Source of the DNA: Chitinophaga pinensis
GTDB lineage: Bacteria > Bacteroidota > Ignavibacteria > Kapaibacteriales > Kapaibacteriaceae
Direction of reading: 5' to 3'
Assembly: GCA_943372295.1 (NCBI GenBank)
Contig: CALRYC010000004.1
Span: 2,325 to 66,324 of the forward strand
Length of the DNA: 64,000 nucleotides
The notes under the pieces were generated by a model that saw only the letters and a program-made list of their open reading frames with translations, did no database searches and was not told where the DNA came from. Each line of letters opens with the position of its first letter. Positions within the stretch are counted from its first letter, which is position 1. Shown one piece after another: positions 1 through 64,000 of this stretch. The position numbers and the translations under genes are program-made.

Positions 1-1
1 C

Positions 2-316
2 GATGGCTTCTCCATCGGCTCCAACGATCTTACGCAGTTGGTACTGGGCGTAGATCGTGACTCGGATGTGCTTAGCCCCCTGTTTGACGAGCGCGATCCC
101 GCCGTGACATCCATGCTGGCGGAAATGATCAGTCGAGCAAAACACAGCGGACGTCCCGTTGGCCTCTGTGGTCAGGCTCCGAGCGACCATCCGGAGTTTG
201 CCAGATTCCTTGTCGAGCAGGGCATCGACAGCATCTCCTTTACGCCGGATGCACTCGTAAATGGAATTCGCAACATTGCGGCGGCAGAGCGGTCGAGTCC
301 GGCCCGTCATCACTGA
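2..316 (+). CDS. ppsA: Phosphoenolpyruvate synthase, C-terminal fragment (5' end outside window)
   Basis: Frame 2 is open from the window edge. DGFSIGSNDLTQLVLGVDRDS...GLCGQAPSDHPEFARFLVEQGIDSISF is the conserved PEP-utilising TIM-barrel C-terminus of PpsA. TGA at 314-316. Confidence 0.85.
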   Translation, partial: DGFSIGSNDLTQLVLGVDRDSDVLSPLFDERDPAVTSMLAEMISRAKHSGRPVGLCGQAPSDHPEFARFLVEQGIDSISFTPDALVNGIRNIAAAERSSPARHH

Positions 317-603
317 GGTCGCCTACATGCACAGGCTCTAGTTTATCAACGATCTGCCCACTTTGGGCCGGGTAGACAACGCGTGCGCCGGTGCTGATGA
401 TCCAGTAGGTGCCATGGTCTGTTGCGTCATTGACATCATAGGTGATCAACTCGCCGATGTCGATCGAGACCTGCCCGGTTGGTTAACCTGATGGGGCTTC
501 GGGAATCCCGCGCACGCATTGAACTCATGGGCGGAAGCGTACGCGTAGAAAGTAGCCCCGGAAGGGGAACGTATGTGGAAGTGACGCTGCCAAGCCTGAC
601 GTA

Positions 604-741
604 GGGTACTGGGTACTGGGTACTGGGTACTGGGTACTGGGTACTGGGTACTGCCGCGAAAGCGGGAATCTATCTTCGAACCTCTGGATTCCTGCTTTCG
701 CAGGAATGGAACCCCAAACCCCAAACCTCAAACCCCAAACC
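604..741. repeat. Composite repeat locus A: (GGGTACT)x7 at 604-652; mini-hairpins CCGC-GAAA-GCGG (654-665) and ATTCCTGC-TTTC-GCAGGAAT (688-707); (AACCCCA)x4.5 at 710-741
   Basis: Counted base by base. It lies in the convergent spacer between the ppsA stop and the 3' end of tRNA-Val. The reverse complement of 653-709 matches 50656-50712 (locus E core) at 49 of 57 positions. Confidence 0.95.
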
Positions 742-745
742 TACC

Positions 746-823
746 TGGTGGTCGCTATAGGATTTGAACCTATGACCTTTCGCGTGTGAGGCGAACGCTC
801 TGAACCAGCTGAGCTAAGCGACC
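746..823 (-). tRNA. tRNA-Val (anticodon CAC), CCA encoded
   Basis: Hand-folded cloverleaf: acceptor GGTCGCT/AGCGACC, D stem GCTC/GAGC, anticodon stem TTCGC/GCGAA with loop CTCACAC, T arm ATAGG-TTCAAAT-CCTAT, discriminator A plus CCA. Confidence 0.93.
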
Positions 824-838
824 AATTGGGCTGCAAGT

Positions 839-889
839 CTACGGTTCCCGGGGCATTTCTCCAAAGCCGGAGGCCAGCGGGAACCGTAG
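839..889 (+). promoter_or_regulatory. Long perfect hairpin in the leader of the TonB-dependent receptor gene
   Basis: CTACGGTTCCCG (839-850) pairs perfectly with CGGGAACCGTAG (878-889) around a 27-nt loop, and is followed by TTT. It lies 13 nt upstream of the GTG at 902. Function (attenuator or terminator) is not established. Confidence 0.4.
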
Positions 890-901
890 TTTCGCAGTCC
901 G

Positions 902-2836
902 GTGAAGACAACGATCACGATATGGATGATGGGGCTGCTGATAGCCCCTTTCATGACATCAAAGGCAACCGAGTTCGATACTCTGCGTGTGGTCGGACGC
1001 GACAGTGCGATCATCGTGACGGCCTCGGCATGGCTCGGTGATGCCACCGGTGCGGGGCCGGCTCGTTCGGTGTTGCCGCGTGAAGTGATCGAGCGTCTTG
1101 CGCCGATGTCGATGGCAAGCACGATGTCGCTCTTTCCGGGCGTGTTCGTGAAGGACTATGGCGGGATTGGTGGACTCCAGACGGTGTCTCTCAGAGGGGG
1201 CTCATCGGCCCAGTCCCTGGTGATGCTCGATGGAGCAAGGCTCTCCTCGGCGCAGAACGGGAGCATCGACCTTACGTCGATCCCGGTGCGCAGAATCGAA
1301 TCGGCCGAGGTGCTGCGCGGAGGCGCTTCGGCTCTCCATGGCGCTAATGCCATGACGGGGGTTGTTGACGTGCGGCTGCGACTGCCGGATACATCTGGCG
1401 TGGGGTTGACCCTGTCTCAGGGGGCGTTCAACGAGTGGCGATCGGCCCTCGACGCAAATCTGCATCTCGGTTCGGATGTGCGCGTCGGCCTCGATGTGGA
1501 CGTGTTGGGAACACGGGGCTCATTTCCGTTCAGCGTTAACCAGTTCGGCACGACCTTCGACGTTAATCGTCAGAACGGTCATGCGCGGCACATGCGCTTG
1601 CTTGCGCGCGCCGAGTTCGGCAAACGATATTCGGCAACGGTCATCATCCGCTCGGCTGACAGAGGTGTTCCGGGCGCTGTGGTGCAAGGGGCGATCGCCC
1701 AGGCACGGGCACAACTGCGCGATGATGATCTGATGGCGGTGATGCGATCGACGCTGTATTCGTCGGCCCGTGATAGGGTCTGGATGACGGCTTCGGCTCG
1801 GAATCTTGATCAGCACTTTGTCGATCCCGATGCCACGATCGTCGGCACGCAGGGCATCGACGTGCGCTACCTCCAGCGCGATGCAACAGCCAGTGCGGTC
1901 TGGCAACGTCAGCATGAGGATGTTCAGACGACCATGCGATTCGATGCATCGCATGCTGATCTGCAGGGGGCGTCCATCGCATCACGATCGGGCGAGCTTG
2001 TCGTGCGTCGCTCGGCCAGTATCTCGGGAGATGTCCAGATGATGAACGTTCTTGATACCGACGTCGAATTGCGGGCGGCCATGCGCGCGGATGTGTTCTC
2101 AGACATGGGCACGGCACTGTCGCCGATGGTGGCACTGCGCAGCGTGATCGCGCGCGGACTGGCCCTCAGGGGCGGCTGGAGCCTGAGCTTTCGTCCGCCA
2201 ACATTTAACGAACTGTACTATCTCAACTACGGGACGCGGGATCTGCGTCCCGAGCGAGCTTCGACGATCGAGGCCGGCATTGTTGCAGAGCCATGGTCGT
2301 GGTGCAGCTTCGACCTGACGGTCTACAGCGGCACGATCCGAAACCTTATCGTGTCGGTGCCGGTGAGCCCCGTGATCACCAGTGCCCAGAACGTGGGCAC
2401 GGCAACCAGTCAGGGGGCGGAACTGCTCATCCGTTCACGAGCGTTCGATGGACGGCTGCTTGCGCAGTGGTCCTATGCGCTGCAGTTTATGCGCGACGCA
2501 ACAGGCCGCCCCGGACTCGATGGCAGACTCGTTCCGTATGCCGTTCCGGAGCTTGCCTCAGCCCTAGCGCAATGGGATGCAGGTGCCTGGTTTGCCTCGC
2601 TGCAATGGTCCTATACGGGATTTCGGTACGCAACCTCTGGCGAACCGTCCGAGATGATGCTGAGGCCGTTTGCACTCACATCGCTGCAGTCAGGCATTCG
2701 CATGAATGGCAGCGCCGTGCGGGGCAGTCTGATGCTGCAGTGCGACAACCTCTTCGACGTGTCGTACCAGGTTGTTCGGGGGTATCCGATGCCGGGCAGA
2801 GCAATCCGTGTGATCGTTAGTTTTGACCTGCGATGA
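902..2836 (+). CDS. TonB-dependent outer-membrane receptor (BtuB-sized, plug + barrel)
   Basis: 644-aa ORF. Plug-domain motifs TVSLRGGSSAQSLVMLDGARL and AEVLRGGASALHGANAMTGVVDV are followed by a long beta-rich region. GTG start at 902 (alternative ATG at 926). ATGA overlap with the next gene. Confidence 0.85.
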   Translation: MKTTITIWMMGLLIAPFMTSKATEFDTLRVVGRDSAIIVTASAWLGDATGAGPARSVLPREVIERLAPMSMASTMSLFPGVFVKDYGGIGGLQTVSLRGGSSAQSLVMLDGARLSSAQNGSIDLTSIPVRRIESAEVLRGGASALHGANAMTGVVDVRLRLPDTSGVGLTLSQGAFNEWRSALDANLHLGSDVRVGLDVDVLGTRGSFPFSVNQFGTTFDVNRQNGHARHMRLLARAEFGKRYSATVIIRSADRGVPGAVVQGAIAQARAQLRDDDLMAVMRSTLYSSARDRVWMTASARNLDQHFVDPDATIVGTQGIDVRYLQRDATASAVWQRQHEDVQTTMRFDASHADLQGASIASRSGELVVRRSASISGDVQMMNVLDTDVELRAAMRADVFSDMGTALSPMVALRSVIARGLALRGGWSLSFRPPTFNELYYLNYGTRDLRPERASTIEAGIVAEPWSWCSFDLTVYSGTIRNLIVSVPVSPVITSAQNVGTATSQGAELLIRSRAFDGRLLAQWSYALQFMRDATGRPGLDGRLVPYAVPELASALAQWDAGAWFASLQWSYTGFRYATSGEPSEMMLRPFALTSLQSGIRMNGSAVRGSLMLQCDNLFDVSYQVVRGYPMPGRAIRVIVSFDLR

Positions 2837-3897
2837 CCACGCGCAAACCACCACTGGAACTGGATCGCGAGACGCTGCGCCTGCATGACGAGGCCTGCGC
2901 TCGGGGTGAGGATACGTATGTAGATCCGGCAACGGGGTACCGCGTGATCACCGAGGTCAGACACCGGCATCGCGGTGACTGCTGCGGAAACAAGTGCCGT
3001 CACTGTCCGTTCGACTGGTCGGCCGTTCCCGACGGACTGATCGGATGGATCGTTGCCTTTGTCATCCTCAGCGCCGGCGCTTCTGCGCAATGGCAGCGCA
3101 TGGCGCTCGACACGGTGGGCGGGTACGTGTTTGGGTCGGGACTACGGACCGGTCAGAGCGCCGCTTTTTTTCCGACAAACATTCTTCGCGGTCCATCGGC
3201 ACTGGCACGCGACACCGTGCCGGCCACCGACCCGCGCGAGATCTGCTCGCTCGGTCTCGGCGGAAGCATCACTCTCGGCCTGCGACGCGCTGTGATCGTC
3301 GACGGGCCGGGGGCAGACTTCACGGTCTTCGAAAATGCCTTCACCTATGGGAGGGGGCGAACATACGCAGAGCCGGCAACGGTCGAGGTCAGCCGCGACG
3401 GCCTGGTGTGGAAGATGTTCCCGTTCGACTCGACAAGCTGCTCGGGGCTGGCCGGTGTGACGCCAACCTCGGGCGAGGATCCGTATGACCCGATGCGCAG
3501 CGGCGGTGATCGATTTGATCTGGCCGACATCGGCATGGACTCCGTCCGCTGGGTGCGTATCGGCGACGTCACCGCTATGATCCTCAACAATCCATCGAGC
3601 CCCTTCTTCGACCCGACACTTTCGGGCTTCGATCTCGACGTTGTGCTGGCGCGCCATGCCGCGCCCATGGCATGGGAGCTTGAGGCGCGTCCGGTGGTGC
3701 TCTCGGGAATGGTCGAGATTGCCATGCCGCACTCCTCAACGGTGCAGATCATGGACCTTACCGGACGAGTGATCGAGACCAGCATGCGGCAGGCAGGCAT
3801 TTTGCAGCTCGACATGTCATGGCTGCCAGGGGGCTGGTACTACGTCATCGTTGATGATGGTCGGGAGCGCATTCTGCTAAGGTACCTGCGATCATGA
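2833..3897 (+). CDS. Fusion-like protein: N-terminal DUF5522-type Cys-rich module + hydrophobic segment + secreted domain + T9SS-type C-terminal domain
   Basis: YVDPATGYRVITEVRHRHRGDCCGNKCRHCPFDW is followed by LIGWIVAFVILSAGASA-Q. Next comes a domain with DGPGADFTVFENAF...EPATVEVSRDG. The C-terminus VQIMDLTGRVIETS...GGWYYVIVDD resembles Por-secretion tails. Confidence 0.7.
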   Translation: MTTRKPPLELDRETLRLHDEACARGEDTYVDPATGYRVITEVRHRHRGDCCGNKCRHCPFDWSAVPDGLIGWIVAFVILSAGASAQWQRMALDTVGGYVFGSGLRTGQSAAFFPTNILRGPSALARDTVPATDPREICSLGLGGSITLGLRRAVIVDGPGADFTVFENAFTYGRGRTYAEPATVEVSRDGLVWKMFPFDSTSCSGLAGVTPTSGEDPYDPMRSGGDRFDLADIGMDSVRWVRIGDVTAMILNNPSSPFFDPTLSGFDLDVVLARHAAPMAWELEARPVVLSGMVEIAMPHSSTVQIMDLTGRVIETSMRQAGILQLDMSWLPGGWYYVIVDDGRERILLRYLRS

Positions 3898-4967
3898 TAG
3901 TGCGCCTGATCCCGATTTCCGTGGCTCTGCCGCTTCTGGCCTTCTTCTTCAGCGGCTGTCTTTCAACTCCAACCGACGCGCCGACGCCTCAGGGAAGTAT
4001 CGACGCTCCCGGGATCTTTGTTCTGTGTGAGGGTCTTTGGCGTCAGGATAACTCCACGCTCTGGTTCGTTGGTGACGATGGAACGGTCGTGCGGGACGTT
4101 GTGGGCACCATCAACCCCGGACTGCGGTTGGGTGATACCGGAACCGATGTGCACGTGCGCGGAGATAGCATCTGGGTTTTAGTCAATACTTCGCGCTCCA
4201 TCGAACTGCTTCACAGACGAACCGGCCTATGGCTTGCACGGCTGCGCTTTGATGATCTGCGCGAGCCCTACGCCATGGCCTTTGTGAACGACTCAGTGGC
4301 CGTTTGCACGTTCCTGAACGATGCGACGATCGCCGAGTTCAATCCACGTCGGATGACCGTGCGCGTTGCGCGCGCACCCGTGGGGCCTGCGCCCGAGGGA
4401 ATCACCGTCCTGTCCGGTCGGATCTTCGTAGCCAATAGTGGCCTTGGTGATCTGCGCCGAACTCAGCAGGGGGCTGGCACGGTCACGGTTCTCGATGCTT
4501 CGGATCTGTCGGTCGTGGACACAATCACGGGACTGCCGAACGTGCGTTCGGTGATCGCCGACGCACGATCGGGACGGGTGTGGTGCATCTACCGTCATCT
4601 GGTTTCGCAGCCCGATTCGTTAGGGGGCGTTGTGGCCTACGACCCGGTGCAGCGGCGAATAACAGAGCACTACCGGCTGCGCGCACCAACGGCCGCCAGC
4701 ATTGACCGGCGCAGCGGACGCCTGTATGTGCTGCACGCTGGCGGAGTAAGCTGTATCGCCGGTGGGGATGTTCGCAGTGTGATCGCCCGCACAAATGACG
4801 ATGCATGGTATGCCCTTGCATGGGATGAACGCCATCAACGGCTGGTTATCGGTAACGCACGCGCGTACGTTACCGACGGTGAGGTGATGATGGTCGACAC
4901 TTCGGGCTCGATCCTGCGTCGTGTGGATGTTGGCGTCAACCCCGGTCGATTTGCCTTTGGGGACTGA
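3894..4967 (+). CDS. Surface lipoprotein, YncE-like / DUF5074-like beta-propeller
   Basis: Lipobox FFFSGC after a hydrophobic N-terminus. GIFVLCEGLWRQDNSTLWFV matches the NEG-type motif I associate with DUF5074/YncE-like proteins found beside TonB receptors. ATGA overlap with the upstream gene. Confidence 0.7.
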   Translation: MIVRLIPISVALPLLAFFFSGCLSTPTDAPTPQGSIDAPGIFVLCEGLWRQDNSTLWFVGDDGTVVRDVVGTINPGLRLGDTGTDVHVRGDSIWVLVNTSRSIELLHRRTGLWLARLRFDDLREPYAMAFVNDSVAVCTFLNDATIAEFNPRRMTVRVARAPVGPAPEGITVLSGRIFVANSGLGDLRRTQQGAGTVTVLDASDLSVVDTITGLPNVRSVIADARSGRVWCIYRHLVSQPDSLGGVVAYDPVQRRITEHYRLRAPTAASIDRRSGRLYVLHAGGVSCIAGGDVRSVIARTNDDAWYALAWDERHQRLVIGNARAYVTDGEVMMVDTSGSILRRVDVGVNPGRFAFGD

Positions 4968-4975
4968 CAAGCCCC

Positions 4976-5296
4976 TTACCCGACGCGGTAGCCTTCTTTG
5001 ATCAGCAGGTCTTTGATGCGCTGCACATGATCACCCTGCATCTCAATGGTCTGGTCGACGATCTGTCCGCCGGCACCAAGTGACTTCTTCAGCAGCGTCA
5101 GCAGACGCTCCAGCTCCTTGGGATGCGACGAAAAGCCCCATGCGATGGAGATGGTCTTGCCGCGACGTTTCTCGCTGCGCACCCGCAGGCGCAGAACCTG
5201 ACCGTCATGGCCGACGCGCTTGGGCGCCGAAGAGGCCTGTTCGGCCTTTCGCTCGGGTATCCCGAGCATTGATGCGAGATCTTCAAGTCCTGGCAT
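4976..5296 (-). CDS. yciH: SUI1/YciH-family translation initiation factor-like protein
   Basis: 106 aa. VLRLRVRSEKRRGKTISIAWGF...LLKKSLGAGGQIVDQTIEMQGDHVQRIKDLLIKEGY is a typical SUI1 fold sequence. Confidence 0.85.
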   Translation of the reverse strand: MPGLEDLASMLGIPERKAEQASSAPKRVGHDGQVLRLRVRSEKRRGKTISIAWGFSSHPKELERLLTLLKKSLGAGGQIVDQTIEMQGDHVQRIKDLLIKEGYRVG

Positions 5297-5357
5297 ACCG
5301 CAATATGCGTTGCATCATGCACTTGGTGAAGCAGCCGCGAGTTCCGAGGTTTGCCTA

Positions 5358-6065
5358 ATGCGCACCTGGCTCGTAATCCTCGCTCTGGTCATCGCTACGG
5401 TAGCGTATGCGATCACCGTCACGCTCCATATGCTACTGTGGCGCAATCCGGAGGTCTACTATGCCTACGCTCGCAGCTGGTCGCGACTGGTCCTTCGCTG
5501 GTCTGGCGTTCGCGTCAGCGTCATCGGTGCCGAGCATCTGGTGCCGGGTGAGCGCTATGTCTATGCATCAAATCATGCGAGCATGTTCGACATACCGGTG
5601 ATCCTGGCCTGCGTTCCGGACAACGTGCGCATCATGTACAAAAAGGAACTCGAGCGTGTTCCGATCTTCGGTTGGAGCCTGGCGGTCTCGCCCTTCGTCG
5701 CCATCGATCGTGGCAAGAAGCGTCAGGCAGCCGCCGTGCTCGACGAGGTCACGACTACGCTGCGCAGCGGCTCTTCGGTGCTGATCTTTCCCGAAGGCAC
5801 GCGCAGCAGCGACGGCCGCGTGCAGGAGTTTCGACGTGGAGCCTTTACGCTTGCAGTCAAGAGCGAACGGCCGATCGTGCCCGTGGCGCTCATCGGCACG
5901 GCCGCGATCCTGCCCAAGGGAACACGCCGGCTTGCCGGCGGACAGGTGACGCTTAAGATCTTCCCCCCCATTGTAGTGCCCGCCTCAGCAACACGTGAGC
6001 AGGAGAAGGGGCTTATGCTTCAGGTGCATGACATCATCGCCGGTGCCGTAGATTCGCAATCATGA
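5358..6065 (+). CDS. plsC: 1-acyl-sn-glycerol-3-phosphate acyltransferase
   Basis: NHASMFD (HX4D) and FPEGTRS motifs. I place the start at ATG 5358 (MRTWLVILALV, N-terminal TM), because the longer ORF from 5220 would overlap yciH on the other strand. Confidence 0.85.
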   Translation: MRTWLVILALVIATVAYAITVTLHMLLWRNPEVYYAYARSWSRLVLRWSGVRVSVIGAEHLVPGERYVYASNHASMFDIPVILACVPDNVRIMYKKELERVPIFGWSLAVSPFVAIDRGKKRQAAAVLDEVTTTLRSGSSVLIFPEGTRSSDGRVQEFRRGAFTLAVKSERPIVPVALIGTAAILPKGTRRLAGGQVTLKIFPPIVVPASATREQEKGLMLQVHDIIAGAVDSQS

Positions 6066-6343
6066 CGATCGAAGAAATACATGCTATCGCCTCTCTGGCG
6101 CGCCTGCGATTCACCGACGAGCAGGCGGCAGCCTTCGCCCGGGAGTTTACCGACATCGTGGCCTTTGTCAACGTGCTCACATCGGTGGATCTTTCCGACA
6201 TCGAGCCGATGAGCTCGGTGAATGCCGAGCCCAATGTCCTGCGCGAAGACCTGGTGGGCGACTCTGTATCGACTGCTGAAGCACTCAGCAACGCACCCAA
6301 GAAGAACGAAGCGTTCTTCAAGGTCCCGAAGGTCCTCGGATGA
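6062..6343 (+). CDS. gatC: Asp/Glu-tRNA amidotransferase subunit C
   Basis: 93 aa. IASLARLRFTDEQAAAFAREFTDIVAFVNVL...EAFFKVPKVL is a canonical GatC sequence. ATGA overlaps on both sides. Confidence 0.9.
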   Translation: MTIEEIHAIASLARLRFTDEQAAAFAREFTDIVAFVNVLTSVDLSDIEPMSSVNAEPNVLREDLVGDSVSTAEALSNAPKKNEAFFKVPKVLG

Positions 6344-7083
6344 TCGTCGGTGTCATCCCGGCGCGTTACGCTGCCACGCGCCTGCCGGGTAAGCCCCTTG
6401 TCGACCTCTGCGGACAGACCATGATCGAGCGTGTCTGGCGCTCAGCTGTCAGTTGTCCGCTGCTCGACGAGGTGATCATTGCCACCGATGATGAGCGCAT
6501 TATGCGCGAGGCGGCCCGCATCGGCGCTCGCGCGGTGATGACCGATCCGGCTCTGCCGAGCGGGACCGATCGCTGTCATGCGGCCGCAGCATCATTGCCG
6601 AGCAGGCCCGAGGTGGTGATCAATATCCAGGGTGACGAGCCGCTGCTTCAGCATGAGGTTCTGTCGGACCTTGTTGCTGCGCTTGCTGACGGGGTTGCCG
6701 ATGTCTCAACGCCCGTCTCACGGATCGTGCGTGCCGAAGAACTTGCCGATCCCAACACAGTGAAGGTTGCTCTCACCGATTCATTCCGCGCACTGTACTT
6801 TTCGCGCTCGCCGATACCGCACGTTCGTTTAGCGGCAGTGGATAGGTGGCTCGAAAGGGGCTCGTTCTGGAAGCACATCGGCATCTATGCGTATCGTCAT
6901 GATGCCCTCGACAGGCATGTTTCTTTGCCGACGACAACCATTGAGCAGTGGGAATCGCTTGAGCAGCTGCGTCTTCTGAGTGATGGTGCACACTTTCGCT
7001 GTGTAGAAACGTCGGCCGAGTTTATCAGCGTCGACACGGCCGAAGACGCCGAAAGAGTGCGACGGTTTCTTTCCTCGCGTTAA
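6340..7083 (+). CDS. kdsB: 3-deoxy-manno-octulosonate cytidylyltransferase (CMP-KDO synthetase)
   Basis: MIVGVIPARYAATRLPGKPL...INIQGDEPL motifs; 247 aa. Confidence 0.9.
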   Translation: MIVGVIPARYAATRLPGKPLVDLCGQTMIERVWRSAVSCPLLDEVIIATDDERIMREAARIGARAVMTDPALPSGTDRCHAAAASLPSRPEVVINIQGDEPLLQHEVLSDLVAALADGVADVSTPVSRIVRAEELADPNTVKVALTDSFRALYFSRSPIPHVRLAAVDRWLERGSFWKHIGIYAYRHDALDRHVSLPTTTIEQWESLEQLRLLSDGAHFRCVETSAEFISVDTAEDAERVRRFLSSR

Positions 7084-8027
7084 GGAGCTGTCAGCAGCGA
7101 CTTAGCTGCCGCCGCCGCCGCATCGACCGTGATGCTCATCATGTCGTCGCCCGGTCCGCTCTCAAGCACGATCGCTCTGCGGGTATATGGGCCCCAGCGC
7201 CGCGCACTCATGCTCGGCGTGCTTGGAAACAGCCCAAGCACGGCAACGCCCAACGACGCCGCTACATGCAGCACGCCGGTGGAGTTGGCTACCAGCAGAT
7301 CAGACGTGGCGATAAGGTCGATCATCGACTCCAGGTCACGTGTGCCACAAAGATCCTTTCCCTCCGGACATGCCCGCAGGACTTCTTCGCAGAGCGCCCG
7401 CTCGCGGTCGATGCCCGTGACGAGGATCTCGGCATTGTGATGCTGCCGCAGCCGACTGGCAAGCTCGCCGAACCGCTTAGCCGGCCAGTCTTTTGCTGAG
7501 CCACCGGAGCCGGGATGAATGATCACGCGCGGCGCAGCCGGCTGGCTGTGCCTGATCCGGTTCTCACGGGGCGAGACGAGCTCGACGTGTGGCATCGGGC
7601 ATCCAAAGGCATGCATGATCATCCGCACGTTATACTCGGCCTCGTGGAACTGCGCATCGGCACGATGCTCCCGAATGCGTCGGTTGTATAGGGGCGCGTA
7701 CCACCGATAGGCAGATCCGATGCGCAGGTTTACGCCTGAGCGCACGGCTGCCCATGCTTCCAATGCCCGTGGCCGTGGGGCAAAGACCACGTCCACCCCT
7801 TGCCGGCGAAGGATCGTCTGCAGGTTGTCGGTCTGCGCATCGAGGTAGATCACCTCGTCGATACACGGCAGGTCTCGCACAAGGGGCTCGACGTACCGCG
7901 CTGCGATCAGCACAAGCCGCGCCGATGGGAAAAGCGATCTCAGCGCAGGAAACATCGGCAGCGTCAGGACCATGTCGCCCAGACGGTCAGTGCGGATAAC
8001 GGCTATCGTGCGTGGAGTGAAGCTCAT
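7080..8027 (-). CDS. Glycosyltransferase family 9 (LPS heptosyltransferase-like)
   Basis: IAVIRTDRLGDMVLTLP and IHPGSGGSAKDWP motifs. I prefer the start at ATG 8027, because the longer ORF start (8060) lies inside the terminator hairpin at 8041-8080. Confidence 0.8.
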   Translation of the reverse strand: MSFTPRTIAVIRTDRLGDMVLTLPMFPALRSLFPSARLVLIAARYVEPLVRDLPCIDEVIYLDAQTDNLQTILRRQGVDVVFAPRPRALEAWAAVRSGVNLRIGSAYRWYAPLYNRRIREHRADAQFHEAEYNVRMIMHAFGCPMPHVELVSPRENRIRHSQPAAPRVIIHPGSGGSAKDWPAKRFGELASRLRQHHNAEILVTGIDRERALCEEVLRACPEGKDLCGTRDLESMIDLIATSDLLVANSTGVLHVAASLGVAVLGLFPSTPSMSARRWGPYTRRAIVLESGPGDDMMSITVDAAAAAAKSLLTAP

Positions 8028-8040
8028 TGCGCGTTTACAT

Positions 8041-8080
8041 GAAAAAGGGGCGGAGCACAATCGGTATGCTCTCGCCCCCT
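8041..8080 (-). terminator. Rho-independent terminator downstream of the small OMP gene
   Basis: On the minus strand, GGGGGCGAGAGCA-loop-TGCTCCGCCCCT forms about 12 bp with one bulge, followed by TTTTTC. Confidence 0.7.
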
Positions 8081-8105
8081 TGGAGTATCGGTTTACAATA
8101 ACGGG

Positions 8106-8618
8106 TCAGTCAAGATCCAGATACCAGTCGATGCCGATGGCCGGAGCCATGATACCGAAGCTGACCTTCTCGTTTGTGCTGCTGAATGGGAGGTTTACCA
8201 GTGCGACCTGTGCCCATACGCCGACGTTCTTCGTGGCCATGAACTGCGATCCTGCGCCAACCACGAGGCCGTCGTTGGCATACGAACCCAGCTTCGTAGG
8301 TGTGCTGTAGAACTTCGCGCCCGGAGAGATGTACAGCTGCGCAATGGCATAGGCGTTAAAGTCATCACCTTTGGCAAAGAAGTACTTCCCAAATGGCGAG
8401 ATCGTCACGTCCGTTTCGCTGCCAAGCCCCTTGTCATCGTGCATGCGCAGGCCCAACTGCGCGCCGAGCAAGAAGTTGCTGCTGATGCTGTAGCCGATGT
8501 GCGCTCCGGGCATCCAGCCCATTGCGGCTCCCACGACAACGCGTTCTTCGGGCATTTGTGCCAACGCCGATGCGGCGGTTACGGTCATTGCGACCAGGAT
8601 CGAGACCACGAACTTCAT
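8106..8618 (-). CDS. Small outer-membrane beta-barrel protein (OmpW/OmpA-beta-barrel-like)
   Basis: 170 aa from ATG 8618. Signal peptide MKFVVSILVAMTVTAASALA-Q, alternating beta-strand pattern, aromatic-rich C-terminus IGIDWYLDLD. The upstream part of the 462-aa ORF is an antisense shadow. Confidence 0.75.
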   Translation of the reverse strand: MKFVVSILVAMTVTAASALAQMPEERVVVGAAMGWMPGAHIGYSISSNFLLGAQLGLRMHDDKGLGSETDVTISPFGKYFFAKGDDFNAYAIAQLYISPGAKFYSTPTKLGSYANDGLVVGAGSQFMATKNVGVWAQVALVNLPFSSTNEKVSFGIMAPAIGIDWYLDLD

Positions 8619-8717
8619 GCTAAGCTCCATTCTACACTGATGGTGAAACATTGCCGTCGCAATATAGCTTGCAGACTTCCACTGCGTAACTTCGCCCCAT
8701 TCAGAGCAGCCCAGAGA

Positions 8718-9686
8718 GTGATAACCGTCCATCCATACACGACAGAGCATCGCGATGAATGGGATGCCTTCGTCGAGTCGTCTAACAATGGAACAATGTT
8801 CCATCTTCAGCGCTTTCTGGACTATCACCCTGAGGGCAAGTGGAACTGGCATCACCTGATGTTTCGTCACGGGCAGCAGCTGGTAGGTGTGCTTCCCGGT
8901 GGCATCAACGCCAAGGGTGAGTTCTGGTCGCCCACGGGCGCTTCCTACGGATCGATCTGCATAGCCGACTGTGGATTCGCGCTTGCCCTGGAGATCGTTG
9001 ACGCGTTCGTGGGCTATTGCAGGGGGCGCGGCATCACAGACGCGTACCTGATCCCTGCACCGCTGATCTATACCAAGAATTACGATCAGCATCATGAGTA
9101 TGCGATGCTCTACCGCAAGGCCGGCTTTGAGCTGCATTACATCTCGCATGCCATCGACCTTAAGCACGGACAAAACTACTTCCGTCACTTTTCGCCTTCG
9201 GCGCGACGTAATGTCAACCGTGCTCTTAGGAATCCCCGGCTCTCGATCCGCGAGAGCGACGATTACGAAACGTTTCATGCGATCCTGGTAGAGAATAAGG
9301 CCAAGCATGATGCTAAGCCAACTCATTCGCTGGCAGATCTTAACCGGTTGCGCGAGCTGGTACCGGACAAGCTGCGGCTGACGATGGTCTATCACGATGA
9401 TGAGCCGATCGCCGGCTCGCTGGTGTTCATTCCGAATCGCAAGGTGGCGTTGTGTTTCTACAACATGCTGCGGTACGAATACGAACATCTGCATCCGGTG
9501 TATTTAATCCTGAACGAGACGTGTCAGTGGGCCGTTGAGCATGGCTTTGAATGGGTCGACATAGGCGTGTCGCAGGACACGAAGTCGGACGATCCGATGA
9601 CGCCGTCGCTGAGCCTTATCAACTTCAAGGAGCGGTTCGACGCACGGGGCATTCTTCGCAGTACCTATCACCTCGATCTGAGGTAA
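8718..9686 (+). CDS. GNAT/FemAB-like acyltransferase (cell-envelope associated)
   Basis: Begins (GTG 8718) VITVHPYTTEHRDEWDAFVESSNNGTMFHLQRFLDYH, as FemAB/BioF2-like GNAT proteins do. Alternative ATG at 8640. C-terminal INFKERF motif. Confidence 0.6.
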   Translation: MITVHPYTTEHRDEWDAFVESSNNGTMFHLQRFLDYHPEGKWNWHHLMFRHGQQLVGVLPGGINAKGEFWSPTGASYGSICIADCGFALALEIVDAFVGYCRGRGITDAYLIPAPLIYTKNYDQHHEYAMLYRKAGFELHYISHAIDLKHGQNYFRHFSPSARRNVNRALRNPRLSIRESDDYETFHAILVENKAKHDAKPTHSLADLNRLRELVPDKLRLTMVYHDDEPIAGSLVFIPNRKVALCFYNMLRYEYEHLHPVYLILNETCQWAVEHGFEWVDIGVSQDTKSDDPMTPSLSLINFKERFDARGILRSTYHLDLR

Positions 9687-9695
9687 GGCCCACGC

Positions 9696-10823
9696 GTGAT
9701 CACACCGGACGTACTGCTCGTTGCCCTGGCGGACGTTTCGCGTGATGCCCGCACGCTGAACCTTGCCCGTGCGCTAAGCGCGGCGGGCATTTCCGTTGCA
9801 ATCCATGCGGCCGACAGTCGCCCCGATGCTGAGCGCATTACGGTTTCTGCTGCGCCCCTTGACGTGCTCCCCTGGTCAGACCCCGGCGGTCGTGCAGCGC
9901 GGCGCTGGTGGTCTCTGAACGCATCTGTGCGACGTCTGTCTGTGCGGCCGAGGGTTGTAGCGGGGATGGACCTGTTTGCGCTGGCGTCTGCCCGTGACAT
10001 TGCCCGACGCAATGCAGTGCCGTTGATCTACGACATGCGCGAGCTCTATTTCGCCCTCGGTCCACTCGGCGGAAAGGGGTTGCGCCAGCAGCTCCTCTCA
10101 TGGCACGAGCGGCGGATGCTTGCCGAGGTCGACCGCGTGATCGTCTCGGGAGAGCTTGACGCAGACCTTGCCCAGGAGCGCTTTCACCTTGCGCGGCGGC
10201 CGTTTGTTCTGCTCAACGCGCCACCGTACCGCGACGTTGTCACGAGCGATCTGCGCCAGCGGTGCGGAGTTGTTGATGATAAGCCCCTTGCCATCTATCA
10301 GGGTGTGGTGCACCATGGTCGGGGCCTGCTGCCAACGTTTCGGGCCATGCAGCGCATGCCGGAGCTGCACCTGGCGGTTGTCGGAGACGGACCGGCAGAG
10401 TCGGAACTGCGTCAGGCTGCCGCTGAGCTCGGTGTGCAGCAGCGCGTCCACTGGCTCGGCAGCGTTCCATATGACCGACTCCATGCGCTTACATGCGGGG
10501 CCGATGTGGGAGTGTGTCTCATTGAGCCCCTTTCACTCAGCTACGAGTATGCTCTTCCGAATAAGTTGTTCGAGTACATGATGGCGCGCATTCCGTCGCT
10601 GGTGACCGATCTGCCGGCACTTCGTGCGTTGCTCGATCAACATCCGGTCGGTGTAATGGTCGACCGTCGTCTGCGTGCCGCCGACGTAGCAGAAGCTTTT
10701 CAGGTGGCACTGACCCAACCGCGGCGTCAGCAGATGATCGACGCATGCGCTGCGATCACGCAGCTTAGCTACGAGACCCAGTCTCACCGGGCCGTTGAGC
10801 TCATTCGAGAGCTCCTTGCATGA
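9696..10823 (+). CDS. Glycosyltransferase family 4 (GT-B)
   Basis: 375 aa. C-terminal half has the GT4 pattern (LAVVGDGPAESELRQAAAELGV...VHWLGSVPYD...EPLSLSYEYALPNKLFEYMMARIP). Confidence 0.8.
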   Translation: MITPDVLLVALADVSRDARTLNLARALSAAGISVAIHAADSRPDAERITVSAAPLDVLPWSDPGGRAARRWWSLNASVRRLSVRPRVVAGMDLFALASARDIARRNAVPLIYDMRELYFALGPLGGKGLRQQLLSWHERRMLAEVDRVIVSGELDADLAQERFHLARRPFVLLNAPPYRDVVTSDLRQRCGVVDDKPLAIYQGVVHHGRGLLPTFRAMQRMPELHLAVVGDGPAESELRQAAAELGVQQRVHWLGSVPYDRLHALTCGADVGVCLIEPLSLSYEYALPNKLFEYMMARIPSLVTDLPALRALLDQHPVGVMVDRRLRAADVAEAFQVALTQPRRQQMIDACAAITQLSYETQSHRAVELIRELLA

Positions 10824-11695
10824 CGCTGTATCTCGTCATGCTGCTGCAGCAGCTCATCGCTTCGAGCACGCATCTCATCGCCAAGGACGCGGCTTCACAG
10901 CTCCATCCCATCAGTGTTGTGCTCGTGCGTGGCATGTGGACGTGTCTGGCCTTCGGGATATGGTTTGCCGTGCGGCGTGGCACATGGAAGCCTATCGATC
11001 GTCGAGACCTTCGGTTGATCATCACGCTCGGCATTGTCAACCTTCCGATCAATCAGTTGCTCTTCATCTGGGGGGTATCGTATACCACACCACCGAATGC
11101 GTCGCTTGCCTATGCGCTGACGCCAGCCTTCGTTGTTGCGCTGATGATCCTCGTGCACCGACGCTCGATGTCGTGGAAGAAAATGCTCGGTGTGATCGTT
11201 GCCCTGGTAGGGGCGAGCATCGTGCTGGTGGACCGCGGTGCGGGTATAAGCGATGGGCAGACGCTCGGCAACGTGATGGTGCTTCTGGCTAGTTTCTCCT
11301 GGGCGGCATTCACCCTGTACGGACAGCGCATCGTTGAGCGGTATGGTCCGGTGCAGGCCATAGCCATGACCTTTTTTAGCGGACTTGTTGCTTTCGTTCC
11401 TGTCTGGATGTTCATCCCTGTTGACTCTCAGCTAGAGGTTCTGTTTGTCGACGGGTCGATCTCTCTCTGGTGGCAGCTGTTCTACCTCGGTGTGATAACC
11501 TCCGGCATAGGCTACGGGCTTTGGTACTATGCTCTGAGTCGACTCGATTCGGGCAAGGTTGCCGTGTTCAACAATCTCCAGCCGGTGCTGACTTCGCTCT
11601 TGACGCTGGTCCTTCTCGGCACTGCGCCTACGACGCTCTTCCTCATTGGTGGCAGCATCGCTCTGGTGGGCGTCATCATCACGCAGAGGTCGTAG
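10820..11695 (+). CDS. DMT-superfamily (EamA-like) transporter
   Basis: 291 aa, about 10 hydrophobic helices arranged as two EamA-like halves. ATGA overlap with the GT4 gene. Confidence 0.8.
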   Translation: MTLYLVMLLQQLIASSTHLIAKDAASQLHPISVVLVRGMWTCLAFGIWFAVRRGTWKPIDRRDLRLIITLGIVNLPINQLLFIWGVSYTTPPNASLAYALTPAFVVALMILVHRRSMSWKKMLGVIVALVGASIVLVDRGAGISDGQTLGNVMVLLASFSWAAFTLYGQRIVERYGPVQAIAMTFFSGLVAFVPVWMFIPVDSQLEVLFVDGSISLWWQLFYLGVITSGIGYGLWYYALSRLDSGKVAVFNNLQPVLTSLLTLVLLGTAPTTLFLIGGSIALVGVIITQRS

Positions 11696-11743
11696 TTTTG
11701 TCCGGCTGATAAGCCCCTTTCACAAACCATTCCGAGGCAGAAG

Positions 11744-12286
11744 ATGCGCATCGATGCGAGTCATACCATGGCCCTGTGCATTGACATTCAGGAGCGCCTT
11801 TTCCCGCACATTCATCAACATGACGAGCTTGCCGATCGCTGTGGTCGGCTTATCAGGGGGCTAAGAGCTCTGGAGGTTCCGATCGTTGTTACCGAACAGT
11901 ACGTCAAGGGGCTGGGCCAGACCATCCCGACGATCCGCGAGGCACTTGGCGAGCATGAGCCTCTGGAGAAAATGTCGTTCAGTTGTTGCGGTGTTGACGC
12001 CATCGAAGCACGTGTGCTTGGAGCGCGGAGGCACAGCATTATCCTCTTCGGTATCGAGACGCACGTTTGCGTGCTGCAGACGGCTCTGGACCTTCTGGCG
12101 CAGGGTCAGACCGTTATCGTCGTTGAAGACTGCGTCTCATCGCGCTATCCCAACGACAAGCGCGTGGCTATCGAGCGGATGCGCTCGGCCGGTGCGATCA
12201 TTACCACCATGGAGTCGGTCCTGTTCGAACTTCTGCGTGTTGCCGGCACGGACACCTTCAGGACCATCTCCTCGATTGTTAAGTAG
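11744..12286 (+). CDS. Isochorismatase-family hydrolase
   Basis: 180 aa. ALCIDIQERLF...PIVVTEQY...ILFGIETHVCVLQTALDL matches the cysteine-hydrolase/isochorismatase fold pattern. Confidence 0.8.
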   Translation: MRIDASHTMALCIDIQERLFPHIHQHDELADRCGRLIRGLRALEVPIVVTEQYVKGLGQTIPTIREALGEHEPLEKMSFSCCGVDAIEARVLGARRHSIILFGIETHVCVLQTALDLLAQGQTVIVVEDCVSSRYPNDKRVAIERMRSAGAIITTMESVLFELLRVAGTDTFRTISSIVK

Positions 12287-12310
12287 AATCCTTTCCAAGG
12301 GAGGCTCGTC

Positions 12311-14323
12311 ATGGCGTTGCGCTCTAAACGATCAGGAATGCAGAAACCAGCTGCCGGGTCGGATCGTATCTCTTCTGTCCTGCAGGAGCATCGGGCGTTC
12401 TCGCCCCCTGTAGACTTCAGCGCGCGCGCCCATGTCGGCTCGTCGCGACAGCTGGCCGCGCTCAGACGTCATGCCGATGCCGACCCCATATCATTCTGGC
12501 AGGAGCGGGCCCGAGAGCTTGTGTGGTTTCGTGATTGGAAGCGTGCTCTGGTATGGAAGCATCCGCATGCACAGTGGTTTGTTGGGGGAACGACAAACGC
12601 CTCCATGAACTGTCTCGACCGGCATCTCGGTGGATGGCGCCGAACTAAGGCAGCATTGATCTGGGAGGGGGAGCCGGGTGAGGTTCGCACGCTGACGTAT
12701 CAGCAGCTGCATGCAGAGGTCTGCAAAGCGGCGAACGCGCTGCTTCATCTGGGCGTCAAGGTCGGCGACGTTGTGGCCATCTATATGGGAATGGTTCCTG
12801 AGGCCGTCATCGCCATGCTTGCCTGCGCGCGAATCGGGGCAACGCACAACGTGATCTTCGGTGGCTTTAGCAGCGAGGCGGTGCGCGAACGGATCAATGA
12901 CTCTAAGGCCGTTGTGCTTATCACGCAGGATGGGGCGCATCGGCGCGGACAGATCGTTGAGCTGAAGTCGGCAGCAGACGCAGCCATCAAGAAGTGCCCG
13001 ACCATACGCCATCAGCTCGTGTTGCGGCGCACGCAGCAGCCGGTGAAGATGAGGCGCGGACGTGATCACTGGTGGCATGAAATTGTCGACGGTGCATCGA
13101 GCTCCAACGAGCCGGCGCAGCTTCCATCGGAGCATCCGCTGTTTATCCTCTACACCAGCGGGTCGACCGGTAAACCCAAGGGCATCTTGCATACCACGGG
13201 CGGGTATCTGACACAGGTGGCCTATACCACTAAGATGGTCTTTGACCTGCGCGATGATGACGTGTATTTCTGTACGGCCGACGTAGGCTGGATAACCGGA
13301 CATTCCTATATCGTGTATGGCCCCTTGCTTAACGGCGCAACCGTGATGATCTATGAAGGCACGCCCAATCATCCACAGCCCGACCGGTTCTGGGACATCA
13401 TTGAACGTCATGCCGTCTCGATCTTCTACACCGCGCCGACGGCTATTCGCAGCTTCATGAAATGGGGCGAAGCATGGCCTAACCGGCATGACCTTTCTTC
13501 ATTGAGACTGCTGGGAACTGTCGGAGAGCCCATCAATCCCGAAGCGTGGATGTGGTATCACGAGGTCATAGGCCGAGGCCGGTGTCCGATCGTTGACACC
13601 TGGTGGCAGACTGAGACCGGTGCCATCATGATCTCGCCCCTTCCCGGGGCAAGCACCACACGCCCGGGCACGGCTACCGTCCCGCTGCCGGGTATCCAGG
13701 CCGATGTTGTGCGAAAGGACGGTACGCCTTGTACAGCCAACGAGGGCGGCCTGCTGGTGATCAAGCACCCGTGGCCGTCGATGCTGCGCACCATCTACGG
13801 CAATGACGAACGCTACCGGGCCGCCTACTGGAGTGAGTTTCCCAAGCGCAGAGGTCATCCCGGCTGGTACTTCACCGGTGATGGGGCTCGCCGGGACGAG
13901 CACGGCAATATCTGGATCATCGGACGCGTCGATGACGTCGTGAACGTGAGCGGACACCGCCTGGGCACAGCCGAGATCGAAAGCGCTCTGGTGTCTCACC
14001 AGCGCGTGGCGGAGGCAGCCGTGGTGGCCCGGCCCGACGAGGTGAAGGGCAATGCGCTGGTGGCATTTGTGACGCTCAAGGGGTCGGCCACGCCGTCCCC
14101 GGCACTTGCAGAAGAACTGCGCTCGCATGTTGCCCTGGAGATCGGGCCCATTGCCAAGCCCGATGAGATCCGCTTTACGGAGATGCTGCCGAAAACGCGT
14201 AGCGGAAAGATCATGCGACGACTTCTGAGGGAGATCGTCACCAACGGTATGGCCACGGGTGACGTCACGACGCTGGAGGATTCCGGCGTACTGGAACGTC
14301 TGCGCGCGGGAGAGGAAGAATAG
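12311..14323 (+). CDS. acs: Acetyl-CoA synthetase
   Basis: 670 aa. [14 protein letters not shown]-binding motif, WWQTETG, and [13 protein letters not shown]-terminus. AGGGAGG 7-13 nt upstream of the ATG. Confidence 0.92.
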
Positions 14324-14335
14324 CGGACGTCGGCG

Positions 14336-14357
14336 TAGCCCGGAGCTGGCTATTTTT
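14336..14357 (+). terminator. Weak rho-independent terminator after acs
   Basis: TAGCC-7 nt loop-GGCTA followed by TTTTT. The T-run also forms a TATTTTTG (TAnnTTTG) box 38 nt upstream of the next ATG. Confidence 0.35.
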
Positions 14358-14395
14358 GTCCACTTGGCATTTCCATCACTGCATCACTGCATCAC

Positions 14396-16909
14396 ATGAG
14401 CATCCGTAAAGCCGTCATCATGGCCGGGGGATTCGGAACGCGACTGCGTCCGCTTACGATGTCGATCCCCAAGCCAATGGTCCCGGTGGCCAACCGGCCG
14501 ATGATGGAACATATCGTGACGCTACTGCATGGTCATGGCATTCGGGATGTGGTCTCGCTGCTATACTTCCAGCCCGAGAACATCACCGAGCACTTCGGCG
14601 ACGGAACGTCGCACGACATCTCGATGCGGTACATGCTGGCCGAGGCAGACTTTGGAACTGCCGGTAGCGTTAAGAATGCTCAGGAGATGCTCGATGAGCG
14701 ATTCATCATCATCTCGGGTGACGTCCTGACTGACATCGACATTTCGGCGGCCGTGGCCTTCCATGAGCAGCGCAAGGCAATGGCCACCATCGTGCTGACG
14801 CGTGTTGCCGAGCCCCTTGCCTTTGGGATCGTGATGACCGATGATGAAGGACGTATCACACGGTTCCTTGAAAAGCCCTCGTGGGGCGAAGTGTTCAGCG
14901 ACACGATCAACACCGGGATGTACATTCTTGAGCCCGAAGTGCTGGATCTGATCCCGGCCAAGACCGAATTCGACTTCAGTAAGGACCTTTATCCGCTCAT
15001 GCTGCAGCGCGGCATGCCGCTCTATGGCTATATCGCCGACGGATACTGGAAGGACATTGGCAACCTTCACGAGTATCAGCTTGCGCATGAAGACGCGCTG
15101 GCCGGCCGTGTGCGCTTGACCTTTGGCGCGTCGCAGCAGGGACCACTCCATGGTGGAAAGGGGCTGAGCATTGCCCCCACCGCGACGTTTGAAGGCACCG
15201 TGGTGCTGGGCGACAATGTGGTTGTGGGTGATCACGTAAAGCTGCGCGACTGTGTTGTTGGCAACGGGTGCAGTATCGGCGCCGGCGCCGAGATGAGCGA
15301 TGCCGTGCTATGGAAGGACGTGCAGATCGGTGACTATGCCGAAGTCTCACGCGCGGTCATCTGCGATTCGGTCACCATCGGCTCTCGCGCAACGGTGGGT
15401 GAAAATGCCATCATTGCCGAAGGCTGTGTCCTGGGTGATCATGCCCGCATTCTGTCGAACGTCAAACTCTGGCCCCGCAAGGTTGTCGAGTCCCATGCCA
15501 TCGTCACGCGCAGCCTAGTGCAGGAAGAACGATGGGCGCGGGTGCTCTTTACCGATGCCCGCATCGGTGGTGTTTCCAACATCGACGTCAACCCCGAGTT
15601 TGCAGCCAAGCTGGGAGCATGCATGGGCATGGCCTTTGGCGTCGGCACGATGGTGGTGTCTTCACGCGACGACGATCCGGTGTCTCGCATCATCAAGCGC
15701 TGCATAACATCAGGACTGATGAGTGTCGGCGTAAACATTGCCGATCTTCAGACAACGTCGATCCCGCAGACGCGGCAGGAGCTGCATACGGGACGCTATG
15801 TGGCCGGGTTTCACGTGAGGCGCTCGCCAAGCGCACCGGACCGGACGGACATCATCATTTTTGGTCGCGACGGGCGAGACGTTCAGCTGTCTCAGACGAA
15901 ATCCATCGAACGCTACTTCTTTGGCGAGGACATTCGACGTGTCAGCCACGAACACGTCGGCCGGCTGAGCTTCCCGGAACGCTCTACGGCCATGTACATC
16001 AGCCGGTTTCTGCAGTCCATCAACATTGAGTCCATCCGGGAGCGACACTTCCGATTGCTGGTGGATCACTCCTTTGGACTAGCATCGACGGCCTTTCCGC
16101 AGATCCTTGGAGAGCTCGAGTGCCGCACACTGTCGATGAATGATTACGTCGACTCGGCACACTTTGCCGATCCGCTGGCAGAGGTTCTCGATGAGTCGGC
16201 AACCATCATGCGATCACTTGGGTATCAGATCGGTTTCAAGATCAACCCCGGTGCGGAGAAGATCGCACTCGTGGACGAGCGGGGCATCTGGTACACTTCG
16301 CAACGTCTTCTCACGATCGTAACCAAGCTCTTTTTGGAATCTCATCGTGACCGCGAGCCTTATCGGATCGCAGTTCCGGTGCAATCCACACACGAGATCG
16401 AGGCCATCGCAGCCCCCTTCAACGTCGAGATCATACGGATTCGTAATTCGCACTCGGCGATGATGGAGGCCACCAAGGACCCGGCCGTGGCCTTCGTCGG
16501 TGGCACGCGAGGGGGGTTCATATTTCCGGAGTTTCTCAATGCCAGTGATGGCATGTACACGGCCGTTAAGATTCTGGAGATGCTCAGCAAGACCGGCTAT
16601 CAGCTCTCGCAACTTGATGCGGAACTGCCGAAGCGGTATCAGGTCACCCGCAGCGTTGGCTGTACCTACGAACAGCGTGGCACGGTGATGCGGCATGCCA
16701 TGGAGTACTCAGAAGGCAAACAGCGTATGCTGGTCGACGGCGTTCGGATTCTCGAAGATGACGTCACGGTGCTTCTGCTTCCGCATAAGGAGGAGGAACT
16801 GTTTGTCGTCATGGCCGAGGCCGATGATGTGAAGATGGCGCAGAAGGCCTGTGACCATTATGCTGAACTTGTTTCGCACTGGCGCTTTGGACGCAATGAT
16901 GGACACTAA
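14396..16909 (+). CDS. Fused sugar-1-phosphate nucleotidyltransferase (with hexapeptide LbH region) / phosphohexomutase-like protein
   Basis: N-terminus AVIMAGGFGTRLRPLT (NTP-transferase), middle hexapeptide-like repeats, C-terminal about 450 aa alpha-D-phosphohexomutase-like; 837 aa. Confidence 0.75.
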   Translation: MSIRKAVIMAGGFGTRLRPLTMSIPKPMVPVANRPMMEHIVTLLHGHGIRDVVSLLYFQPENITEHFGDGTSHDISMRYMLAEADFGTAGSVKNAQEMLDERFIIISGDVLTDIDISAAVAFHEQRKAMATIVLTRVAEPLAFGIVMTDDEGRITRFLEKPSWGEVFSDTINTGMYILEPEVLDLIPAKTEFDFSKDLYPLMLQRGMPLYGYIADGYWKDIGNLHEYQLAHEDALAGRVRLTFGASQQGPLHGGKGLSIAPTATFEGTVVLGDNVVVGDHVKLRDCVVGNGCSIGAGAEMSDAVLWKDVQIGDYAEVSRAVICDSVTIGSRATVGENAIIAEGCVLGDHARILSNVKLWPRKVVESHAIVTRSLVQEERWARVLFTDARIGGVSNIDVNPEFAAKLGACMGMAFGVGTMVVSSRDDDPVSRIIKRCITSGLMSVGVNIADLQTTSIPQTRQELHTGRYVAGFHVRRSPSAPDRTDIIIFGRDGRDVQLSQTKSIERYFFGEDIRRVSHEHVGRLSFPERSTAMYISRFLQSINIESIRERHFRLLVDHSFGLASTAFPQILGELECRTLSMNDYVDSAHFADPLAEVLDESATIMRSLGYQIGFKINPGAEKIALVDERGIWYTSQRLLTIVTKLFLESHRDREPYRIAVPVQSTHEIEAIAAPFNVEIIRIRNSHSAMMEATKDPAVAFVGGTRGGFIFPEFLNASDGMYTAVKILEMLSKTGYQLSQLDAELPKRYQVTRSVGCTYEQRGTVMRHAMEYSEGKQRMLVDGVRILEDDVTVLLLPHKEEELFVVMAEADDVKMAQKACDHYAELVSHWRFGRNDGH

Positions 16910-17369
16910 AATCTCATCAATTCTTGACCCTTCCTGCATACGGCTGAATCTTGAGGTGAAGGACAAGGCCGACTGTCTGCGTAAGATGGTCGACATGGTT
17001 GCTGCCACCGGAAAGATCAAGGACGTGGACCGGTTTCATGCGGTAATCGTCGACCGCGAGCGACTTATGTCGACCGGTATAGGCAACGGCGTTGCACTTC
17101 CGCACGGGAAGAGTGACGTTGTCGATGAGTCGATCGCCGCGGTGGCCACGCTTGCCTCGCCGATCGACTACGATTCGCTTGACGACAAACCGGTATCGAT
17201 CATCATACTTCTGGTCGGCCCGGAAGGAAGTGTCGGACTTCATCTACGTCTTCTGAGCAGGATATCGCGAATGGTCGGCTCGGAACAGTTCCGCTCGTCC
17301 CTGCTGACTGCCAAGTCTGTGGCTGATGTATTGGCGCTCTTCAGTGGTAACGAAGAGGCACAAGGGTGA
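16896..17369 (+). CDS. ptsN: PTS EIIA(Ntr)-type nitrogen regulatory protein
   Basis: MSTGIGNGVALPHGK phosphorylation-site motif. Start placed at ATG 16896/16899, giving a short overlap with the upstream stop at 16907-16909. Confidence 0.8.
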   Translation: MMDTKISSILDPSCIRLNLEVKDKADCLRKMVDMVAATGKIKDVDRFHAVIVDRERLMSTGIGNGVALPHGKSDVVDESIAAVATLASPIDYDSLDDKPVSIIILLVGPEGSVGLHLRLLSRISRMVGSEQFRSSLLTAKSVADVLALFSGNEEAQG

Positions 17370-18625
17370 GCATCAGCGTCATTCGCGGAATGCGAGACAT
17401 CTTCGGTACGGAGATCAGCTACTGGCAACGTGCCGAGTCGATCTTTCGGTCTGTGTCCGATGACTTTGCCTATCAGGAGTTCCGCACGCCCATGCTTGAG
17501 AGTACGGAGCTTTTCAAGCGCGGCGTAGGCGAAGAGACCGACATCGTCGGCAAGGAAATGTACACCTTTGAAGACAGAGGTGGCGACTCGGTAACGCTGC
17601 GTCCCGAGCTCACGGCACCGATCGTGCGCGCATGTATCGAGCACAGCCTTGTGCGCCACAATCCATCGCTTCGACTTTGGTACTACGGTCCTCAGTTTCG
17701 TTACGAACGCCCACAAAAGGGTCGCTACCGTCAGTTTAATCAGTTCGGTGCCGAGTGTATCGGCTCGGCTCATCCCGAGGCTGATGCCGAGATCATTCTA
17801 CTGGCTTACGAGACGCTTCGGCGTTACGGTGTGTCGGGTTTCCGACTCGAATTGAATTCACTCGGCAGCGCAGAGGTGCGCCTTCGGTATCGCCAGGCGC
17901 TGGTCGACTATCTCACGTCACGTCAGTCCGAGCTCTCTGAGGACAGCCGCCGCCGCATGCAAACAAATCCGCTGCGCGTGCTGGATTCCAAGGACGAGAC
18001 CGATCGTGTGGTTGTGGAGGAAGCTCCTCGGCTTAACGACTTCTTTGATGAGCCAAGCAGTGCGCACTTTACGTCTGTACGAACGCTGCTCGACGTTTCC
18101 GGCGTGCCGTACGTGATCAACCCGCGTCTTGTGCGTGGTCTTGACTATTACAACCACACGGTGTTCGAATTCACGACAGATGCTCTTGGTACGCAGAATG
18201 CCATCGGAGGAGGGGGCCGGTATGACGGACTCTTTGCCATGCTTGGTGGTGGGGACGTGCCGGCTGTAGGGTTTTCGATCGGTGTTGAGCGCATGATCCT
18301 TCTCTGGCAGGCCGAGCATGCTGATCAGCAACCTGAGCAGCAGCCCCGCGTGTATCTGGTAGCCGTCGGTGATGACGCCCGTCTGCCCATACAGCTCATC
18401 GCATTGCGTCTGCGCCGCGCGGGCATCCACGTTGTGACCGATGTACTGCGCCGATCGGTGAAGGCACAGTTGAAGGATGCGAATCGTGAGGGGGCTGTGT
18501 TTGCCGTGATGATCGGCGATGAAGAACTCGCCGCCTCGACGGCGGTCGTCAAGAACATGCTCACCGGAGAGCAGCTCACGGTGCCGCAGGCCGAGATCGA
18601 AACGTTGGTGGCTGCGCATGAATGA
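17366..18625 (+). CDS. hisS: Histidyl-tRNA synthetase
   Basis: 419 aa. GMRDIFG, LRPELTAP, RLWYYGPQFRYERPQKGRYRQFNQFG and GGGRYDGL class-II motifs. Confidence 0.93.
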   Translation: MSISVIRGMRDIFGTEISYWQRAESIFRSVSDDFAYQEFRTPMLESTELFKRGVGEETDIVGKEMYTFEDRGGDSVTLRPELTAPIVRACIEHSLVRHNPSLRLWYYGPQFRYERPQKGRYRQFNQFGAECIGSAHPEADAEIILLAYETLRRYGVSGFRLELNSLGSAEVRLRYRQALVDYLTSRQSELSEDSRRRMQTNPLRVLDSKDETDRVVVEEAPRLNDFFDEPSSAHFTSVRTLLDVSGVPYVINPRLVRGLDYYNHTVFEFTTDALGTQNAIGGGGRYDGLFAMLGGGDVPAVGFSIGVERMILLWQAEHADQQPEQQPRVYLVAVGDDARLPIQLIALRLRRAGIHVVTDVLRRSVKAQLKDANREGAVFAVMIGDEELAASTAVVKNMLTGEQLTVPQAEIETLVAAHE

Positions 18626-19034
18626 AGAGCGCTTCGAACCCGAGGTCGATCACGAGTACATTGTTACCTTCTCTGCAAGCGTATCCGAAGCGGGTCAGCA
18701 GCAGCTGATGGTACACGTGATGACCACCCGTGAGTTCACCTCGTATGCCTACTCACTGGGTCTGACGGCCAAACTTGATCTCGGGCGCACGAAGCTGACG
18801 ATTGAGGTTGGAGGTCTGTCGATCCCGACCATTATGATGCCGGCAGCCAAGGGGGCCTTTGGTGTGCGCGCCCTGATCATGCCCCCTGACGGATCCTACG
18901 AAGTGGAACTCACGCGTCGGTCCTCACAGCAGCGCGTTGTGCTGCAGGTGCAGGGCGGACGTCCGGCGCTGGTATCTGAAGTTGCCGAAGGAGGCTTTGC
19001 TCTCTTCCGCATCGCACCGTCGTCGCAGGAATGA
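18618..19034 (+). CDS. Hypothetical protein (138 aa)
   Basis: ATG 18618 overlaps the hisS stop by 8 nt, and the 3' end overlaps the kinase gene by 4 nt. No signal peptide and no motif I recognise. Confidence 0.55.
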   Translation: MNEERFEPEVDHEYIVTFSASVSEAGQQQLMVHVMTTREFTSYAYSLGLTAKLDLGRTKLTIEVGGLSIPTIMMPAAKGAFGVRALIMPPDGSYEVELTRRSSQQRVVLQVQGGRPALVSEVAEGGFALFRIAPSSQE

Positions 19035-20269
19035 TGCAGCGGGGTCGAGCCGATAGGATCAGGATCTTCCGGGCCAGCGTTACGAAGTGGCAGCTGAAAG
19101 TTCTGCTGACAATTCTCGGAATGAGTATCATCGGTGCGGTACTGTACGTAACCAAGACCATTGTTGATGAGCTTGCTGCCAATGAGCGTCGTACCGTCGA
19201 GCTTTATGCTCGGCTGCTGGCCCGGTACTACGAGCGTGCCAGTGATGACGAGCTGCTGTATTACATCGACCAGACCAATGCCTCGATCCATTTTCCGGTG
19301 ATCCTTACCGGTAGGGACGGAGTGCCGCTGTATCCGTACCAGCAGTTCATGATAAATGTCGAGCTCGACACGACACTCAGCATTTATCAGCAGAAGGCAT
19401 GGCTGCTTACCTATATCGATGACATGCGCCGAGACTATCCGCCCTTTGAGATCAAGGGTCCGGATGGCAAGGTGATCCAATTGATTTTCTACTCCAACTC
19501 GGCCGTTGTGCGTGAGCTGCGATACGTGCCGTTTGTTGAGATCACGCTCGTGGCGGCCTTCATCCTCATCGGATACGTCTCCTTTTCCACCATCAGGCGG
19601 AACGAAGAATCACATATCTGGGTGGGCATGGCCAAAGAGGCCGCGCACCAGCTGGGCACGCCCCTTTCCAGTCTGCTGGCCTGGCTGGAACTTCTGCGCA
19701 TCAACAAGAACTCTCCGGACGAGATAGTGGCAACGGCGGCGCAGATGGAACAGGATGTGGAGAGGTTGAATGTGATCGCCAATCGCTTTGCCAAGATCGG
19801 CGCCATGCCAAGCAGGAATAAGGTGCGCGTGGCGGAGGTGCTCGAGCGGGCCTGCCGGTATTTCGAAACCAGACTTCCGATTCTCGGCAAGCGCATTCTG
19901 CTGGTTCGTGAATTCGATGATACGCTCGAAGCGAACCTGAACCAGGAGCTCTTCGAGTGGGTGATCGAGAATCTCATCCGCAACGCCGTGGATGCACTCG
20001 ACCGGCACGACGGGGTGATCGAGGTGCGTTTGGCCGAACGGGCGCGAGGGGGCATTGTTGTGACCGTGAAGGATAACGGCAAGGGCATGACGCGAAAGGT
20101 TGCTTCGCGGATCTTTCAGACCGGCTTTACGACCAAGACGCGTGGCTGGGGTCTGGGGCTTCCGCTGTCGAAGCGCATCATTGAAGACTATCACGGCGGA
20201 CGTCTGACCGTTGTGCAGACGCAGCCGGGTGTGGGAACGACATTTGCCGTGGAGGTGCCTGCCTCATGA
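19031..20269 (+). CDS. Membrane sensor histidine kinase
   Basis: Two TM segments flank a region of about 150 aa. H-box EAAHQLGTPLSSL, N-box LIRNAVDA, G-boxes DNGKGM and GWGLGL. Confidence 0.85.
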   Translation: MMQRGRADRIRIFRASVTKWQLKVLLTILGMSIIGAVLYVTKTIVDELAANERRTVELYARLLARYYERASDDELLYYIDQTNASIHFPVILTGRDGVPLYPYQQFMINVELDTTLSIYQQKAWLLTYIDDMRRDYPPFEIKGPDGKVIQLIFYSNSAVVRELRYVPFVEITLVAAFILIGYVSFSTIRRNEESHIWVGMAKEAAHQLGTPLSSLLAWLELLRINKNSPDEIVATAAQMEQDVERLNVIANRFAKIGAMPSRNKVRVAEVLERACRYFETRLPILGKRILLVREFDDTLEANLNQELFEWVIENLIRNAVDALDRHDGVIEVRLAERARGGIVVTVKDNGKGMTRKVASRIFQTGFTTKTRGWGLGLPLSKRIIEDYHGGRLTVVQTQPGVGTTFAVEVPAS

Positions 20270-21399
20270 CGCAGCGTCCGGAACCATCGAACATCGATTG
20301 GTTTATTCTGCTTCCGATCGCCGCACTGTTGCTGTTCAGTGTTGCCTTCGTGTACAGCGCCAGCGCATCGTTTGCCGACGTAAAACTTGGATCCAGCGAG
20401 GGCCTGGTCTGGAACCATGCCCTGCGTGTGATCATCGGCATGGTGCTGATGCTCTTCTTTGCGAAGGTCGACTATCACGTCTTCGAGCGCAGCTCCACGA
20501 CGCTGATGTGGATCGCCTACGGCTTTCTGGTGATGGTGCTGATCATGGGAACCGAGATCAAGGGGGCAAGTAGATGGGTGCGACTCGGACCGGTGAACTT
20601 CCAGCCCTCGGAGCTTGCCAAGTTTGCCGTGGTGCTTCATGCGGCTGCTCTGCTGAGTGCAAATACGGCCGTGGTGCGCACTTGGAAAGGGGGCATCTTC
20701 GACATTCTCAAGTGGACTCTGCCAGTCTCGATCCTGATCGCCCTGCAGCCCAACCTGTCAACGGCCACGGTGATCTTTCTGATCGTGATGGTCATGATGT
20801 TTCTGGCCGATGTTCGCCCCTTTCACCTTACCGTCATTGTGGCGGCCGGCTTCAGCGCGGCAGGCCTGTACGCTGTCACTGCCGAGTACCGACTGCGCCG
20901 ACTTCTGGCGTTCTTCGGCGGGCAGGGAGACGAGGCAGTGAGCTACCAGCTTGATCAGGCTTTGATCGCATTCGGCAATGGCGGTATCACCGGCGTCGGC
21001 CCCGGCCAGAGTCGTCAGCGCGACTTCTTCCTGCCCGAATCGTATGGCGACTTCATCTTCAGCATCGTCGGTGAGGAGTATGGCTTCATCGGGATCGTCT
21101 TCCTGATGTCGGCCTTCATCCTGATCATGCTCCGCGGCTACACTGTTGCCCGTAAGGCACCCGACACCTTTGGGCGAATTCTTGCAGGGGGCATCACGAC
21201 CACGCTATCGGTCTATGCCTTCGTCAACGCCGGAGTCACCTGCGGCGTCCTCCCAACCACGGGCCTTCCCATGCCCTTTATCTCCTATGGCGGCTCAAGC
21301 GTCTTTTTCAGCGCCATCGCCGTCGGCGTGCTTCTGAACATCTCCTCCCAGGCAGGAGTGTTTAAACGAAAACGGGTGACGCCCGCAGACCCAATGTAG
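20266..21399 (+). CDS. SEDS-family peptidoglycan polymerase (FtsW/RodA/SpoVE)
   Basis: 377 aa polytopic protein. NFQPSELAKF, GNGGITGVGPGQSRQ and LPTTGLPMPFISYGGSS motifs. Confidence 0.88.
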   Translation: MTQRPEPSNIDWFILLPIAALLLFSVAFVYSASASFADVKLGSSEGLVWNHALRVIIGMVLMLFFAKVDYHVFERSSTTLMWIAYGFLVMVLIMGTEIKGASRWVRLGPVNFQPSELAKFAVVLHAAALLSANTAVVRTWKGGIFDILKWTLPVSILIALQPNLSTATVIFLIVMVMMFLADVRPFHLTVIVAAGFSAAGLYAVTAEYRLRRLLAFFGGQGDEAVSYQLDQALIAFGNGGITGVGPGQSRQRDFFLPESYGDFIFSIVGEEYGFIGIVFLMSAFILIMLRGYTVARKAPDTFGRILAGGITTTLSVYAFVNAGVTCGVLPTTGLPMPFISYGGSSVFFSAIAVGVLLNISSQAGVFKRKRVTPADPM

Positions 21400-21405
21400 G
21401 GGCGC

Positions 21406-21505
21406 ATGGATCCCCGCTTTCGCGGGGATGACGTTCAGTACCCAGTACCCAGTACCCAGTAGCCAGTACCCAGTCCCCAGTCCCCAGTCCCCAGTCCCCA
21501 GTACC
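21406..21505. repeat. Composite repeat locus B: half-core ATGGATCCCCGCTTTCGCGGGGATGACGTT + 10 heptamers (CAGTACCx3, CAGTAGC, CAGTACC, CAGTCCCx4, CAGTACC)
   Basis: Perfect 7-bp stem TCCCCGC/GCGGGGA with a TTTC loop at 21411-21428. Heptamers counted at 21436-21505. Lies between the SEDS gene stop and the MerR-family gene start. Confidence 0.95.
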
Positions 21506-21527
21506 CCGACTTCTACTATCTTGCGTC

Positions 21528-21971
21528 ATGCAGGATTCCATCAAGAAGCTCTACTACTCCATCACCGAGGCGGCCAAGATCGTTTCGGAGGAGCAGCATG
21601 TGCTGCGGTACTGGGAGAGGGAGTTTTCGCAGCTGAGGCCGCAGAAGAACAGGGCGGGCAACCGGGTGTACTCGCAGCGTGACATGGCAATTTTGATGCT
21701 GATCAGAAATCTTCTGCGTGAGCAGCGCTACACGGTGGCCGGCGCCAAGGAGTATCTCAAGACCAACGGTGTACCGGAGGATCTGAACTTTGTCATGCCG
21801 GCCGGCGTCAGCGTCGAAGCGTCGGACGAGACAGAAGACGTTGAAGTGGTGCCGGCGGTGGTGGTAGACGATGAGCATGCTCGAGCCGCGCGAAGCGAGG
21901 CAAAGCGCCTCATCGACGAGATTCGTGCGTTTTCGGCCGAATTACGCGCGAAAACGGGTAAAAACAGCTAA
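21528..21971 (+). CDS. MerR-family transcriptional regulator
   Basis: YYSITEAAKIVSEEQHVLRYWEREF...NRAGNRVYSQRDMAILMLIRNLL is a MerR-type HTH; 147 aa. Confidence 0.85.
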   Translation: MQDSIKKLYYSITEAAKIVSEEQHVLRYWEREFSQLRPQKNRAGNRVYSQRDMAILMLIRNLLREQRYTVAGAKEYLKTNGVPEDLNFVMPAGVSVEASDETEDVEVVPAVVVDDEHARAARSEAKRLIDEIRAFSAELRAKTGKNS

Positions 21972-22026
21972 AAACAGCTATAAACACGCCCGAATAGCCC
22001 CCTTTTCGTATATTCGCCGCCCACGC

Positions 22027-22097
22027 GGTCCCGTGGTAGAGTGGCTATACAGAGCTCTGCAAAAGCTTGTACATCGGTTCGAATCCGGTCGGGACCT
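22027..22097 (+). tRNA. tRNA-Cys (anticodon GCA), CCA not encoded
   Basis: Hand-folded: acceptor GGTCCCG/CGGGACC, anticodon stem GAGCT/AGCTT with loop CTGCAAA, T arm ATCGG-TTCGAAT-CCGGT. Confidence 0.88.
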
Positions 22098-22130
22098 CTG
22101 AGTCATTTTTCTTGACAATTCCTGTCTTTC

Positions 22131-22697
22131 ATGGCAACAACAGCTGACCTCCGGGTGGGTGCCGTGATTCGCCACAATGGCGAACTCTGCGTCGTCCTCG
22201 AATCCATCCACCGCACACCGGGTAACCTTCGGGCCTTCTATCAGGTCAAGATGCGCGTCATCAAGACGGGCAAGTTGCGTGAAGAGCGGTTCCGCTCGGG
22301 GGAGACCATCGAGTTTGTGCGCGTCGAAACCCGCAATTTCCAGTACCTGTTCCGCGATGCGGACATGTTCACGTTCATGGACACGGACTCCTACGACCAG
22401 ATTCCGGTGAATGCCGAGATCGTTGGTGAGTCGGCCAAGTTCATGAAAGAAGGTATGGAAGTGCAGATCGCTCGTGATGAGGCAGAGAACGTGGTGCAAG
22501 TGACCATGCCGAACCATGTGGCACTTCGGGTTACGCATACCGAGCCCGGGGTACGCGGCGATACAGCCACCAACGTTCTCAAGCCGGCAACGGTTGAGAC
22601 GAGTGCGACGGTTATGGTGCCGCTGTTCGTCAATGAGGGAGATCTGATCCGTGTTGACACCTCGACGGGTGACTACATGGATCGCGTGAAGGAGTAA
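22131..22697 (+). CDS. efp: Elongation factor P
   Basis: 188 aa. Canonical EF-P pattern: [18 protein letters not shown]...[27 protein letters not shown]. Confidence 0.93.
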
Positions 22698-22725
22698 GGG
22701 GCTTCCAGAACGTATTGGAGGAAAC

Positions 22726-23205
22726 ATGGATCTGAACTATCTCCGTCGACTGCTGCGCATCTTCGATGAAAGTAGCGCATCTGAACTGTCGATCGAAGAA
22801 GAAGGCATGACGGTGCATATGTCGAAGCCATCGGCGCAGGCGCCGGTGATGATGCCCGGCTACGCCATGCCGGCAGTCCCGGCTGCGGTGTCGGCTACGC
22901 CTGTCGCTGCCGCAAGTGCCCCCGCCCCGGCTGCCGCCGCAGAGCCAGCCGTAGCGGCTGATTCGGCCCACAAGGTCGTTTCGCCGATCGTGGGGACGTT
23001 CTATCGCGCCCCCTCACCTGATGCCGACGCCTTCGTGCAGGTGGGCCAGCATGTGAATGTTGGCGACACTCTCTGCATCGTCGAAGCGATGAAACTCATG
23101 AACGAGATCGAGTCGGACGCAACCGGCACGGTCATCAAGATCCTCGTCGAGAACGGTCAGCCGGTGGAATACAACCAGCCGATCTTTCTTGTTAAGCCAG
23201 ATTAA
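22726..23205 (+). CDS. accB: Acetyl-CoA carboxylase biotin carboxyl carrier protein
   Basis: Ala/Pro-rich linker followed by the biotinyl motif [22 protein letters not shown] lies upstream of the ATG. Confidence 0.92.
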
Positions 23206-23223
23206 TCGATCGCCCGGCTTCGC

Positions 23224-24564
23224 ATGATCAAGAAACTGCTGATCGCAAACCGCGGTGAGATCGCACTGCGGATCATCCGTGCCGCCAAGGAGCTTGGCAT
23301 ACGCACCGTTGCGGTGTATTCGGAGGCCGACCGTGCATCTCTGCACGTACGCTTTGCCGACGAGGCCGTGTGCATCGGGCCGGCACAGGGCAAGCTCTCC
23401 TACCTGAACATTCCGTCGATCATCGCCGCTGCCGACGTAACCGGCGCCGATGCGATCCATCCGGGCTATGGTTTTCTGGCCGAAAACGCAACGTTCGCAG
23501 AGATTTGTCACGATTGCGGAATCACGTTCGTTGGGCCGACGCCGGATGCGATCGTTCGCATGGGGAACAAGTCCATCGCCAAGGACACCATGCGTGCAGC
23601 CGGAGTACCGGTGGTTCCGGGGTCGGACGGCATCGTCCCGACTGTTGAGGATGCGCGCCGCGTAGCGGCCGAAGTCGGCTATCCCGTGATGATCAAGGCC
23701 GTTGCCGGCGGCGGTGGCAAGGGCATGCGTTATGTCGAGTCGCCGGACGAGCTAGACCGCGCTTATGCTACGGCAAGGGGAGAGGCCGAAGCCTCGTTCG
23801 GTAATGGTGACATCTACATAGAAAAGTTTATCGAAGAGCCGCGTCACATCGAGATCCAGGTCTTTGCTGATATGCACGGCAACGTGATCCATCTCAATGA
23901 GCGTGAGTGCAGCATTCAGCGTCGACATCAGAAGCTGATCGAAGAAGCCCCTTCTCCGATCATGACGCCAGAGCTTCGCAAGGCTATGGGCGATGCCAGC
24001 GTCAAGGGCGCTGCGAGCGTGAACTACGTTGGTGCAGGAACTATCGAGTTCCTGGTTGACAAGCACCGCAACTTCTACTTCATGGAAATGAACACGCGGA
24101 TTCAGGTTGAACACCCTGTCACGGAACAGTCCTCGGCGTGCGACCTAATCCGAGAGCAGCTGCTCGTGGCGTCCGGTGAAAAGCTCACGCTGCAGCAGCG
24201 CGATCCGCTGATGCATTCTATCGAGTGCCGGATCAATGCCGAAGATCCCTATCACGATTTCCGTCCATCTCCGGGCGTGATCCAGTCCCTGAACTTCCCC
24301 GGAGGTCCGGGCGTGCGGGTCGACTCGCACATCTACCAGGGATACGTCATCCCGCCTTACTACGACTCAATGGTTGCCAAGCTCATTACGTTTGCCCCAA
24401 CGCGAGACGGTGCGATCGCCAAGATGCGCCGCGCGCTTGATGAGTTCATTATCGAAGGCATTCAGACCACGATCCCATTTCACCGAAAGATGATGGATAA
24501 TCCGGATTTCATTGCCGGTACGTTTGACACGAAGTATCTCGACACCCATGATTGGAAGGCCTAG
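23224..24564 (+). CDS. accC: Acetyl-CoA carboxylase biotin carboxylase subunit
   Basis: 446 aa. [21 protein letters not shown]-grasp [22 protein letters not shown]. Confidence 0.94.
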
Positions 24565-24567
24565 ACG

Positions 24568-24945
24568 ATGAATTTTCCAGCAGACCTGCTCTATACCAGC
24601 GATCACGAATGGATCCGTGTTGAAGGTGACGTCGGAACGATCGGCGTGACAGACCATGCTCAAGGTGAACTGGGCGACGTTGTATACGTCGACATTCCGG
24701 ATGCCTCTGCAACGGTCGCCAAGGGCGGAACCTTCGGGTCGATCGAGGCCGTTAAGACAGTCGCCGATCTCTACGCCCCCGTCAGCGGTCAGCTGCTTGA
24801 GGTGAACAACGTCAATGCCGCTCCCGACTCGGTCAACAAAGACCCGTATGGCGAAGGCTGGCTGGTAAAGATCAAGATCTCTGACCCGTCAGAGCTTGAA
24901 GGCCTCCTGAAGGTTGACGCCTACAAAGCCCTGATCGGCGCCTGA
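24568..24945 (+). CDS. gcvH: Glycine cleavage system H protein
   Basis: 125 aa. LLYTSDHEWIRVEG...SIEAVKTVADLYAPVSG lipoyl-lysine motif. Confidence 0.92.
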   Translation: MNFPADLLYTSDHEWIRVEGDVGTIGVTDHAQGELGDVVYVDIPDASATVAKGGTFGSIEAVKTVADLYAPVSGQLLEVNNVNAAPDSVNKDPYGEGWLVKIKISDPSELEGLLKVDAYKALIGA

Positions 24946-24968
24946 TTCCGCGCGGGAGTCGCGTCGCC

Positions 24969-25880
24969 GTGGCGTGCTCTCCAGACGTTGTGATACGTCA
25001 GCTTCTCATCCTGCTCATCATTGCCTGGCACGCCCCCTCCATGGGCGCGTCAGGCATTTCTTTTTCGTGGCAGACATCAGCGCAGCAGCAGGATTCCGTC
25101 AAGCCGCAGGCGGCAATTGACCCATGGCGACTCGGCGCCCTCACCACTGTGGGAGTTGGCGCATTTACCGTGGGGCACGGCTGGCTTAACAACCTCTGGT
25201 GGAAGGGGGCTCCTGCCGACTTCCATGTGAACGTGCAGCAGGACTGGACGTATGCGCTCGGGGCCGACAAGGTAGGCCACGCCTACTTCGCCGCAACATC
25301 GGCAACGCTCATCGCCGGTTCGCTGCGCTGGTCCGGACTCGACACCGCCTCGTCGCTCTGGTGGGGCTCGTCGATCGCCATGGCCTATCAGACATACAAC
25401 GAGGTCCGCGATGGATTCAGTCAGAACTACGGTTTCTCTCCCGGCGACATGGCAGGGAATCTTCTCGGCGCCGCATGGCCACTTGCTCAGCACTATGTGC
25501 CGGAACTGAAGGCCATCACCTTTCAGATCTCGTTCTACCCGTCAGAGCCATTCCGTAATGGATTTTATAATGCGATCATCGACGACTATGAAAGCACCAC
25601 GCACTGGCTGAGCGTTGACGTGCATCAGCTGCTTCCCCAAGCCGCCCAGGCCTGGTATCCTCCGTGGATCAATCTCGCCCTCGGCCACTCCGTCAGGGGG
25701 CTCGTCGGATCATCAACCCCACAGCACGTCTTTGTGCTTTCACTCGACTGGAACCTCAAACGACTGCCCTTCCTGCCAGACTGGCTGCGGCAAACCTTTG
25801 AGTACCTGCACATGTATCACCTGCCCGCACCGGCTGTGGAGATCACGCCGAACGTGCGGTGGGTCGGCTTGAGGTTTTAG
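24969..25880 (+). CDS. Hypothetical exported/membrane protein (possibly DUF2279-like)
   Basis: GTG start and hydrophobic N-terminus. The GADKVGHAYFAATSA and GFSPGDMAGNLLGA motifs resemble DUF2279 from memory. The stop TAG at 25878-25880 abuts repeat locus C. Confidence 0.55.
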   Translation: MACSPDVVIRQLLILLIIAWHAPSMGASGISFSWQTSAQQQDSVKPQAAIDPWRLGALTTVGVGAFTVGHGWLNNLWWKGAPADFHVNVQQDWTYALGADKVGHAYFAATSATLIAGSLRWSGLDTASSLWWGSSIAMAYQTYNEVRDGFSQNYGFSPGDMAGNLLGAAWPLAQHYVPELKAITFQISFYPSEPFRNGFYNAIIDDYESTTHWLSVDVHQLLPQAAQAWYPPWINLALGHSVRGLVGSSTPQHVFVLSLDWNLKRLPFLPDWLRQTFEYLHMYHLPAPAVEITPNVRWVGLRF

Positions 25881-26181
25881 CGCCGAAGCGGAGGGAAACC
25901 TGCGGAGGGAAACGCGCTGCGCGCGAGGGAAGCCGAAGCGGAGGGAAACCTGCGGAGGGAAGCCGAGGCGGAGGGAAACGCGCTTCGAGCGAGGGAAGCC
26001 GAGGCGGAGGGAAACGCGCTTCGCGCGAGGGAAACCGAAACGGAGGGAAACCGAAGCGGAGGGAAACGCGCTTCGCGCGAGGGAAGCCGAAGCGGAGGGA
26101 AACCTGCGGAGGGAAACCTGCGGAGGGAAGCGCGCTTCGCGCGAGGATCAACCTCACACCTCACACCCCACACCTCAAACC
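25881..26181 (+). repeat. Composite repeat locus C: 15 GAGGGAA units joined by CCGAAGCGG / CTGCGG / GCGCTTCGCGC linkers (25881-26150), junction GATCAACC, then (TCACACC)-type heptamers x4 (26154-26181)
   Basis: Units counted individually. The array starts at the base after the upstream stop codon, and the last heptamer contains the yjbR-like stop (26175-26177, minus strand). Confidence 0.95.
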
Positions 26182-26498
26182 TTCTTCTTGACCAGCCCAT
26201 ACGAATGATCGATCCAGTGGCGGATCTCGGTTGGGGTGAGTGAGCCATCGATGGTGATGGTGTTCCAGTGCTTTTTGTTCATGTGGAAGCCGGGCTGGAC
26301 GCAGGCGTGGCGTTCGCGGAGTTCAACGGCGGTTTCCGGGTCGCATTTGACGTTGAATTGTTGTGTGGGGGCATCGAGCGGGACCAGACAGAACACTTTG
26401 CTGTTGACCTTATAGACGATCACGTCGGGACCGAAGGGGAAGGTCTCTTCTGTGCCGGGGAGGCTGAGGCAGTGATTGCAGACATCGACGATATCCAT
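26175..26498 (-). CDS. MmcQ/YjbR-family protein
   Basis: 107 aa. LSLPGTEETFPFGPDVIVYKVNSKVFCL...MNKKHWNTITIDGSL is the typical YjbR-family pattern. Confidence 0.82.
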   Translation of the reverse strand: MDIVDVCNHCLSLPGTEETFPFGPDVIVYKVNSKVFCLVPLDAPTQQFNVKCDPETAVELRERHACVQPGFHMNKKHWNTITIDGSLTPTEIRHWIDHSYGLVKKKV

Positions 26499-26514
26499 GG
26501 GTGCAAAGTAAACG

Positions 26515-26547
26515 AAAAAGCCCCCTGACCGGGTGGTCAGGAGGCTT
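26515..26547 (-). terminator. Rho-independent terminator after the 138-aa secreted-protein gene
   Basis: On the minus strand, AGCCUCCUGACC-ACCC-GGUCAGGGGGCU forms 12 bp including one G-U pair, followed by UUUUU. Confidence 0.8.
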
Positions 26548-26572
26548 GTATCATTCAGTTCTTAGCGGGTTG

Positions 26573-26989
26573 TTACTTGCCTGAGCCTTGGGCGGCCTTG
26601 ACCGACTCGTTAAGAGCATTCATGATGTCTTTGAACGTGTCGGCTTCGGAGCCCTTGAGTGTTCCACGCTGCATCAGCAGGGCGAGGTTCTGGATCTGAT
26701 CGCCGCGCATTTCGACGGTGATGACATCATCGGTGGTCTTCTTGGCCTTCGTGGCCTCGTCGATGGCATCGCTGAGGACCTTACGGACGTCGAGGAAGGC
26801 ATCGACTTCGTTGCCGCGGATCTCGATGCCGCCAAGGAATTGGACAGCGCCCTGAATATAGGCGAGCTTGAGCTTTGGCTTTAGCACGACCGGTGCCTGA
26901 GCAGCAGGAGCGAGTGAGCCTTGAGCGAAAGAGTCCGTGCTGCCCAGGAAGAGGACGCCGGCGACTGCGATCATTGCGAAGATTTTCAT
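26573..26989 (-). CDS. Small secreted protein, paralog 1 (138 aa, unknown function)
   Basis: Signal peptide MKIFAMIAVAGVLFLGSTDSFA-Q. Aligns with the product of 27089-27511 (I-R--EVD-F-DVR--L, VE---Q--NL-LL-QR, AL-N---A). Confidence 0.75.
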   Translation of the reverse strand: MKIFAMIAVAGVLFLGSTDSFAQGSLAPAAQAPVVLKPKLKLAYIQGAVQFLGGIEIRGNEVDAFLDVRKVLSDAIDEATKAKKTTDDVITVEMRGDQIQNLALLMQRGTLKGSEADTFKDIMNALNESVKAAQGSGK

Positions 26990-27021
26990 GGTGTACGGCA
27001 GTTGTGGAGTGAAAAAGAGTG

Positions 27022-27054
27022 CAAAGGTACGGTTTGTGCGGGGTGCGAAGCAAG
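27022..27054 (-). promoter_or_regulatory. FCB-type promoter (cTTGc-N21-TACCTTTG) for paralog 1
   Basis: The reverse complement reads CTTG CTTCGCACCCCGCACAAACCG TACCTTTG. The -7 box lies about 32 nt upstream of the ATG at 26989. Confidence 0.55.
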
Positions 27055-27088
27055 ACGGCCGGGACGTGAACCAGCAGCGCGGGAGGGC

Positions 27089-27511
27089 TTACTTCTTCTT
27101 TGAGGCAGGCGCCGTGGCGGCCTTGTTCAGGGCGGCACGCATGGAGCTAACCGTTACCGAGTCCGCCCCGGATACCTTGCTGCGCTGCAGAAGCAGATCA
27201 AGGTTAACGGTCTGGTCGGGCGTGAGTTCTACTTTCAGAACGTCCGTGTCGGCTTTGCCATTCGCAGCGCGGGCCAGCAGATTGCGGACGTCGATAAACA
27301 CGTCCACTTCGATGGCACGAATATCGACGTTGTTGAGGATCCGAAGGGTCTCCTTGATCTGGGAGGCCTGGAGTTGCGGTGTATATGGCCCCTTGTTTTC
27401 ACCTTGGATCGTGATGCGGTCAAGTGTTCCGGAGCCGCGGGATGATTGCGCCCGGGCGTCAGGGGTTACTGTCATGGTCACGGCAGCTAGCAGGGCAAGG
27501 AAAAACTTCAC
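27089..27511 (-). CDS. Small secreted protein, paralog 2 (140 aa, unknown function)
   Basis: I place the start at GTG 27511 (VKFFLALLAAVTMTVTPDARA-Q signal peptide). The TTG at 27547 lies inside the predicted -7 box. Confidence 0.7.
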   Translation of the reverse strand: MKFFLALLAAVTMTVTPDARAQSSRGSGTLDRITIQGENKGPYTPQLQASQIKETLRILNNVDIRAIEVDVFIDVRNLLARAANGKADTDVLKVELTPDQTVNLDLLLQRSKVSGADSVTVSSMRAALNKAATAPASKKK

Positions 27512-27544
27512 GGTAATCTCGCTGTTGAAAGGAATGGGGACTCC

Positions 27545-27577
27545 CAAATCTACGGCGCATGATCGCCCCGACGCAAG
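27545..27577 (-). promoter_or_regulatory. FCB-type promoter (cTTGc-N21-TAGATTTG) for paralog 2
   Basis: The reverse complement reads CTTG CGTCGGGGCGATCATGCGCCG TAGATTTG, the same architecture as 27022-27054. Confidence 0.55.
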
Positions 27578-27841
27578 ACTGTTTATGTGCTGTGCGCGAC
27601 GCGTTCGACGCTAGCTTGGAGATACTATTGTGATGGGAAGGGGGCTGATCGAATATTCTCTAGCAGCAATTGAGTTTCGTGGCCCCATACAGTGATTGTG
27701 TCGTCGTCTGAAGTGTCTTGAACACCTAACAAACCCCAATGTGAGGGTGCTGCGAGCCCTTCGTGAGTTGAGAAAGTCGATTCAGCCCCCTTGAAACGAA
27801 CATCTGCGTTGCCGTAAATGAAAAAAATGTTCCATACCTGT

Positions 27842-27872
27842 CTTGCATGTGGTGCAAACTCAGTTATATTTG
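27842..27872 (+). promoter_or_regulatory. FCB-type promoter (cTTGc-N19-TATATTTG) for the 122-aa gene
   Basis: TTG at 27843-27845, a 19-nt spacer, and TATATTTG at 27865-27872. This predicts a leader of about 80 nt before the ATG at 27959. Confidence 0.55.
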
Positions 27873-27958
27873 TCGTGTTGTTTGATCAACACAGACGGAA
27901 CTCGGCAGGCATGCAGCATTAGTCTTAATTCACCGGTGCTTCGGGGAATTCGCAAGAG

Positions 27959-28327
27959 ATGTCACGACGGACAACCATCAGGGTGACGCATAAGGTCCTC
28001 ATGCAGGATCAGGAAGTGGCGCAGGCCGTCCTGAATCTGAAGGATTACAGCCCATCCAATAAGGAGTTCACGTCGGACAAACTGCGAGAAGCATTGGAGA
28101 GGGTGAAGGCAGCCGAACAGGCCGAGCAGGCAGCCAGCGAGGCTGCCGCGAAGGCGCGTGACGAGGCGATCCGTATTGAAAGTGCCTTTCACGATCTGGT
28201 GCTGGGCGTCAAGCGGCAGGTCATCGCGCAGTACGGCGATGATTCCGACGAGATCACGGCTCTTGGCCTAAAGAAGAAATCGGAGCGCCGCTACGGTCGC
28301 CCCAAGAAAGCAGCGCAGACAACCTAA
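27959..28327 (+). CDS. Hypothetical protein (122 aa; Ala/Glu-rich helix and basic tail)
   Basis: ORF with ATG start. AAEQAEQAASEAAAKARDEA coiled segment and C-terminal KKKSERRYGRPKKAAQTT. No recognisable family. Confidence 0.55.
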   Translation: MSRRTTIRVTHKVLMQDQEVAQAVLNLKDYSPSNKEFTSDKLREALERVKAAEQAEQAASEAAAKARDEAIRIESAFHDLVLGVKRQVIAQYGDDSDEITALGLKKKSERRYGRPKKAAQTT

Positions 28328-28414
28328 CGTAACGGTTCCCACGGAAAACATGACTTTGGGGGAAGGCATGTAGCATAAAGAGGATGCAGTCCTCGTGGGA
28401 AGAGCGCTAAGCAG

Positions 28415-28446
28415 AACGGCCATCCTTTGGATGGCCGTTTCTGTTT
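28415..28446 (+). terminator. Rho-independent terminator (possibly bidirectional, in a convergent spacer)
   Basis: AACGGCCATCC-TTT-GGATGGCCGTT (11-bp stem) followed by TCTGTTT. Confidence 0.7.
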
Positions 28447-28492
28447 ACGCGATGTGATAGCAGCAGACGACGTCTGCCGAGGCAGCGAGGCC

Positions 28493-28960
28493 CTACGCGC
28501 CGATGGCAGCGTAGAGCGCGTCGAAGTCGGGAAGCACGCCCGGATTGGCCGTTACTTCCGAGTACGCGATCGTGCCGTCCGGACCCACAACGAAGACCGC
28601 GCGGTGTGAGCGCGTCAGGCCCGGAATGCCGGCGAAGTTCTCGAATGCAACGTCATAGGCATTGATCGTTGAGAGCGTGAAGTCCGACACGATTGGAAAC
28701 TCCAAACCGTTGGCTTCGGCAAACGCCTTGTTCGCAAATGGAATGTCGGCCGTGATGGCAACAACGGCAGCGTTGACGCCATTGAGGCGCTGAAGAGCCC
28801 CCTGAAACGTGCACAGCTCGTCTTTGCAGACGCCCGTGAAGGCGGCAGGGAAGAATGCGACGACAACCGTCTTGCCGGCATGTGCTGAAAGAGAGACCGG
28901 GTTTTTGTCGGCGTCGAGAAGCGTGAAGTCAGGTGCGGTGGTTCCAACGGCTAGTGCCAT
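28493..28960 (-). CDS. bcp: Peroxiredoxin, Bcp/PrxQ type
   Basis: Start at ATG 28960 (MALAVGTTAPDFTL). FFPAAFTGVCKDELC carries the PxxxTxxC motif plus a CX4C resolving cysteine. Confidence 0.85.
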   Translation of the reverse strand: MALAVGTTAPDFTLLDADKNPVSLSAHAGKTVVVAFFPAAFTGVCKDELCTFQGALQRLNGVNAAVVAITADIPFANKAFAEANGLEFPIVSDFTLSTINAYDVAFENFAGIPGLTRSHRAVFVVGPDGTIAYSEVTANPGVLPDFDALYAAIGA

Positions 28961-29010
28961 GAGATTCTCCAGAGTGTGTTGATAGAAAATTGTCAGCTTC
29001 AGGGAAGGTG

Positions 29011-29018
29011 CAAACCTA
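29011..29018 (-). promoter_or_regulatory. Candidate -7 box TAGGTTTG upstream of bcp
   Basis: The reverse complement of CAAACCTA matches TAnnTTTG about 50 nt upstream of the ATG at 28960. No well-spaced TTG -33 element was seen. Confidence 0.3.
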
Positions 29019-29107
29019 CGGACTGCACGTAACAATCTGCGGGAGCTATCACGTTCCCACATGTATATTGCGCGGCCGTAAATCCGTTATCAAAAGGGGA
29101 GACGCTG

Positions 29108-30559
29108 ATGGCGTTTGAGCTACGATTCCGCAAGGATATCTCGCAGTTACAGAGTGATGCAGTTCACAATACCGAACTGAAGCGCACACTTGGGGCGGGC
29201 AATCTCATCAATCTCGGTATTGGCGCGATCATTGGTGCAGGGCTGTTCTCGCTGACCGGTATCGCAGCCGCAGAGCATGCCGGACCTGCTGTGTCGCTTT
29301 CTTTTGTGATTGCAGCTATTGGCTGTGCATTTGCCGGACTGTGTTATGCTGAGTTTGCAGCAATGATCCCGGTAGCTGGCAGCGCTTACACCTATGCATA
29401 CGCTACGATGGGTGAACTTTTCGCGTGGATCATCGGGTGGGACCTTGTCCTCGAGTATGCAGTTGGCGCTTCGACGGTGGCCGTTTCTTGGTCAGCATAT
29501 CTGGCAAAGTTCCTCGCGTACTACGGGATCACTCTGCCTACGTCTATCGCGATGTCGTACTGGCAAACACCGCCGGGTTCAACCGAGCATGGATTGGTGA
29601 ATCTCCCTGCAATGTTCATTGTGTTCGTTGTATCTCTGTTGCTCATCCGTGGTATTCAGGAATCCGCGCGAGCCAATGCTTTCATCGTGGCACTCAAGGT
29701 TGCCGTGGTGATCATCTTCATTGGTCTTGGCTTTGCTTACATAAACGCCGACAACTACGCTGAGTTCATTCCGGCGAACACGGGAGAGTTTGGCCACTTC
29801 GGTTGGAGCGGAGTGCTGAAGGCAGCAGGCATGGTCTTTTTTGCCTTCATCGGATTTGACGCCGTTTCGACGGCCGCACAGGAAGCAAAGAATCCGCAAC
29901 GCGACATGCCGATCGGTATCCTCGGGTCGCTGGTTATCTGTACCGTTTTGTATGTGCTTTTCTCCTTTGTGATGACGGGCGTTGCGAACTATACGGAGTT
30001 TGCTGGTGCGGCGGCTCCGGTTGCTGTAGCGATAGATAAGATGGGGGTAAGCTGGCTGGGGCCTGCGATCAATCTTGCGATCATCGCAGGGTACTCAAGC
30101 GTGATCCTCGTGATGCTCCTTGGTCAGTCCCGGGTGTTCTACACAATGTCCAAGGATGGCCTCCTGCCAAAGCTCTTTTCGGATACGCATCCGAAGTACA
30201 AAACGCCGTGGAAGTCGAACCTTCTTTTTGCCTTCGTGGTAAGCCTGTTTGCAGGCTTTGCGCCCATCGCGCTTGTTGGTGAGATGACGTCGGTTGGTAC
30301 ACTGTTTGCCTTTGTCGTGGTGTGCGCGGCGGTTCTCATCCTGAGGTATAAGGAGCCCAACCGCGAGCGACCATTCAAGACACCACTTGTGCCGCTGGTC
30401 CCGATCCTTGGCATTCTTTCGTGCGGAGCTCTGCTGGTCTCCCTTTGCCTGAGCGACTACCTGCACTTCTTGCGACTCGCCGTGTGGCTTGCTATCGGTC
30501 TGGTTGTCTATGAAGTTTATGGAAAGAAACACTCCCTTGTCCGCAAGGGAGCGGCATGA
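29108..30559 (+). CDS. APC-superfamily amino-acid permease (cationic amino-acid transporter-like)
   Basis: 483 aa, about 12-13 TM segments. N-terminal LKRTLGAGNLINLGIGAIIGAGLF signature. Confidence 0.85.
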   Translation: MAFELRFRKDISQLQSDAVHNTELKRTLGAGNLINLGIGAIIGAGLFSLTGIAAAEHAGPAVSLSFVIAAIGCAFAGLCYAEFAAMIPVAGSAYTYAYATMGELFAWIIGWDLVLEYAVGASTVAVSWSAYLAKFLAYYGITLPTSIAMSYWQTPPGSTEHGLVNLPAMFIVFVVSLLLIRGIQESARANAFIVALKVAVVIIFIGLGFAYINADNYAEFIPANTGEFGHFGWSGVLKAAGMVFFAFIGFDAVSTAAQEAKNPQRDMPIGILGSLVICTVLYVLFSFVMTGVANYTEFAGAAAPVAVAIDKMGVSWLGPAINLAIIAGYSSVILVMLLGQSRVFYTMSKDGLLPKLFSDTHPKYKTPWKSNLLFAFVVSLFAGFAPIALVGEMTSVGTLFAFVVVCAAVLILRYKEPNRERPFKTPLVPLVPILGILSCGALLVSLCLSDYLHFLRLAVWLAIGLVVYEVYGKKHSLVRKGAA

Positions 30560-32001
30560 GTTTCAAGCGGGAGCTCGGACTATTTGATGCTACGATGATC
30601 GTCGCCGGATCCATGATTGGGTCCGGCGTTTTCATTGTGAGCGCAGACATCGCACGCATGGTTGGTTCACCGGGCATGCTGCTGCTTGTATGGCTGCTGA
30701 CGGGTGTGCTGACGCTGATCGCCGCGCTGTCCTACGGCGAGCTGGCGGGACTTCTTCCGCATGCCGGCGGACAATACGTGTACCTGCGTGAGGCATTTGG
30801 TCCGCTTGCCGGATTCCTCTACGGCTGGACGTTGTTTACGGTCATCCAGACCGGAACGATCGCCGCCGTTGCGATGGCCTTTGCCAAGTACACGTCGGCC
30901 ATCCTGCCCGGGGTGGGTGAGGCGCATGCACTCTTCACGGTAGGGGGCTTTTCGGTGAACGCTGCACAGGTGTTTGCCATCGCTTCCATCCTCGTTCTGA
31001 CGTTTATCAATTCGCGTGGCGTCAGTCTCGGCAAGCTCATCCAGAACACCTTCACATCCACCAAGATCATCAGCGTGGTTGCGCTGGCCGCCGCCGGCAT
31101 CATCTACGGTCTGTCCAACGGCTCACTTGCCGCGGCGATCGATTCTCTGTGGATCGACGGCGTGACACCGCATGTGGCGGACCTTTCGGCCGTGCAGCAG
31201 GATTCGTACGGTTTTGCCTCGCGCATCGGAATGCCTTTTCTTGCTGTCATTGCCGTGTCGATGGTTGGCTCGATCTTTTCCAGCGATGCCTGGAACAACA
31301 TCACGTTTGCCTCGGCAGAAGTGAAGAACCCCGAGCGCACGATCCCTCGCGCCCTCGTCATCGGCGTTAGCCTTGTGACGCTGCTGTACATGCTGACGAA
31401 TCTGTCGTACATCGCCATCATGCCGATAGGGGGCTCACCGGATTCATCGCTGGCTCTGGAGCGCGGCATCGCCTTTGCGACCAATGACCGTGTCGGTGCC
31501 GCCGCAGCGGATGTCATGTTTGGCGCGTCCGGTGCGGTGATCATGGCCGTGCTGATCATGATCTCTACGTTTGGCTGTAACAACGGCATCATCCTGAGCG
31601 GCTCACGCGCCTACTATGCGATGGCCAACGACGGCATGTTCTTCAAGCGGGCGGCAACCCTCAACAAGAACGGGGCTCCTGCTGCCTCGCTGTGGATGCA
31701 GGCCGCATGGGCAAGCGTGCTCTGCCTCAGCGGAAAGTATGGCGACCTGTTGGACTACGTCGTCTTTGCTGTACTGATCTTCTACGTGCTGACGATCCTC
31801 GGAATCTTCCGCCTGCGACGCACCCGCCCGGACCTACCTCGTCCCATCAAAGCCGTCGGCTACCCGTTTCTGCCGGCTCTTTACATCATTCTTGCCCTTG
31901 CGATCTGCATCTGCCTGCTGATCTACAAACCCAACTACAGCTGGCCGGGCCTTGTGATCGTTGCCAGCGGCGTGCCTGTCTACGCCCTCTGGCGCCGGTA
32001 A
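30556..32001 (+). CDS. APC-superfamily amino-acid permease (LAT/SteT-like)
   Basis: 481 aa, 12 TM segments. GLFDATMIVAGSMIGSGVF and YGELAGLLPHAGGQYVYL signatures. ATGA overlap with the upstream permease. Confidence 0.85.
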   Translation: MSFKRELGLFDATMIVAGSMIGSGVFIVSADIARMVGSPGMLLLVWLLTGVLTLIAALSYGELAGLLPHAGGQYVYLREAFGPLAGFLYGWTLFTVIQTGTIAAVAMAFAKYTSAILPGVGEAHALFTVGGFSVNAAQVFAIASILVLTFINSRGVSLGKLIQNTFTSTKIISVVALAAAGIIYGLSNGSLAAAIDSLWIDGVTPHVADLSAVQQDSYGFASRIGMPFLAVIAVSMVGSIFSSDAWNNITFASAEVKNPERTIPRALVIGVSLVTLLYMLTNLSYIAIMPIGGSPDSSLALERGIAFATNDRVGAAAADVMFGASGAVIMAVLIMISTFGCNNGIILSGSRAYYAMANDGMFFKRAATLNKNGAPAASLWMQAAWASVLCLSGKYGDLLDYVVFAVLIFYVLTILGIFRLRRTRPDLPRPIKAVGYPFLPALYIILALAICICLLIYKPNYSWPGLVIVASGVPVYALWRR

Positions 32002-32014
32002 CGTGCTTCGCACA

Positions 32015-32097
32015 GGTGTGAGGTGTGAGGTTGAGGTGTGAGGTGTGAGGTGTGAGGTGTGAGGTGTGAGGTGTGAGGTGTGAGGTGTGAGGTGTGA
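32015..32097. repeat. Locus D part 1: (GGTGTGA)x12 (one 6-nt GGTTGA variant)
   Basis: Counted: 32015-32028 (2 units), 32029-32034 (variant), 32035-32097 (9 units). Begins 13 nt after the permease TAA. Confidence 0.95.
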
Positions 32098-32280
32098 GGT
32101 TGATCCTCGCGCGCTGCGCTTCGCGCAGGTTTCAGGTTTCAGGTTTCAGGTTTCAGGTTTGAGGTGTGGGGTCCAACTCCGCTTCGGTTTCCCTCGCGCG
32201 CTGCGCTTCGCGCAGGTTTCAGGTTTCAGGTTTGAGGTGTGGGGTCCAACTCCGCTTCGGCTTCCCTCGCGCGCTGCGCG
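32098..32280. repeat. Locus D part 2: two direct copies (87 and 73 bp) of CCTCGCGCGCTGCGCTTCGCGCAG-(GGTTTCA)n-GGTTTGAGGTGTGGGGTCCAACTCCGCTTCGG-yTTC
   Basis: The copies start at 32105 and 32192 and differ by two GGTTTCA units (4 vs 2). A third, truncated start occurs at 32265. Confidence 0.9.
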
Positions 32281-32526
32281 TTTCCCTCCGCTTCGGTTTC
32301 CCTCGCGCGAAGCGCGTTGCCCTCCGCTTCGGTTTCCCTCGCGCGAAGCGCGTTGCCCTCCGCTTCGGTTTCCCTCGCGCGAAGCGCGTTTCCCTCCGCT
32401 TCGGCTTCCCTCGCGCGAAGCGCGTTTCCCTCCGCTTCGGTTTCCCTCGCGCGAAGCGCGTTTCCCTCCGCTTCGGTTTCCCTCGCGCGAAGCGCGTTTC
32501 CCTCCGCTTCGGCTTCCCTCCGCAGG
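32281..32526. repeat. Locus D part 3: 36-bp tandem repeat x6.8 (TTTCCCTCCGCTTCGG + TTTCCCTCGCGCGAAGCGCG)
   Basis: Unit boundaries at 32281, 32317, 32353, 32389, 32425, 32461 and 32497. There are no unique spacers. Ends at the base before the stop (32527-32529) of the minus-strand T9SS gene. Confidence 0.95.
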
Positions 32527-34626
32527 TTACCGCACGACCACGAGCGGAACGCTGATGTTCTGCCGCTGGCCCCTGATGGTAACCGTGTAGGTGCCCACCG
32601 GCAGAGATGTCACATCAAATGATGTTTGGTGCGTGCCGGCGGCCAGCACTCCGGCGTCGAAGGTCGAGACGGTGCGGCCCGTTACGTCGACGAGTGATAC
32701 GATGGCCATGCCGCCGGAGGAGAGAAAGAACTCCACGTTGACGTTATCGGAGGCAGGGTTAGGGGCGATGGTTGCCAGGACCGATGCTCCGGTTTCGACA
32801 TCATCGGTTACGTGCGTGGTTAGGACGCTTGCCCGCGCGCCACGCCCCATGTCGTAGTATGTTCCGCTGGCACTGGATAGAAGAGCGCAACAGCGGACCA
32901 TGTACTCGAGTGTTCCGTCGTTACGCAACGAGTCCTGATACGACGTAGCTGTGATAGGGCGGGTGGTAAGCGCTGTCCACTTCTTCGTGCCTTCCTTACG
33001 ACGGTAAACCATGTACGCATCGGCCGTGCCGGAGGGCTTGATCCATGAGAGTTTGACCTTGTTCGGAAACTCCGTCTTGGCTGTAATGGTGCCGAGTGCA
33101 GCGATCTGTTTCGGGTTGGAACGAAGTGTCGGATCACCAAGCAGGGCAATGTGGATCTGACGTTCAAGGCCTCCGGTGAGGGCATAGGACCCGTCAGCGT
33201 TGATGTTGATCACCTGCACGTAGTTGCCCAGAACTCCGCCAGAATAGATCTGCGAACTGTTCTGACTCAATCGGGTGCTGTATCCGATCGTCTCGCCAAG
33301 AGCCATGTGGTGGATGTACCAGTGTGGACGTCCGGACCAGGCCGACGTTAGCACGCGCGGATCCGTGGCAAGAGGCGCCCGCAGGAAATTATTCTGCGTG
33401 TTCCAGTCACCGAAGTAACTGCCGAACAGGAAGGTGAACACCGCATGAACCGGCTTTGTGGACATGTCGGTTGTGGAGCCGACGCCGCCGGCAGAGACAT
33501 CCGTTCCGGCTCCGCAGCCGTATCCGAGCAGGTAGGTCGTCGGCCCCTTAAGGTCGGTGAAAAAGTCGCCCGCACGTACCGCCGTATCCGGTCCGAACAC
33601 GCTGAAGCCCCGCCATGCCGATGCGCTGAATGCCTCGGGATAGGATGTGAAATTGTCATCAATGATCCCACCTGCGCGCACGCTCCATGCGCCTGTCCGG
33701 TAATCGTGGTTCTTCTTGAAGTAGTTCTTCAAAAGATCGGTCTCGCTCGATTTGAACAGCGGCATGTTGAAGAAGTCGATCCGCCCGACCGGTATGTCGA
33801 CGTCGGTGTTGAACACACTCTGGTCGAACTTCCCGTCGCCCGGGATGTTACTGTTCACTGGACGCGATGTGTTGGGCTGATTGGACGTGCGATCGGTATA
33901 GTTACCGTTGTGGTCGCCGTAGATGCCATCGGCAGGCCAAGCCCCCTGATGATCCGGCACATGTCCATCAGGTGCAATGACGCCGGAATATGGCACCGGC
34001 ACGCGTCCGACCAGGACGATCGCGCCAAGGTCGCGACCGCTGTTCCACTCCTGCTTAATAAGCGCCCGCACGCGGTTGACCTTGCCGGAATCAAAGGTCT
34101 CGGCGCGCGGCACTGACATGATGGTGACGTCCCAGCCCTCGTTAAGAAGATCCTGCTCGAAGGTGCTCAGCTGCGTTGCCAGCGGCTGACGCATGGTCGA
34201 GTCGACAAGCACAAGGGCACGTTCCCGTGGGGCAGGGGGCGCTTCGATCCCCGCATTGATGTAACCAACACCGCAGAAATTGACGTTTGCTGCGCCGTTC
34301 TTCCGACTGATAACACGAAACACGCGGTATTCGTAGGACTGTCCGGTCTCAATGTCATTGTCGGTCCATTCCAGCCCCTTGCCCACAACCGAGTCATAGA
34401 TCTCGGGGCTGAACACGGCGTTGTCCTTGAGCTTTCGCCAGATCAGCGCGCCGACCTGATTGTCGTCTTTGTTCCAGCGCAACGTGATCGATGGCTTCGT
34501 TCCTCCTACAACACGGGCGTTGAGCGAAAGTCCGAAATCGCGCGGAGCAGGGGCCTGTGCTTGTGTTACGACCACCATGGTGAGCGTAAGGATCGCGGCT
34601 GTAACCAAAGAGCGGATCAACGACAT
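32527..34626 (-). CDS. T9SS cargo protein with two Fn3-like domains and a central alpha/beta domain (possibly gingipain/C25-like)
   Basis: Start at ATG 34626 (MSLIRSLVTAAILTLTMVVVTQAQA signal). Fn3-like segments (ITLRWNKDD...YEYRV; KLSWIKPSG...YMV). C-terminus NPASDNVNVEF...VDVTGRTV...LPVGTYTVTI matches a Por-secretion tail. The C25 assignment is weak. Confidence 0.7.
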   Translation of the reverse strand: MSLIRSLVTAAILTLTMVVVTQAQAPAPRDFGLSLNARVVGGTKPSITLRWNKDDNQVGALIWRKLKDNAVFSPEIYDSVVGKGLEWTDNDIETGQSYEYRVFRVISRKNGAANVNFCGVGYINAGIEAPPAPRERALVLVDSTMRQPLATQLSTFEQDLLNEGWDVTIMSVPRAETFDSGKVNRVRALIKQEWNSGRDLGAIVLVGRVPVPYSGVIAPDGHVPDHQGAWPADGIYGDHNGNYTDRTSNQPNTSRPVNSNIPGDGKFDQSVFNTDVDIPVGRIDFFNMPLFKSSETDLLKNYFKKNHDYRTGAWSVRAGGIIDDNFTSYPEAFSASAWRGFSVFGPDTAVRAGDFFTDLKGPTTYLLGYGCGAGTDVSAGGVGSTTDMSTKPVHAVFTFLFGSYFGDWNTQNNFLRAPLATDPRVLTSAWSGRPHWYIHHMALGETIGYSTRLSQNSSQIYSGGVLGNYVQVININADGSYALTGGLERQIHIALLGDPTLRSNPKQIAALGTITAKTEFPNKVKLSWIKPSGTADAYMVYRRKEGTKKWTALTTRPITATSYQDSLRNDGTLEYMVRCCALLSSASGTYYDMGRGARASVLTTHVTDDVETGASVLATIAPNPASDNVNVEFFLSSGGMAIVSLVDVTGRTVSTFDAGVLAAGTHQTSFDVTSLPVGTYTVTIRGQRQNISVPLVVVR

Positions 34627-34827
34627 ATTGTTCTTCCTCAGCATTGAGTGTGTAAGGGGCGTGGTGGCACGTTGCCTGCCGACCCAACGCGGAAAAGTTA
34701 CGACGGGCAGGGATTCCGTGGTATACCTCGTTCTCGTATCTTTCCCGGGCATGCGCGCGCGCGCCTGTCTGCGGCCTTTATGCGCTTGCTGAGGCACCTG
34801 ACTTTACCATCGAGTGTGGGATGTGGC

Positions 34828-37800
34828 ATGACCCGTAATCAACTCGTTACCATCGGCCTGTTGGCAGTGCTCCTTGCCACGCAGGCCTCGGCGCAGTTTC
34901 CTGCGTCTTGCGATGGCAGAAAGGACTGCATCTTCAATGCTGTGCAGTTCGTCACCACCAGTGGTCGCAGTCAGCACTTCATCGAGCTGTTGAAGAATCC
35001 CGCCAGGGCGCGTCAGAGTGCACTGACCTTCGAGATGTGGGCCAAGATCGAGAAGCAGGCCAATCAGCGTCAATTTCTGGGCGGGCTGTGGGGACCCAAC
35101 TCCGACTTCAACGACGTCTTCGTCGTGTACATCGATTCCAACGATGAGCTTGTGTTTGAAGTCAATGGCGATGCCGGTCAGCTTAAAAGCGTCGACAACA
35201 CCATCGTCCGCACGTCGGCTGCCGGACTCTACGGAGCATGGCGCCACATCGCCGTGGTATTCGACGGCGGAACGGAAAGTGCGTCCATCTTTATCGACGG
35301 AACGCGTGCTGCAGGACCGGTTCGAAATGATCAGTACCCGGCGGCGTACCTGCGTGGTCTTGACCGTCCGGATCTGCCGTTTCTGATCGGTTCGTGCAAC
35401 GGCGTTGCCGATAACCAGAATCTTTTCCGCACGATGAAGGGGCTGGTCGATGAGATCCGCGTCTGGGATCGTGCTCTCGACGAGTCATCCATCAAGTGCC
35501 AGATGCAGCGCTCGCTGAACGGAAACGAGCAGGGGCTGCGCGCCTATCTGCGCTGTAACGAGTCGGCAGGAAACATTTCCTCACTTTGCGATGCCACGGG
35601 CAACGGCCACTCCGGACTTCTTCGCTCGGGCGCATCAAATCTGCGCTCTGATCGCGTGGTGCCTCGCTCACTAAGCGTTTTGCCGGCTGCCATCAAGCAG
35701 GACATTCTCTGCGACACGGTAGCACAGTGGCAGTTTACGATCGTCGACACGGCAGTCTGCGGTAGTACAGCCAATCTCGTGATGAGGGGTCCGGAAGCAA
35801 GCATGTTCACCATCACGCCCTCGTCAGTGAATCTAGCCGGCGGCACTCCGCAGGTGGTAACGGTGACGTTCCGGGGAACGCTTGTCGGTACGTTCATCGA
35901 CACGTTGGAGATCAGGCCGACCAACCGTTGCGGTCTGCCGAACCAGCAGATCCGCATGGAGCTGAATCGCATCACGGAAACCGGCGTAAATCGTCGGGGT
36001 GTGCTATTCGATACACTCTGGGTGGGCTGCGTGGACAAAACACAGATCGATTCGACGATCATCGTGTGCAACACGTCCGACCAACTTGGCAGGCCTCGCC
36101 CCCTGACAATTCGAAACACGTTTACCAACGAGCCCAAGGGCTTCACGGTGGTCGGCGTGTCCTATCCGATCGTCATCCAGCCTGGTCAGTGCACAACACT
36201 TGTCATCCGGTCGTTTGTACGCGACACCACGGCCGACTATCGCGATACTCTGCGGCTTGTGACAGACGATCAGTGTCAGAAGACTCCCGTCACCATTGCC
36301 CTTACCGGGCGAACACAGGAGGTCATTTCGGTCCGCAACACTTCCGGGTCGAGACGTATCGATACGATGCGTTTCGAGGCCGTCTGCCCGGGCCTTCTGA
36401 GTAACCCGCAGAACTACACGTGGCAGAATCTGACGCTGTCGGACATTGTCATCGACACGATCATCGTTCCCAAGGACTTTACACACTATCGCATACGCTT
36501 CCCGTTCACGCTGCTTCCAAAGACCGGGTATCCGTTCAACTCCGTGCGGTTCCTTCCGCGTCAGCCCGGCATCGTGTTCGACTCGATCATCATCAAGACG
36601 CGCATCCAGGGATGCAACATCGAGCGCAAGATCTACGTCACGGGGCGCGGTCTGGATAACAAGGTGCAATGGTCTGTCAATGGCCTCGTAGACTTTGGCG
36701 ACGTGCTCGTGGGCCAGCAACGCACGTTGAGCGTGCGCGCAAAGAACACCAGCAAGTTCGATGCTCTAACCGTGTCGCTCTATGTTCAGCGCGGCGAGTC
36801 CTTCGCCCTGCTTGGCGGCACGAGCCGTACCATTCAGCCGGGTGACTCGACAACGATTCCGATCACGTTCCGGCCGACAGATTCGCTGACGTACAACGAC
36901 AAACTCTGTCTGTTCGAAAACCGCTGCTACGTGTCAGACTGTATCGACCTCAAGGGGCGAGGCATCATGCAGATATTCCGTTTTCAGCCCCTTGTCATGG
37001 AGACCCAGAACGTTATCTCGTGTCAGACACGGGAAGACTCGGTCTTCATCGTGAACCTTACCGACTCGCCGCGTCGAATAGACTCTCTACAGTTCGTCGA
37101 TCAGTCCGGTGGACGCATTTCGATCATCGATCCCCCGGGGCCGGTCACCGGGACCACACGTACGATCCCGCCTCGTGATTCCATTCGTTTCCGCACACGA
37201 TACACACCTGCCGATCCGACACGTGACCGGGCCGACAGGGCGTACATCCGTTTCCGTGATGAGAGCCGGGCCGAGTGGCAGGTTCAGCTGATCGCCACAT
37301 CCGTTGCGCCGAAGCTGTTCGTTTCCCAGAATACGGCCTTTGGCACCGTTGAAGTGGGCGACCGCAAGACCATGCAGATGATTGTCGAGAATACTTCCTC
37401 GCTGCCGGTACGCGTCGACTCGCTGACGATCAGTCCGGGGTTCCGGATCGTTTCAACCAGTCGTGCCGTGCCCCTTACCCTGGCGCCACGAGATTCGATT
37501 CGCGTCGATGTGGAGTTTGCTCCAGATGCCGCGCGCTCATTTGTTGGCGCGCTGACGGCGCATTCTTCCGAACCCTGCACTATCAGCGGCTCCGGACCTC
37601 TATCGGGTCGGGGGATCATCGTCAAACTCGAGAGCGCTTTGTCACTGGTCAACTTCGGCTACGTGCGGCCGTGCGAGTGCATTGACCGCACGATCGAGCT
37701 TCTGAATGGTTCGCTGAAGTTCGACATGGTGGTCGAACGAGTCTGGATCGACTCGGTGGGAGTGCCCGGCGGGAAGCCGCAGTTCTTTAACTGGAAGTCC

Positions 37801-39867
37801 AAGTATTCACCAACCGGTGTGCTTCCGTACACCGTGCCGCCAGGAGAGCGTGACACGGTTGTGCTGACGTTCTGCCCGCGCACGCCGGCGGATTCAACAC
37901 TCATGGAATGCCGCGCCGCGCTGCGCATCAAGGCATCGGGCTCGCAGTGGTCGAGCACGCTTGAGACATTCCTCGTCGGCAAGCGATCGCTCACCTTCCG
38001 TCCACGCCCCACCTCGGTGCAGTTCCCGTACGGAGTTGTCGATGTCACCAGTCCACAGATCCTCTCGGTGGTGCTGAAGATCCCCGACTTCCGTCTCAAC
38101 CCAAGTCAGGACCGGGTGGTAGTCGACTCCGTGACGTTCTTCCCGGACGAGCGCATCTTTACCGTCACCGCGCCGACAACCTGGCCGCAGACGATCGATC
38201 CCGGAGACTCGCTGGTCGTGCAGCTGCGGCAACGTCCGCGCGCGCCCCGTGACTACCGCACGCGAATGAAGTTCTGGTTCTCCACCCCCTGTGTGGGTTG
38301 GGATACGACGGTCCTGGTACGAGGAGGGGGCTTTGCGCAGACACGTGGCCTGCTGTTCAGCTTCGATGCACTGCGCCCACTGCCGGACACATTCCGCATG
38401 ATCTCCTGTGATACGCTGAATGTTCCGCTGTACAGTTCGATCAAGATCGATGCCTCTGTCGTTGATATCAAGATGCGCGTCGACTTTGATTCCTCGCAGC
38501 TGCGGCTACTGGACATTACCTCTACGCTTACCGGTAACGAATGCGTCTCCCAGACGGGTGGCGTCAAATTCCGTCCGTCGCTGTCTTTTGCTGCTTCGCC
38601 CTACGGGGGGCAGGCCGTGACGATGAAGAACTTCTGCGGCATTGATTCGACGAAACCTTTTGCCGTGCTGAGGTTCGTGACCACGAACAACAACAGGGCC
38701 AGCAGCAGGCTGACAATCGACAGTATCAACTTCGATACGGAGGATGTGATCCTCTATAAGCTGATCGCCACCGGTGACCGCGGAACGATCCTTGCGCTGA
38801 AGTCTGAGATCGCGATCTCGCAACCCGTCGCATTTGATTCGGTGCGCATCCTTGAATGCGCCGAGCGTTCGCTCACGGTGGTCAACACGGGTGACGTTCC
38901 GAATGCCGTCACCGAGCTTCTCGACCTTCCTCAGTACACCACACTGGTCGGCTCAGTGCCCCCGCTGGGGGACTCCGTCCGTCCGGGTGATTCGGTCGTT
39001 GTGACCCTCAGGTTCTGTCCACTCCGGGAGCAGTACTTCCAATCTGCTCCGCGCGTTGTCAGCGGCTACCCGTGTGACGTGCGCGACACGACAGATGCCG
39101 ATGGATGGGGCTATGCACCGGAGCTTGATGTGGCGCTTCTGCCAACGAGTCAGTTCTTCGTGCCGGCAACCTTTGCCGGGGCGATCGGTGATACGATCGA
39201 CGTTCCGGTCATGCTCGATAAGGATATCTCGGCAACGTACAATGGCGTTGAGTACTTCCTGAATGGATTGAACTTTGATCTAGCGGTAACATATGCGCCG
39301 CGCGCGCTGAAGTACATCGGACTGGTCTCGGCAGCCGAGCCGGCCAACACCACCGTGACGGACTCTCTGGGTCGGGTTGACATTGCGGTGCGCGGCGCCG
39401 ATACGCTTCGGTCAGGACCTCTTGCGACGCTGCGGTTTGTTGTTACCGTTCCCGACTCCGTCAACTCCAGCATCGACGTCACCTCGGGCGGATACACCTC
39501 GGATAGTCTGCAATTCCTCGACATCGTTCCGCGCTCTGGCGCATCACCGGTAAGCGTTGCCGGACGCTGCAACATCTCTGTTGTGAAGTTCGCCCCTACC
39601 GGACGTCCACGTATCCAGATCGCACCACAGCCGGCTGCCGATATGGCAACCGTCAGCTTCCGGATGCAGGAAACCGTGCCGGTGTTCCTCGACGTGGTGG
39701 ACCCGCGCGGCATGAACGTGCGAACGGTGCTCGATGGATCGGTGACGCTCTCCGGGGGCGAGTATTCGGTGCGGTTCGATACGGCAGATCTGCCGTCAGG
39801 TATGTACGTGCTGCGGATCACGGCGGGCGTGTTCGTTTCTTCCGTTCCGTTTGTGATCGCCAAGTAG
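34828..39867 (+). CDS. Giant T9SS cargo protein (1679 aa): LamG-like N-terminal domain, many ASH/choice-of-anchor-D-like Ig domains, two cohesin-like modules, T9SS C-terminal domain
   Basis: Start at ATG 34828 (signal LLAVLLATQASA-Q). LamG pattern LTFEMWAKIE...WRHIAVVFDG...VDEIRVWDRAL. Repeated FG-V-VG...L-V-N-S...pattern modules. Cohesin-like IGDTIDVPVMLDKD...LNFDLAVTY. C-terminus PQPAADMATVSF...LPSGMYVLRI. Confidence 0.85.
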   Translation: MTRNQLVTIGLLAVLLATQASAQFPASCDGRKDCIFNAVQFVTTSGRSQHFIELLKNPARARQSALTFEMWAKIEKQANQRQFLGGLWGPNSDFNDVFVVYIDSNDELVFEVNGDAGQLKSVDNTIVRTSAAGLYGAWRHIAVVFDGGTESASIFIDGTRAAGPVRNDQYPAAYLRGLDRPDLPFLIGSCNGVADNQNLFRTMKGLVDEIRVWDRALDESSIKCQMQRSLNGNEQGLRAYLRCNESAGNISSLCDATGNGHSGLLRSGASNLRSDRVVPRSLSVLPAAIKQDILCDTVAQWQFTIVDTAVCGSTANLVMRGPEASMFTITPSSVNLAGGTPQVVTVTFRGTLVGTFIDTLEIRPTNRCGLPNQQIRMELNRITETGVNRRGVLFDTLWVGCVDKTQIDSTIIVCNTSDQLGRPRPLTIRNTFTNEPKGFTVVGVSYPIVIQPGQCTTLVIRSFVRDTTADYRDTLRLVTDDQCQKTPVTIALTGRTQEVISVRNTSGSRRIDTMRFEAVCPGLLSNPQNYTWQNLTLSDIVIDTIIVPKDFTHYRIRFPFTLLPKTGYPFNSVRFLPRQPGIVFDSIIIKTRIQGCNIERKIYVTGRGLDNKVQWSVNGLVDFGDVLVGQQRTLSVRAKNTSKFDALTVSLYVQRGESFALLGGTSRTIQPGDSTTIPITFRPTDSLTYNDKLCLFENRCYVSDCIDLKGRGIMQIFRFQPLVMETQNVISCQTREDSVFIVNLTDSPRRIDSLQFVDQSGGRISIIDPPGPVTGTTRTIPPRDSIRFRTRYTPADPTRDRADRAYIRFRDESRAEWQVQLIATSVAPKLFVSQNTAFGTVEVGDRKTMQMIVENTSSLPVRVDSLTISPGFRIVSTSRAVPLTLAPRDSIRVDVEFAPDAARSFVGALTAHSSEPCTISGSGPLSGRGIIVKLESALSLVNFGYVRPCECIDRTIELLNGSLKFDMVVERVWIDSVGVPGGKPQFFNWKSKYSPTGVLPYTVPPGERDTVVLTFCPRTPADSTLMECRAALRIKASGSQWSSTLETFLVGKRSLTFRPRPTSVQFPYGVVDVTSPQILSVVLKIPDFRLNPSQDRVVVDSVTFFPDERIFTVTAPTTWPQTIDPGDSLVVQLRQRPRAPRDYRTRMKFWFSTPCVGWDTTVLVRGGGFAQTRGLLFSFDALRPLPDTFRMISCDTLNVPLYSSIKIDASVVDIKMRVDFDSSQLRLLDITSTLTGNECVSQTGGVKFRPSLSFAASPYGGQAVTMKNFCGIDSTKPFAVLRFVTTNNNRASSRLTIDSINFDTEDVILYKLIATGDRGTILALKSEIAISQPVAFDSVRILECAERSLTVVNTGDVPNAVTELLDLPQYTTLVGSVPPLGDSVRPGDSVVVTLRFCPLREQYFQSAPRVVSGYPCDVRDTTDADGWGYAPELDVALLPTSQFFVPATFAGAIGDTIDVPVMLDKDISATYNGVEYFLNGLNFDLAVTYAPRALKYIGLVSAAEPANTTVTDSLGRVDIAVRGADTLRSGPLATLRFVVTVPDSVNSSIDVTSGGYTSDSLQFLDIVPRSGASPVSVAGRCNISVVKFAPTGRPRIQIAPQPAADMATVSFRMQETVPVFLDVVDPRGMNVRTVLDGSVTLSGGEYSVRFDTADLPSGMYVLRITAGVFVSSVPFVIAK

Positions 39868-39871
39868 CCCC

Positions 39872-41068
39872 TTGCAGCACTTTGACGTCATTGTCCTCGG
39901 CGCCGGTGCTGCCGGTCTGATGTGTGCTGCGCGCGCGGCGTCAGGGGGCTGCAGGGTACTCGTACTCGAGCATAACGACCGTCCGGGCAAGAAGATCCGC
40001 ATCTCGGGTGGCGGCAGGTGCAACTTCACGAATCGGATCGTGACACATCGGAACATGATCAGCCAGAACGCGGAGTTTGCACGCTCGGCACTTTCCCGCT
40101 ACCGACCCGATGATTTCATTGCCCTTGTCGAGAGCTATGGCATTGCATGGCACGAGAAGAAACTCGGTCAGCTATTCTGCGACGGGTCGGCGCAGCAGAT
40201 CATCGATATGCTCGTGAGTGAGTGCCGACGCGCCAGCGCCGAGATCATATACGACAGCATCATCGGCTCGGTCTCGAAGAGCGATCGCTTCACGGTTGCC
40301 TACAACCTGTCGGGTCGGGCGGAGGTTGCCGAGTGCGACAACCTCGTTGTTGCCACCGGAGGGCTGAGCATTCCGTCGCTCGGCGCATCGGATCTCGGAT
40401 ACCGCATCGCACGGCAGTTCGATCATCCGATCGTCGACCCGTTGCCGGCGCTCGTGCCCCTGACCTTTGACGCGACGTATGCCGCCAGGTTCGCAGACCT
40501 CTCGGGCGTGGCACTCGAGGCTGAAGTGCGCACAACAAAGGCCACATTTCGCGAGAACATCCTGTTTACGCATCGCGGACTGAGCGGTCCGGCCATTCTG
40601 CAGATCTCGTCGTATCTGCGCGATGAGCCCGGCTTTGTGATCGACCTGCTTCCTGATGCCGATCCACGTGCGGTTGTGTCTGATTACCCGTCAGAGAAAC
40701 GTCAGCTGCGCTCGGTCCTGTCGCAGCATCTGCCGCAGCGACTTCTCGAGGTATGGGATGGCCCCCTGCTGACGCGTGCGGTGAACACCATAGCGCGACG
40801 TGATGTGGAGTCTCTGCTCACGTCGATGAAACAATGGCAGCTGACTCCTGCCGGCACCGAAGGATATGCCAAGGCCGAGGTTACCTCCGGCGGCGTGTGC
40901 ACTTCGCGGCTTTCATCCAAGACCATGCAAAGCAGCATCGTTGGCGGACTGGCCTTCATCGGCGAAGTTGTTGATGTAACGGGCTGGCTGGGCGGGTACA
41001 ACTTTCAGTGGGCATGGTCATCGGCCGTAGCCGCTGCCGATGGGATCAATCAGCGACGAGCCGGCTGA
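39872..41068 (+). CDS. HI0933/YhiN/BaiN-family NAD(P)/FAD-dependent oxidoreductase
   Basis: TTG start. FDVIVLGAGAAGLMCAA Rossmann motif, GKKIRISGGGRCNFTN, and C-terminal GEVVDVTGWLGGYNFQWAWSS. Confidence 0.85.
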   Translation: MQHFDVIVLGAGAAGLMCAARAASGGCRVLVLEHNDRPGKKIRISGGGRCNFTNRIVTHRNMISQNAEFARSALSRYRPDDFIALVESYGIAWHEKKLGQLFCDGSAQQIIDMLVSECRRASAEIIYDSIIGSVSKSDRFTVAYNLSGRAEVAECDNLVVATGGLSIPSLGASDLGYRIARQFDHPIVDPLPALVPLTFDATYAARFADLSGVALEAEVRTTKATFRENILFTHRGLSGPAILQISSYLRDEPGFVIDLLPDADPRAVVSDYPSEKRQLRSVLSQHLPQRLLEVWDGPLLTRAVNTIARRDVESLLTSMKQWQLTPAGTEGYAKAEVTSGGVCTSRLSSKTMQSSIVGGLAFIGEVVDVTGWLGGYNFQWAWSSAVAAADGINQRRAG

Positions 41069-44000
41069 GGCTGTTCATCTCCCAGGTGCGAGAAACATCG
41101 ATCATATCATGACCCTCTGCGGCGGCCTTGGTGAAAATCAGGCGCGTTCTTACACGCTCGCAGCCAGGCACGGCCTGCACGCATAGCCAAGCGTAGCTGC
41201 GCATCTGCGTGGCGTACGACTCGGCAACCTCGATGGTATGACGCGTAGAATGAACCACGTTGGTCTTCCAGTCCCAGATCTCCACGGTACCGTCGGTTGC
41301 CGTCAGCCTAACGTCGAGCACACCCTCGATAATGCTCTCTCCGTGCATTGCCGATAATGCTCCCTCCACAACTGACGTGCGAAGAGCCTCAGCATGCTGG
41401 CGAACCAGTGCATGGTCGACCACGGCCAGGACTTCGGCCGTGGCTTTCCGAGCCGTGTCACGGTCGAGGTCATGAGCCTTCATCACGCCCACGATGCGCT
41501 GCACGCTGTCCTGATCATCGAGCATTCCAACGCTGCGGATGATCTCGGCCAGTGCAGCATGGACCGCAGTTCCATAGGCCGTCGAAGCATTCTCGGAGCC
41601 AAGAATGCGACGTCGCACCGATGATATCCGTGCCGAGGCGCTCTTGTTAAGGGAACTGGCCGTCATGATCAGCGGCTGCGGCGCAACAAGGGGCTCTAGC
41701 GCAACGGTCGGGGGGCCTGTGGTGCGGCCGCTTGCTCGGTATGACCTGTGGTCGGCGTCTGCCGAACAGGCAACACGCGTCCATGGTCCTGCCTGCGCAG
41801 TCGCCGCATTCAGAATGCCGGTAAGCCCCTTGGTCGCATCTTTTACGTCGGCCGTGGGCAGACACAGAACCAGGTGCGCCTTGGCGCGCGTAAGGGCAAC
41901 GTAGAGAAGTCGACGCTGTTCGGCCTCGTCGCGCTCACGGTCGAGCTCCTGGTTCACAACGTGCGAGAGCGCAGATGGCCGTTCCACCACAGCACGGGCA
42001 TTGCCGGCAAGAACGATCTCCGAGGGCGTCTTGATGGTCGGCCCGATCTGATCGCTGATGAGAAAGGATTCAGTTCTGCTCGACGAGCCAAGATCGGCCA
42101 GCGCAACGATCGGGAACTCCAGCCCTTTTGATGCATGGATCGTCATCACGTGGATCGCATTGTCCGTACTGATCACCGTTGCTTCGGCTTCGAGGTCGCG
42201 CTCCGGTTCGCTGATCGCCGCGAGAACATCGGCCAGCGATGCCGAGCGGTTCTGCTCGGCACGGCGACAGATGTCGATCAACTTGTCGATGTTGACCACC
42301 ATCTGCGCGTAGCGTGCGTCGCGTGCCACAGCAGCATGCCACCGGCAATGATCGAGCATCGGCTCGATGACATCACTTACCGGTTGCACGGCGATAAGTG
42401 TGCGCACATGCGTGAAGAAGCCTACGGCAAAGACGGCCTCGGCGGATGCCTCGCCGGTCGAGACCAGGTCGGCAAGTCCATCCTGCAGGCTGCTCTTACG
42501 TCCACGCAGTGACGCTCTGACGATATCAATGTCTGGACACCGAAGAAGGGGCGAACGCAGCGCTGTGGCCGTGGCCAGGTCGTTGCGCGGATCAATCGCC
42601 GCACTGAGCGCCGCACGCACGTCGGCGATCTCGGGTCGAGAGAAGAACGACCTTCCGCCGCAGATGGTATAGGGCAGTCCGCACCGGCGCAGGGCGTCGG
42701 CAAGCTGACTCTTAGCGCTGTTGTTGCGAACCAGCACGGCAATGTCGCCGGGCCGGGCCCGACGGCTGGCAACGTGTTTTTCGAATACCTCAACTGCGCC
42801 ATCCTCATCGAGCATCTGAACCAGGTGCGCGGCAAGATGGTCGAACTCCGACGCTGCTTCGAGCGACTCGGGTGTTAGCTCGAGCACGCGCGTGGAGGAT
42901 AGTCGAGGCGAGGCTGTGCGCTGCACAGCTGCCGCAAGTGCCATGTAGGCCACGTCGAACGAGAGTTCGTCATCATCATCGGGCGCGTCGACCATGCCAA
43001 AGGCATGCTGGCAGATCGTGTTGACGCTGGAGGCAAGATCCTGATGCATGCGGTATGACTCCGTAAGCGGGCGCAGTCCGTCGTCATCGGCAGTAGTGGC
43101 GGCATTAGCGCGCCTGATCGAGCGTCGAGCGCGGCGAAACAGGCGGACGTCGGCGTTGCGAAATCCATAAATGCTCTGCTTGTCATCGCCCACCACAAAG
43201 ACGTTTGGTCCGGCGGGAGAGGCATCGCACAGAGCCGGAGCAAGAAGCTCGAGCAGTTGAAACTGCGTCGGGTCGGTGTCCTGAAACTCATCGATCATGA
43301 TGTGCGAGATCGAGCCTCGGATGACCTGAGCCACATCAGGGTTCGACAGCAGCATTGTGGCATCGTCGATCATATCGTCGAAGTCCATCACATTGCGTCG
43401 GCGCTTGATATCTGCATACTCCCGTGCGGCGCGTTCGGCAAGAACCGCAATGCCCTGCGTAACTGTCAGCTGGTGTTCCTCGGCTTCGACATCCCATGCT
43501 ATGCGGAGCATATCGGCGATCGACTGAAGCCCCTTATCCGGTTCATCCGGCAGTTCGAGCTGCTTGGAGTTCTTACTAAGCTTATCTTTTCGGATCGTCA
43601 ATTTCTTTGTGAACCATTCGCCGAGTGTTGACTCAAGATCCGCGCACGCGGCTGGGTCGCCCCCTGCAAGTAGACTGGCCTGTGCAGCGAGATTGCCACA
43701 AAGCGTGGCGATCTCCGGCACGTGCGTCCACGACTGCAGAAAGGTCATCAGTCCAACGGCCAGACGGTGCGCCTGACGCGTTCGTGCCTGCTGCACAAAG
43801 GTTAGCCGCCGCTGAAGGATCTGTTCTCTGGGTTCGGTCAGCACGCGTCCGAGCTTGCGTAGGTCGGCCGAGTTGCGGGCCAGTCTCTGAATGGTCGACT
43901 GAATGGTGCTGACCGTCAGAGCATCAAACACGGCCTGCACGCGGGGGTCGGACATTTGCTGGCCGACCAGGAAGTGCTGCATGGTTGCGTCGAGGGCTTC

Positions 44001-44441
44001 AAGCGTCAGCTCAGTGCAGAGACGCTCGTCGGCGTCCCGAACATCAGCCGAACGGCCGACCACGTCGGCATACTGCCGCACCAGAGCGGCGCAGAAGCTG
44101 TGAAATGTGCTGATGCGTGCCGAGCCGATCTGCATCAGCACACGTCGAAGTCGTGGCTCGACAACCGCACTGGGCATTTCGCCGAGGTAGGGGGCTGGAT
44201 CCTCCGTCCCCTGAAGAATTGCGTCGATCAGGTGGTGCAGGCGCTGACGCATTTCCATGGCAGCAGCGCGCGTAAAGGTGATTGCTACTACGGCATCTAT
44301 GTTGACGTTCTCAACCACCAAGATGCGCAGCAGACGCTGCACGAGAACCTGTGTCTTACCGGCACCGGCATTTGCCAGAACGGCGCAGTGAACGTGCGTG
44401 TCGAGGGCGGCCTTCTGCTGGGCATTCATGCTGCCGATCAA
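41046..44441 (-). CDS. UvrD/AddA-type superfamily-1 helicase with C-terminal PD-(D/E)XK nuclease domain
   Basis: 1131 aa. Walker A ANAGAGKTQVL, DEFQDT (motif II), VMTIHASKGLEFP, LYVALTRAK. C-terminal DVRLTATDGTVEIWDWKT is nuclease-like. The 3' end overlaps the convergent upstream gene by 23 nt. Confidence 0.85.
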   Translation of the reverse strand: MIGSMNAQQKAALDTHVHCAVLANAGAGKTQVLVQRLLRILVVENVNIDAVVAITFTRAAAMEMRQRLHHLIDAILQGTEDPAPYLGEMPSAVVEPRLRRVLMQIGSARISTFHSFCAALVRQYADVVGRSADVRDADERLCTELTLEALDATMQHFLVGQQMSDPRVQAVFDALTVSTIQSTIQRLARNSADLRKLGRVLTEPREQILQRRLTFVQQARTRQAHRLAVGLMTFLQSWTHVPEIATLCGNLAAQASLLAGGDPAACADLESTLGEWFTKKLTIRKDKLSKNSKQLELPDEPDKGLQSIADMLRIAWDVEAEEHQLTVTQGIAVLAERAAREYADIKRRRNVMDFDDMIDDATMLLSNPDVAQVIRGSISHIMIDEFQDTDPTQFQLLELLAPALCDASPAGPNVFVVGDDKQSIYGFRNADVRLFRRARRSIRRANAATTADDDGLRPLTESYRMHQDLASSVNTICQHAFGMVDAPDDDDELSFDVAYMALAAAVQRTASPRLSSTRVLELTPESLEAASEFDHLAAHLVQMLDEDGAVEVFEKHVASRRARPGDIAVLVRNNSAKSQLADALRRCGLPYTICGGRSFFSRPEIADVRAALSAAIDPRNDLATATALRSPLLRCPDIDIVRASLRGRKSSLQDGLADLVSTGEASAEAVFAVGFFTHVRTLIAVQPVSDVIEPMLDHCRWHAAVARDARYAQMVVNIDKLIDICRRAEQNRSASLADVLAAISEPERDLEAEATVISTDNAIHVMTIHASKGLEFPIVALADLGSSSRTESFLISDQIGPTIKTPSEIVLAGNARAVVERPSALSHVVNQELDRERDEAEQRRLLYVALTRAKAHLVLCLPTADVKDATKGLTGILNAATAQAGPWTRVACSADADHRSYRASGRTTGPPTVALEPLVAPQPLIMTASSLNKSASARISSVRRRILGSENASTAYGTAVHAALAEIIRSVGMLDDQDSVQRIVGVMKAHDLDRDTARKATAEVLAVVDHALVRQHAEALRTSVVEGALSAMHGESIIEGVLDVRLTATDGTVEIWDWKTNVVHSTRHTIEVAESYATQMRSYAWLCVQAVPGCERVRTRLIFTKAAAEGHDMIDVSRTWEMNSLSRLVAD

Positions 44442-44447
44442 CCCTTC

Positions 44448-45716
44448 TCAGGAGCGTTCCGACGATGGACGCATCGTGCAGGTGCTCCAGGCCAAGGGCT
44501 GACAATACAGGTGCGCCAAACGTGCGACATCGTCTCGCGTTACTGCCTCGAAGGCTTCGATCGTCTCGCGCGGATCCTCGGGACGTGACTGTTCCATGAC
44601 GCCTTTGCCGAGCATGGTCATGCGCGCCGTGAGCGACTCGAGGGACATCAGCTTTCCGGCCCGCAGCTGCGCCAAGGCGCGTCGATGCTCGGCCGTAGTT
44701 ATGCCATTATCGGCGATCTCCTGGAGCACGCGCCGGATGCCACGCTCGGCCTTGATGATGTTCTGTTCGTCGACCCCTGCATAGATGGCCATGATGCCGC
44801 AATCGGCAAACAGCTGCAGCTGCGAGTACACGGAATAGGTCAGTCCCGAAGACTCGCGCAGGCGAACATTCAGACGTGACGACATGCCATCACCCAGCAC
44901 AACGTTCAGCACCTGCAGAGCAAAACGGTCATTGTGACGGCAGCCCACCGTTGGAACCTGCCACAGAAGGTGTGCCTGTTGCGACGGCCGCAGAAGTTCG
45001 ATGTGCGTGGCTGCGCGCACCGTTGGTGTACTTCGTCTCGGAAGGGGCTGCTTCTTCCTTGCAGTCTTCGTCAGGCGCGCGATGCGCGACTGCAGTTCAT
45101 CAGAGTCGCACCGGCCGCTGATGGCGATCGTGATACTCCCGGCATGATAGTGCTGTGCATGAAAGTCTCGCACTTGCTGATGTTTAATCGACCGAACATC
45201 GTCGATCGTACCAACGATCGGCGAGCCGATCGGATGTCTCGGGAAGAGCTGCGTCTCACCGAGGTCGAAGATGTGCTCCTCCGGCTCGTCTTCGTAAGAG
45301 CGGATCTCTTCGGTGATGATCGAGCGCTCCTTTTCAACATCGTCCTTTTCAAACGTGGGCCAAAGCACCACGTCGAGCAGCGTATCAAGCACCTCGTCGA
45401 TATGCTCACTTAGTGTACGAACGTAATAGCATGTTTCTTCCTTGGTGGTGTAGGCGTTGGCATACGCGCCACGATTTTCGAAATCCCGTGAGATCTTTGA
45501 TGCCGTGCGATGGCGCGTGCGCCGAAACGACGTGTGCTCAACAAAGTGTGCAGCACCACGCTGCCCACGTGGCTCATCGCGCGTGCCCACACGCACCCAT
45601 ACGCCGATGGCTGCCGAGTCGACATGGCCTACAGGATCGCAGATAACGCGAATGCCGTTGGGAAGAATGATGTCGTCAGGAGGCGTCCATACCGAATGCG
45701 CGCGGGAGCGGTTCAT
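44448..45716 (-). CDS. M16-family (pitrilysin/insulinase-like) zinc peptidase
   Basis: 422 aa. GAAHFVEHTSF carries the inverted HxxEH zinc motif. Confidence 0.85.
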   Translation of the reverse strand: MNRSRAHSVWTPPDDIILPNGIRVICDPVGHVDSAAIGVWVRVGTRDEPRGQRGAAHFVEHTSFRRTRHRTASKISRDFENRGAYANAYTTKEETCYYVRTLSEHIDEVLDTLLDVVLWPTFEKDDVEKERSIITEEIRSYEDEPEEHIFDLGETQLFPRHPIGSPIVGTIDDVRSIKHQQVRDFHAQHYHAGSITIAISGRCDSDELQSRIARLTKTARKKQPLPRRSTPTVRAATHIELLRPSQQAHLLWQVPTVGCRHNDRFALQVLNVVLGDGMSSRLNVRLRESSGLTYSVYSQLQLFADCGIMAIYAGVDEQNIIKAERGIRRVLQEIADNGITTAEHRRALAQLRAGKLMSLESLTARMTMLGKGVMEQSRPEDPRETIEAFEAVTRDDVARLAHLYCQPLAWSTCTMRPSSERS

Positions 45717-45738
45717 GGCGGCGAAGATACGCCTGAAA

Positions 45739-46530
45739 TCAGCGCTGATGTTGCCAGCAGAAGCCGCTCGGGTCCTTAATCATGCGCGAGCACCGCTTGC
45801 CTTTGGCGGTTGTGCCCCCGCACTGCACTGAAGCACCTACGGAAGGTGACGACTCCTGCTTCGGGGCATCCACTCTGGCATCCGGGGATTGTACGGTAAC
45901 GTTTGCCGGCCGCGTGGTGACCGAGATATCCGTCACGGGGTGGATCTCCCAGGGTGAACCACGCCAGATCTTGGCATTCCCGGATCCGGCAGATTCGTCG
46001 GCATGCAGATCATCGTAAAACACCCAGCCCCGCAGCTTCACCCAGCGGCCAAGAAACCGGTCGCGCAGGGCCTGGTTCGACCAGTCGATGCCGCGCTCCT
46101 TCATTGCCTGACGGAAACGTGGGGTGACCTCCACGACAAGGAGCTTGGTGGCGTTCTGTGCATACATAGGGTCGAGCGTAAGCTCGATGTGCGTGTCTCG
46201 GTGCCAGTGATCCTTTGCCCCGCAGTTGACGCTTTCGACCGAGCCGATCTTGACATCGGCGCAGTAGGCTACGATCTCCGCGGCATCTCCCTCCCGAAAG
46301 TTCCGCGGGTTCTCACCGGCCATCAGCAGGGTGTTGAAGGTAATGGCCGTGTTGATCTGCGCGTCGGTAGGGAATCCCTCGCGGTTCTTCTTGCGGTTGA
46401 GCGCGCGCACGTCGCTGCGCTTTGCGCTGCCCTCGGCGCCGCAGGTGTCGAAGGTCGACTGCGACAGCAGGGGCAGCGGTGCCGAGCAGAGAACCGTCAG
46501 CGCACTGATCAAGTACCATAGCTGCTTCAT
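45739..46530 (-). CDS. Hypothetical secreted protein with C-terminal Cys/His cluster
   Basis: Start at ATG 46530 ([24 protein letters not shown] signal), an ATGA overlap with the pyrC stop. C-terminus [25 protein letters not shown] (C-X9-C-X10-C-X2-H). Confidence 0.6.
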
Positions 46531-47528
46531 GATGTCACCTCTGCAACACTCCATGAAAGCGTCCGTCCGGCCCACATTGGCACGACCTCGCCATAGGACA
46601 TCGGGATCTGCATAGGTTCATCGACAAGCCGCACGGTCGTTGCCGGCGGGTCGACCTTATACAGGCGTCGGGCATTATCGCTGACGAATGCCTGAAGGTT
46701 GGCCTCAGCGCCATGACGAACGAACAGTTCGGCTAGCATCGGCAGGATGATCGGAGCGGTGAACACTCCGGCCGCGCACCCCGGAGCCTCTTTGGCATGA
46801 CGTGGGTGCGGGGCACTGTCGCTGCCCAGCATGAGCTTTGGATGCGCCGCAAGTGCGGCCGTCAGCAGGGCATGACGATCCTCCGGACGCTTTGCGATCG
46901 GCTTGCAGAATAGGTGCGGGTTCAGGAGGCCCCCTGCCACATCATCGAGTGTGATGATCAGGTGATGGGGCGTAACGGTTGCTTTGAGATTCTCGAACTC
47001 ATCAAGCAGGCCGACGGCTTTGGCCGTCGTGATATGCTCCATGGTGATCTGCAGCTTTGGGTAGCGTGTGGCAAGCTCGCGGTAGACCTCGCAGAACTCG
47101 GCCTCACGATCCATCACAAAACCATGTGTCTCACCGTGCACCAGCAGCGGGATGCCGAGCTCTTCCATCATGGCGAACACGTGATCCATCGCAAGCACCT
47201 CGCGCACGCCGGCCTCACTGTTGGTGGTGGCACCGGCAGGATAGAGCTTGATCCCGATGATATGGTCGCGCGCTTCCAGCAACTCCTGGCGCGTATAGTC
47301 GCGGAAGAACAGCGTCATGAACGGCATAAAGGCATGAGCCGCGGTGGCGCGTCGTACCTCGCCGGTGTACCAGTGCAGTCGGTCTACCGTATCGACCGGC
47401 GGCAAGAGATTCGGCATGATCACGGCACCGGCAAAGTGCTGTGCTGTAAGCGGTGCGACAACGTCGAGCATTGCATCCTGACGAACGTGCAGGTGCATAT
47501 CGAGGGGCGAGCGAAGGACAATTACCAT
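46527..47528 (-). CDS. pyrC: Dihydroorotase (E. coli PyrC type)
   Basis: [33 protein letters not shown] and LLVHGE track E. coli PyrC. I prefer the start at ATG 47528; the 47597 start would overlap the upstream gene. Confidence 0.88.
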
Positions 47529-47541
47529 GCGACTTGAGAAG

Positions 47542-48009
47542 TTATCTGACGAGTGAATAATCCGGGATATCTGTTTGAGGTTCGACCGTACCGTCATCGG
47601 CGATGCGCGCGCAGAACGCCGTCAGTCCATTGGTCAGAAGGATGAAGGGGGCTTTGAGCGACAAATTATACCAGGCAGTCTGACGCAGAGTGGTATCGTT
47701 GATCGAAGTTGTTGTGGCCTTGCATTCGACCAGCAGAAAGGGATTCAGATGCGCATCGCGCCAGAGCAGGTCGAAGCGCTGCGCATTGGCGGCGGAGGTA
47801 CGATCGACGCTGCGCTCGACGCTGCAGCGGCCCATGGGGTAGCCCCGAGACAGCAGCCAGTGAAGGCAGTGCTGGCGGACCCATTCTTCGGGGGTCAGGG
47901 ATACGTAGCTGCGCCGGACAGGGTCGAAGATCTTTGTGGCATGATCATCACGGGAGATCTTCATGTCGAACGACGGAAAGATCAATGCTGGAAGCAGATC
48001 CCGGCTCAT
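47542..48009 (-). CDS. HsdR-N-terminal-domain (PD-(D/E)XK-like) stand-alone protein
   Basis: 155 aa from ATG 48009. [21 protein letters not shown]...FDLLW...LLVECKA is the pattern of stand-alone 'type I restriction enzyme HsdR N-terminal domain' proteins. Confidence 0.75.
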
Positions 48010-48281
48010 CGACGTCCAGTTGCTCGGATGTCGCGAACCTTCTTCGTGAGCATATACGTGATAAACAGAAAGGCCACACCGTTGGCCCAGATGATGCTCA
48101 CGTCCATGCGGATGATCCCGTAGGCCAGCCAGAGAATGCATCCGCTGATCATAAGCCAAAGCATGCCAACACTCAATTGCTCCACCTGCTGAGTGCGCCA
48201 GACGCGGAAGGCCTGAGGGGCAAGTGCAAACGTTGAACAACAACCGGCGACCAGGCCAAGGATCACAACAGGGTCAAGCAC
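48006..48281 (-). CDS. SemiSWEET / PQ-loop family small transporter
   Basis: 91 aa, three TM helices, PQ motif (LAPQAFRVWRT). ATGA overlap with the downstream gene. Confidence 0.75.
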   Translation of the reverse strand: MLDPVVILGLVAGCCSTFALAPQAFRVWRTQQVEQLSVGMLWLMISGCILWLAYGIIRMDVSIIWANGVAFLFITYMLTKKVRDIRATGRR

Positions 48282-48296
48282 GCTAGGGGGCTTTCG

Positions 48297-49073
48297 TTAC
48301 GGGGTTGAAGCGATCATCCGGTAATGAGGGATGACGATATGTGGCATGTTGGTCACGATGCCGTTAGCGCCATGGTCGAGCACGAACTCCAGCTCCTGCG
48401 GCGTGTTAACCGTGTAGATGCCGAAGGGAATTCCGGCATGACGGCAGGCATCCGAGCGTTCCTTCGTCAGCTCTTCGATCGAGCAGCCGAACCCATCGGC
48501 TCCGCAGGAGCGCACAACACGTACCGGCGAGCGTCCATCTCCCGGCACGTTCAGGGCGATTGTGCGCACATCGGGAGCTACCGACCGGAGGTAGACCAGA
48601 GCCGAGTGGTCGAAGGATGAGAACACGCACTTACCGAACATTTCCAATCCACGTACCAGGGCAAGAAGTTCTGCCAGTTCGGCGGCGGCCTCTTCGGAAG
48701 CTGCCCGGGGCTTGATCTCGATGTTGACGTAGGCCCGGCCGCGAAGTTCTTGAAGAACATCGATGAGGGCAGGAATGCGTTGTCCGACGAAGCTTGGACT
48801 AAACCACGAGCCGGCGTCAAGCTGCCGCAGCTCGTCATACGTACGATCCTTGATAAGCCCCGTTCCATTGGTCGTGCGCTCAAGAGTATCGTCATGGAAC
48901 ACGACCATTTTCCGGTCACTTGTGTATTGCACGTCGATCTCGACCATGGGCGCCCCACACTCGAGCGCCATGACAACAGCGGCCATCGTATTCTCGGGCG
49001 CCATCCCCGACGCGCCGCGGTGCGCGCAGACGATGAAGGAGTTTTCTTCAACGAACTCGTTGAACGGGATCAT
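48297..49073 (-). CDS. Glycerophosphodiester phosphodiesterase
   Basis: VCAHRGASGMAPENT and VEIDVQ motifs of the GDPD family; 258 aa. Confidence 0.85.
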   Translation of the reverse strand: MIPFNEFVEENSFIVCAHRGASGMAPENTMAAVVMALECGAPMVEIDVQYTSDRKMVVFHDDTLERTTNGTGLIKDRTYDELRQLDAGSWFSPSFVGQRIPALIDVLQELRGRAYVNIEIKPRAASEEAAAELAELLALVRGLEMFGKCVFSSFDHSALVYLRSVAPDVRTIALNVPGDGRSPVRVVRSCGADGFGCSIEELTKERSDACRHAGIPFGIYTVNTPQELEFVLDHGANGIVTNMPHIVIPHYRMIASTP

Positions 49074-50026
49074 GCCTGCTTCTCCTGAAGCGATTGTTGG
49101 AGCGATGTGGCAAAGATGCCTTGGGAAGGGCCTCTATAACCGCGCACAATATCGGCAAAGTTCATCCGACGGCGTCCCGGAAGTTGTACCTCCAGAAGCG
49201 ACAATGCACCGTCGGCGCACCCGGCAATAAGCCGATCGCCTTGAATGACCCAGCCTCCGCACGGCACAACGTCGCTGATGCGCTCGGCCGAGAAGACCTT
49301 GAGCACGTCGTCATTCCATATCGTCCACGCCGCCGGCGCCGGGCTATGCCCACGGATGAAGTTTCGTATGTGCTCCCGGGAGTTTTGCCAGTCGATGCCG
49401 GCATGTTCTCGGAACACCTTTGGTGCCGGAGTGGCCAGAGCATCGTTCTGCGGTAATGTCACAACAGGGCCGGAGAGCAGCTTGCCGACCGTGGTTACGG
49501 CGCAATCGGCAGCAAGGGGCATGAGTGCCTCGTAGAGGTCGCCGGCCGTCATCGCGTCACCGATCGCAACCAAGCGCTGCTCGATCAGTTTGCCGGTGTC
49601 GACCACGTCATTGAGCAGAAACGACGTCACACCGGAGGTGGTCTCGCCGTTCATGATGGCATGATTGATGGGAGCCGCACCACGATACTTCGGCAGCAGC
49701 GAGGCGTGGACGTTAAAGGCGCCGCATTCGGCCAGCGTATAGACCGACCGCGGCAGGATTCGGAAGGCGATCACGCAAATGATAAGGGGCTTGCGGCTTC
49801 GGATCTCTTCAACGAATGCCTCATCACGCAGTGACGTCGGCTGCAAGATGTCGGTGATGCCCAGCTGCATGGCAGCAACCTTCACGGCACTCGGCGTGGT
49901 CTGCAGGCCCCGTCCCTTCTGACGATCCGGCACCGTGACAACAGTGGAGACCCCATACTGCCGGTGAAGTGCTTCGAGCGCCGGAACGGCAAACTCCGGC
50001 GTGCCCATGAAGATGATCGATGCCAT
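49070..50026 (-). CDS. fmt: Methionyl-tRNA formyltransferase
   Basis: IIFMGTPEFAVP, FNVHASLLPKYRGAAPINHAI; 318 aa. Confidence 0.92.
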   Translation of the reverse strand: MASIIFMGTPEFAVPALEALHRQYGVSTVVTVPDRQKGRGLQTTPSAVKVAAMQLGITDILQPTSLRDEAFVEEIRSRKPLIICVIAFRILPRSVYTLAECGAFNVHASLLPKYRGAAPINHAIMNGETTSGVTSFLLNDVVDTGKLIEQRLVAIGDAMTAGDLYEALMPLAADCAVTTVGKLLSGPVVTLPQNDALATPAPKVFREHAGIDWQNSREHIRNFIRGHSPAPAAWTIWNDDVLKVFSAERISDVVPCGGWVIQGDRLIAGCADGALSLLEVQLPGRRRMNFADIVRGYRGPSQGIFATSLQQSLQEKQA

Positions 50027-50601
50027 CAGCCGTGCATCGTCGGTTGATTGGTCATCGAACGGATAATGTCGGCCTCGATTCGGCCGAACTCTTTAAGTCG
50101 ACGCTTGACGTCCACCACCGGGAAGTACTCACGGGCGATGTCCGTATAAGCGCGGTAATGTCCGGCCTCGCTCGCCAGCAGACTCTTATACAGGGCCCGC
50201 ATATCCTCGGTTATTGCGTGCTCGGCCAGAAGGGAGAAGCGTTCGCAGGATCGCGCCTCGATGAACGCACCCACAATGAGCGAGTCTAAGAGTCGGTGTG
50301 GCTCGCTCTTGCGGATCTGCTCGTGAAGAAGCTGCGCATACCGGTTGCCGGTATCGTGACGCAGTGTGAAGCCCCTTGACTCGAGCTCTTTGACGACTAG
50401 CTCGAAGTGTTCCAGCTCCTCCTTGGCAAGATCGATCATGTCCTTTACCAGACGCGTGCGCTCGGGATAGCGATTGATCATCGCAAGGGCGAACGCCGCA
50501 GCCTTCTTCTCGCAATGGGCATGGTCGATCAGGATCTCAATCAAATGGTCGTTGGCAACTCCGATCCACTCGGGATTGGACTCGCATTCAAGGCAAAGCA
50601 T
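50026..50601 (-). CDS. miaE: tRNA-(ms2io6A37)-hydroxylase
   Basis: 191 aa. LIDHAHCEKKAA...EELEHFELV...IEARSCERF...EAGHY di-iron motifs typical of MiaE. Confidence 0.82.
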   Translation of the reverse strand: MLCLECESNPEWIGVANDHLIEILIDHAHCEKKAAAFALAMINRYPERTRLVKDMIDLAKEELEHFELVVKELESRGFTLRHDTGNRYAQLLHEQIRKSEPHRLLDSLIVGAFIEARSCERFSLLAEHAITEDMRALYKSLLASEAGHYRAYTDIAREYFPVVDVKRRLKEFGRIEADIIRSMTNQPTMHG

Positions 50602-50622
50602 GGGACGAAGTTACCGAGAATA

Positions 50623-50760
50623 GGTGTGAGGTGTGAGGTGTGGGGTGTGAGGTTGTCATTCCTGCGAAAGCAGAAATCCACGTATTCGAAGATGGATTCC
50701 CGCTTTCGCGGAAATGACGGCAGTACCCAGTACCCAGTACCCAGTACCCAGTACCCAGTC
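50623..50760. repeat. Composite repeat locus E: (GGTGTGA)x4 (50623-50650) + two-hairpin core (50656-50712) + (CAGTACC)x5.7 (50721-50760)
   Basis: Counted base by base. Lies between the stop of the beta-lactamase-like gene (50762) and the miaE start (50601), i.e. in the miaE promoter region. Confidence 0.95.
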
Positions 50761-50761
50761 T

Positions 50762-52069
50762 CTACTTCGCCAGAAGCTGCACGGCGCGTTCCATCAAGCC
50801 GGCGAATCGGGTTTCATCTACGCCGCCTTTGGGATCAAGCCAGGTGCCGCTGACGGCGTACCAGGTGCCGTTGGAGTGTTCCAGAAGGTAGGTCATGTTG
50901 ATGACTCCGGGTTCCGAGCCCCCTTTGTAGCAGGCGCGTTTCCAGGATCTGTCGATCTGCACTCCGCGATTGATACCGAGGATCTCCAGTGCCGTGGGGT
51001 CTTTGTGCATGAGCGCATCACGACGCAGCCAGTCCATTGCACGTGTCAGCTCTGCAGTGGTAGCAAACCACTCGATCGTATCGGGGGATGTCGGTTCCAT
51101 GGTGAAGTTGATTGAGTCATACGCTACGGCGGTGTCGATGTCCGACAGCATGGCGACTTTTTCCTCGGATGGTTTGCCGGCGTACTTCAGAGCAAGGCCG
51201 CCCGGAGTGTACTTCAGCTTGAAGGCCTGTAGCGTCGTCAGAAACGGCAGGTTGAGCTCAGGTCGGTCATGTCCCATGGCTGACTGCTGCTGTGCGACCT
51301 TGTTCTGCCTAAGTAGCCGGATAAGCGCATCAGTTGCGGTGTTGTCACTCTCGGAGATCATCATGGCAGCCAGAGTATGCAGTGTAAGGGGCGAGCCATG
51401 CGGCCACGTATGAAGACGTCCCGACGGCAAAGAACGGTATGCCGAGTCGAGCCGAACGATATCGGTCCACGAGCGCTCCTTCTGACGGATCGAGCGGACG
51501 AGTTCGCCCAGGACGTAGAGCTTAAACGTCGATCCGATGGGCAGGTGCTCTGCGGTGTTGATCGAGGCGATCACCGACCCACCGGTAAGGTTGGTGACCG
51601 TGAAGGAGGTCCTACCGCTCAGCGCCGCGAAGTTCTTGCCGAGCGAATCAAGAGTTGCCACGGCCTTGACGGGTGGACGTAGGAAGAAACCCGATATCAA
51701 GTAGGGGGCCTGTGCTTCAATGGTCAGCAGCACGGGGATGCTGTATCCGTTCTTGGTTGTTGCCTCGGCCGCAACTTGATACGCCGAGCGTCGTTCCACG
51801 ATGCGCATGCCCGTGCACGGCCCTGTCTCAATCGTCATCTGCTGCACGAGCATCCCGAGTTTCATCGGCGGCACCTGCTTGAGGAACTGACCGGTGAATG
51901 TCGAATCGTACATCACCGGCAGGCCGGAGATTATCCGACACACATCGTCGAGTCGGCGCGTGATGGCCGCATCGTCGCCGCACAACAGTGCACTTGGCAT
52001 CACCAGCGTCAACAACAGTGTCAGCCCGACCACTCCATGGAGTGGCCGCAGCAAGCCGTTCGTCTTCAT
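50762..52069 (-). CDS. Secreted serine hydrolase, class A beta-lactamase-like fold with N-terminal extension
   Basis: 435 aa with a signal peptide. S-T-F-K (PIGSTFKLY), S-D-N (SESDNTA) and K-G-G (YKGGSEPG) motifs in class A order. Confidence 0.75.
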   Translation of the reverse strand: MKTNGLLRPLHGVVGLTLLLTLVMPSALLCGDDAAITRRLDDVCRIISGLPVMYDSTFTGQFLKQVPPMKLGMLVQQMTIETGPCTGMRIVERRSAYQVAAEATTKNGYSIPVLLTIEAQAPYLISGFFLRPPVKAVATLDSLGKNFAALSGRTSFTVTNLTGGSVIASINTAEHLPIGSTFKLYVLGELVRSIRQKERSWTDIVRLDSAYRSLPSGRLHTWPHGSPLTLHTLAAMMISESDNTATDALIRLLRQNKVAQQQSAMGHDRPELNLPFLTTLQAFKLKYTPGGLALKYAGKPSEEKVAMLSDIDTAVAYDSINFTMEPTSPDTIEWFATTAELTRAMDWLRRDALMHKDPTALEILGINRGVQIDRSWKRACYKGGSEPGVINMTYLLEHSNGTWYAVSGTWLDPKGGVDETRFAGLMERAVQLLAK

Positions 52070-53250
52070 TTCAACTCCAATAAGGTGGAGACACGTGCTG
52101 ATGCTGACTCAAGAACAACGGCGTAGCTACCCGCAGGGAGCTTCGACAGATCAACGTCACGCTCTTGAGTGCCGGACTCTGCGGATTGATCTGCCACAAC
52201 AAGGGTGGTGAACATGGCCGCGTTGCAGATCTTCAGCGAGACGCGCTGCACATCAGGAACGGTGTAGCGGATGCGATACATAGAGCCGCTCATGCCGAGT
52301 CGGGTAACACTGATCGATGGCAGTCTCACGTCGCGCAACCGAGAGGCGGCCTCAGCACTTTCGGCGCGCAGGTAGAGCATTATGGCAGCGGCCGGACCCG
52401 AGTCCTCGCACTCCGACGTGGTCAGGTATCCATCAGCACTGGCCGTGAAGCAGACCGCTTCGCCCTGACGCTCGGGTTGGTATGGGACGCTTGTCCCTGT
52501 TCCCACGATCGCGCTGGTCAGAGGCTTCGTGGTATCCCGCTGCCACATCCATATTCGATGGTAGTTCTTCAAAAGAATCCTCCGACCGTCATCGGAGACG
52601 TCGCCGGCAGTGATGAGCTGATGGGGAAGGTCGCCATCGCGTCGAAGTGTGCGCTCGGAGCCGGACACATGCGGCGCCGAGACGGAGTATACCCTGCAGC
52701 GGCTCTCGCGCTTGGTGACAATGATGATGTCCCCCGATCGCGGATCCACGAGGAGAGCCTCGGCATCGCGCGCGCCATCCGGGTAGCGAAGCACGAAGCG
52801 CTCAATAGAGTCGGCAGGTATGCTGATACGAGCATCTCTCCAAGCTGTGTCGACCTGTGGTTCGCGGAGGCGATAAATGACGATCGATCCGCGTTTGCCG
52901 GAGTTATCTCCGATATCGGCCAGGTACAGATACGACACGCCCGGCACGGGGCCCGGGCCGCGGGCCATGTCCTCCCAGTCAATATGCGTCGAGCCGAGTA
53001 GGCGCACCACAGCAGCTACCCGTCCGGGCAATAGAACGGCAAAGATGCGTGGCTCATCACCTGAGTCGTTGTGCATCCACAATACACCGGGTGTCTGTGT
53101 TGATGCTACCAGGCCCGACACTTCCGGCAGGGTGGCAAGCGGCGTCGTGCCAACCCGAAACGGTCCACCGAACCACAACGGTTCGGTTTGGTTCTGAGCC
53201 AAACAGGCTACCGAGAGCGCAAGCAGGACGATCAGCTGAAGAGTCGGCAT
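52066..53250 (-). CDS. Secreted beta-propeller-like protein with T9SS-type C-terminal domain
   Basis: 394 aa with a signal peptide. LPEVSGLVAS...WMHNDSGDEP motif. The C-terminus VSLKICNAAMFTT...LPAGSYAVVLES resembles a Por-secretion tail. The start ATG directly follows the leuS TAG. Confidence 0.65.
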   Translation of the reverse strand: MPTLQLIVLLALSVACLAQNQTEPLWFGGPFRVGTTPLATLPEVSGLVASTQTPGVLWMHNDSGDEPRIFAVLLPGRVAAVVRLLGSTHIDWEDMARGPGPVPGVSYLYLADIGDNSGKRGSIVIYRLREPQVDTAWRDARISIPADSIERFVLRYPDGARDAEALLVDPRSGDIIIVTKRESRCRVYSVSAPHVSGSERTLRRDGDLPHQLITAGDVSDDGRRILLKNYHRIWMWQRDTTKPLTSAIVGTGTSVPYQPERQGEAVCFTASADGYLTTSECEDSGPAAAIMLYLRAESAEAASRLRDVRLPSISVTRLGMSGSMYRIRYTVPDVQRVSLKICNAAMFTTLVVADQSAESGTQERDVDLSKLPAGSYAVVLESASARVSTLLELK

Positions 53251-55806
53251 CTAGCGGACGATGAAGTTGATGAGTTTATTCGGAACGAAGACCTCCCGGA
53301 CGATCTCCTTTCCGTCAAGATGCCGGGCAATGGCCTCATCCAGACGTGCCAGGGATCCTGTCGTGGCCGCATCCGCATCGATGGGTACGATGATCTTCCC
53401 GCGGATCTTCGAGCTTACCTGCACCACGATCTCTACCTCGCTCAGTACAAGCTTGGACGGATCGAATTCCGGGAAGGTAGATGTGTGCACAGAGCCCTCG
53501 CCACCGAGGATGTGCCAAAGCTCTTCAGTGATGTGTGGCGCGAAGGGGGCAAGGCACTGCACATACTGGAGCATTGCCACACGCGGACGTACGTCAAGCT
53601 TGGTAAACTCGTTGACGAAGATCATCATCTGCGCGATCGCCGTGTTAAAGCTGATGGCGTCAACATCCTCCCGGATCTTCTTGATCGTTGCATGCAGCAC
53701 GCGCTCGAGTTCCGGCGGACATGGCACGTCCTGCACAGCAGGCCAGAGCGTGCTGTCTTCGGTGGCAATCATTCGCCACGACCGGTTAAGAAAACGCGTG
53801 ACACCCTCGATGCCCGTGGTGTTCCAGGGCTTGGAGGCTTCGAGCGGACCAAGGAACATCTCATAAAGGCGCAGAGCATCGGCGCCGTGAGCGGCGATGA
53901 CCTCGTCAGGGTTGACGACGTTGCCGAGCGACTTGGACATCTTACGTCCGTCTTCGCCCATGATCAGTCCCTGGTGAAAGAGGCGTTTGAACGGCTCGGG
54001 AGTGGAGACGTAGCCATAGTCATACAGCACCTTGTGCCAGAAGCGGGCATAGAGAAGGTGCAGCACCGCATGCTCGCCGCCTCCCATGTAGAGGTCTACA
54101 CCGTCGGCGCCCATCCAGTACTTCTCGGCTTCGGGGTCGCAGAACGTCGACGCATTAAACGGGTCGCAATAGCGCAGATAGTACCAGCACGAGCCGGCCC
54201 ACTGCGGCATCGTGTTTGTCTCCAGACGCGCCTTCTTGCCCGTTTTTGGGTCGATGAAGTTCACCCATGACTCGACGGTGGCAAGTGGCGACTCGCCCGT
54301 ACCGGCGGGTTTGAACTCGGCTACCTCCGGCAAGAGCAGTGGAAGCTCGTAGGCCTCAAGTGCGCGCTTGGTGCCGTCGTCGAAGAACATGATCGGTATC
54401 GGTTCGCCCCAGTAGCGCTGACGTGAGAACAGCCAGTCGCGCAGGCGGTACTGCAGGCGCCCCTTGCCAACACCCGACGATTCGAGCCATGCGATGATGG
54501 TCGACTTTGCGTCGGCCGTCGGCAGACCATTCAGGCTGACATGCTCGTTCTCGGAGTTCAGTCCAACGCCTTCGTCGGAGAATGCCGCGTCGGCAACGTC
54601 GATCGTTGAGCCATCGATCGGCTGAACCACTTGCACGATCGGCAGGCCAAAGGCGGTGGCAAACTCGTGATCACGCTCATCATGTCCGGGTACGGCCATG
54701 ATCGCACCTGTGCCGTAGTGAGCCAGCACGTAATCGGCAACCCAGATCGGCACGGCCGCGCCATTGGCCGGGTTGATGGCATATGCACCTGTGAACACAC
54801 CCGTTTTGACCTTGCTGAGCTCGGTTCGCTCGAGGTCACTTTTTAGAGCTGAGGTTTCGCGGTATGCGAGAACCTCGATGCGCTGCTCGTCTGTAACAAG
54901 GTGATCGACGATCGGATGCTCGGGAGCAACAACAAGATATGTGGCACCAAAGAGTGTGTCAGGACGAGTCGTAAACACTGTTATCGAGTGCTGAAGGTCC
55001 TGCACTGGGAAATGCACCTCAGCCCCCTCACTGCGTCCTATCCAGTGACGCTGCATGTCCAGCGTGGATGACGGCCAGTTGAGGATGTGGAGATCAGCAA
55101 GCAAACGCTCGGCGTATTCCGTAATGCGCAGCATCCACTGACGCATCGGCCGTCGTTCAACGCTGTAGCCCTTGTCTTTCCACTCGTCGACCTCTTCGTT
55201 GGCAAGCACCGTGCCGAGGGCCTCACACCAGTTCACGGGCGAGTAGGCGACATAAGCAAGACGATGCCGGTCGCGGTAGTCTTCGATGTCTGTGGCGGAG
55301 GTCAGCTCTGCTGGGATCGGCAACTCTTCGATCGGAAGGGCCTTGCCTGCAGCACGGTCGAACCACGAGTTGTACATGATCAGAAACATCCACTGCGTCC
55401 AGCGGTAGTAGTCCGGAAGCGTGGTGTTAACCTCGCGTGACCAGTCGTAATCGAAGCCGATGGCGTTGAGCTGACGTTTGAACGTGGCAATGTTGTTTGC
55501 CGTAGCGATCGACGGGTGAATCCCCGTCGTCATGCTGTAGCGCTCCGTTGGCAGACCAAACGCATCGAAGCCCATCGGATGCAGGACGTTGAAGCCGCAC
55601 ATCCGCTTAAATCGGCTGATGATATCCGTGGCTGTGTATCCTTCCGGATGGCCAATATGCAGTCCGGCCCCTGACGGATAGGGGAACATGTCAAGAACGT
55701 AGTACTTCGGCTTCGAGCGGTCGCTGCTGACGGCCGTAGTGCCATACTGCGCCCAGTGGCGCTGCCATTTTTCTTCGATGGATGCGAATGGATAGTGCAT
55801 CCGCAA
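53251..55806 (-). CDS. leuS: Leucyl-tRNA synthetase
   Basis: 851 aa. PYPSGAGLHIGHPEGY (HIGH) and KMSKSLGN (KMSKS) motifs. Confidence 0.95.
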   Translation of the reverse strand: MRMHYPFASIEEKWQRHWAQYGTTAVSSDRSKPKYYVLDMFPYPSGAGLHIGHPEGYTATDIISRFKRMCGFNVLHPMGFDAFGLPTERYSMTTGIHPSIATANNIATFKRQLNAIGFDYDWSREVNTTLPDYYRWTQWMFLIMYNSWFDRAAGKALPIEELPIPAELTSATDIEDYRDRHRLAYVAYSPVNWCEALGTVLANEEVDEWKDKGYSVERRPMRQWMLRITEYAERLLADLHILNWPSSTLDMQRHWIGRSEGAEVHFPVQDLQHSITVFTTRPDTLFGATYLVVAPEHPIVDHLVTDEQRIEVLAYRETSALKSDLERTELSKVKTGVFTGAYAINPANGAAVPIWVADYVLAHYGTGAIMAVPGHDERDHEFATAFGLPIVQVVQPIDGSTIDVADAAFSDEGVGLNSENEHVSLNGLPTADAKSTIIAWLESSGVGKGRLQYRLRDWLFSRQRYWGEPIPIMFFDDGTKRALEAYELPLLLPEVAEFKPAGTGESPLATVESWVNFIDPKTGKKARLETNTMPQWAGSCWYYLRYCDPFNASTFCDPEAEKYWMGADGVDLYMGGGEHAVLHLLYARFWHKVLYDYGYVSTPEPFKRLFHQGLIMGEDGRKMSKSLGNVVNPDEVIAAHGADALRLYEMFLGPLEASKPWNTTGIEGVTRFLNRSWRMIATEDSTLWPAVQDVPCPPELERVLHATIKKIREDVDAISFNTAIAQMMIFVNEFTKLDVRPRVAMLQYVQCLAPFAPHITEELWHILGGEGSVHTSTFPEFDPSKLVLSEVEIVVQVSSKIRGKIIVPIDADAATTGSLARLDEAIARHLDGKEIVREVFVPNKLINFIVR

Positions 55807-55829
55807 ATATAGGGGGCGAGTGTTGTGGG

Positions 55830-57659
55830 CTAGGGGGCGACCACCGAGGTGGTTGCTGATTGCTCACGTGCCAGGCCCCGAATTTCTTCACTCAGTTCAG
55901 ACAGCGACAGAACCATGAATCCATCGAGAGCGTTCGAAAACGCAGCATCGACGTTGAAGGCCACCATCTGCGCATTCTGCTGAGCGTATTTCTTGAGAAG
56001 GATCGGACAGCTGGACCCGTCGGGTTCGATATGAGCGATGAGTTTATCAAGCAGTCGCATGTCATCGTTGATCGGATGCATGAGATCATCTATCTCAATG
56101 CCGGGAAGATCAGCTTTGAATGGCGCTCTTGGTTGAACGTGTCCGTACAACGACGAAGTTGCTGCGCGGCGCATGAAGAACGCTCGGATGATCTCCTTGG
56201 ATACGTCACGGTAGCGGTCCGAGACCGAAACGCACCCAACGATGGCTTCCAGTTCAGGATGGCTGATGATGTACGTTAAAATGCCTCGCCACAATAGGTG
56301 CAGGGGCAGACGTTGACGTTGAAACTCCGGTCGAACGAAAGAACGACCGAGTTCAAGACAGCTTCTCATCATTGCCCGTGCCGTATCGTCGAAGTGGAAC
56401 AGAGATGCCGAGTACATCCCACTGATTCCGTGCTTTTCCATGATGCGGCCACCGTGCCCAAGCCGATATGATCCGGCAATGCACTTTGATGGGCGATGCC
56501 ACAGGACAAGATGTTCATAATGCCGGTCGTAAGCGTCGATGTCCAGCGCGGTGCCCGTTCCTTCGCCTACGTGACGGAAGGTTATCTCCCGAAGTCGACC
56601 GATCTCGTGAAGGATATTTGGAGCCGTGTCTCGTTGCATCAGGAAAACGTCAAAGTCGCCCTGCGTAAGTAGGCGGCAACTATCAAGCTGGTCGATTTCC
56701 GTTTCGATGGCTTCACAGCTCACCGTGCCAGCCACGGCAGGCAGCACAACCTTGGGCATTGAGGCATCGGCACTTCTTTTCAGTAGTGCAGGAGACTTTA
56801 GATAAACGATCGTTCTGAGAAATCTTCCAAGGTCCTGTGCGCTTGACGATGCTTGGATGATCCCCCGATGAATTGGAGCACCAAACGTGATGGACATCAA
56901 GCCATTTCGCTGACGAAGCAGTTCCGAGGGAAGAAGTGCGGTGCGAAGTCGCGGATGGATCTTTCCTGCAGCATAGAACAGCGATGAATTCCGGCCGGTG
57001 ATGAATGCCGGAACAACCTCCGCAGAGGTGCGTTGAATGATCTTTGAGATTGTCTCGCTCCAAGGTCTGTCTACCGGCCCAAGACCATTCACGAGGGTCG
57101 ACGAGACCTCGCCGGCAGGGAAAACGACCAACACACCTCCTTGGTTGAGATGATGCAGGGCCTTACGAAAACCACCGATGTTGGCGCTTACCGACGTCGG
57201 GGTATTGAACGGATCAACGTCGATCAGCACTTCGCGCAGAGGCTCAATCCGCTGCAGAACGTAGTTGGTCATGATGCGCACGTCCTTACGTCGCCGAAGC
57301 ACTGCGCCGAGCAATCCGACCCCGTCGAGTGCACCAAGGGGATGATTGGCAACAACCACGACAGGCCCGGAGTCTGGAATCAATGCCAGGGACTCCTCGT
57401 TCACGTCGAGGCGCACATTGAGAATCTTGAACAGCTGGTCAGTGAATGACTCGAGATCGAGATGCGCACACCGTGCATAGATGTCATTGATCTCATCGAG
57501 TCGTAACACCCACCTCGCCATGTGTACGACAGGATCGATCGGCTTGCGCCCCAGAGCAGCGGCGAGCTCTTGATGTGTAAGGAGTCCTTTGGTTGGTCGA
57601 TCGTTCTCGTGCGCGCAGGGATAGATGGCTGCTGCGGGTTCTGCTGAAGAGTTTGCCAC
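55830..57659 (-). CDS. Two-domain acyltransferase, OlsF-like (N-terminal PlsC-type O-acyltransferase + C-terminal OlsB-type GNAT N-acyltransferase)
   Basis: VVVVANHPLGALDG (HX4D) in the N-terminal half. DIDAYDRHYEHLVLWHR...IAGSYRL in the C-terminal half resembles OlsB-type aminolipid N-acyltransferases. Confidence 0.65.
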   Translation of the reverse strand: MANSSAEPAAAIYPCAHENDRPTKGLLTHQELAAALGRKPIDPVVHMARWVLRLDEINDIYARCAHLDLESFTDQLFKILNVRLDVNEESLALIPDSGPVVVVANHPLGALDGVGLLGAVLRRRKDVRIMTNYVLQRIEPLREVLIDVDPFNTPTSVSANIGGFRKALHHLNQGGVLVVFPAGEVSSTLVNGLGPVDRPWSETISKIIQRTSAEVVPAFITGRNSSLFYAAGKIHPRLRTALLPSELLRQRNGLMSITFGAPIHRGIIQASSSAQDLGRFLRTIVYLKSPALLKRSADASMPKVVLPAVAGTVSCEAIETEIDQLDSCRLLTQGDFDVFLMQRDTAPNILHEIGRLREITFRHVGEGTGTALDIDAYDRHYEHLVLWHRPSKCIAGSYRLGHGGRIMEKHGISGMYSASLFHFDDTARAMMRSCLELGRSFVRPEFQRQRLPLHLLWRGILTYIISHPELEAIVGCVSVSDRYRDVSKEIIRAFFMRRAATSSLYGHVQPRAPFKADLPGIEIDDLMHPINDDMRLLDKLIAHIEPDGSSCPILLKKYAQQNAQMVAFNVDAAFSNALDGFMVLSLSELSEEIRGLAREQSATTSVVAP

Positions 57660-57777
57660 TCACAACGTTAGGCGCAGTAGTGTTACGCCAACGAAAAGTC
57701 ACCATTAGCTTTCGACAATACAGATGGGCGTAGCTTTGTCCTTCGGAATATCACCACCAGTAACCAGCAACTTCACC

Positions 57778-58749
57778 ATGAACCACGTCAATCTTGGCCG
57801 CACTGGTCTGAAAGTCTCCCGCCTCTGCCTCGGCACCATGAACTTCGGTCACTGGATCGAGGAGCAGGATTCCTATCCGGTGATGAGCCGTGCGCTTGAG
57901 CATGGCATCAATTTCTTCGATACGGCGAATGTTTACGGATATGACAAGGGCAGGGGGCGTACCGAAGAGGTCATCGGTAACTGGCTGGCGCAGGACCCGT
58001 CGCGTCGTGACAAGATCGTTCTCGCAACGAAACTCTACAGTCCTATGGCCGATGGGGTGAACGACCGCGGCTGCTCTGCGTACCACATCAAGAAGGCCTG
58101 CGAGGATTCACTGCGAAGGCTCAAGACAGATCACATCGATCTGTATCAAATGCATCACATTGATCGTTCGACGCCGTGGGAGGAGCTCTGGCAGGCAATG
58201 GAACAGCTTGTGCGCGAGGGCAAGATCCTCTACGTGGGCTCAAGCAACTTTGCCGCATGGAACATGGCGCAGGCCAGTGAGCGTGCAAAGCAGCGCCACT
58301 TCCTCGGACTCGTCAGCGAGCAGAGCGTGTACTCACTTCGCAACCGTCACATCGAACTCGAAGTGATCCCTGCTGCAAAGGCCTACGGCATGGCCATCCT
58401 GCCGTGGAGTCCACTTGGAGGGGGCTTGCTGGCCGGCATCTTCTCAAAGTCCGACACGCTTCGTCGCAAGCGTCCGCAGCTTATCGAGGCCGCCGAAAAA
58501 CTACGTCCACAGGTTGAGCAGTATGAAGCTCTGTGCGCAAGACTTGGTCTAGACTGCGCCGACGTTGCCCTTGCATGGCTGCTTCAGCGCGACGGCGTCA
58601 CAAGCCCCATCATCGGCCCGCGCACAGTCGAACAGCTCGACGCCAACGTTGCCTCCATGAACATCACGCTCGAGGCTAACACCCTTGCCGAACTCGACCG
58701 CATCTGGCCGGGGCCGGGCAATCAGGCTCCCGAGGCGTACGCGTGGTAG
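57778..58749 (+). CDS. Aldo/keto reductase
   Basis: Start at ATG 57778 (MNHVNLGRTGLKVSRLCLGTMNFG). DTANVYG, DLYQMHH and SNFAAW motifs. The TAG at 58747-58749 abuts repeat locus F. Confidence 0.88.
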   Translation: MNHVNLGRTGLKVSRLCLGTMNFGHWIEEQDSYPVMSRALEHGINFFDTANVYGYDKGRGRTEEVIGNWLAQDPSRRDKIVLATKLYSPMADGVNDRGCSAYHIKKACEDSLRRLKTDHIDLYQMHHIDRSTPWEELWQAMEQLVREGKILYVGSSNFAAWNMAQASERAKQRHFLGLVSEQSVYSLRNRHIELEVIPAAKAYGMAILPWSPLGGGLLAGIFSKSDTLRRKRPQLIEAAEKLRPQVEQYEALCARLGLDCADVALAWLLQRDGVTSPIIGPRTVEQLDANVASMNITLEANTLAELDRIWPGPGNQAPEAYAW

Positions 58750-58928
58750 GAAGCCGAAACGGAGGGAAGCCGAAACGGAGGGAAGCGCGCTCCGCGCGAG
58801 GGAAGCCGAAACGGAGGGAAGCCGAAACGGAGGGAAGCCGAAACGGAGGGAAGCCGAAACGGAGGGAAGCCTGCGGAGTTTGAACCTCACACCTCACACC
58901 TCACACCTCACACCTCACACCTCACTAC
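58750..58928 (+). repeat. Composite repeat locus F: 7 GAGGGAA units (mostly 16-bp GGAGGGAAGCCGAAAC) + junction GGAGTTTGAACC + (TCACACC)x5 plus one degenerate unit (58887-58928)
   Basis: Counted base by base. Same orientation as locus C. The last degenerate heptamer contains the stop (58925-58927) of the minus-strand OMP gene. Confidence 0.95.
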
Positions 58929-60406
58929 ATCCTCAGGCGCAGGAACCCAACATGGGCCGAGATAACGGGCAACCGATCGGTGAAGAGCGATGAGATGTCC
59001 ATCGTGGTGATGCCGGTTTCGAGGAAACCGCCGAGCAGAGAGAAGGTGAGCGAGCCGGGGATGAAGACGTTCATGCCATCGCCGGTGCCTACGCCGCTGG
59101 CGATGATGAGCCAGGAGAAGGGTCGATAATTAACGCCCGTTGACACGATGGCTTGCGAGAGGTTTGCGCTGCCATCGTTGAGCGGTGCCATCACATCGAA
59201 GCCGAAGCGGAAGAAGCGGCTGACCGAGTACGAGCCACCAACGCGCAGGCGGGTGGGGAGCTTTGATGTTGTCTGCATTAGACCCGACCAGACGAAGTAG
59301 TTGCCATCGCCGGTGATCTTCTGGGCTTCTTCGATGAAGTTGTAGCTGGCAAAGCCCGGTGTGCCGAGACCGTTAACAAGCGTATCGCCGGCGGCAAAGA
59401 CGTTGCCGTTGTATTCAATCTGCCCGATGTCAATGACCGATACACCAATGGCGAAGGTATTGCTGGTGTATGTGAGACCGAGGTCGACCCCGTAGCCTTC
59501 GCCGACGGGCACGAGGTTGTTGCCGGTGATTACCGACGGTGTGGTGGCGTTGCCATAGTTGATGGTGAACCATGGACTCAGCGCGCTCGATGCGCTGAAG
59601 ACGCCATTCTCGGCGCGGGCATCCAGATACGCGAACGACTGCAGGTACTTGCCCGTGAGGCCAAGGCATAGACGCCAGTCACGACCTGATACAATGGGCA
59701 GTCCATACCCGAGAGCGTATTCGCGCGACCACGAAAGTGAAAGGCGAGTGCCGTCGAAGAGCTGCGAGAAAAGCTGTGGCCGACGCGCCACGCCGATCGT
59801 GTCCCCGCGCCAGTTCGTATACGATGAGTCGAAGTACGCCGCATTCCGTCCACGAAAGATGATGTCCGAAGCCCCCTCATTGAGAAGGAATGCTGCACCG
59901 ATACGCTCGCGTACCGTGAAGCCGATGCCACCGTACTTCTTTGTCTGGTATGCAACGCCAAGAAGCATCACGTCAGCATTGACGCGAATGCCGCGATTGG
60001 AAAAGTCCTGCGCAAGCTGAATCTGGTCGGCCCGGGTAAAACTCGTTGCCGATCCGCGCTGCAAAACAAGGTCAAAGATCCTGGCCTTGTCGAGCGCATC
60101 ACTGCGGATCGATGCGCCGACCTGACCGAATCCGATCGAGAAGCGACGGGTGATACGTTCGATACCGGTCTCGAGCGGTGTCGATGACGTGAAGTACTCC
60201 AACGTGGGTGCGAACCCCAGATTGGCGGGATTGATCGACAGACACTGATAGTCCGAGACGGTTGACGTCATAAACGCTGCATGCCCTATGCGTCCATGAT
60301 CGATCATGTCGCTCTGGGCCGCACTGTTGCGCGTGAGCGAAATGAGGGTTAGCGTTAGTGCGATGAGGATGTTAAGGCGTGTCTGGTTCATGCGTGTGTT
60401 GCTCAT
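58925..60406 (-). CDS. Outer-membrane beta-barrel protein (unknown family; PorV/FadL-like size)
   Basis: 493 aa. Signal peptide LNILIALTLTLISLTRNSAA-Q, beta-rich sequence, C-terminal aromatic/hydrophobic strand HVGFLRLRM. Confidence 0.6.
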   Translation of the reverse strand: MSNTRMNQTRLNILIALTLTLISLTRNSAAQSDMIDHGRIGHAAFMTSTVSDYQCLSINPANLGFAPTLEYFTSSTPLETGIERITRRFSIGFGQVGASIRSDALDKARIFDLVLQRGSATSFTRADQIQLAQDFSNRGIRVNADVMLLGVAYQTKKYGGIGFTVRERIGAAFLLNEGASDIIFRGRNAAYFDSSYTNWRGDTIGVARRPQLFSQLFDGTRLSLSWSREYALGYGLPIVSGRDWRLCLGLTGKYLQSFAYLDARAENGVFSASSALSPWFTINYGNATTPSVITGNNLVPVGEGYGVDLGLTYTSNTFAIGVSVIDIGQIEYNGNVFAAGDTLVNGLGTPGFASYNFIEEAQKITGDGNYFVWSGLMQTTSKLPTRLRVGGSYSVSRFFRFGFDVMAPLNDGSANLSQAIVSTGVNYRPFSWLIIASGVGTGDGMNVFIPGSLTFSLLGGFLETGITTMDISSLFTDRLPVISAHVGFLRLRM

Positions 60407-61398
60407 CGTGAAACTAAGTCACTCACCCACTCGGCGATGCGAATGGCTTCTGCCCCTTCAGCAAGGCTGACGGCGACGGGCTGACGCGAAGTGATGCTGT
60501 CGAAGAAGGCACGCTGCTCATCAAGGATGGCGTTAGCCGGTATGATCTCCGGCTTGTCGTGGACGATCAGGCGATCGCCAAACTGCGTCGTCACGGCGCC
60601 AAGTGGAGTCTGGTGCGACGGTTCGATCGCCGATGCATCGATCAGCCGATACAGCTCGGCCGTGCCGGCAGCAAGATCCAGCGACACGTACTGATCTGGC
60701 TGGAACACACGCAGCTTCCGCATCGGAGAGGCCGTTATGCGAGATGCCGTTACGTTAGCCACGCAGCCGCTGGCAAATGTCAGCCGCGCATTGCAGATAT
60801 CGATGGTATCGGTCAGCACTTTCACTCCCGTTGCCTGGATATCCGTCACGGTAGACCCGGTGAGCCAGAGCAGCAGATCGATATCGTGGATCATCAGGTC
60901 GTGGATCACGCTCACGTCGATGGCCCGTGGCTTGAAGGGGGCTAGCCGGTGCACCTCAATGAACAACGGACTGACGTTCATCTGACGCAGGATGCGCACG
61001 GCCGGGTTGAAACGCTCGACGTGGCCGACTTGAACGACAACGTCACGGGATTCTATGTGGCGCAGCAGCTCGGTGGCTTCTGCATAGGTGGCTGTGGCGG
61101 GCTTTTCGACAAAGCAATGAATGCCCCGATCGACCGCGGCCGTGACGGTAGCATAGTGTGTGGTGGTCGGTGAGGCGATGATCACCGCATCGACGTTCGG
61201 CATGGCCTCCAGTGATGCGTACCACTGAGCCCCGTACTGAGAGGCGATCTCTTGTCCGCGTTGCTGATCGGGGTCGACAACACCGACAAGTGCTACGTCC
61301 TGATGCTGTGTGAGAAGTTTGACGTGGATCGATCCTAGATGTCCGGTTCCGATAACGGAGACGCGCATGGCCATAGGCTCACTGATAGAAGTTGTCAC
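60403..61398 (-). CDS. Gfo/Idh/MocA-family NAD(P)-dependent oxidoreductase
   Basis: MRVSVIGTGHLGSIHVKLL Rossmann motif and FVEKP motif. The start is either GTG 61398 (GTGA overlap with the xer stop) or ATG 61368. Confidence 0.85.
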   Translation of the reverse strand: MTTSISEPMAMRVSVIGTGHLGSIHVKLLTQHQDVALVGVVDPDQQRGQEIASQYGAQWYASLEAMPNVDAVIIASPTTTHYATVTAAVDRGIHCFVEKPATATYAEATELLRHIESRDVVVQVGHVERFNPAVRILRQMNVSPLFIEVHRLAPFKPRAIDVSVIHDLMIHDIDLLLWLTGSTVTDIQATGVKVLTDTIDICNARLTFASGCVANVTASRITASPMRKLRVFQPDQYVSLDLAAGTAELYRLIDASAIEPSHQTPLGAVTTQFGDRLIVHDKPEIIPANAILDEQRAFFDSITSRQPVAVSLAEGAEAIRIAEWVSDLVSR

Positions 61399-62312
61399 GA
61401 CGTTGTGCTTCGCGGGTGGGCGCGTCGGTAGGCGTCTTTAAGGCGCTCGACGCTGACGTGCGTGTAGATCTGCGTTGTTGACAATGAGGAGTGCCCCAGC
61501 ATGTCGCTTACCGCCGAAAGGTCAGCTCCGTTGTCGAGCAGGTGAGTGGCAAACGAATGTCGCAGCACATGCGGACTTTTTCGGCGTGCCTCGGTGACCG
61601 GTCCAAGAGCACGGCGCACAATCCGCCATGCAGATGAACTCGTCAGCCGTCCACCACGGTCGCCCAGAAACAACGCGCGCTCATCGTCCTTCGGATCAAA
61701 CTCCGCGCGGCGCAGCAGGTACCTCTCGATCATGTCGACAGATTCCTGCGTCAGCGGAACAATGCGCTGCTTCGCCCCCTTACCCGTTACGCGCACGGTG
61801 CGCGCTGATGCGTCGATCTGGCCAACATTGAGCCCGAGGGCTTCATGAATCCGCAGACCCGAGCCATACAGCAGTTCGCAAAGAGCCCTGTTACGGAGCC
61901 CCTTTACGGTTTCGAGATCGAAAGTCTCCCAGAGCCGCGTGGCCTCATTCATGTTGATGAACGACGGTAGGGGGCGCGCGGTCTTGGGCGAGGCGATCAT
62001 TGCAGCCGGATTGCGATCGATCGCGCCGCTGCGCAGAAGGAATCGGAAGAAACTCCGCACGGCAGCCAGTTTCAGACGGATGCTGGTCTTACCCAGCCCC
62101 TTGTCATGCAACCACCCGAGAAACGGACGGATGTCTGCCTCGGTGATCTCGGATACCGCAGGCAGGGGACTGGCAAACTCCGCCAAATACTGACAGAACT
62201 GCGAAAGGGCGGTTTCGTAGGTGAGGGTGGTATGCGAGCTGGCGGACTTTTCCACATCGAGTGTGGAAAGGAATGACCGTATAGCGCTCTGCAAATCCAT
62301 TTGCGCAAACAT
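61395..62312 (-). CDS. Tyrosine recombinase, XerC/XerD type
   Basis: 305 aa. GLRIHEAL, RHSFATHLL and GHSSLSTTQIYTHV catalytic-domain motifs. Confidence 0.85.
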   Translation of the reverse strand: MFAQMDLQSAIRSFLSTLDVEKSASSHTTLTYETALSQFCQYLAEFASPLPAVSEITEADIRPFLGWLHDKGLGKTSIRLKLAAVRSFFRFLLRSGAIDRNPAAMIASPKTARPLPSFINMNEATRLWETFDLETVKGLRNRALCELLYGSGLRIHEALGLNVGQIDASARTVRVTGKGAKQRIVPLTQESVDMIERYLLRRAEFDPKDDERALFLGDRGGRLTSSSAWRIVRRALGPVTEARRKSPHVLRHSFATHLLDNGADLSAVSDMLGHSSLSTTQIYTHVSVERLKDAYRRAHPRSTTS

Positions 62313-62316
62313 ACAA

Positions 62317-62324
62317 TATATTTG
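62317..62324 (+). promoter_or_regulatory. Candidate -7 box TATATTTG upstream of the aldehyde dehydrogenase gene
   Basis: Matches TAnnTTTG 20 nt upstream of the ATG at 62344. The only nearby TTTG (62300-62303) is 13 nt away, which is too close for a canonical -33 element. Confidence 0.35.
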
Positions 62325-62343
62325 TAAGTCTAAGGATCACACC

Positions 62344-63792
62344 ATGTTGCATATCAGAAACTACATCGGCGGACACTTCCGCGATCCACACTCGGGTCTG
62401 TGGATAGACAACGTGAACCCTTCCACAGGCGATGTCTACTCGGTGATCGCCCGCAGCGATGCGCGTGATGTTGCCGACGCGGTGCATGCCGCCTCTGTGG
62501 CGTTTCCGGAATGGTCGGCCATGCCGGCAAAGGGGCGCTCGGAGATCATGATGGAGATCAGCAGGCGCATCAAGGTGCATCTGGAGGATCTGGCGCTGGC
62601 CGAGACCAACGATCAGGGGAAGCCCCTTTGGCTGTCGCGCAGCGTTGACATTCCCCGGGCGGTGGACAACATGGCGTTCTTCGCTACTGAGATCCTCCAT
62701 ACGCACACGGACGCGCACCAGACCGACGAGCACGTGATCAATTACACCCTGCGGCGTCCTCTGGGAGTGGTTGGCTGCATCTCTCCGTGGAATCTTCCGC
62801 TGTATTTGTTCACGTGGAAGATCGCCCCGGCCTTGGCAGCCGGCAACACGGTTGTGGCCAAGCCCAGCGAGCTAACGCCGATGACGGCGTTTCTGCTGTC
62901 GCAGATCTGCATCGATGCGGGGCTGCCGGCAGGCGTGCTCAACATCCTGCACGGCTATGGTCACGAGTGCGGTCAGGCTATTGTTGAGCATCCCTCCATC
63001 AAGGCGATCTCGTTTACCGGCGGGACGTCCACCGGACGTCAGATCGCCGCTTCCGCAGCGCCGATGTTCAAGAAGCTTTCCCTCGAACTCGGCGGCAAGA
63101 ATCCAACGATCGTGTTTGATGACGTTGACGTTGCCACGACGGCCCGAAGCGTGGCCCGGGCGGCGTTCACCAACCAGGGAGAGATCTGTCTGTGCGGCTC
63201 GAGGATCTTTGTGCAGCGGGGAATTCTAGAGGAGTTTCAGCGCGCGCTGATCAGCGAAACCGAGCGATTTTTGCTCGGCGATCCGCTGGAGAAGGACACC
63301 CGAACCGGCGCGATAGTCAGCAAGGCACACATGGACAAAGTTCTCGGTTACATCGATCTGGCAGTTCAGGAAGGGGGCACGATTCTTGCAGGCGGCAAGC
63401 GTGCACATTTGCCGGGCAGGTGTGCTGACGGGTTTTTCATCGAACCGACGCTCATCGGCGGGCTTCCTCAGGAATGCCGCGTCAATCGTGAAGAGATCTT
63501 CGGTCCGGTGGCAACAATCATCCCGTTTGACGCTGAGGAAGACGTGATCGCGATGGCCAATGACACGGACTACGGTCTAGCTGCAAGCGTCTGGACGTCG
63601 AACGTGCACCGGGCGCACCGGACGGCACATCGACTCGAGTCCGGCATCGTCTGGGTGAACACATGGCTGATGCGCGACCTGCGGACGCCATTCGGAGGAA
63701 TGAAACACAGTGGTGTGGGCCGCGAAGGGGGAACCGAGGCGCTGCGCTTTTTCACGGAACAAAAAAACATCTGTCTGCAGATCGCACCGTAA
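62344..63792 (+). CDS. NAD(P)-dependent aldehyde dehydrogenase (2-hydroxy/aminomuconic semialdehyde dehydrogenase-like)
   Basis: Start at ATG 62344 (MLHIRNYIGG). FTGGTSTGRQI, ELGGKNP and NQGEICLCGSR (catalytic Cys) motifs. Confidence 0.85.
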   Translation: MLHIRNYIGGHFRDPHSGLWIDNVNPSTGDVYSVIARSDARDVADAVHAASVAFPEWSAMPAKGRSEIMMEISRRIKVHLEDLALAETNDQGKPLWLSRSVDIPRAVDNMAFFATEILHTHTDAHQTDEHVINYTLRRPLGVVGCISPWNLPLYLFTWKIAPALAAGNTVVAKPSELTPMTAFLLSQICIDAGLPAGVLNILHGYGHECGQAIVEHPSIKAISFTGGTSTGRQIAASAAPMFKKLSLELGGKNPTIVFDDVDVATTARSVARAAFTNQGEICLCGSRIFVQRGILEEFQRALISETERFLLGDPLEKDTRTGAIVSKAHMDKVLGYIDLAVQEGGTILAGGKRAHLPGRCADGFFIEPTLIGGLPQECRVNREEIFGPVATIIPFDAEEDVIAMANDTDYGLAASVWTSNVHRAHRTAHRLESGIVWVNTWLMRDLRTPFGGMKHSGVGREGGTEALRFFTEQKNICLQIAP

Positions 63793-63810
63793 ACAACAGC
63801 AGAAAGAGGA

Positions 63811-64000
63811 ATGGAAAAGATCGTCATCAACTCTGAGCGTGCTCCGGAGCCCGTCGGAGCATATCCGCACGCACGCCGTGTGGGCAACCTCATCTACCTC
63901 AGCGGTGTCGGACCGCGCGAGCGCGGCACTAAGGTCATCCCGGGCGTTACCCTCGGTTCCGACGGTTCCATCGTCGAGTACGACATCGAAGCGCAAACCC
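63811..64000 (+). CDS. RidA/YjgF/TdcF-family deaminase (3' end outside window)
   Basis: AAAGAGGA lies upstream of the ATG. INSERAPEPVGAYPHARRVGNLIYLSG is the canonical RidA N-terminus. The ORF runs off the window edge. Confidence 0.8.
   Translation, partial: MEKIVINSERAPEPVGAYPHARRVGNLIYLSGVGPRERGTKVIPGVTLGSDGSIVEYDIEAQT

Follow-up and report, generated by a model that had tools for sequence, protein, structure and literature searches.

Intergenic heptamer arrays and stem-loop repeats form one modular family at gene ends in a Candidatus Kapabacteria genome

The DNA analysed here, a 64-kb stretch referred to as the window, belongs to Candidatus Kapabacteria, an uncultured relative of the Ignavibacteria and Chlorobi. 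The genes are all housekeeping genes, and no transposase, RAYT or Cas gene, nor any other mobile-element or CRISPR gene, was found in the window. Between these genes lie six loci (A–F), all intergenic and adjoining gene ends, which the original prediction had described as combinations of heptamer arrays, GAGGGAA units and hairpins. The claims on unit type, copy number and junction identity all hold, and Tandem Repeats Finder recovers every listed heptamer and GAGGGAA array. The hairpin pattern occurs five times in the window against 0.00 occurrences expected by chance, and GCGGAGGGAARC, confined to loci C, D and F, is present in 25 copies against 0.82 expected. A window-wide repeat search gave no family members beyond A–F. 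The arrays start 0–12 nt from stop codons at loci A, C, D, E (right) and F, and end 20–21 nt ahead of start codons at loci B and E (left). Based in part on a manual reading of the gene map, the window has five convergent gaps that measure 100 nt or more (a count that takes in the gap before tRNA-Val at locus A); the family occupies four of these and two co-directional gaps, and none of the divergent gaps.

Loci A, B and E combine heptamer arrays with REP stem-loops, as follows.

604–653, + strand: locus A left arm, (GGGTACT)7.1 by Tandem Repeats Finder, starting inside the TAG codon (602–604) of a short remnant reading frame that resembles a histidine kinase
650–672, + strand: locus A left CGTC-1-type REP, ACTGCCGC-GAAA-GCGGGAAT-CTA
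673–684, no strand: locus A spacer separating the inverted REPs, with the central palindrome TTCGAA at 675–680
685–711, − strand: locus A right CGTC-1-type REP, TTCC-ATTCCTGC-GAAA-GCAGGAAT-CCA
710–741, − strand: locus A right arm, (AACCCCA)4.6 on the + strand, (TGGGGTT)n on the − strand
21407–21433, − strand: locus B single CGTC-1 REP, CGTC-ATCCCCGC-GAAA-GCGGGGAT-CCA
21436–21506, − strand: locus B heptamer array, (CAGTACC/CAGTCCC)10.1 on the + strand, on the tag side of the REP
50622–50653, + strand: locus E left array, (AGGTGTG)4.6, lying 20 nt ahead of the start codon of MiaE, which is encoded on the − strand
50654–50680, + strand: locus E left CGTC-1 REP, TGTC-ATTCCTGC-GAAA-GCAGAAAT-CCA
50681–50692, no strand: locus E spacer, central TTCGAA
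50693–50719, − strand: locus E right CGTC-1 REP, CGTC-ATTTCCGC-GAAA-GCGGGAAT-CCA
50721–50759, − strand: locus E right array, (CAGTACC)5.6 on the + strand, (GGTACTG)n on the − strand

The right arm of locus A stops 4 nt short of the 3′ end of tRNA-Val (746–823, − strand). At locus B, the REP lies 7 nt past the FtsW stop codon (21397–21399), and the array, which reads (GGTACTG)n plus (GGGACTG)4 on the − strand, ends 21 nt ahead of the MerR start codon; its GGGACTG unit is a rotation of the Nostoc unit GGGGACT. The right array of locus E is found about 2 nt past the stop codon (50762–50764, − strand) of a beta-lactamase-like gene. Both this array (50721–50759) and the left arm of locus A (604–653) are canonical G4 motifs.

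The predicted two-hairpin core of 57 bp is present in loci A and E, but it corresponds to an inverted pair of CGTC-1-type REPs that folds into one long hairpin. Judged by sequence features, the core can be assigned to the class of the Neisseria dRS3 elements: the CGTC/TGTC tag, the 8-bp stem beginning with AT, the 4-nt GAAA loop and the CCA tail all agree with CGTC-1 as defined in the literature (PMC3733652). Pairing in the stem reaches 94.6%, and two pairs show compensatory changes. When folded, the REP pairs form hairpins of 19–26 bp; at locus A, where the heptamer array overwrites the tag and 5′ half of the stem of the left REP, the two REPs fold together as one 19-bp hairpin, and the entire locus E folds as one long hairpin (z = −5.6). 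CGTC-1 REPs are a pan-bacterial class that was catalogued by Di Nocera 2013, has no known dedicated transposase and is on record in Chlorobi and Bacteroidetes (PMC3733652). In a blastn search, the locus E core matched Neisseria, Novosphingobium, Sphingobium, Sphingopyxis and Azospirillum, and the CGTC hosts listed in that survey include Neisseria, Azospirillum and sphingomonad species (PMC3733652). The exact 27-mer REP consensus is found in 64 IMG/VR stretches. With respect to membership of a catalogued REP/MITE family with a known transposase, the REP class is catalogued, as CGTC-1, but lacks a known transposase, and the GAGGGAA arrays are restricted to the lineage.

These GAGGGAA arrays characterize loci C, D and F, which contain the following features.

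25883–26146, + strand: locus C GAGGGAA arm, units of 14, 16 and 20 nt, each GAGGGAA plus a GC mini stem-loop
26139–26150, + strand: locus C type I junction, GCGCGAGGATCA followed by ACCTCAC
26151–26182, − strand: locus C heptamer arm, (ACCTCAC)4.6 on the + strand, (GTGAGGT)n on the − strand
32014–32100, + strand: locus D array, (AGGTGTG)12.6, beginning 12 nt past the stop codon of an amino-acid permease
32101–32125, + strand: locus D type I junction in opposite-strand reading, GGTTGAT-CCTC-GCGCGCTGCGCTTCGCGC, with a CCTC-tagged GC stem-loop
32126–32249, + strand: locus D segment with (CAGGTTT)5.7 at 32126–32165 and (CAGGTTT)3.7 at 32213–32238
within 32126–32249, + strand: locus D type II junction, GAGGTGTGGGGTCCAACTCCGC
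32250–32526, − strand: locus D GAGGGAA arm as read on the − strand, ending at the stop codon (32527–32529, − strand) of a T9SS-sorted protein
58750–58871, + strand: locus F GAGGGAA arm, a 16-nt unit in 7.4 copies, including one 20-nt GC stem-loop unit
58872–58883, + strand: locus F type II junction, GCGGAGTTTGA followed by ACCTCAC
58884–58925, − strand: locus F heptamer arm, (ACCTCAC)6.0 on the + strand, (GTGAGGT)n on the − strand

The GAGGGAA arm begins about 3 nt past the DUF2279 stop codon at locus C and at the aldo/keto reductase stop codon at locus F. On the other side, the YjbR stop codon (26175–26177, − strand) falls inside the heptamer arm of locus C, and the heptamer arm of locus F adjoins the stop codon of a DUF5723 gene (58925–58927, − strand). 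In locus D, a 73-nt unit is duplicated (98%) at 32140–32279, and Tandem Repeats Finder describes 32250–32520 on the + strand as 7.5 copies of a 36-nt unit with 96% identity, composed of CCTC-CGCTTCGG-TTT plus CCTC-GCGCGAAGCGCG-TTT. The GAGGGAA units are the opposite-strand reading of head-to-tail CCTC-tagged GC mini stem-loops. This module is lineage-restricted (only 14 metagenome stretches from four samples) and is followed by a C-rich heptamer arm in 17 of 19 cases and never on the other side, with no exception where an arm is present.

As predicted, direct reading and a comparison of junctions across the lineage show that 26139–26160 in locus C is the exact reverse complement of 32091–32112 in locus D, and that 58873–58894 in locus F resembles the reverse complement of 32161–32182. 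About 20 dispersed loci in the lineage share the conserved composite stem-loop/heptamer junction, and more than 10 loci of the lineage have the type I form of locus C, in agreement with the proposal that A–F belong to a single modular family whose junctions are conserved. These modules recur in relatives of the host. In JGI strain L001, which is 99.36% identical to the window, the loci are present, with five additional units in the array of locus B and a rearranged locus C. In a relative at 93–95% identity, C and F keep their site and orientation but differ in unit composition, and locus D is absent. The composite persists at orthologous positions despite about 7% divergence in sequence, and close strains differ in copy number and module content.

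Short-read contigs do break within such arrays, and long ORFs can be drawn across loci C, D and F, which would be expected of assembly or compression artefacts or of repeats that encode protein; a CRISPR array was also considered, as was a MITE whose transposase is known. All of these readings are very improbable. Logan contigs with 100% identity to the window include the first units of arrays B and D before breaking inside them, independent metagenomes share related arrays without a mismatch (100% over 3826 nt and 1145 nt), and relatives carry orthologous loci. The loci are non-coding, as was claimed: none of the ORFs over the arrays matches Pfam, and in locus D the array is crossed by three overlapping ORFs on the + strand. 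The units are contiguous, with no unique spacers, and no target duplications are seen, as the arrays run directly into stop codons. Together with the gene content of the window, these observations rule out such readings as far as possible.

The heptamer arrays are ordinary heptanucleotide long SSRs of the STRR-like kind. A scan of species-representative genomes gave (GGTGTGA)3 in at least 115 stretches from more than 12 phyla, among them about 26 Bacteroidota loci as well as Fibrobacter, Cloacimonadota, Gemmatimonadota, Ignavibacteria and Balneolaceae. Among 62 neighbouring arrays taken without selection there are 52 different units, and neither SD cores nor stop codons are enriched. The implied novelty of heptamer arrays outside heterocystous cyanobacteria is not supported: heptanucleotides are the commonest long-SSR class in most genomes (Mrazek 2007, as cited in PMC4692102 and PMC4679880), TAACTGA arrays reach up to 43 copies in Bacteroidetes (PMC4679880), and arrays in Bacteroidetes, Xanthomonas and Nostoc have been published, including their stop-codon proximity and convergent pairing. 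The loci are a local variant of repeat classes already known in other bacteria. Intergenic mosaics of REPs with other repeats are likewise known, as the BIMEs of E. coli and the NIMEs of Neisseria.

What sets the present loci apart is the arrangement of their parts. In the lineage, every tagged REP carries the G-rich heptamer array on the tag side (9/9), in contrast to 3 of 77 CGTC REPs in other taxa. The array lies 0–4 nt from the tag and sometimes overwrites it (TTTC, TTCC) or half of the stem, as at the left REP of A; at CCTC-tagged mini stem-loops, arrays are likewise on the tag side. One explanation is that the CGTC/CCTC tag is nicked by a strand-specific nuclease of the HUH/Y1 type or of another kind and that the freed 3′-OH is extended with reiterative slippage, which would leave a G-rich 7-nt array 5′ of the tag. 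The GTAG tags of other REPs are RAYT cleavage sites (PMC3733652), and at the B site of a relative at 77% (HisRS) three REPs stand in tandem without any heptamers, which makes the arrays look secondary. However, the window holds no candidate nuclease and none is known for CGTC REPs (PMC3733652), other phyla have convergent heptamer arrays with no stem-loop between them, so that a general polarity rule needs no tag, and the 7-nt step and G-richness are left unaccounted for. This explanation is considered improbable.

The G-rich strands converge strictly: adjacent array pairs run G-rich to C-rich in 31 cases and the reverse in none. Arrays next to stop codons, which lie a median of 2 nt away, have the G-rich strand as coding strand by 67 to 18. 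This result may suggest that the loci are functional 3′-end modules acting as directional insulators or terminators. G-rich RNA (no Rho loading site) would be made first, then the hairpin(s), then unstructured RNA rich in C and poor in G, for example (CACACCU)n, (CAGUACC)n or GC mini-hairpins with UUUCCCU after them, where Rho or serial weak intrinsic terminators would halt polymerase before it enters the neighbouring gene in antisense. The enrichment in convergent gaps and absence from divergent ones, the 19–26 bp hairpins, the retention of orthologous sites over about 7% divergence despite changed content, the two arms that flank canonical bidirectional terminators in a Gemmatimonadales genome and the RNA-level roles proposed for REPs in the literature are consistent with such a function. 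In contrast, a scan of loci B, C and D gave no canonical intrinsic terminators, and the GAGGGAA arm RNA of locus F is less structured than its shuffles (z = +2.2), so that C, D and F do not fit a simple role as hairpin terminators. At B and E, the C-rich arm lies 20–21 nt upstream of a co-directional gene start with no room for a promoter, and efficient termination there would silence the downstream gene. Locus D is absent in the close relative, the heptamer units are highly diverse with no motif enriched, and Xanthomonas heptamer arrays are transcribed from both strands (Rehm et al.). A 3′-end function is thus a tentative proposal, compatible with the reading preferred below.

A mimic or derivative of the 16S rRNA 3′ end (helix 45 plus GGAUCACCUCC), acting via a factor or ribosomal site that recognises this sequence, was also weighed for the GAGGGAA/junction/heptamer composite. 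In locus C, AAGCGGAGGGAAACCTGCGGAGGGAA-ACCT aligns against AACCGTAGGGGAACCTGCGGTTGGATCACCT of the E. coli 16S tail, which may differ from that of the host. In this post hoc comparison, the alignment scores 16, against an average of 8.9 and a highest value of 14 among 400 shuffles (0/400); with a generic tail variant, 2 of 400 shuffles reach the score, also post hoc. The type I junction GGATCAACCTC is similar to GGATCACCTCC. However, the tail is not the lineage's own, the linker of type II junctions is a poor match, heptamer arrays in general show no enrichment of SD-like cores, and loci A, B and E are unlike rRNA. An rRNA origin is accordingly more doubtful still than the nuclease.

Based on these comparisons, the loci are best read, with a probability of about 0.7, as non-coding, slippage-evolved mosaic extragenic repeat clusters in the 3′-end spacers of housekeeping genes, likened in mode of action to the BIMEs of E. 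coli and the NIMEs of Neisseria. The components are identified, they are placed at gene ends, and the junction is reused at about 20 dispersed sites. Three components are combined: CGTC-1-type REP stem-loops, single (B) or as inverted pairs forming one long hairpin (A, E); a lineage-restricted satellite of CCTC-tagged GC mini stem-loops (C, D, F); and heptanucleotide microsatellites of the STRR/long-SSR kind. Their order runs from the stop codon through (G-rich 7-mer)n and the tag with its stem-loop(s) to the centre, mirrored on the other strand, and with this fixed mirrored grammar the G-rich strands always converge. The arrays probably expand, contract and homogenise via slipped-strand mispairing. 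Plain slippage leaves the tag-side-only placement unexplained, and identical junctions at many sites require a dispersal mechanism; the stem-loop/junction composites may have spread by a trans-acting activity or ectopic recombination. The loci would be transcribed as 3′-UTR or intercistronic RNA, with the REP hairpins as possible 3′-end stem-loops. The strand polarity may result from selection or mutation bias tied to transcription out of genes and is probably not a sequence-specific function of the 7-mers; it holds upstream of start codons too (B and E left), where the 3′-UTR argument fails.

As far as found in the literature, the fixed coupling of heptamers to the tag side and the GAGGGAA/CCTC mini stem-loop arrays appear to be undescribed. 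The apparent novelty of the family is its grammar: tag-side arrays, a conserved composite junction and converging G-rich strands.

The feature is real and well organised. Three components, namely a catalogued REP class, generic heptanucleotide SSRs and one lineage-specific satellite, make up this BIME/NIME-like mosaic. All of the arrays and coordinates in the original prediction were recovered by Tandem Repeats Finder. Ten period-7 arrays are present in the window (88-100% matches), and these have the form of heptanucleotide SSRs, with head-to-tail 7-nt units in non-coding DNA at 3.7-12.6 copies. The same program resolved GAGGGAA-bearing units of 14, 16, 20 and 36 nt, which form arrays of GC mini stem-loops at loci C, D and F.

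Period-7 arrays at the six loci (window positions, Tandem Repeats Finder)
Locus A: 604-653, (GGGTACT)7.1; 710-741, (AACCCCA)4.6
Locus B: 21436-21506, (CAGTACC/CAGTCCC)10.1
Locus C: 26151-26182, (ACCTCAC)4.6
Locus D: 32014-32100, (AGGTGTG)12.6; also (CAGGTTT)5.7 and 3.7
Locus E: (AGGTGTG)4.6 and (CAGTACC)5.6
Locus F: (ACCTCAC)6.0

Several heptamer units coexist side by side (GGTGTGA, GGTTTCA, GGGTACT, TTTGGGG and GGTCATT). In pattern searches of the window, the hairpin pattern was found in 5 copies versus 0.00 expected, and GCGGAGGGAARC in 25 copies versus 0.82 expected. A repeat search across the whole window returned no further family members beyond the six loci. The boundaries between modules in C and F had been read as matching or resembling the reverse complement of sequence in D, and both identities are correct. 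The loci had also been described as non-coding, and the ORFs across C, D and F are without a Pfam match. At gathering thresholds, Rfam reports only two tRNAs in the whole window, and at permissive E-values over 25800-32600 and 50500-59000, which cover C-F, it reports nothing within the loci. Canonical G-quadruplex motifs (G3+N1-7 x4) occur in the entire 64-kb window only at 604, 21507 (-) and 50756 (-), the arrays of A, B and E. As a general explanation, G-quadruplex formation was rejected, since only these three arrays fit G3N1-7 and the GGTGTGA, GGTTTCA and GAGGGAA units do not.

The possibility that the arrays are assembly artefacts, which the original prediction had raised against itself, is rejected by independent assemblies and by identical arrays across metagenomes. 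In ERR9580602, two Logan contigs are 100% identical to the window and contain the first units of arrays B and D before they stop. In a strain with 99.36% identity, one JGI contig runs through both B and C, and in independent metagenomes related arrays are base-for-base identical over 3826 nt (four arrays) and 1145 nt. Short-read assemblies of the lineage are systematically fragmented by these repeats. The two Logan contigs (L002 and L003) end at window positions 21457 in array B and 32060 in array D, and those of relatives (L134, L136 and L137) likewise stop soon after FtsW.

By HisRS and its neighbours, the host is a member of Candidatus Kapabacteria/Kapaibacteriota, with the best named match 79% identical. 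An exact-protein look-up of the gene adjoining locus E matched no other contig, and that of the permease adjoining D returned the same strain only. The window genes are all housekeeping genes (for example, FtsW, EF-P, AccC, LeuRS, a UvrD-like helicase, MiaE and T9SS-sorted proteins). As originally claimed, no transposase is among them, nor are Y1/RAYT or Cas genes. Three mobile or repeat classes were rejected. A MITE is not supported, as there are no defined termini or duplications and the arrays enter stop codons in different phases. A CRISPR array does not fit contiguous units with no unique spacers in a window without cas genes. Membership in REPIN/RAYT fails on the tag, which is CGTC rather than GTAG, and on the lack of a Y1 transposase among the window genes.

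The hairpin core is a member of the CGTC-1 REP family. On the GAAA-loop strand, the copies read [C/T]GTC-AT(T/C)CC(C/T)GC-GAAA-GC(G/A)GG(A/G)AT-CCA. CGTC-1 elements are defined by a CGTC tag (or TGTC/CCTC), an 8-bp stem with initial A-T pairs, a 4-nt loop and a CCA tail, and lie downstream of ORFs, for the most part as inverted dimers (Di Nocera, De Gregorio & Rocco 2013, BMC Genomics 14:522). They are reported from Proteobacteria, Chlorobi, Bacteroidetes, Spirochaetes and Thermotogae, include Neisseria dRS3 and Rickettsia RPE-6, and have no dedicated transposase (BMC Genomics 14:522). Five copies are present in the 64 kb, with more in related contigs. The tag is CGTC in B and E-right and TGTC in E-left; in A, one tag is degraded (TTCC) and one is overwritten by the array. 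The stem and loop follow ATTCCCGC-GAAA-GCGGGAAT and variants thereof, with 94.6% of stem cells paired across 14 copies and compensatory changes at 2 pairs, and the CCA tail is present in 9/9 tagged lineage copies. Loci A and E hold inverted dimers with tails inward and B holds a singleton, all past stop codons. As in CGTC-1 REPs elsewhere, single and inverted copies lie in intergenic DNA past the ends of ORFs, with neighbouring genes co-directional or convergent and no associated transposase, and the 27-nt consensus is identical in many bacteria. The proposed BLASTN search of the core matched that of E to Neisseria, Novosphingobium, Sphingobium, Sphingopyxis and Azospirillum, and 64 IMG/VR stretches contain the exact 27-mer consensus. 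It had been allowed that the repeats might prove to be a catalogued REP or MITE family with a known transposase; the first half holds for the hairpin core, but the catalogued class has no dedicated transposase.

In both A and E, the inverted REPs and the TTCGAA at their centre form one long hairpin (z = -4.1 and -5.6). The broader reading of each whole locus as a hairpin holds for A and E and is false on folding for B and F; the RNA of locus F has less structure than shuffled versions of it (z = +2.2). An inverted REP doublet with a short spacer that yields one hairpin, together with extragenic dispersal, is shared with REPINs (Bertels & Rainey 2011, PLoS Genet 7:e1002132). In contrast, REPINs are GTAG-tagged and RAYT-linked, whereas here the tag is CGTC and a RAYT is neither in the window nor known for the CGTC class.

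Unlike CGTC-1 REPs elsewhere, the tagged copies of this lineage (9/9) are each joined directly, on the side of the tag, to a G-rich period-7 array. In other organisms, a tag-side period-7 signal accompanies only 3/77 CGTC-1 copies, even when weak signals are counted. The heptamer type at this position varies (GGTACTG, GGTGTGA, GGTTTCA or TTTGGGG), and some arrays have overwritten the tag or a portion of the stem. One rival reading is that the tagged stem-loops, both CGTC REPs and CCTC mini stem-loops, are strand-specific nick-and-extend sites, with the G-rich heptamers synthesised on the 3'-OH side of the tag. Although the tag-side rule fits this scheme, no candidate nuclease is known and convergent arrays without stem-loops occur in other phyla, and we regard it as improbable.

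The third component of the mosaic, the GAGGGAA module, is lineage-restricted, because JGI metagenomes yield the pattern GAGGGAARCCGARRCGGAGGGAA in no more than 14 stretches, which come from four samples; among them are L122 and L129, orthologous regions from a relative at 93-95% identity. Seen from the C-rich strand, each unit consists of CCTC, a GC mini stem-loop and TTT, repeated head-to-tail, as in CCTC-GCGCGAAGCGCG-TTT and CCTC-CGCTTCGG-TTT. They look like miniature tagged stem-loops; assignment to the CGTC family was rejected, as their stem and loop dimensions do not fit. The 14-nt unit GGAGGGAAACCTGCGG and the type I junction GGATCAACCTC (window 25888-26160, and also the D and F junctions) resemble 16S helix 45 and the 3' tail (GTAGGGGAACCTGCGG(T/C)TGGATCACCTCC). 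In this post hoc comparison, with an assumed tail sequence, the local alignment scores 16, whereas the best of 400 E. coli-tail shuffles reaches 14; the resemblance thus beats 400/400 of these, and it beats 398/400 generic-tail shuffles. In the relative's contig L125, a small gene (1292-1722), the product of which we take from its sequence to be a putative four-helix-bundle protein, is flanked on both sides by inverted GAGGGAA arrays (946-1237 and 1725-1980). The second of these extends from 5 nt past the gene's stop to the stop of a convergent gene. A different tandem repeat of 68-73 nt with the hairpin CCCACGGCTGAAGCCGTGGG is common to an Ignavibacteria MAG (JBEIIK01) and a Kapabacteria-lineage contig (L005 4763-4965 and L123 1-322); in L005, its neighbours are a G-rich (GGTGTGA) arm on one side and a C-rich (CTTGTCA) arm on the other.

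GAGGGAA arrays are followed by a C-rich heptamer arm on the same strand in 17/19 cases, and never on the other side. Because this junction, of which there are two types, is kept at about 20 loci and recurs in the relative (L125) at a site that is not orthologous, the composites disperse as units. No earlier description appears to exist of the conserved composite junction or of the fixed coupling on the tag side. Spread of the composites might involve a trans-acting activity or ectopic recombination.

The polarity of the arrays is strict. Among at least 115 genome loci and the window, adjacent array pairs run G-rich then C-rich in 31 cases and the reverse in 0, and the genes that flank the pairs are convergent in 12, co-directional in 8 and divergent in 1. 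Arrays next to stop codons have the G-rich strand as the coding strand at 67:18, with a median distance of 2 nt, based on crude ORF calls. In one Gemmatimonadales genome, both arms flank canonical bidirectional terminators.

In the window, the six loci are all intergenic and occupy almost the whole of their spacers. The arrays start 0-12 nt past stop codons, with the stop overlapped in three cases, and those of B and E-left finish 20-21 nt upstream of a start codon. By the gene map, the family is held by 4/5 convergent gaps of at least 100 nt, when the gap before tRNA-Val (A) is counted, by two co-directional gaps (B and E) and by none of the divergent, promoter-bearing gaps of the window. Locus A adjoins a gene remnant, since only the last ~45 codons before it (within 317-604; …IELMGGSVRVESSPGRGTYVEVTLPSLT, then the stop) resemble a histidine-kinase HATPase C-terminus and the upstream frame is filled with stops. 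This remnant lies between the end of a PpsA-like ORF (stop 314-316) and tRNA-Val. A scan of B-D for sigma-70 promoters and intrinsic terminators gave counts not above shuffles, with none in the arrays except for one weak match at the D junction. Between the co-directional genes adjoining C is a canonical intrinsic terminator at 26518-26547 (-), with a 13-bp stem and a T-run, so standard terminators are used elsewhere by the organism. The loci would probably be transcribed together with their upstream genes, and the REP hairpins may serve as 3'-end stem-loops.

The sites are kept among close relatives while the copy number differs, as in heptamer SSRs. The 99.36% strain has five more GGTACTG units at locus B and a rearranged locus C with an extra hairpin-plus-(CCTGAAA)n module. 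The 93-95% relative has C and F at the same sites and in the same orientation with different unit mixtures, and lacks D: at that position, L122 7737-7789 has other sequence, including a (TG)26 run, and no heptamer or GAGGGAA arrays. A 77% HisRS relative has three tandem REP copies upstream of MerR and no heptamers. This turnover fits a REP that is the older resident and arrays that are fast-evolving additions, the latter presumably changing through slipped-strand mispairing. At the site of locus B, between FtsW and MerR, more distant relatives (L133 14049-17213 and L135 11798-15607) have a ~754-residue gene without a Pfam match and 0.7-1.5 kb of non-coding DNA. A possible functional reading is a directional insulator, in which Rho would load at the C-rich arms. 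It agrees with the strand polarity, yet B and E-left, the loss of D in the relative and the diversity of units speak partly against it.

The heptamer component of the mosaic is a widespread, published phenomenon. Heptamers are over-represented in many bacteria, and polymerase slippage has been proposed, as relayed from Mrazek 2007 by Rehm et al. 2015. In Xanthomonas and Nostoc, coding-strand arrays are 0-50 bp from stops and non-coding-strand arrays are upstream of starts; they pair convergently and differ in length between relatives (Rehm et al. 2015, PLoS One 10:e0144275). Like these and cyanobacterial STRRs, the arrays described here are 7-nt tandem repeats, mostly intergenic and often in convergent pairs, with the site kept while length varies, and the locus B unit GGGACTG is a rotation of Nostoc GGGGACT. 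Unlike the Xanthomonas/Nostoc heptamers, they occur in another phylum, use many different units of which only some are G4-capable, and are joined to tagged stem-loops. Identity with STRRs in the strict sense was rejected: the host is a Kapabacterium and not a heterocystous cyanobacterium, and most units differ, with the one match to Nostoc GGGGACT.

Heptamer arrays had been thought undescribed in FCB bacteria, which does not hold, as TAACTGA arrays are published for five Bacteroidetes (MacGregor 2015, Front Microbiol 6:1397) and (GGTGTGA)3 occurs at about 26 or more Bacteroidota loci. The TAACTGA arrays of Beggiatoaceae, cyanobacteria and Bacteroidetes are likewise intergenic heptamers at gene boundaries, present in FCB-group bacteria and with up to 43 copies. 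They differ in being one specific unit, mostly just upstream of starts in forward orientation, with a protein-binding site proposed and no hairpin partner described. An exact scan for (GGTGTGA)3, with one genome per species, returned at least 115 stretches. Among the matches listed are Cyanobacteria, Bacteroidota, Gemmatimonadota, Planctomycetota, Chloroflexota, Proteobacteria, Actinobacteria, Firmicutes, Acidobacteriota, Fibrobacter, Cloacimonadota, Ignavibacteria, Balneolaceae and one ANME-1 archaeon. The 8-kb flanks of these matches contain many more period-7 arrays, with 52 distinct units among 62 arrays. These 62 unselected arrays show no enrichment of SD cores or stop codons relative to letter shuffles, and an SD-like or stop-codon function of heptamers in general was rejected. 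In the ANME-1 MAG (L070 2649-2722), (AGGTTTG)4.9 is followed by convergent (CTCACAC)4.6 between convergent ORFs, so the convergent-pair architecture is not confined to Bacteria.

Further heptamer arrays of the lineage are found at L119 3281-3328 and 10532-10656, L124 1-112, L127 1799-1846 and L132 4-86. Their units are GTCATTG, GTCATCG, GGTCATC and AATGACC, some of which share GTCAT with the REP tag and stem start, and some presumably match the cyanobacterial STRR2 unit TTGGTCA closely or in rotation. The lineage's microsatellites are not all heptameric, because period-8 arrays are present at L119 6303-6381 ((ATTACGGG)9.9) and L121 10872-10942 ((CGTAATTC)8.9).

Mosaics of hairpins and arrays had been thought to be without precedent, and here too a precedent exists. 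BIMEs of E. coli and NIMEs of Neisseria are extragenic mosaics of REP-type palindromes and short motifs in variable order and number, and mosaic intergenic regions of Neisseria hold CGTC-1 elements interspersed with other repeat families. The present loci share this combination of REP-type palindromes with other short motifs outside genes; they differ in that the partners are microsatellite and mini stem-loop arrays rather than unique-sequence motifs, and in their unrelated sequences and host lineage.

The loci are gene-free, any function is so far conjecture, and the finding is otherwise descriptive. For this lineage, the arrays are predictable breaks in short-read contigs and could serve in strain typing. 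If nick-and-extend were true, heptamer microsatellites would be manufactured at REPs in the lineage, which would provide a mechanism for two long-standing puzzles: the dominance of 7-nt units among long bacterial SSRs, and the processing of CGTC REPs without a known transposase. CGTC REPs are pan-bacterial with no mobilising enzyme known, and heptanucleotide arrays are over-represented in many phyla. If the grammar described here is genome-wide, the lineage would offer a clean natural system that links these two poorly understood elements. Finally, the 31:0 convergent polarity across phyla and the 2-nt median stop distance extend the Xanthomonas/Nostoc observation and may represent a general rule.

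Follow-up and report, generated by a model that had tools for sequence, protein, structure and literature searches.

The three GAGGGAA arrays in the 64,000-nucleotide stretch of DNA analysed here (the window), which we call loci C, D and F, are members of a lineage-specific, modular, non-coding tandem-repeat family found in a narrow Kapabacteria/Ignavibacteria-like clade. The architecture is new to description: mini-hairpins on a constant purine linker are combined in fixed order with a C-rich heptamer microsatellite, in an uncultured lineage, and a literature search found no prior description of repeats in Kapabacteria or Ignavibacteria. We regard it as probable that the family is slippage-prone, is kin in kind to REP/BIME and STRR repeats, and is bounded by selection on the flanking genes.

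Anatomy of the composite element

At all complete copies the modules follow the same order: GAGGGAA/mini-hairpin units come first, C-rich heptamers last, and a short junction (GAGGATCAA or GAGTTGGA) connects them. In each unit, a purine linker of 7 nt, (G)AGGGAA+R, leads into a perfect GC mini-hairpin with a stem of 2-5 bp and a loop of 3-4 nt, which closes on the first G of the following motif. The 314 inter-motif spacers, 7-15 nt long, can be sorted into 34 types that recur, and 307 of them are perfect 2-5 bp hairpins closing on the next G. Perfect hairpins make up 30 of the 34 distinct types; shuffled sequences gave 4.5 on average and never more than 10. The stems vary among spacer types, and the variation is located in the loop centre. 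Linkers all point in the same direction within any array; opposite orientation was observed only between two separate composites (L028). The arrays repeat with periods of 14, 16, 20 and 36 nt, not 7. The heptamer module is a G-free, C-rich microsatellite, (ACCTNAN)n, and orthologues differ in the number and type of heptamers (ACCTCAC versus ACCTGAA). Composition switches between the modules, from 40-45% G and 2-6% T in the arrays to 50-56% C and 0-4% G in the heptamers.

The window contains exactly three GAGGGAA arrays, and all six genes flanking them were confirmed with Pfam. As originally observed, each array together with its (ACCTCAC)n run spans a convergent spacer from stop to stop. At locus C, the stop codon of the DUF2279 gene (TAG, 25878-25880) is followed at the next base by a plus-strand array (25881-26143) with 15 perfect GAGGGAA motifs, extending up to 26129 and separated by mini-hairpin spacers of 7, 9 or 13 nt. 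The last hairpin ends at 26143. It is followed on the plus strand by the junction AGGATCA (26144-26150) and a run of the C-rich heptamers ACCTCAC, ACCCCAC and ACCTCAA (26151-26182; TRF period 7), and the minus-strand stop of yjbR (TCA, 26175-26177) lies inside the last heptamers.

Locus D is oriented on the minus strand. The permease stop (TAA, 31999-32001) is separated from the heptamers by a terminal mini-hairpin, cGTGCTTCGCAC (32002-32013; stem GTGC/GCAC, loop TTC). By comparison with the tabulated unit types, we read these 12 nt as a unit-type mini-hairpin, so that D is also completely filled. The heptamer run (32014-32100; TRF period 7) reads (AGGTGTG)12.6 on the plus strand, which corresponds to (CACACCT)n on the sense strand of the element. 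Beyond it lie nested blocks (32101-32261), in which a junction, a hairpin, runs of (CAGGTTT)n and solitary motif units together make up a higher-order repeat with a 73-nt period and 1.9 copies. The main array (32262-32526) has 13 perfect motifs (TTCCCTC on the plus strand) with a 36-nt periodicity and ends at the base preceding the minus-strand stop of a Por_Secre_tail (T9SS-tail) protein (32527-32529).

At locus F, the aldo-keto reductase stop (TAG, 58747-58749) is located within a degenerate first motif, GTAGGAA. The plus-strand array (58750-58883) has seven perfect GAGGGAA motifs, mostly in 16-nt units (GAGGGAAGCCGAAACG), and the junction GAGTTTGA. The heptamer run, (ACCTCAC)6 (58884-58925, plus strand; TRF period 7), runs into the minus-strand stop (CTA, 58925-58927) of the facing gene, which encodes a DUF5723 outer-membrane protein.

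This arrangement is far from chance expectation. GAGGGAA occurs 40 times in the window compared with 6.5±2.4 expected, and 35 of the 40 occurrences are within the three loci; a 23-nt two-motif pattern gave 19 matches versus 0 expected, all in C, D and F. Only 6 of the approximately 53 gene junctions in the window are convergent, and all three arrays are found in these (p≈0.0009). The genome is compact, with other gene pairs overlapping by 4-23 nt or standing ~20 nt apart.

The two modules also differ in the stop codons they contain. Since the sense strand of the GAGGGAA array is without stops (none in any of the three sense frames at locus C), the stop of the preceding gene must sit at or in the first unit. 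The heptamer strand (GTGAGGT)n has TGA in every frame and can therefore provide a stop codon for the adjoining gene or a reserve behind the existing one.

Distribution, turnover and boundaries in relatives

Among 185,579 species representatives, only four species-level MAGs carry the pattern, together with a few metagenome contigs. Array-bearing genomes comprise the window lineage, CANHFG01, DAITZZ01, JBJTEQ01 and the L036 lineage; GCA_018882895.1 is a sister genome that lacks arrays. Most MAG copies are at contig ends, and in practical terms the arrays break short-read assemblies of this clade.

We compiled 16 independent sites in relatives for which both flanks were resolved; in this census, whose loci are fragments from MAGs and metagenomes and whose gene calls are crude, in-house and only partly checked with Pfam, seven sites were convergent, nine were tandem (seven sense, two antisense) and none was divergent. 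Convergent spacers are thus enriched about four-fold (7/16 resolved sites versus 6/53 window junctions, p≈0.001), although the link to tail-to-tail gene pairs is not exclusive, with 9 of the 16 being tandem. At every site with both flanks resolved, at least one end of the array adjoins the 3′ terminus of a gene, be it a stop codon or the end of a tRNA. The modular order is fixed, and the view that the arrays are something other than slippage products strewn at random is supported.

The tandem sites include yidD→yidC, ComF→M24 peptidase, tRNA-Pro→AAA gene, thioesterase→response regulator and STAS→DnaB. The array at tRNA-Pro begins 3 nt downstream of the tRNA. Heptamers extend to the ATG of yidC and to that of a response regulator, and three genomes have an identical 60 nt between the array and the start of dnaB. 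The yidD reading frame of relatives continues across a whole array, which bears on whether repeats can supply stop codons or C-terminal tails. The spacer downstream of the OMP gene carries different heptamer families in different lineages.

A further claim was that polarity is conserved relative to one partner gene. This is factually true in the window but uninformative in convergent spacers: given the fixed internal order and the convergent geometry, either orientation automatically sets the heptamers beside a gene whose transcript reads stop-(GGUGUGA)n-UUCCCUC. Nor is polarity a rule at tandem sites, where both orientations occur (sense to antisense 7:2, p=0.18), and the PurH spacer carries an array in opposite orientations in two genomes.

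Comparison of orthologous loci revealed turnover inside fixed limits. At locus C the motif count is 15 in the window, 24 in L004 and 8 in L025. Identity of the flanks is 90-95%, and the element starts and ends on the same bases in all three; the heptamer-side boundary is shared by both orthologues. Overall, unit content and copy number differ strongly among genomes that are 86-95% identical, with boundaries unchanged. Orthologous arrays also exist for loci D and F (L009, L013, L032), and the locus C site is array-bearing in the L036 lineage, at 66% protein identity, with the variant motif GAGGGAC. Array-free orthologues have convergent spacers of only 17 nt (L037) and 37 nt (L041) and retain the same protein C-termini (GLRF*, AYAW*, RLR[FML]*). 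We conclude that the arrays replaced tiny ancestral spacers, and that such arrays can take the place of complete intergenic spacers, with the ancestral stops as their exact limits. They provide a concrete case in which to ask how hyper-mutable repeats coexist with very compact genomes.

The 5′ boundary of an array can fall at any unit phase, 0-18 nt ahead of the first perfect motif, and neither terminal inverted repeats nor target duplications were found at the elements. TAG is the stop at the sense-side boundary in 9 of 17 cases compared with a background of 25% (p=0.012), and at both C and F the stop codon is TGA in the array-free orthologue and TAG in the array-bearing genomes. These two observations hint at something more specific than erosion. 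The base preceding the boundary TAG varies (G, T, C or A), and TGA and TAA are also found at this position.

Probable slippage and selection, and alternative explanations

We infer that slippage is the mechanism of array change and that selection is the cause of the boundaries. Because the units are hairpin-rich and perfectly periodic, slippage during replication and unequal recombination would occur very readily, in registers of 7, 14, 16, 20 and 36 nt, and this would lead to rapid turnover of content and copy number. Among long simple repeats of prokaryotes, heptanucleotide units are reported to be the most frequent, with polymerase slippage given as their origin (PMC4679880, citing Mrazek 2007). 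Deletions and expansions reaching beyond the array would survive only when the flanking genes are spared, such that the array would gradually occupy all unconstrained spacer and end up flush with ancestral stops or a tRNA 3′ end, or stop short of a start codon by between a few and 60 nt. The elements would persist where a promoter is unneeded, i.e., at gene 3′ ends, which would give both the enrichment in convergent spacers and the lack of divergent sites among the 16 resolved. The position of an array boundary would then be set by constraint and not by a fixed end of the element.

Under pure neutrality it is hard to see why mini-hairpins with many different stems should remain perfect, or why GAGGGA(A/C) is so constant. 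Neutrality also leaves unexplained that an array is kept at the locus C site in the L036 lineage despite a protein identity of only 66%, and that compact genomes tolerate 175-525 nt of junk. Slippage adds and removes units; by itself it does not account for the first seeding of a new site.

The original prediction included a terminator function, which our results do not support. An intrinsic terminator scan detected no canonical terminator (stem plus T-tract) in the C or F arrays and, at locus D, only a weak 7-bp stem (32166-32182) within the nested-block segment. RNA fold z-scores for both strands of C and F ranged from -2.2 to +2.2, i.e., the RNAs are not more structured than shuffles; the sense RNA of locus F, which has almost no stable hairpins, folded worse than all 200 shuffles. 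As fold stability in C and F is unexceptional, a role as hairpin array terminators is not supported, and the arrays are also found directly before starts, for example that of yidC.

A different form of termination is possible, though we consider it unlikely: the composite may have a function in insulating convergent transcription in both directions, acting via Rho or R-loops and not as an intrinsic hairpin-plus-U terminator. RNA from either side would first be G-rich and then C-rich and G-poor, the sense strand presenting the purine array and then G-free (ACCUCAC)n, and the antisense strand presenting (GUGAGGU)n and then pyrimidine linkers, YUUCCCU, between mini-hairpins. Rho prefers C-rich, G-poor, unstructured RNA. 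In this model, the C-rich half would be a modular Rho loading (rut) site, and the non-template G-rich half would favour pausing or R-loops. The strong G-to-C skew switch, the single-stranded linkers regularly spaced by hairpins, the enrichment in convergent spacers and the conservation of array position across species are all consistent with such a role. In addition, the scan found no canonical terminator for any of the six window genes abutting the arrays, although a good one exists outside the arrays at 26518-26547, and others in L005/L024; the array-free orthologous spacers of 17 and 37 nt are likewise without terminators. However, arrays also lie inside likely co-transcribed pairs, with heptamers touching the ATG in yidD→yidC and only 60 nt left in STAS→dnaB. 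In L005/L024, a canonical bidirectional terminator directly adjoins the composite, which suggests that the composite alone does not terminate, and the close relative L037 is array-free at the same site. We consider it quite improbable that the composite is a self-expanding, strand-symmetric Rho/R-loop insulator that halts both convergent transcripts just past their own genes. If true, microsatellite-like DNA would here form a factor-dependent bidirectional terminator of a new architectural class, and the arrangement does raise the question of whether strand-symmetric G-then-C skew modules can be factor-dependent insulators between convergent genes.

We give little credence to targeted seeding, in which a mobile or enzyme-driven process would place arrays with a 5′ terminus resembling TAG-(G)CGCCGAAGCG at gene 3′ ends or stops, to be expanded later. 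Such a start, TAG/(G)CGCCGAAGCG-GAGGGA, is common to four unrelated sites: locus C (with L036, 66% identity), a 311-aa gene, L006 and nuoI (a TGA variant). The excess of TAG at the boundary (p=0.012), the TGA/TAG difference between array-free orthologues and array-bearing genomes at C and F, the colonisation of the PurH spacer in both orientations and the lineage-specific heptamer families after the OMP gene point in the same direction. At most sites, however, the boundary phase is arbitrary (TAG/CG, TAG/GAGGGAA, TAA/CCTGCG, TAA/ACGCGC and others), one array adjoins a tRNA 3′ end instead of a stop codon, and no transposase or RAYT-like gene was seen beside any array in the array neighbourhoods. 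Terminal inverted repeats and target duplications are also lacking, and insertion with defined ends is not supported.

There is only a very slim chance that the arrays are RNA 3′-UTR elements, i.e., REP-like stabilisers or translation modulators, or CsrB/RsmZ-like sponges for a protein recognising the AGGGAA/GGA linkers. Sense orientation is preferred in tandem spacers (7:2), but not significantly (p=0.18). Arrays start 0-18 nt from the stop, and E. coli REPs within ~15 nt of a stop codon reportedly affect translation of the upstream gene. Repeated single-stranded, GGA-containing linkers do lie between the hairpins; however, at locus F stable hairpins are nearly absent and every shuffled sequence folds better than the sense RNA, and no candidate binding protein was identified. 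A search of Rfam 15 returned only two tRNAs in the window at gathering score and no match to the arrays at E≤1. Shine-Dalgarno/anti-SD mimicry was also rejected: only a 5-nt GGAGG core matches, in about half of the units, and the organism makes weak use of such sites, with SD-like motifs ahead of 24% of starts versus 11% in controls. The arrays are not genes, because ORFs spanning them have negative codon-usage scores, the exception being the yidD read-through tail in relatives.

Comparison with known repeat systems

The preferred reading, slippage bounded by selection, places the arrays near REP/BIME elements. Both exist as multi-copy modular mosaics outside genes, contain hairpins, and are located at gene 3′ ends in convergent or within-transcription-unit but not divergent spacers, frequently very near the stop codon and with strain-variable copy number. 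REP/BIME units, however, are imperfect palindromes of 35-40 nt in alternating orientation, whereas the arrays are direct repeats of a 7-nt purine motif plus perfect mini-hairpins of 11-14 nt. The conserved 5′ GTAG tetranucleotide is absent from the arrays, no RAYT gene was seen beside them, there is no sequence similarity, and the heptamer microsatellite is an obligatory third module.

The likeness to other systems is more limited. Intrinsic terminators also occupy tail-to-tail spacers and have GC-rich stems, but array stems are only 2-5 bp long and no T/U tract follows. CsrB/RsmZ sponge RNAs share many GGA-containing single-stranded segments alternating with small hairpins; in the arrays, GGA lies between hairpins and not in loops, there is no Rfam match, and tens of loci without their own promoter or terminator serve as gene-end spacers. 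CRISPR arrays need repeats of 23-50 nt and unique spacers of similar length, whereas here the repeat is 7 nt and spacers recur. A MITE or IS-derived element was rejected as well: the two ends are different modules, the 5′ boundary has an arbitrary phase and there is no flanking duplication.

The heptamer module alone resembles the STRR and other heptanucleotide repeats, such as TAACTGA, which occurs in Beggiatoaceae, Cyanobacteria and Bacteroidetes (PMC4679880). Shared features are head-to-tail 7-nt intergenic units, strain-to-strain indels in multiples of 7 nt, mixtures of several heptamer types within a spacer, frequent location directly upstream of starts or between stops, and contig breaks in assemblies. 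The difference is that here heptamers, with unit sequences ACCTCAC and ACCTGAA, are one module in fixed order with a GAGGGAA/mini-hairpin array of 14-, 16-, 20- and 36-nt periods. Elsewhere in the window, at 21463-21497, there is a (CAGTCCC)n repeat, a rotation of CCCCAGT, known as cyanobacterial STRR1.

Array position and architecture in the window

By Tandem Repeats Finder and motif searches, the window has three GAGGGAA arrays and no more. The motif occurred 40 times, compared with an expectation of 6.5 ± 2.4, and 35 of these copies lie inside loci C, D and F; the two-motif pattern GAGGGAARCCGAARCGGAGGGAA had 19 matches where none was expected. Sequence reading and ORF tables bore out all coordinates of the original prediction, and its observation that the elements fill convergent spacers from stop to stop is real at all three loci. 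At locus C, flanked by DUF2279 and YjbR genes (Pfam, as for the other two loci), the first base of the array directly follows TAG 25878-25880 and the heptamer run includes the minus-strand stop 26175-26177. Locus D, between an amino-acid permease gene and one for a Por_Secre_tail (T9SS) protein, has heptamers starting at 32014 and an array that ends at 32526 and adjoins the minus-strand stop 32527-32529. Between the permease stop and these heptamers, the 12 bases cGTGCTTCGCAC form a mini-hairpin of the unit type, so that D is likewise completely filled. The element at locus F (58750-58925), between genes for an aldo-keto reductase and a DUF5723 outer-membrane protein (OMP), overlaps the minus-strand stop 58925-58927. 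In a codon-usage gene map with ~53 gene junctions, six were convergent: three with arrays, two overlapping gene pairs and one array-free spacer of 165 nt. The placement of all three arrays in convergent junctions corresponds to p ≈ 0.0009.

We turned all copies with GAGGGAA on top before comparing module order, which was constant in every copy: GAGGGAA array, junction (GAGGATCAA or GAGTTGGA), then C-rich heptamers (ACCTCAC, ACCTGAA, ACCTAAC and similar). The inter-motif spacers are mainly 7, 9 or 13 nt long, and the 314 parsed from the window and all loci fetched from relatives (denoted by L and a number) fall into just 34 types. For 307 of the 314 spacers, and for 30 of the 34 types, bases 2 to the end make a perfect hairpin when joined to the G that opens the following motif; shuffles gave on average 4.5 such types and at most 10. 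Stem length is 2-5 bp (CC/GG, CCG/CGG, CGGC/GCCG, CGCGC/GCGCG) and loop length 3-4 nt, with variation focused on the loop centre (T-N-C, A-R-R) and the first purine. The array is a series of mini-hairpins joined by a 7-nt purine linker that stays constant, AGGGAA+R. Its sense strand, the one carrying GAGGGAA, contains 40-45% G, 2-6% T and 66-77% purine, and that of the heptamer run 50-56% C and 0-4% G; both strands therefore read G-rich first, then C-rich. All sense-strand frames of locus C are free of stop codons across 302 nt, and the complement of the heptamers, (GTGAGGT)n, has TGA in all frames.

Orthologous sites and gene-pair geometry

Among 185,579 species representatives scanned, the exact two-motif pattern occurred in only four species-level MAGs, annotated as Kapaibacterium, Ignavibacteria and "Melioribacter", where copies lie mostly at contig ends; it was also present on 14 metagenome-contig stretches. 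DNA identity to the window was 90% for the MAG CANHFG01, 86-92% for the genome DAITZZ01 and 92-95% for the lake metagenome contigs Ga0209985. A protein search with the window DUF2279 protein returned a 97% match and none identical. Orthologous arrays were found for C (L004, L025), D (L009) and F (L013, L032), with identical first and last bases and strongly divergent content; across three genomes, locus C has 15, 24 and 8 motifs and either ACCTCAC or ACCTGAA heptamers. One relative, L028, carries three GAGGGAA arrays within 2.5 kb (949-3448), two of them arranged face to face on either side of a gene encoding a 23S rRNA intervening-sequence (four-helix-bundle) protein, with hairpin types unlike those of the window (GCGCGCGGAGCGC, GCGGCTGCGCC, GCGCGCAAGCGC).

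Protein searches yielded more distant orthologues. At locus C, L037 (64% protein identity) has an array-free spacer of 17 nt, and its DUF2279 protein has the same end, GLRF*, with TGA as the stop. Its sister L036 (84% identical to L037; flanking protein 66% identical to that of the window) carries at the orthologous site (3922-4075) an array of a GAGGGAC variant that starts TAGCGCCGAAGCGGAGGGAC; the first 19 nt (TAGCGCCGAAGCGGAGGGA) match locus C, and there is no heptamer run. At locus F, L041 (59%) has an array-free spacer of 37 nt and unchanged ends, AYAW*(TGA) and RLRF*. The stop positions are thus ancestral, and the arrays took the place of spacers that had been very short. After the same stop of the DUF5723 OMP orthologue, heptamers of other families number more than 50 in L039 (73%, 3968-4369), with more than 20 copies of TGATTAC and then more than 28 of CAGTCAT, and L040 (62%, 3941-3972) has (CAGGTTT/TAGGTTT)n, both running to the contig end. 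Gene-end spacers have therefore been colonised repeatedly by distinct repeat families.

For the census, we grouped orthologues and checked our gene calls with Pfam and ARAGORN. Both flanks were resolved at 16 independent sites. Seven are convergent (C, D, F, 198-aa gene / TPR protein, NuoC / GFO/IDH oxidoreductase, the PurH spacer and RuvA / 23S-IVS protein), an enrichment with p ≈ 0.001. Another seven are tandem sites at which the upstream gene has GAGGGAA on its sense strand (yidD→yidC, ComF-like→M24 peptidase, NuoI→Mrr, tRNA-Pro→AAA_14 protein, thioesterase→response regulator, PNP oxidase→23S-IVS protein and 311-aa gene→partial tRNA, Phe by our reading), and two are tandem antisense (STAS→DnaB, UPF0102→ABC permease). 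None of the 16 was divergent, a weak absence (p ≈ 0.10).

The polarity relative to one partner gene that the original prediction described as conserved follows from geometry and is no independent observation. With a fixed internal order, either orientation in a convergent spacer places the heptamer end beside one gene's stop, and the transcript of that gene then reads stop-(GGUGUGA)n-UUCCCUC. Only the internal order and the location are informative. Indifferent placement, against which the prediction had set its reading, does occur in part: tandem copies run both ways (7:2 sense to antisense, p = 0.18, not significant), and after purH the composite has opposite orientations in the related genomes L021 (3293-3450) and L029 (4110-4330), where the neighbouring genes differ.

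At every site with a same-sense gene, the first perfect motif lies 0-18 nt past the stop, never more than one unit away. The GAGGGAA end is cut at arbitrary unit phases (TAG|GAGGGAA, TAG|CG, TAA|CCTGCG, TAA|ACGCGC…, TAG|GGAAGCG…), and several stops lie inside a degenerate motif or spacer (TAGGGAA, GTAGGAA, CCGTAGCG vs CCGAAGCG, CCTGACG). One array starts 3 nt past tRNA-Pro. The heptamer end reaches or includes the convergent stop, or extends as far as the ATG of the following gene (yidC, response regulator). Before dnaB, where it is the GAGGGAA end that points towards the start codon, three genomes keep an identical 60 nt. In relatives (L033 4190-4600; also L002 and L031), the yidD frame meets no stop ahead of the array and continues across its full length, gaining a charged tail of 50 residues (…HPGGYDPVPKRREAEAEGNLTEGSALRAREAEAEGNALRA…ASDTL*), after which the heptamers abut the yidC ATG. 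TAG was the stop at 9 of 17 independent sense boundaries (window C and F, L001-L035), against a 25% share among other genes (p = 0.012). At the two sites for which an array-free orthologue was found, that orthologue uses TGA and the genomes with the array use TAG.

Origin and functional readings

The arrays are best explained as a modular repeat family that is specific to the lineage, prone to slippage and of the same general kind as REP/BIME mosaics and STRR-type heptamer repeats. Among long simple repeats of prokaryotes, heptanucleotide units are the most frequent and have been attributed to polymerase slippage (PMC4679880). Such a family would persist at the 3′ ends of genes and, in a very compact genome, may have overrun all sequence without selective protection, which would leave element ends flush with ancestral stops. 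The stop-to-stop filling is now accounted for in part. Our literature searches turned up no description of the architecture or sequence, but the phenomenon is of a known kind.

Functional readings are kept alive by the perfect hairpins, the TAG excess and the position conserved to 66% protein identity. The most interesting rival is a strand-symmetric Rho/R-loop insulator, which we consider unlikely. Seeding by a mechanism targeted at gene ends is more doubtful still. The terminator function that had been proposed gained no positive support from the terminator scan, folding or Rfam (no match on the arrays), and arrays immediately before start codons argue against a strong terminator. For F the RNA fold z-scores were +2.2 and +0.8, for C -2.2 and -1.4; overall the arrays are without unusual structure. 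A stem plus T tract was absent from C and F, and the lone match inside any element was a weak 7-bp stem (32166-32182) in the nested-block segment of D. The organism does use intrinsic terminators, as a strong canonical one (26518-26547, minus strand; 13-bp stem and T tract) is present just beyond the edge of locus C, in the interval from yjbR to the gene at 26573-26989. In the relative L005 (2440-2480), and at the same site in L024, a textbook bidirectional intrinsic terminator (AAAAAAGCCCGCGACATATGCCACGGGCTTTGTTTTTT) is flanked by a GAGGGAA composite and a second element of hairpin plus (CAGTACC)n. ORFs spanning the arrays scored negative in codon usage.

Other repeat elements

A distinct composite at 604-745 of the window consists of (GGGTACT)7, two inverted hairpin modules (CCGCGAAAGCGG / CCTGCTTTCGCAGG) and (AACCCCA)4.6. 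It fills the interval between a histidine-kinase-like ORF that stops at TAG 601-603 and tRNA-Val (746-823, minus strand), whose 3′ end faces it, and is flush with both. At 21400-21527, a hairpin plus (CAGTACC/CAGTCCC)n fills a tandem spacer from a TAG stop to the next ATG; at 50602-50761, (AGGTGTG)n, a palindromic 66-nt module and (CAGTACC)n fill a tandem stop-to-start spacer on the minus strand. Heptamer elements in the window are thus not limited to convergent spacers. The (CAGTCCC)n run at 21463-21497 is a rotation of CCCCAGT, which we take to be the cyanobacterial STRR1 heptamer. In L035 (2540-2604), TATATTTG directly follows a (CAGTACC)n run upstream of a partial tRNA (Phe by our reading) and fits the Bacteroidetes-type -7 promoter consensus TAnnTTTG. 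A long (GT)n microsatellite precedes, by ~55 nt, the start of a gene encoding an 820-850-aa protein in L025 (7737-7786) and L029 (about 420-445), loci that are paralogous or strain variants.
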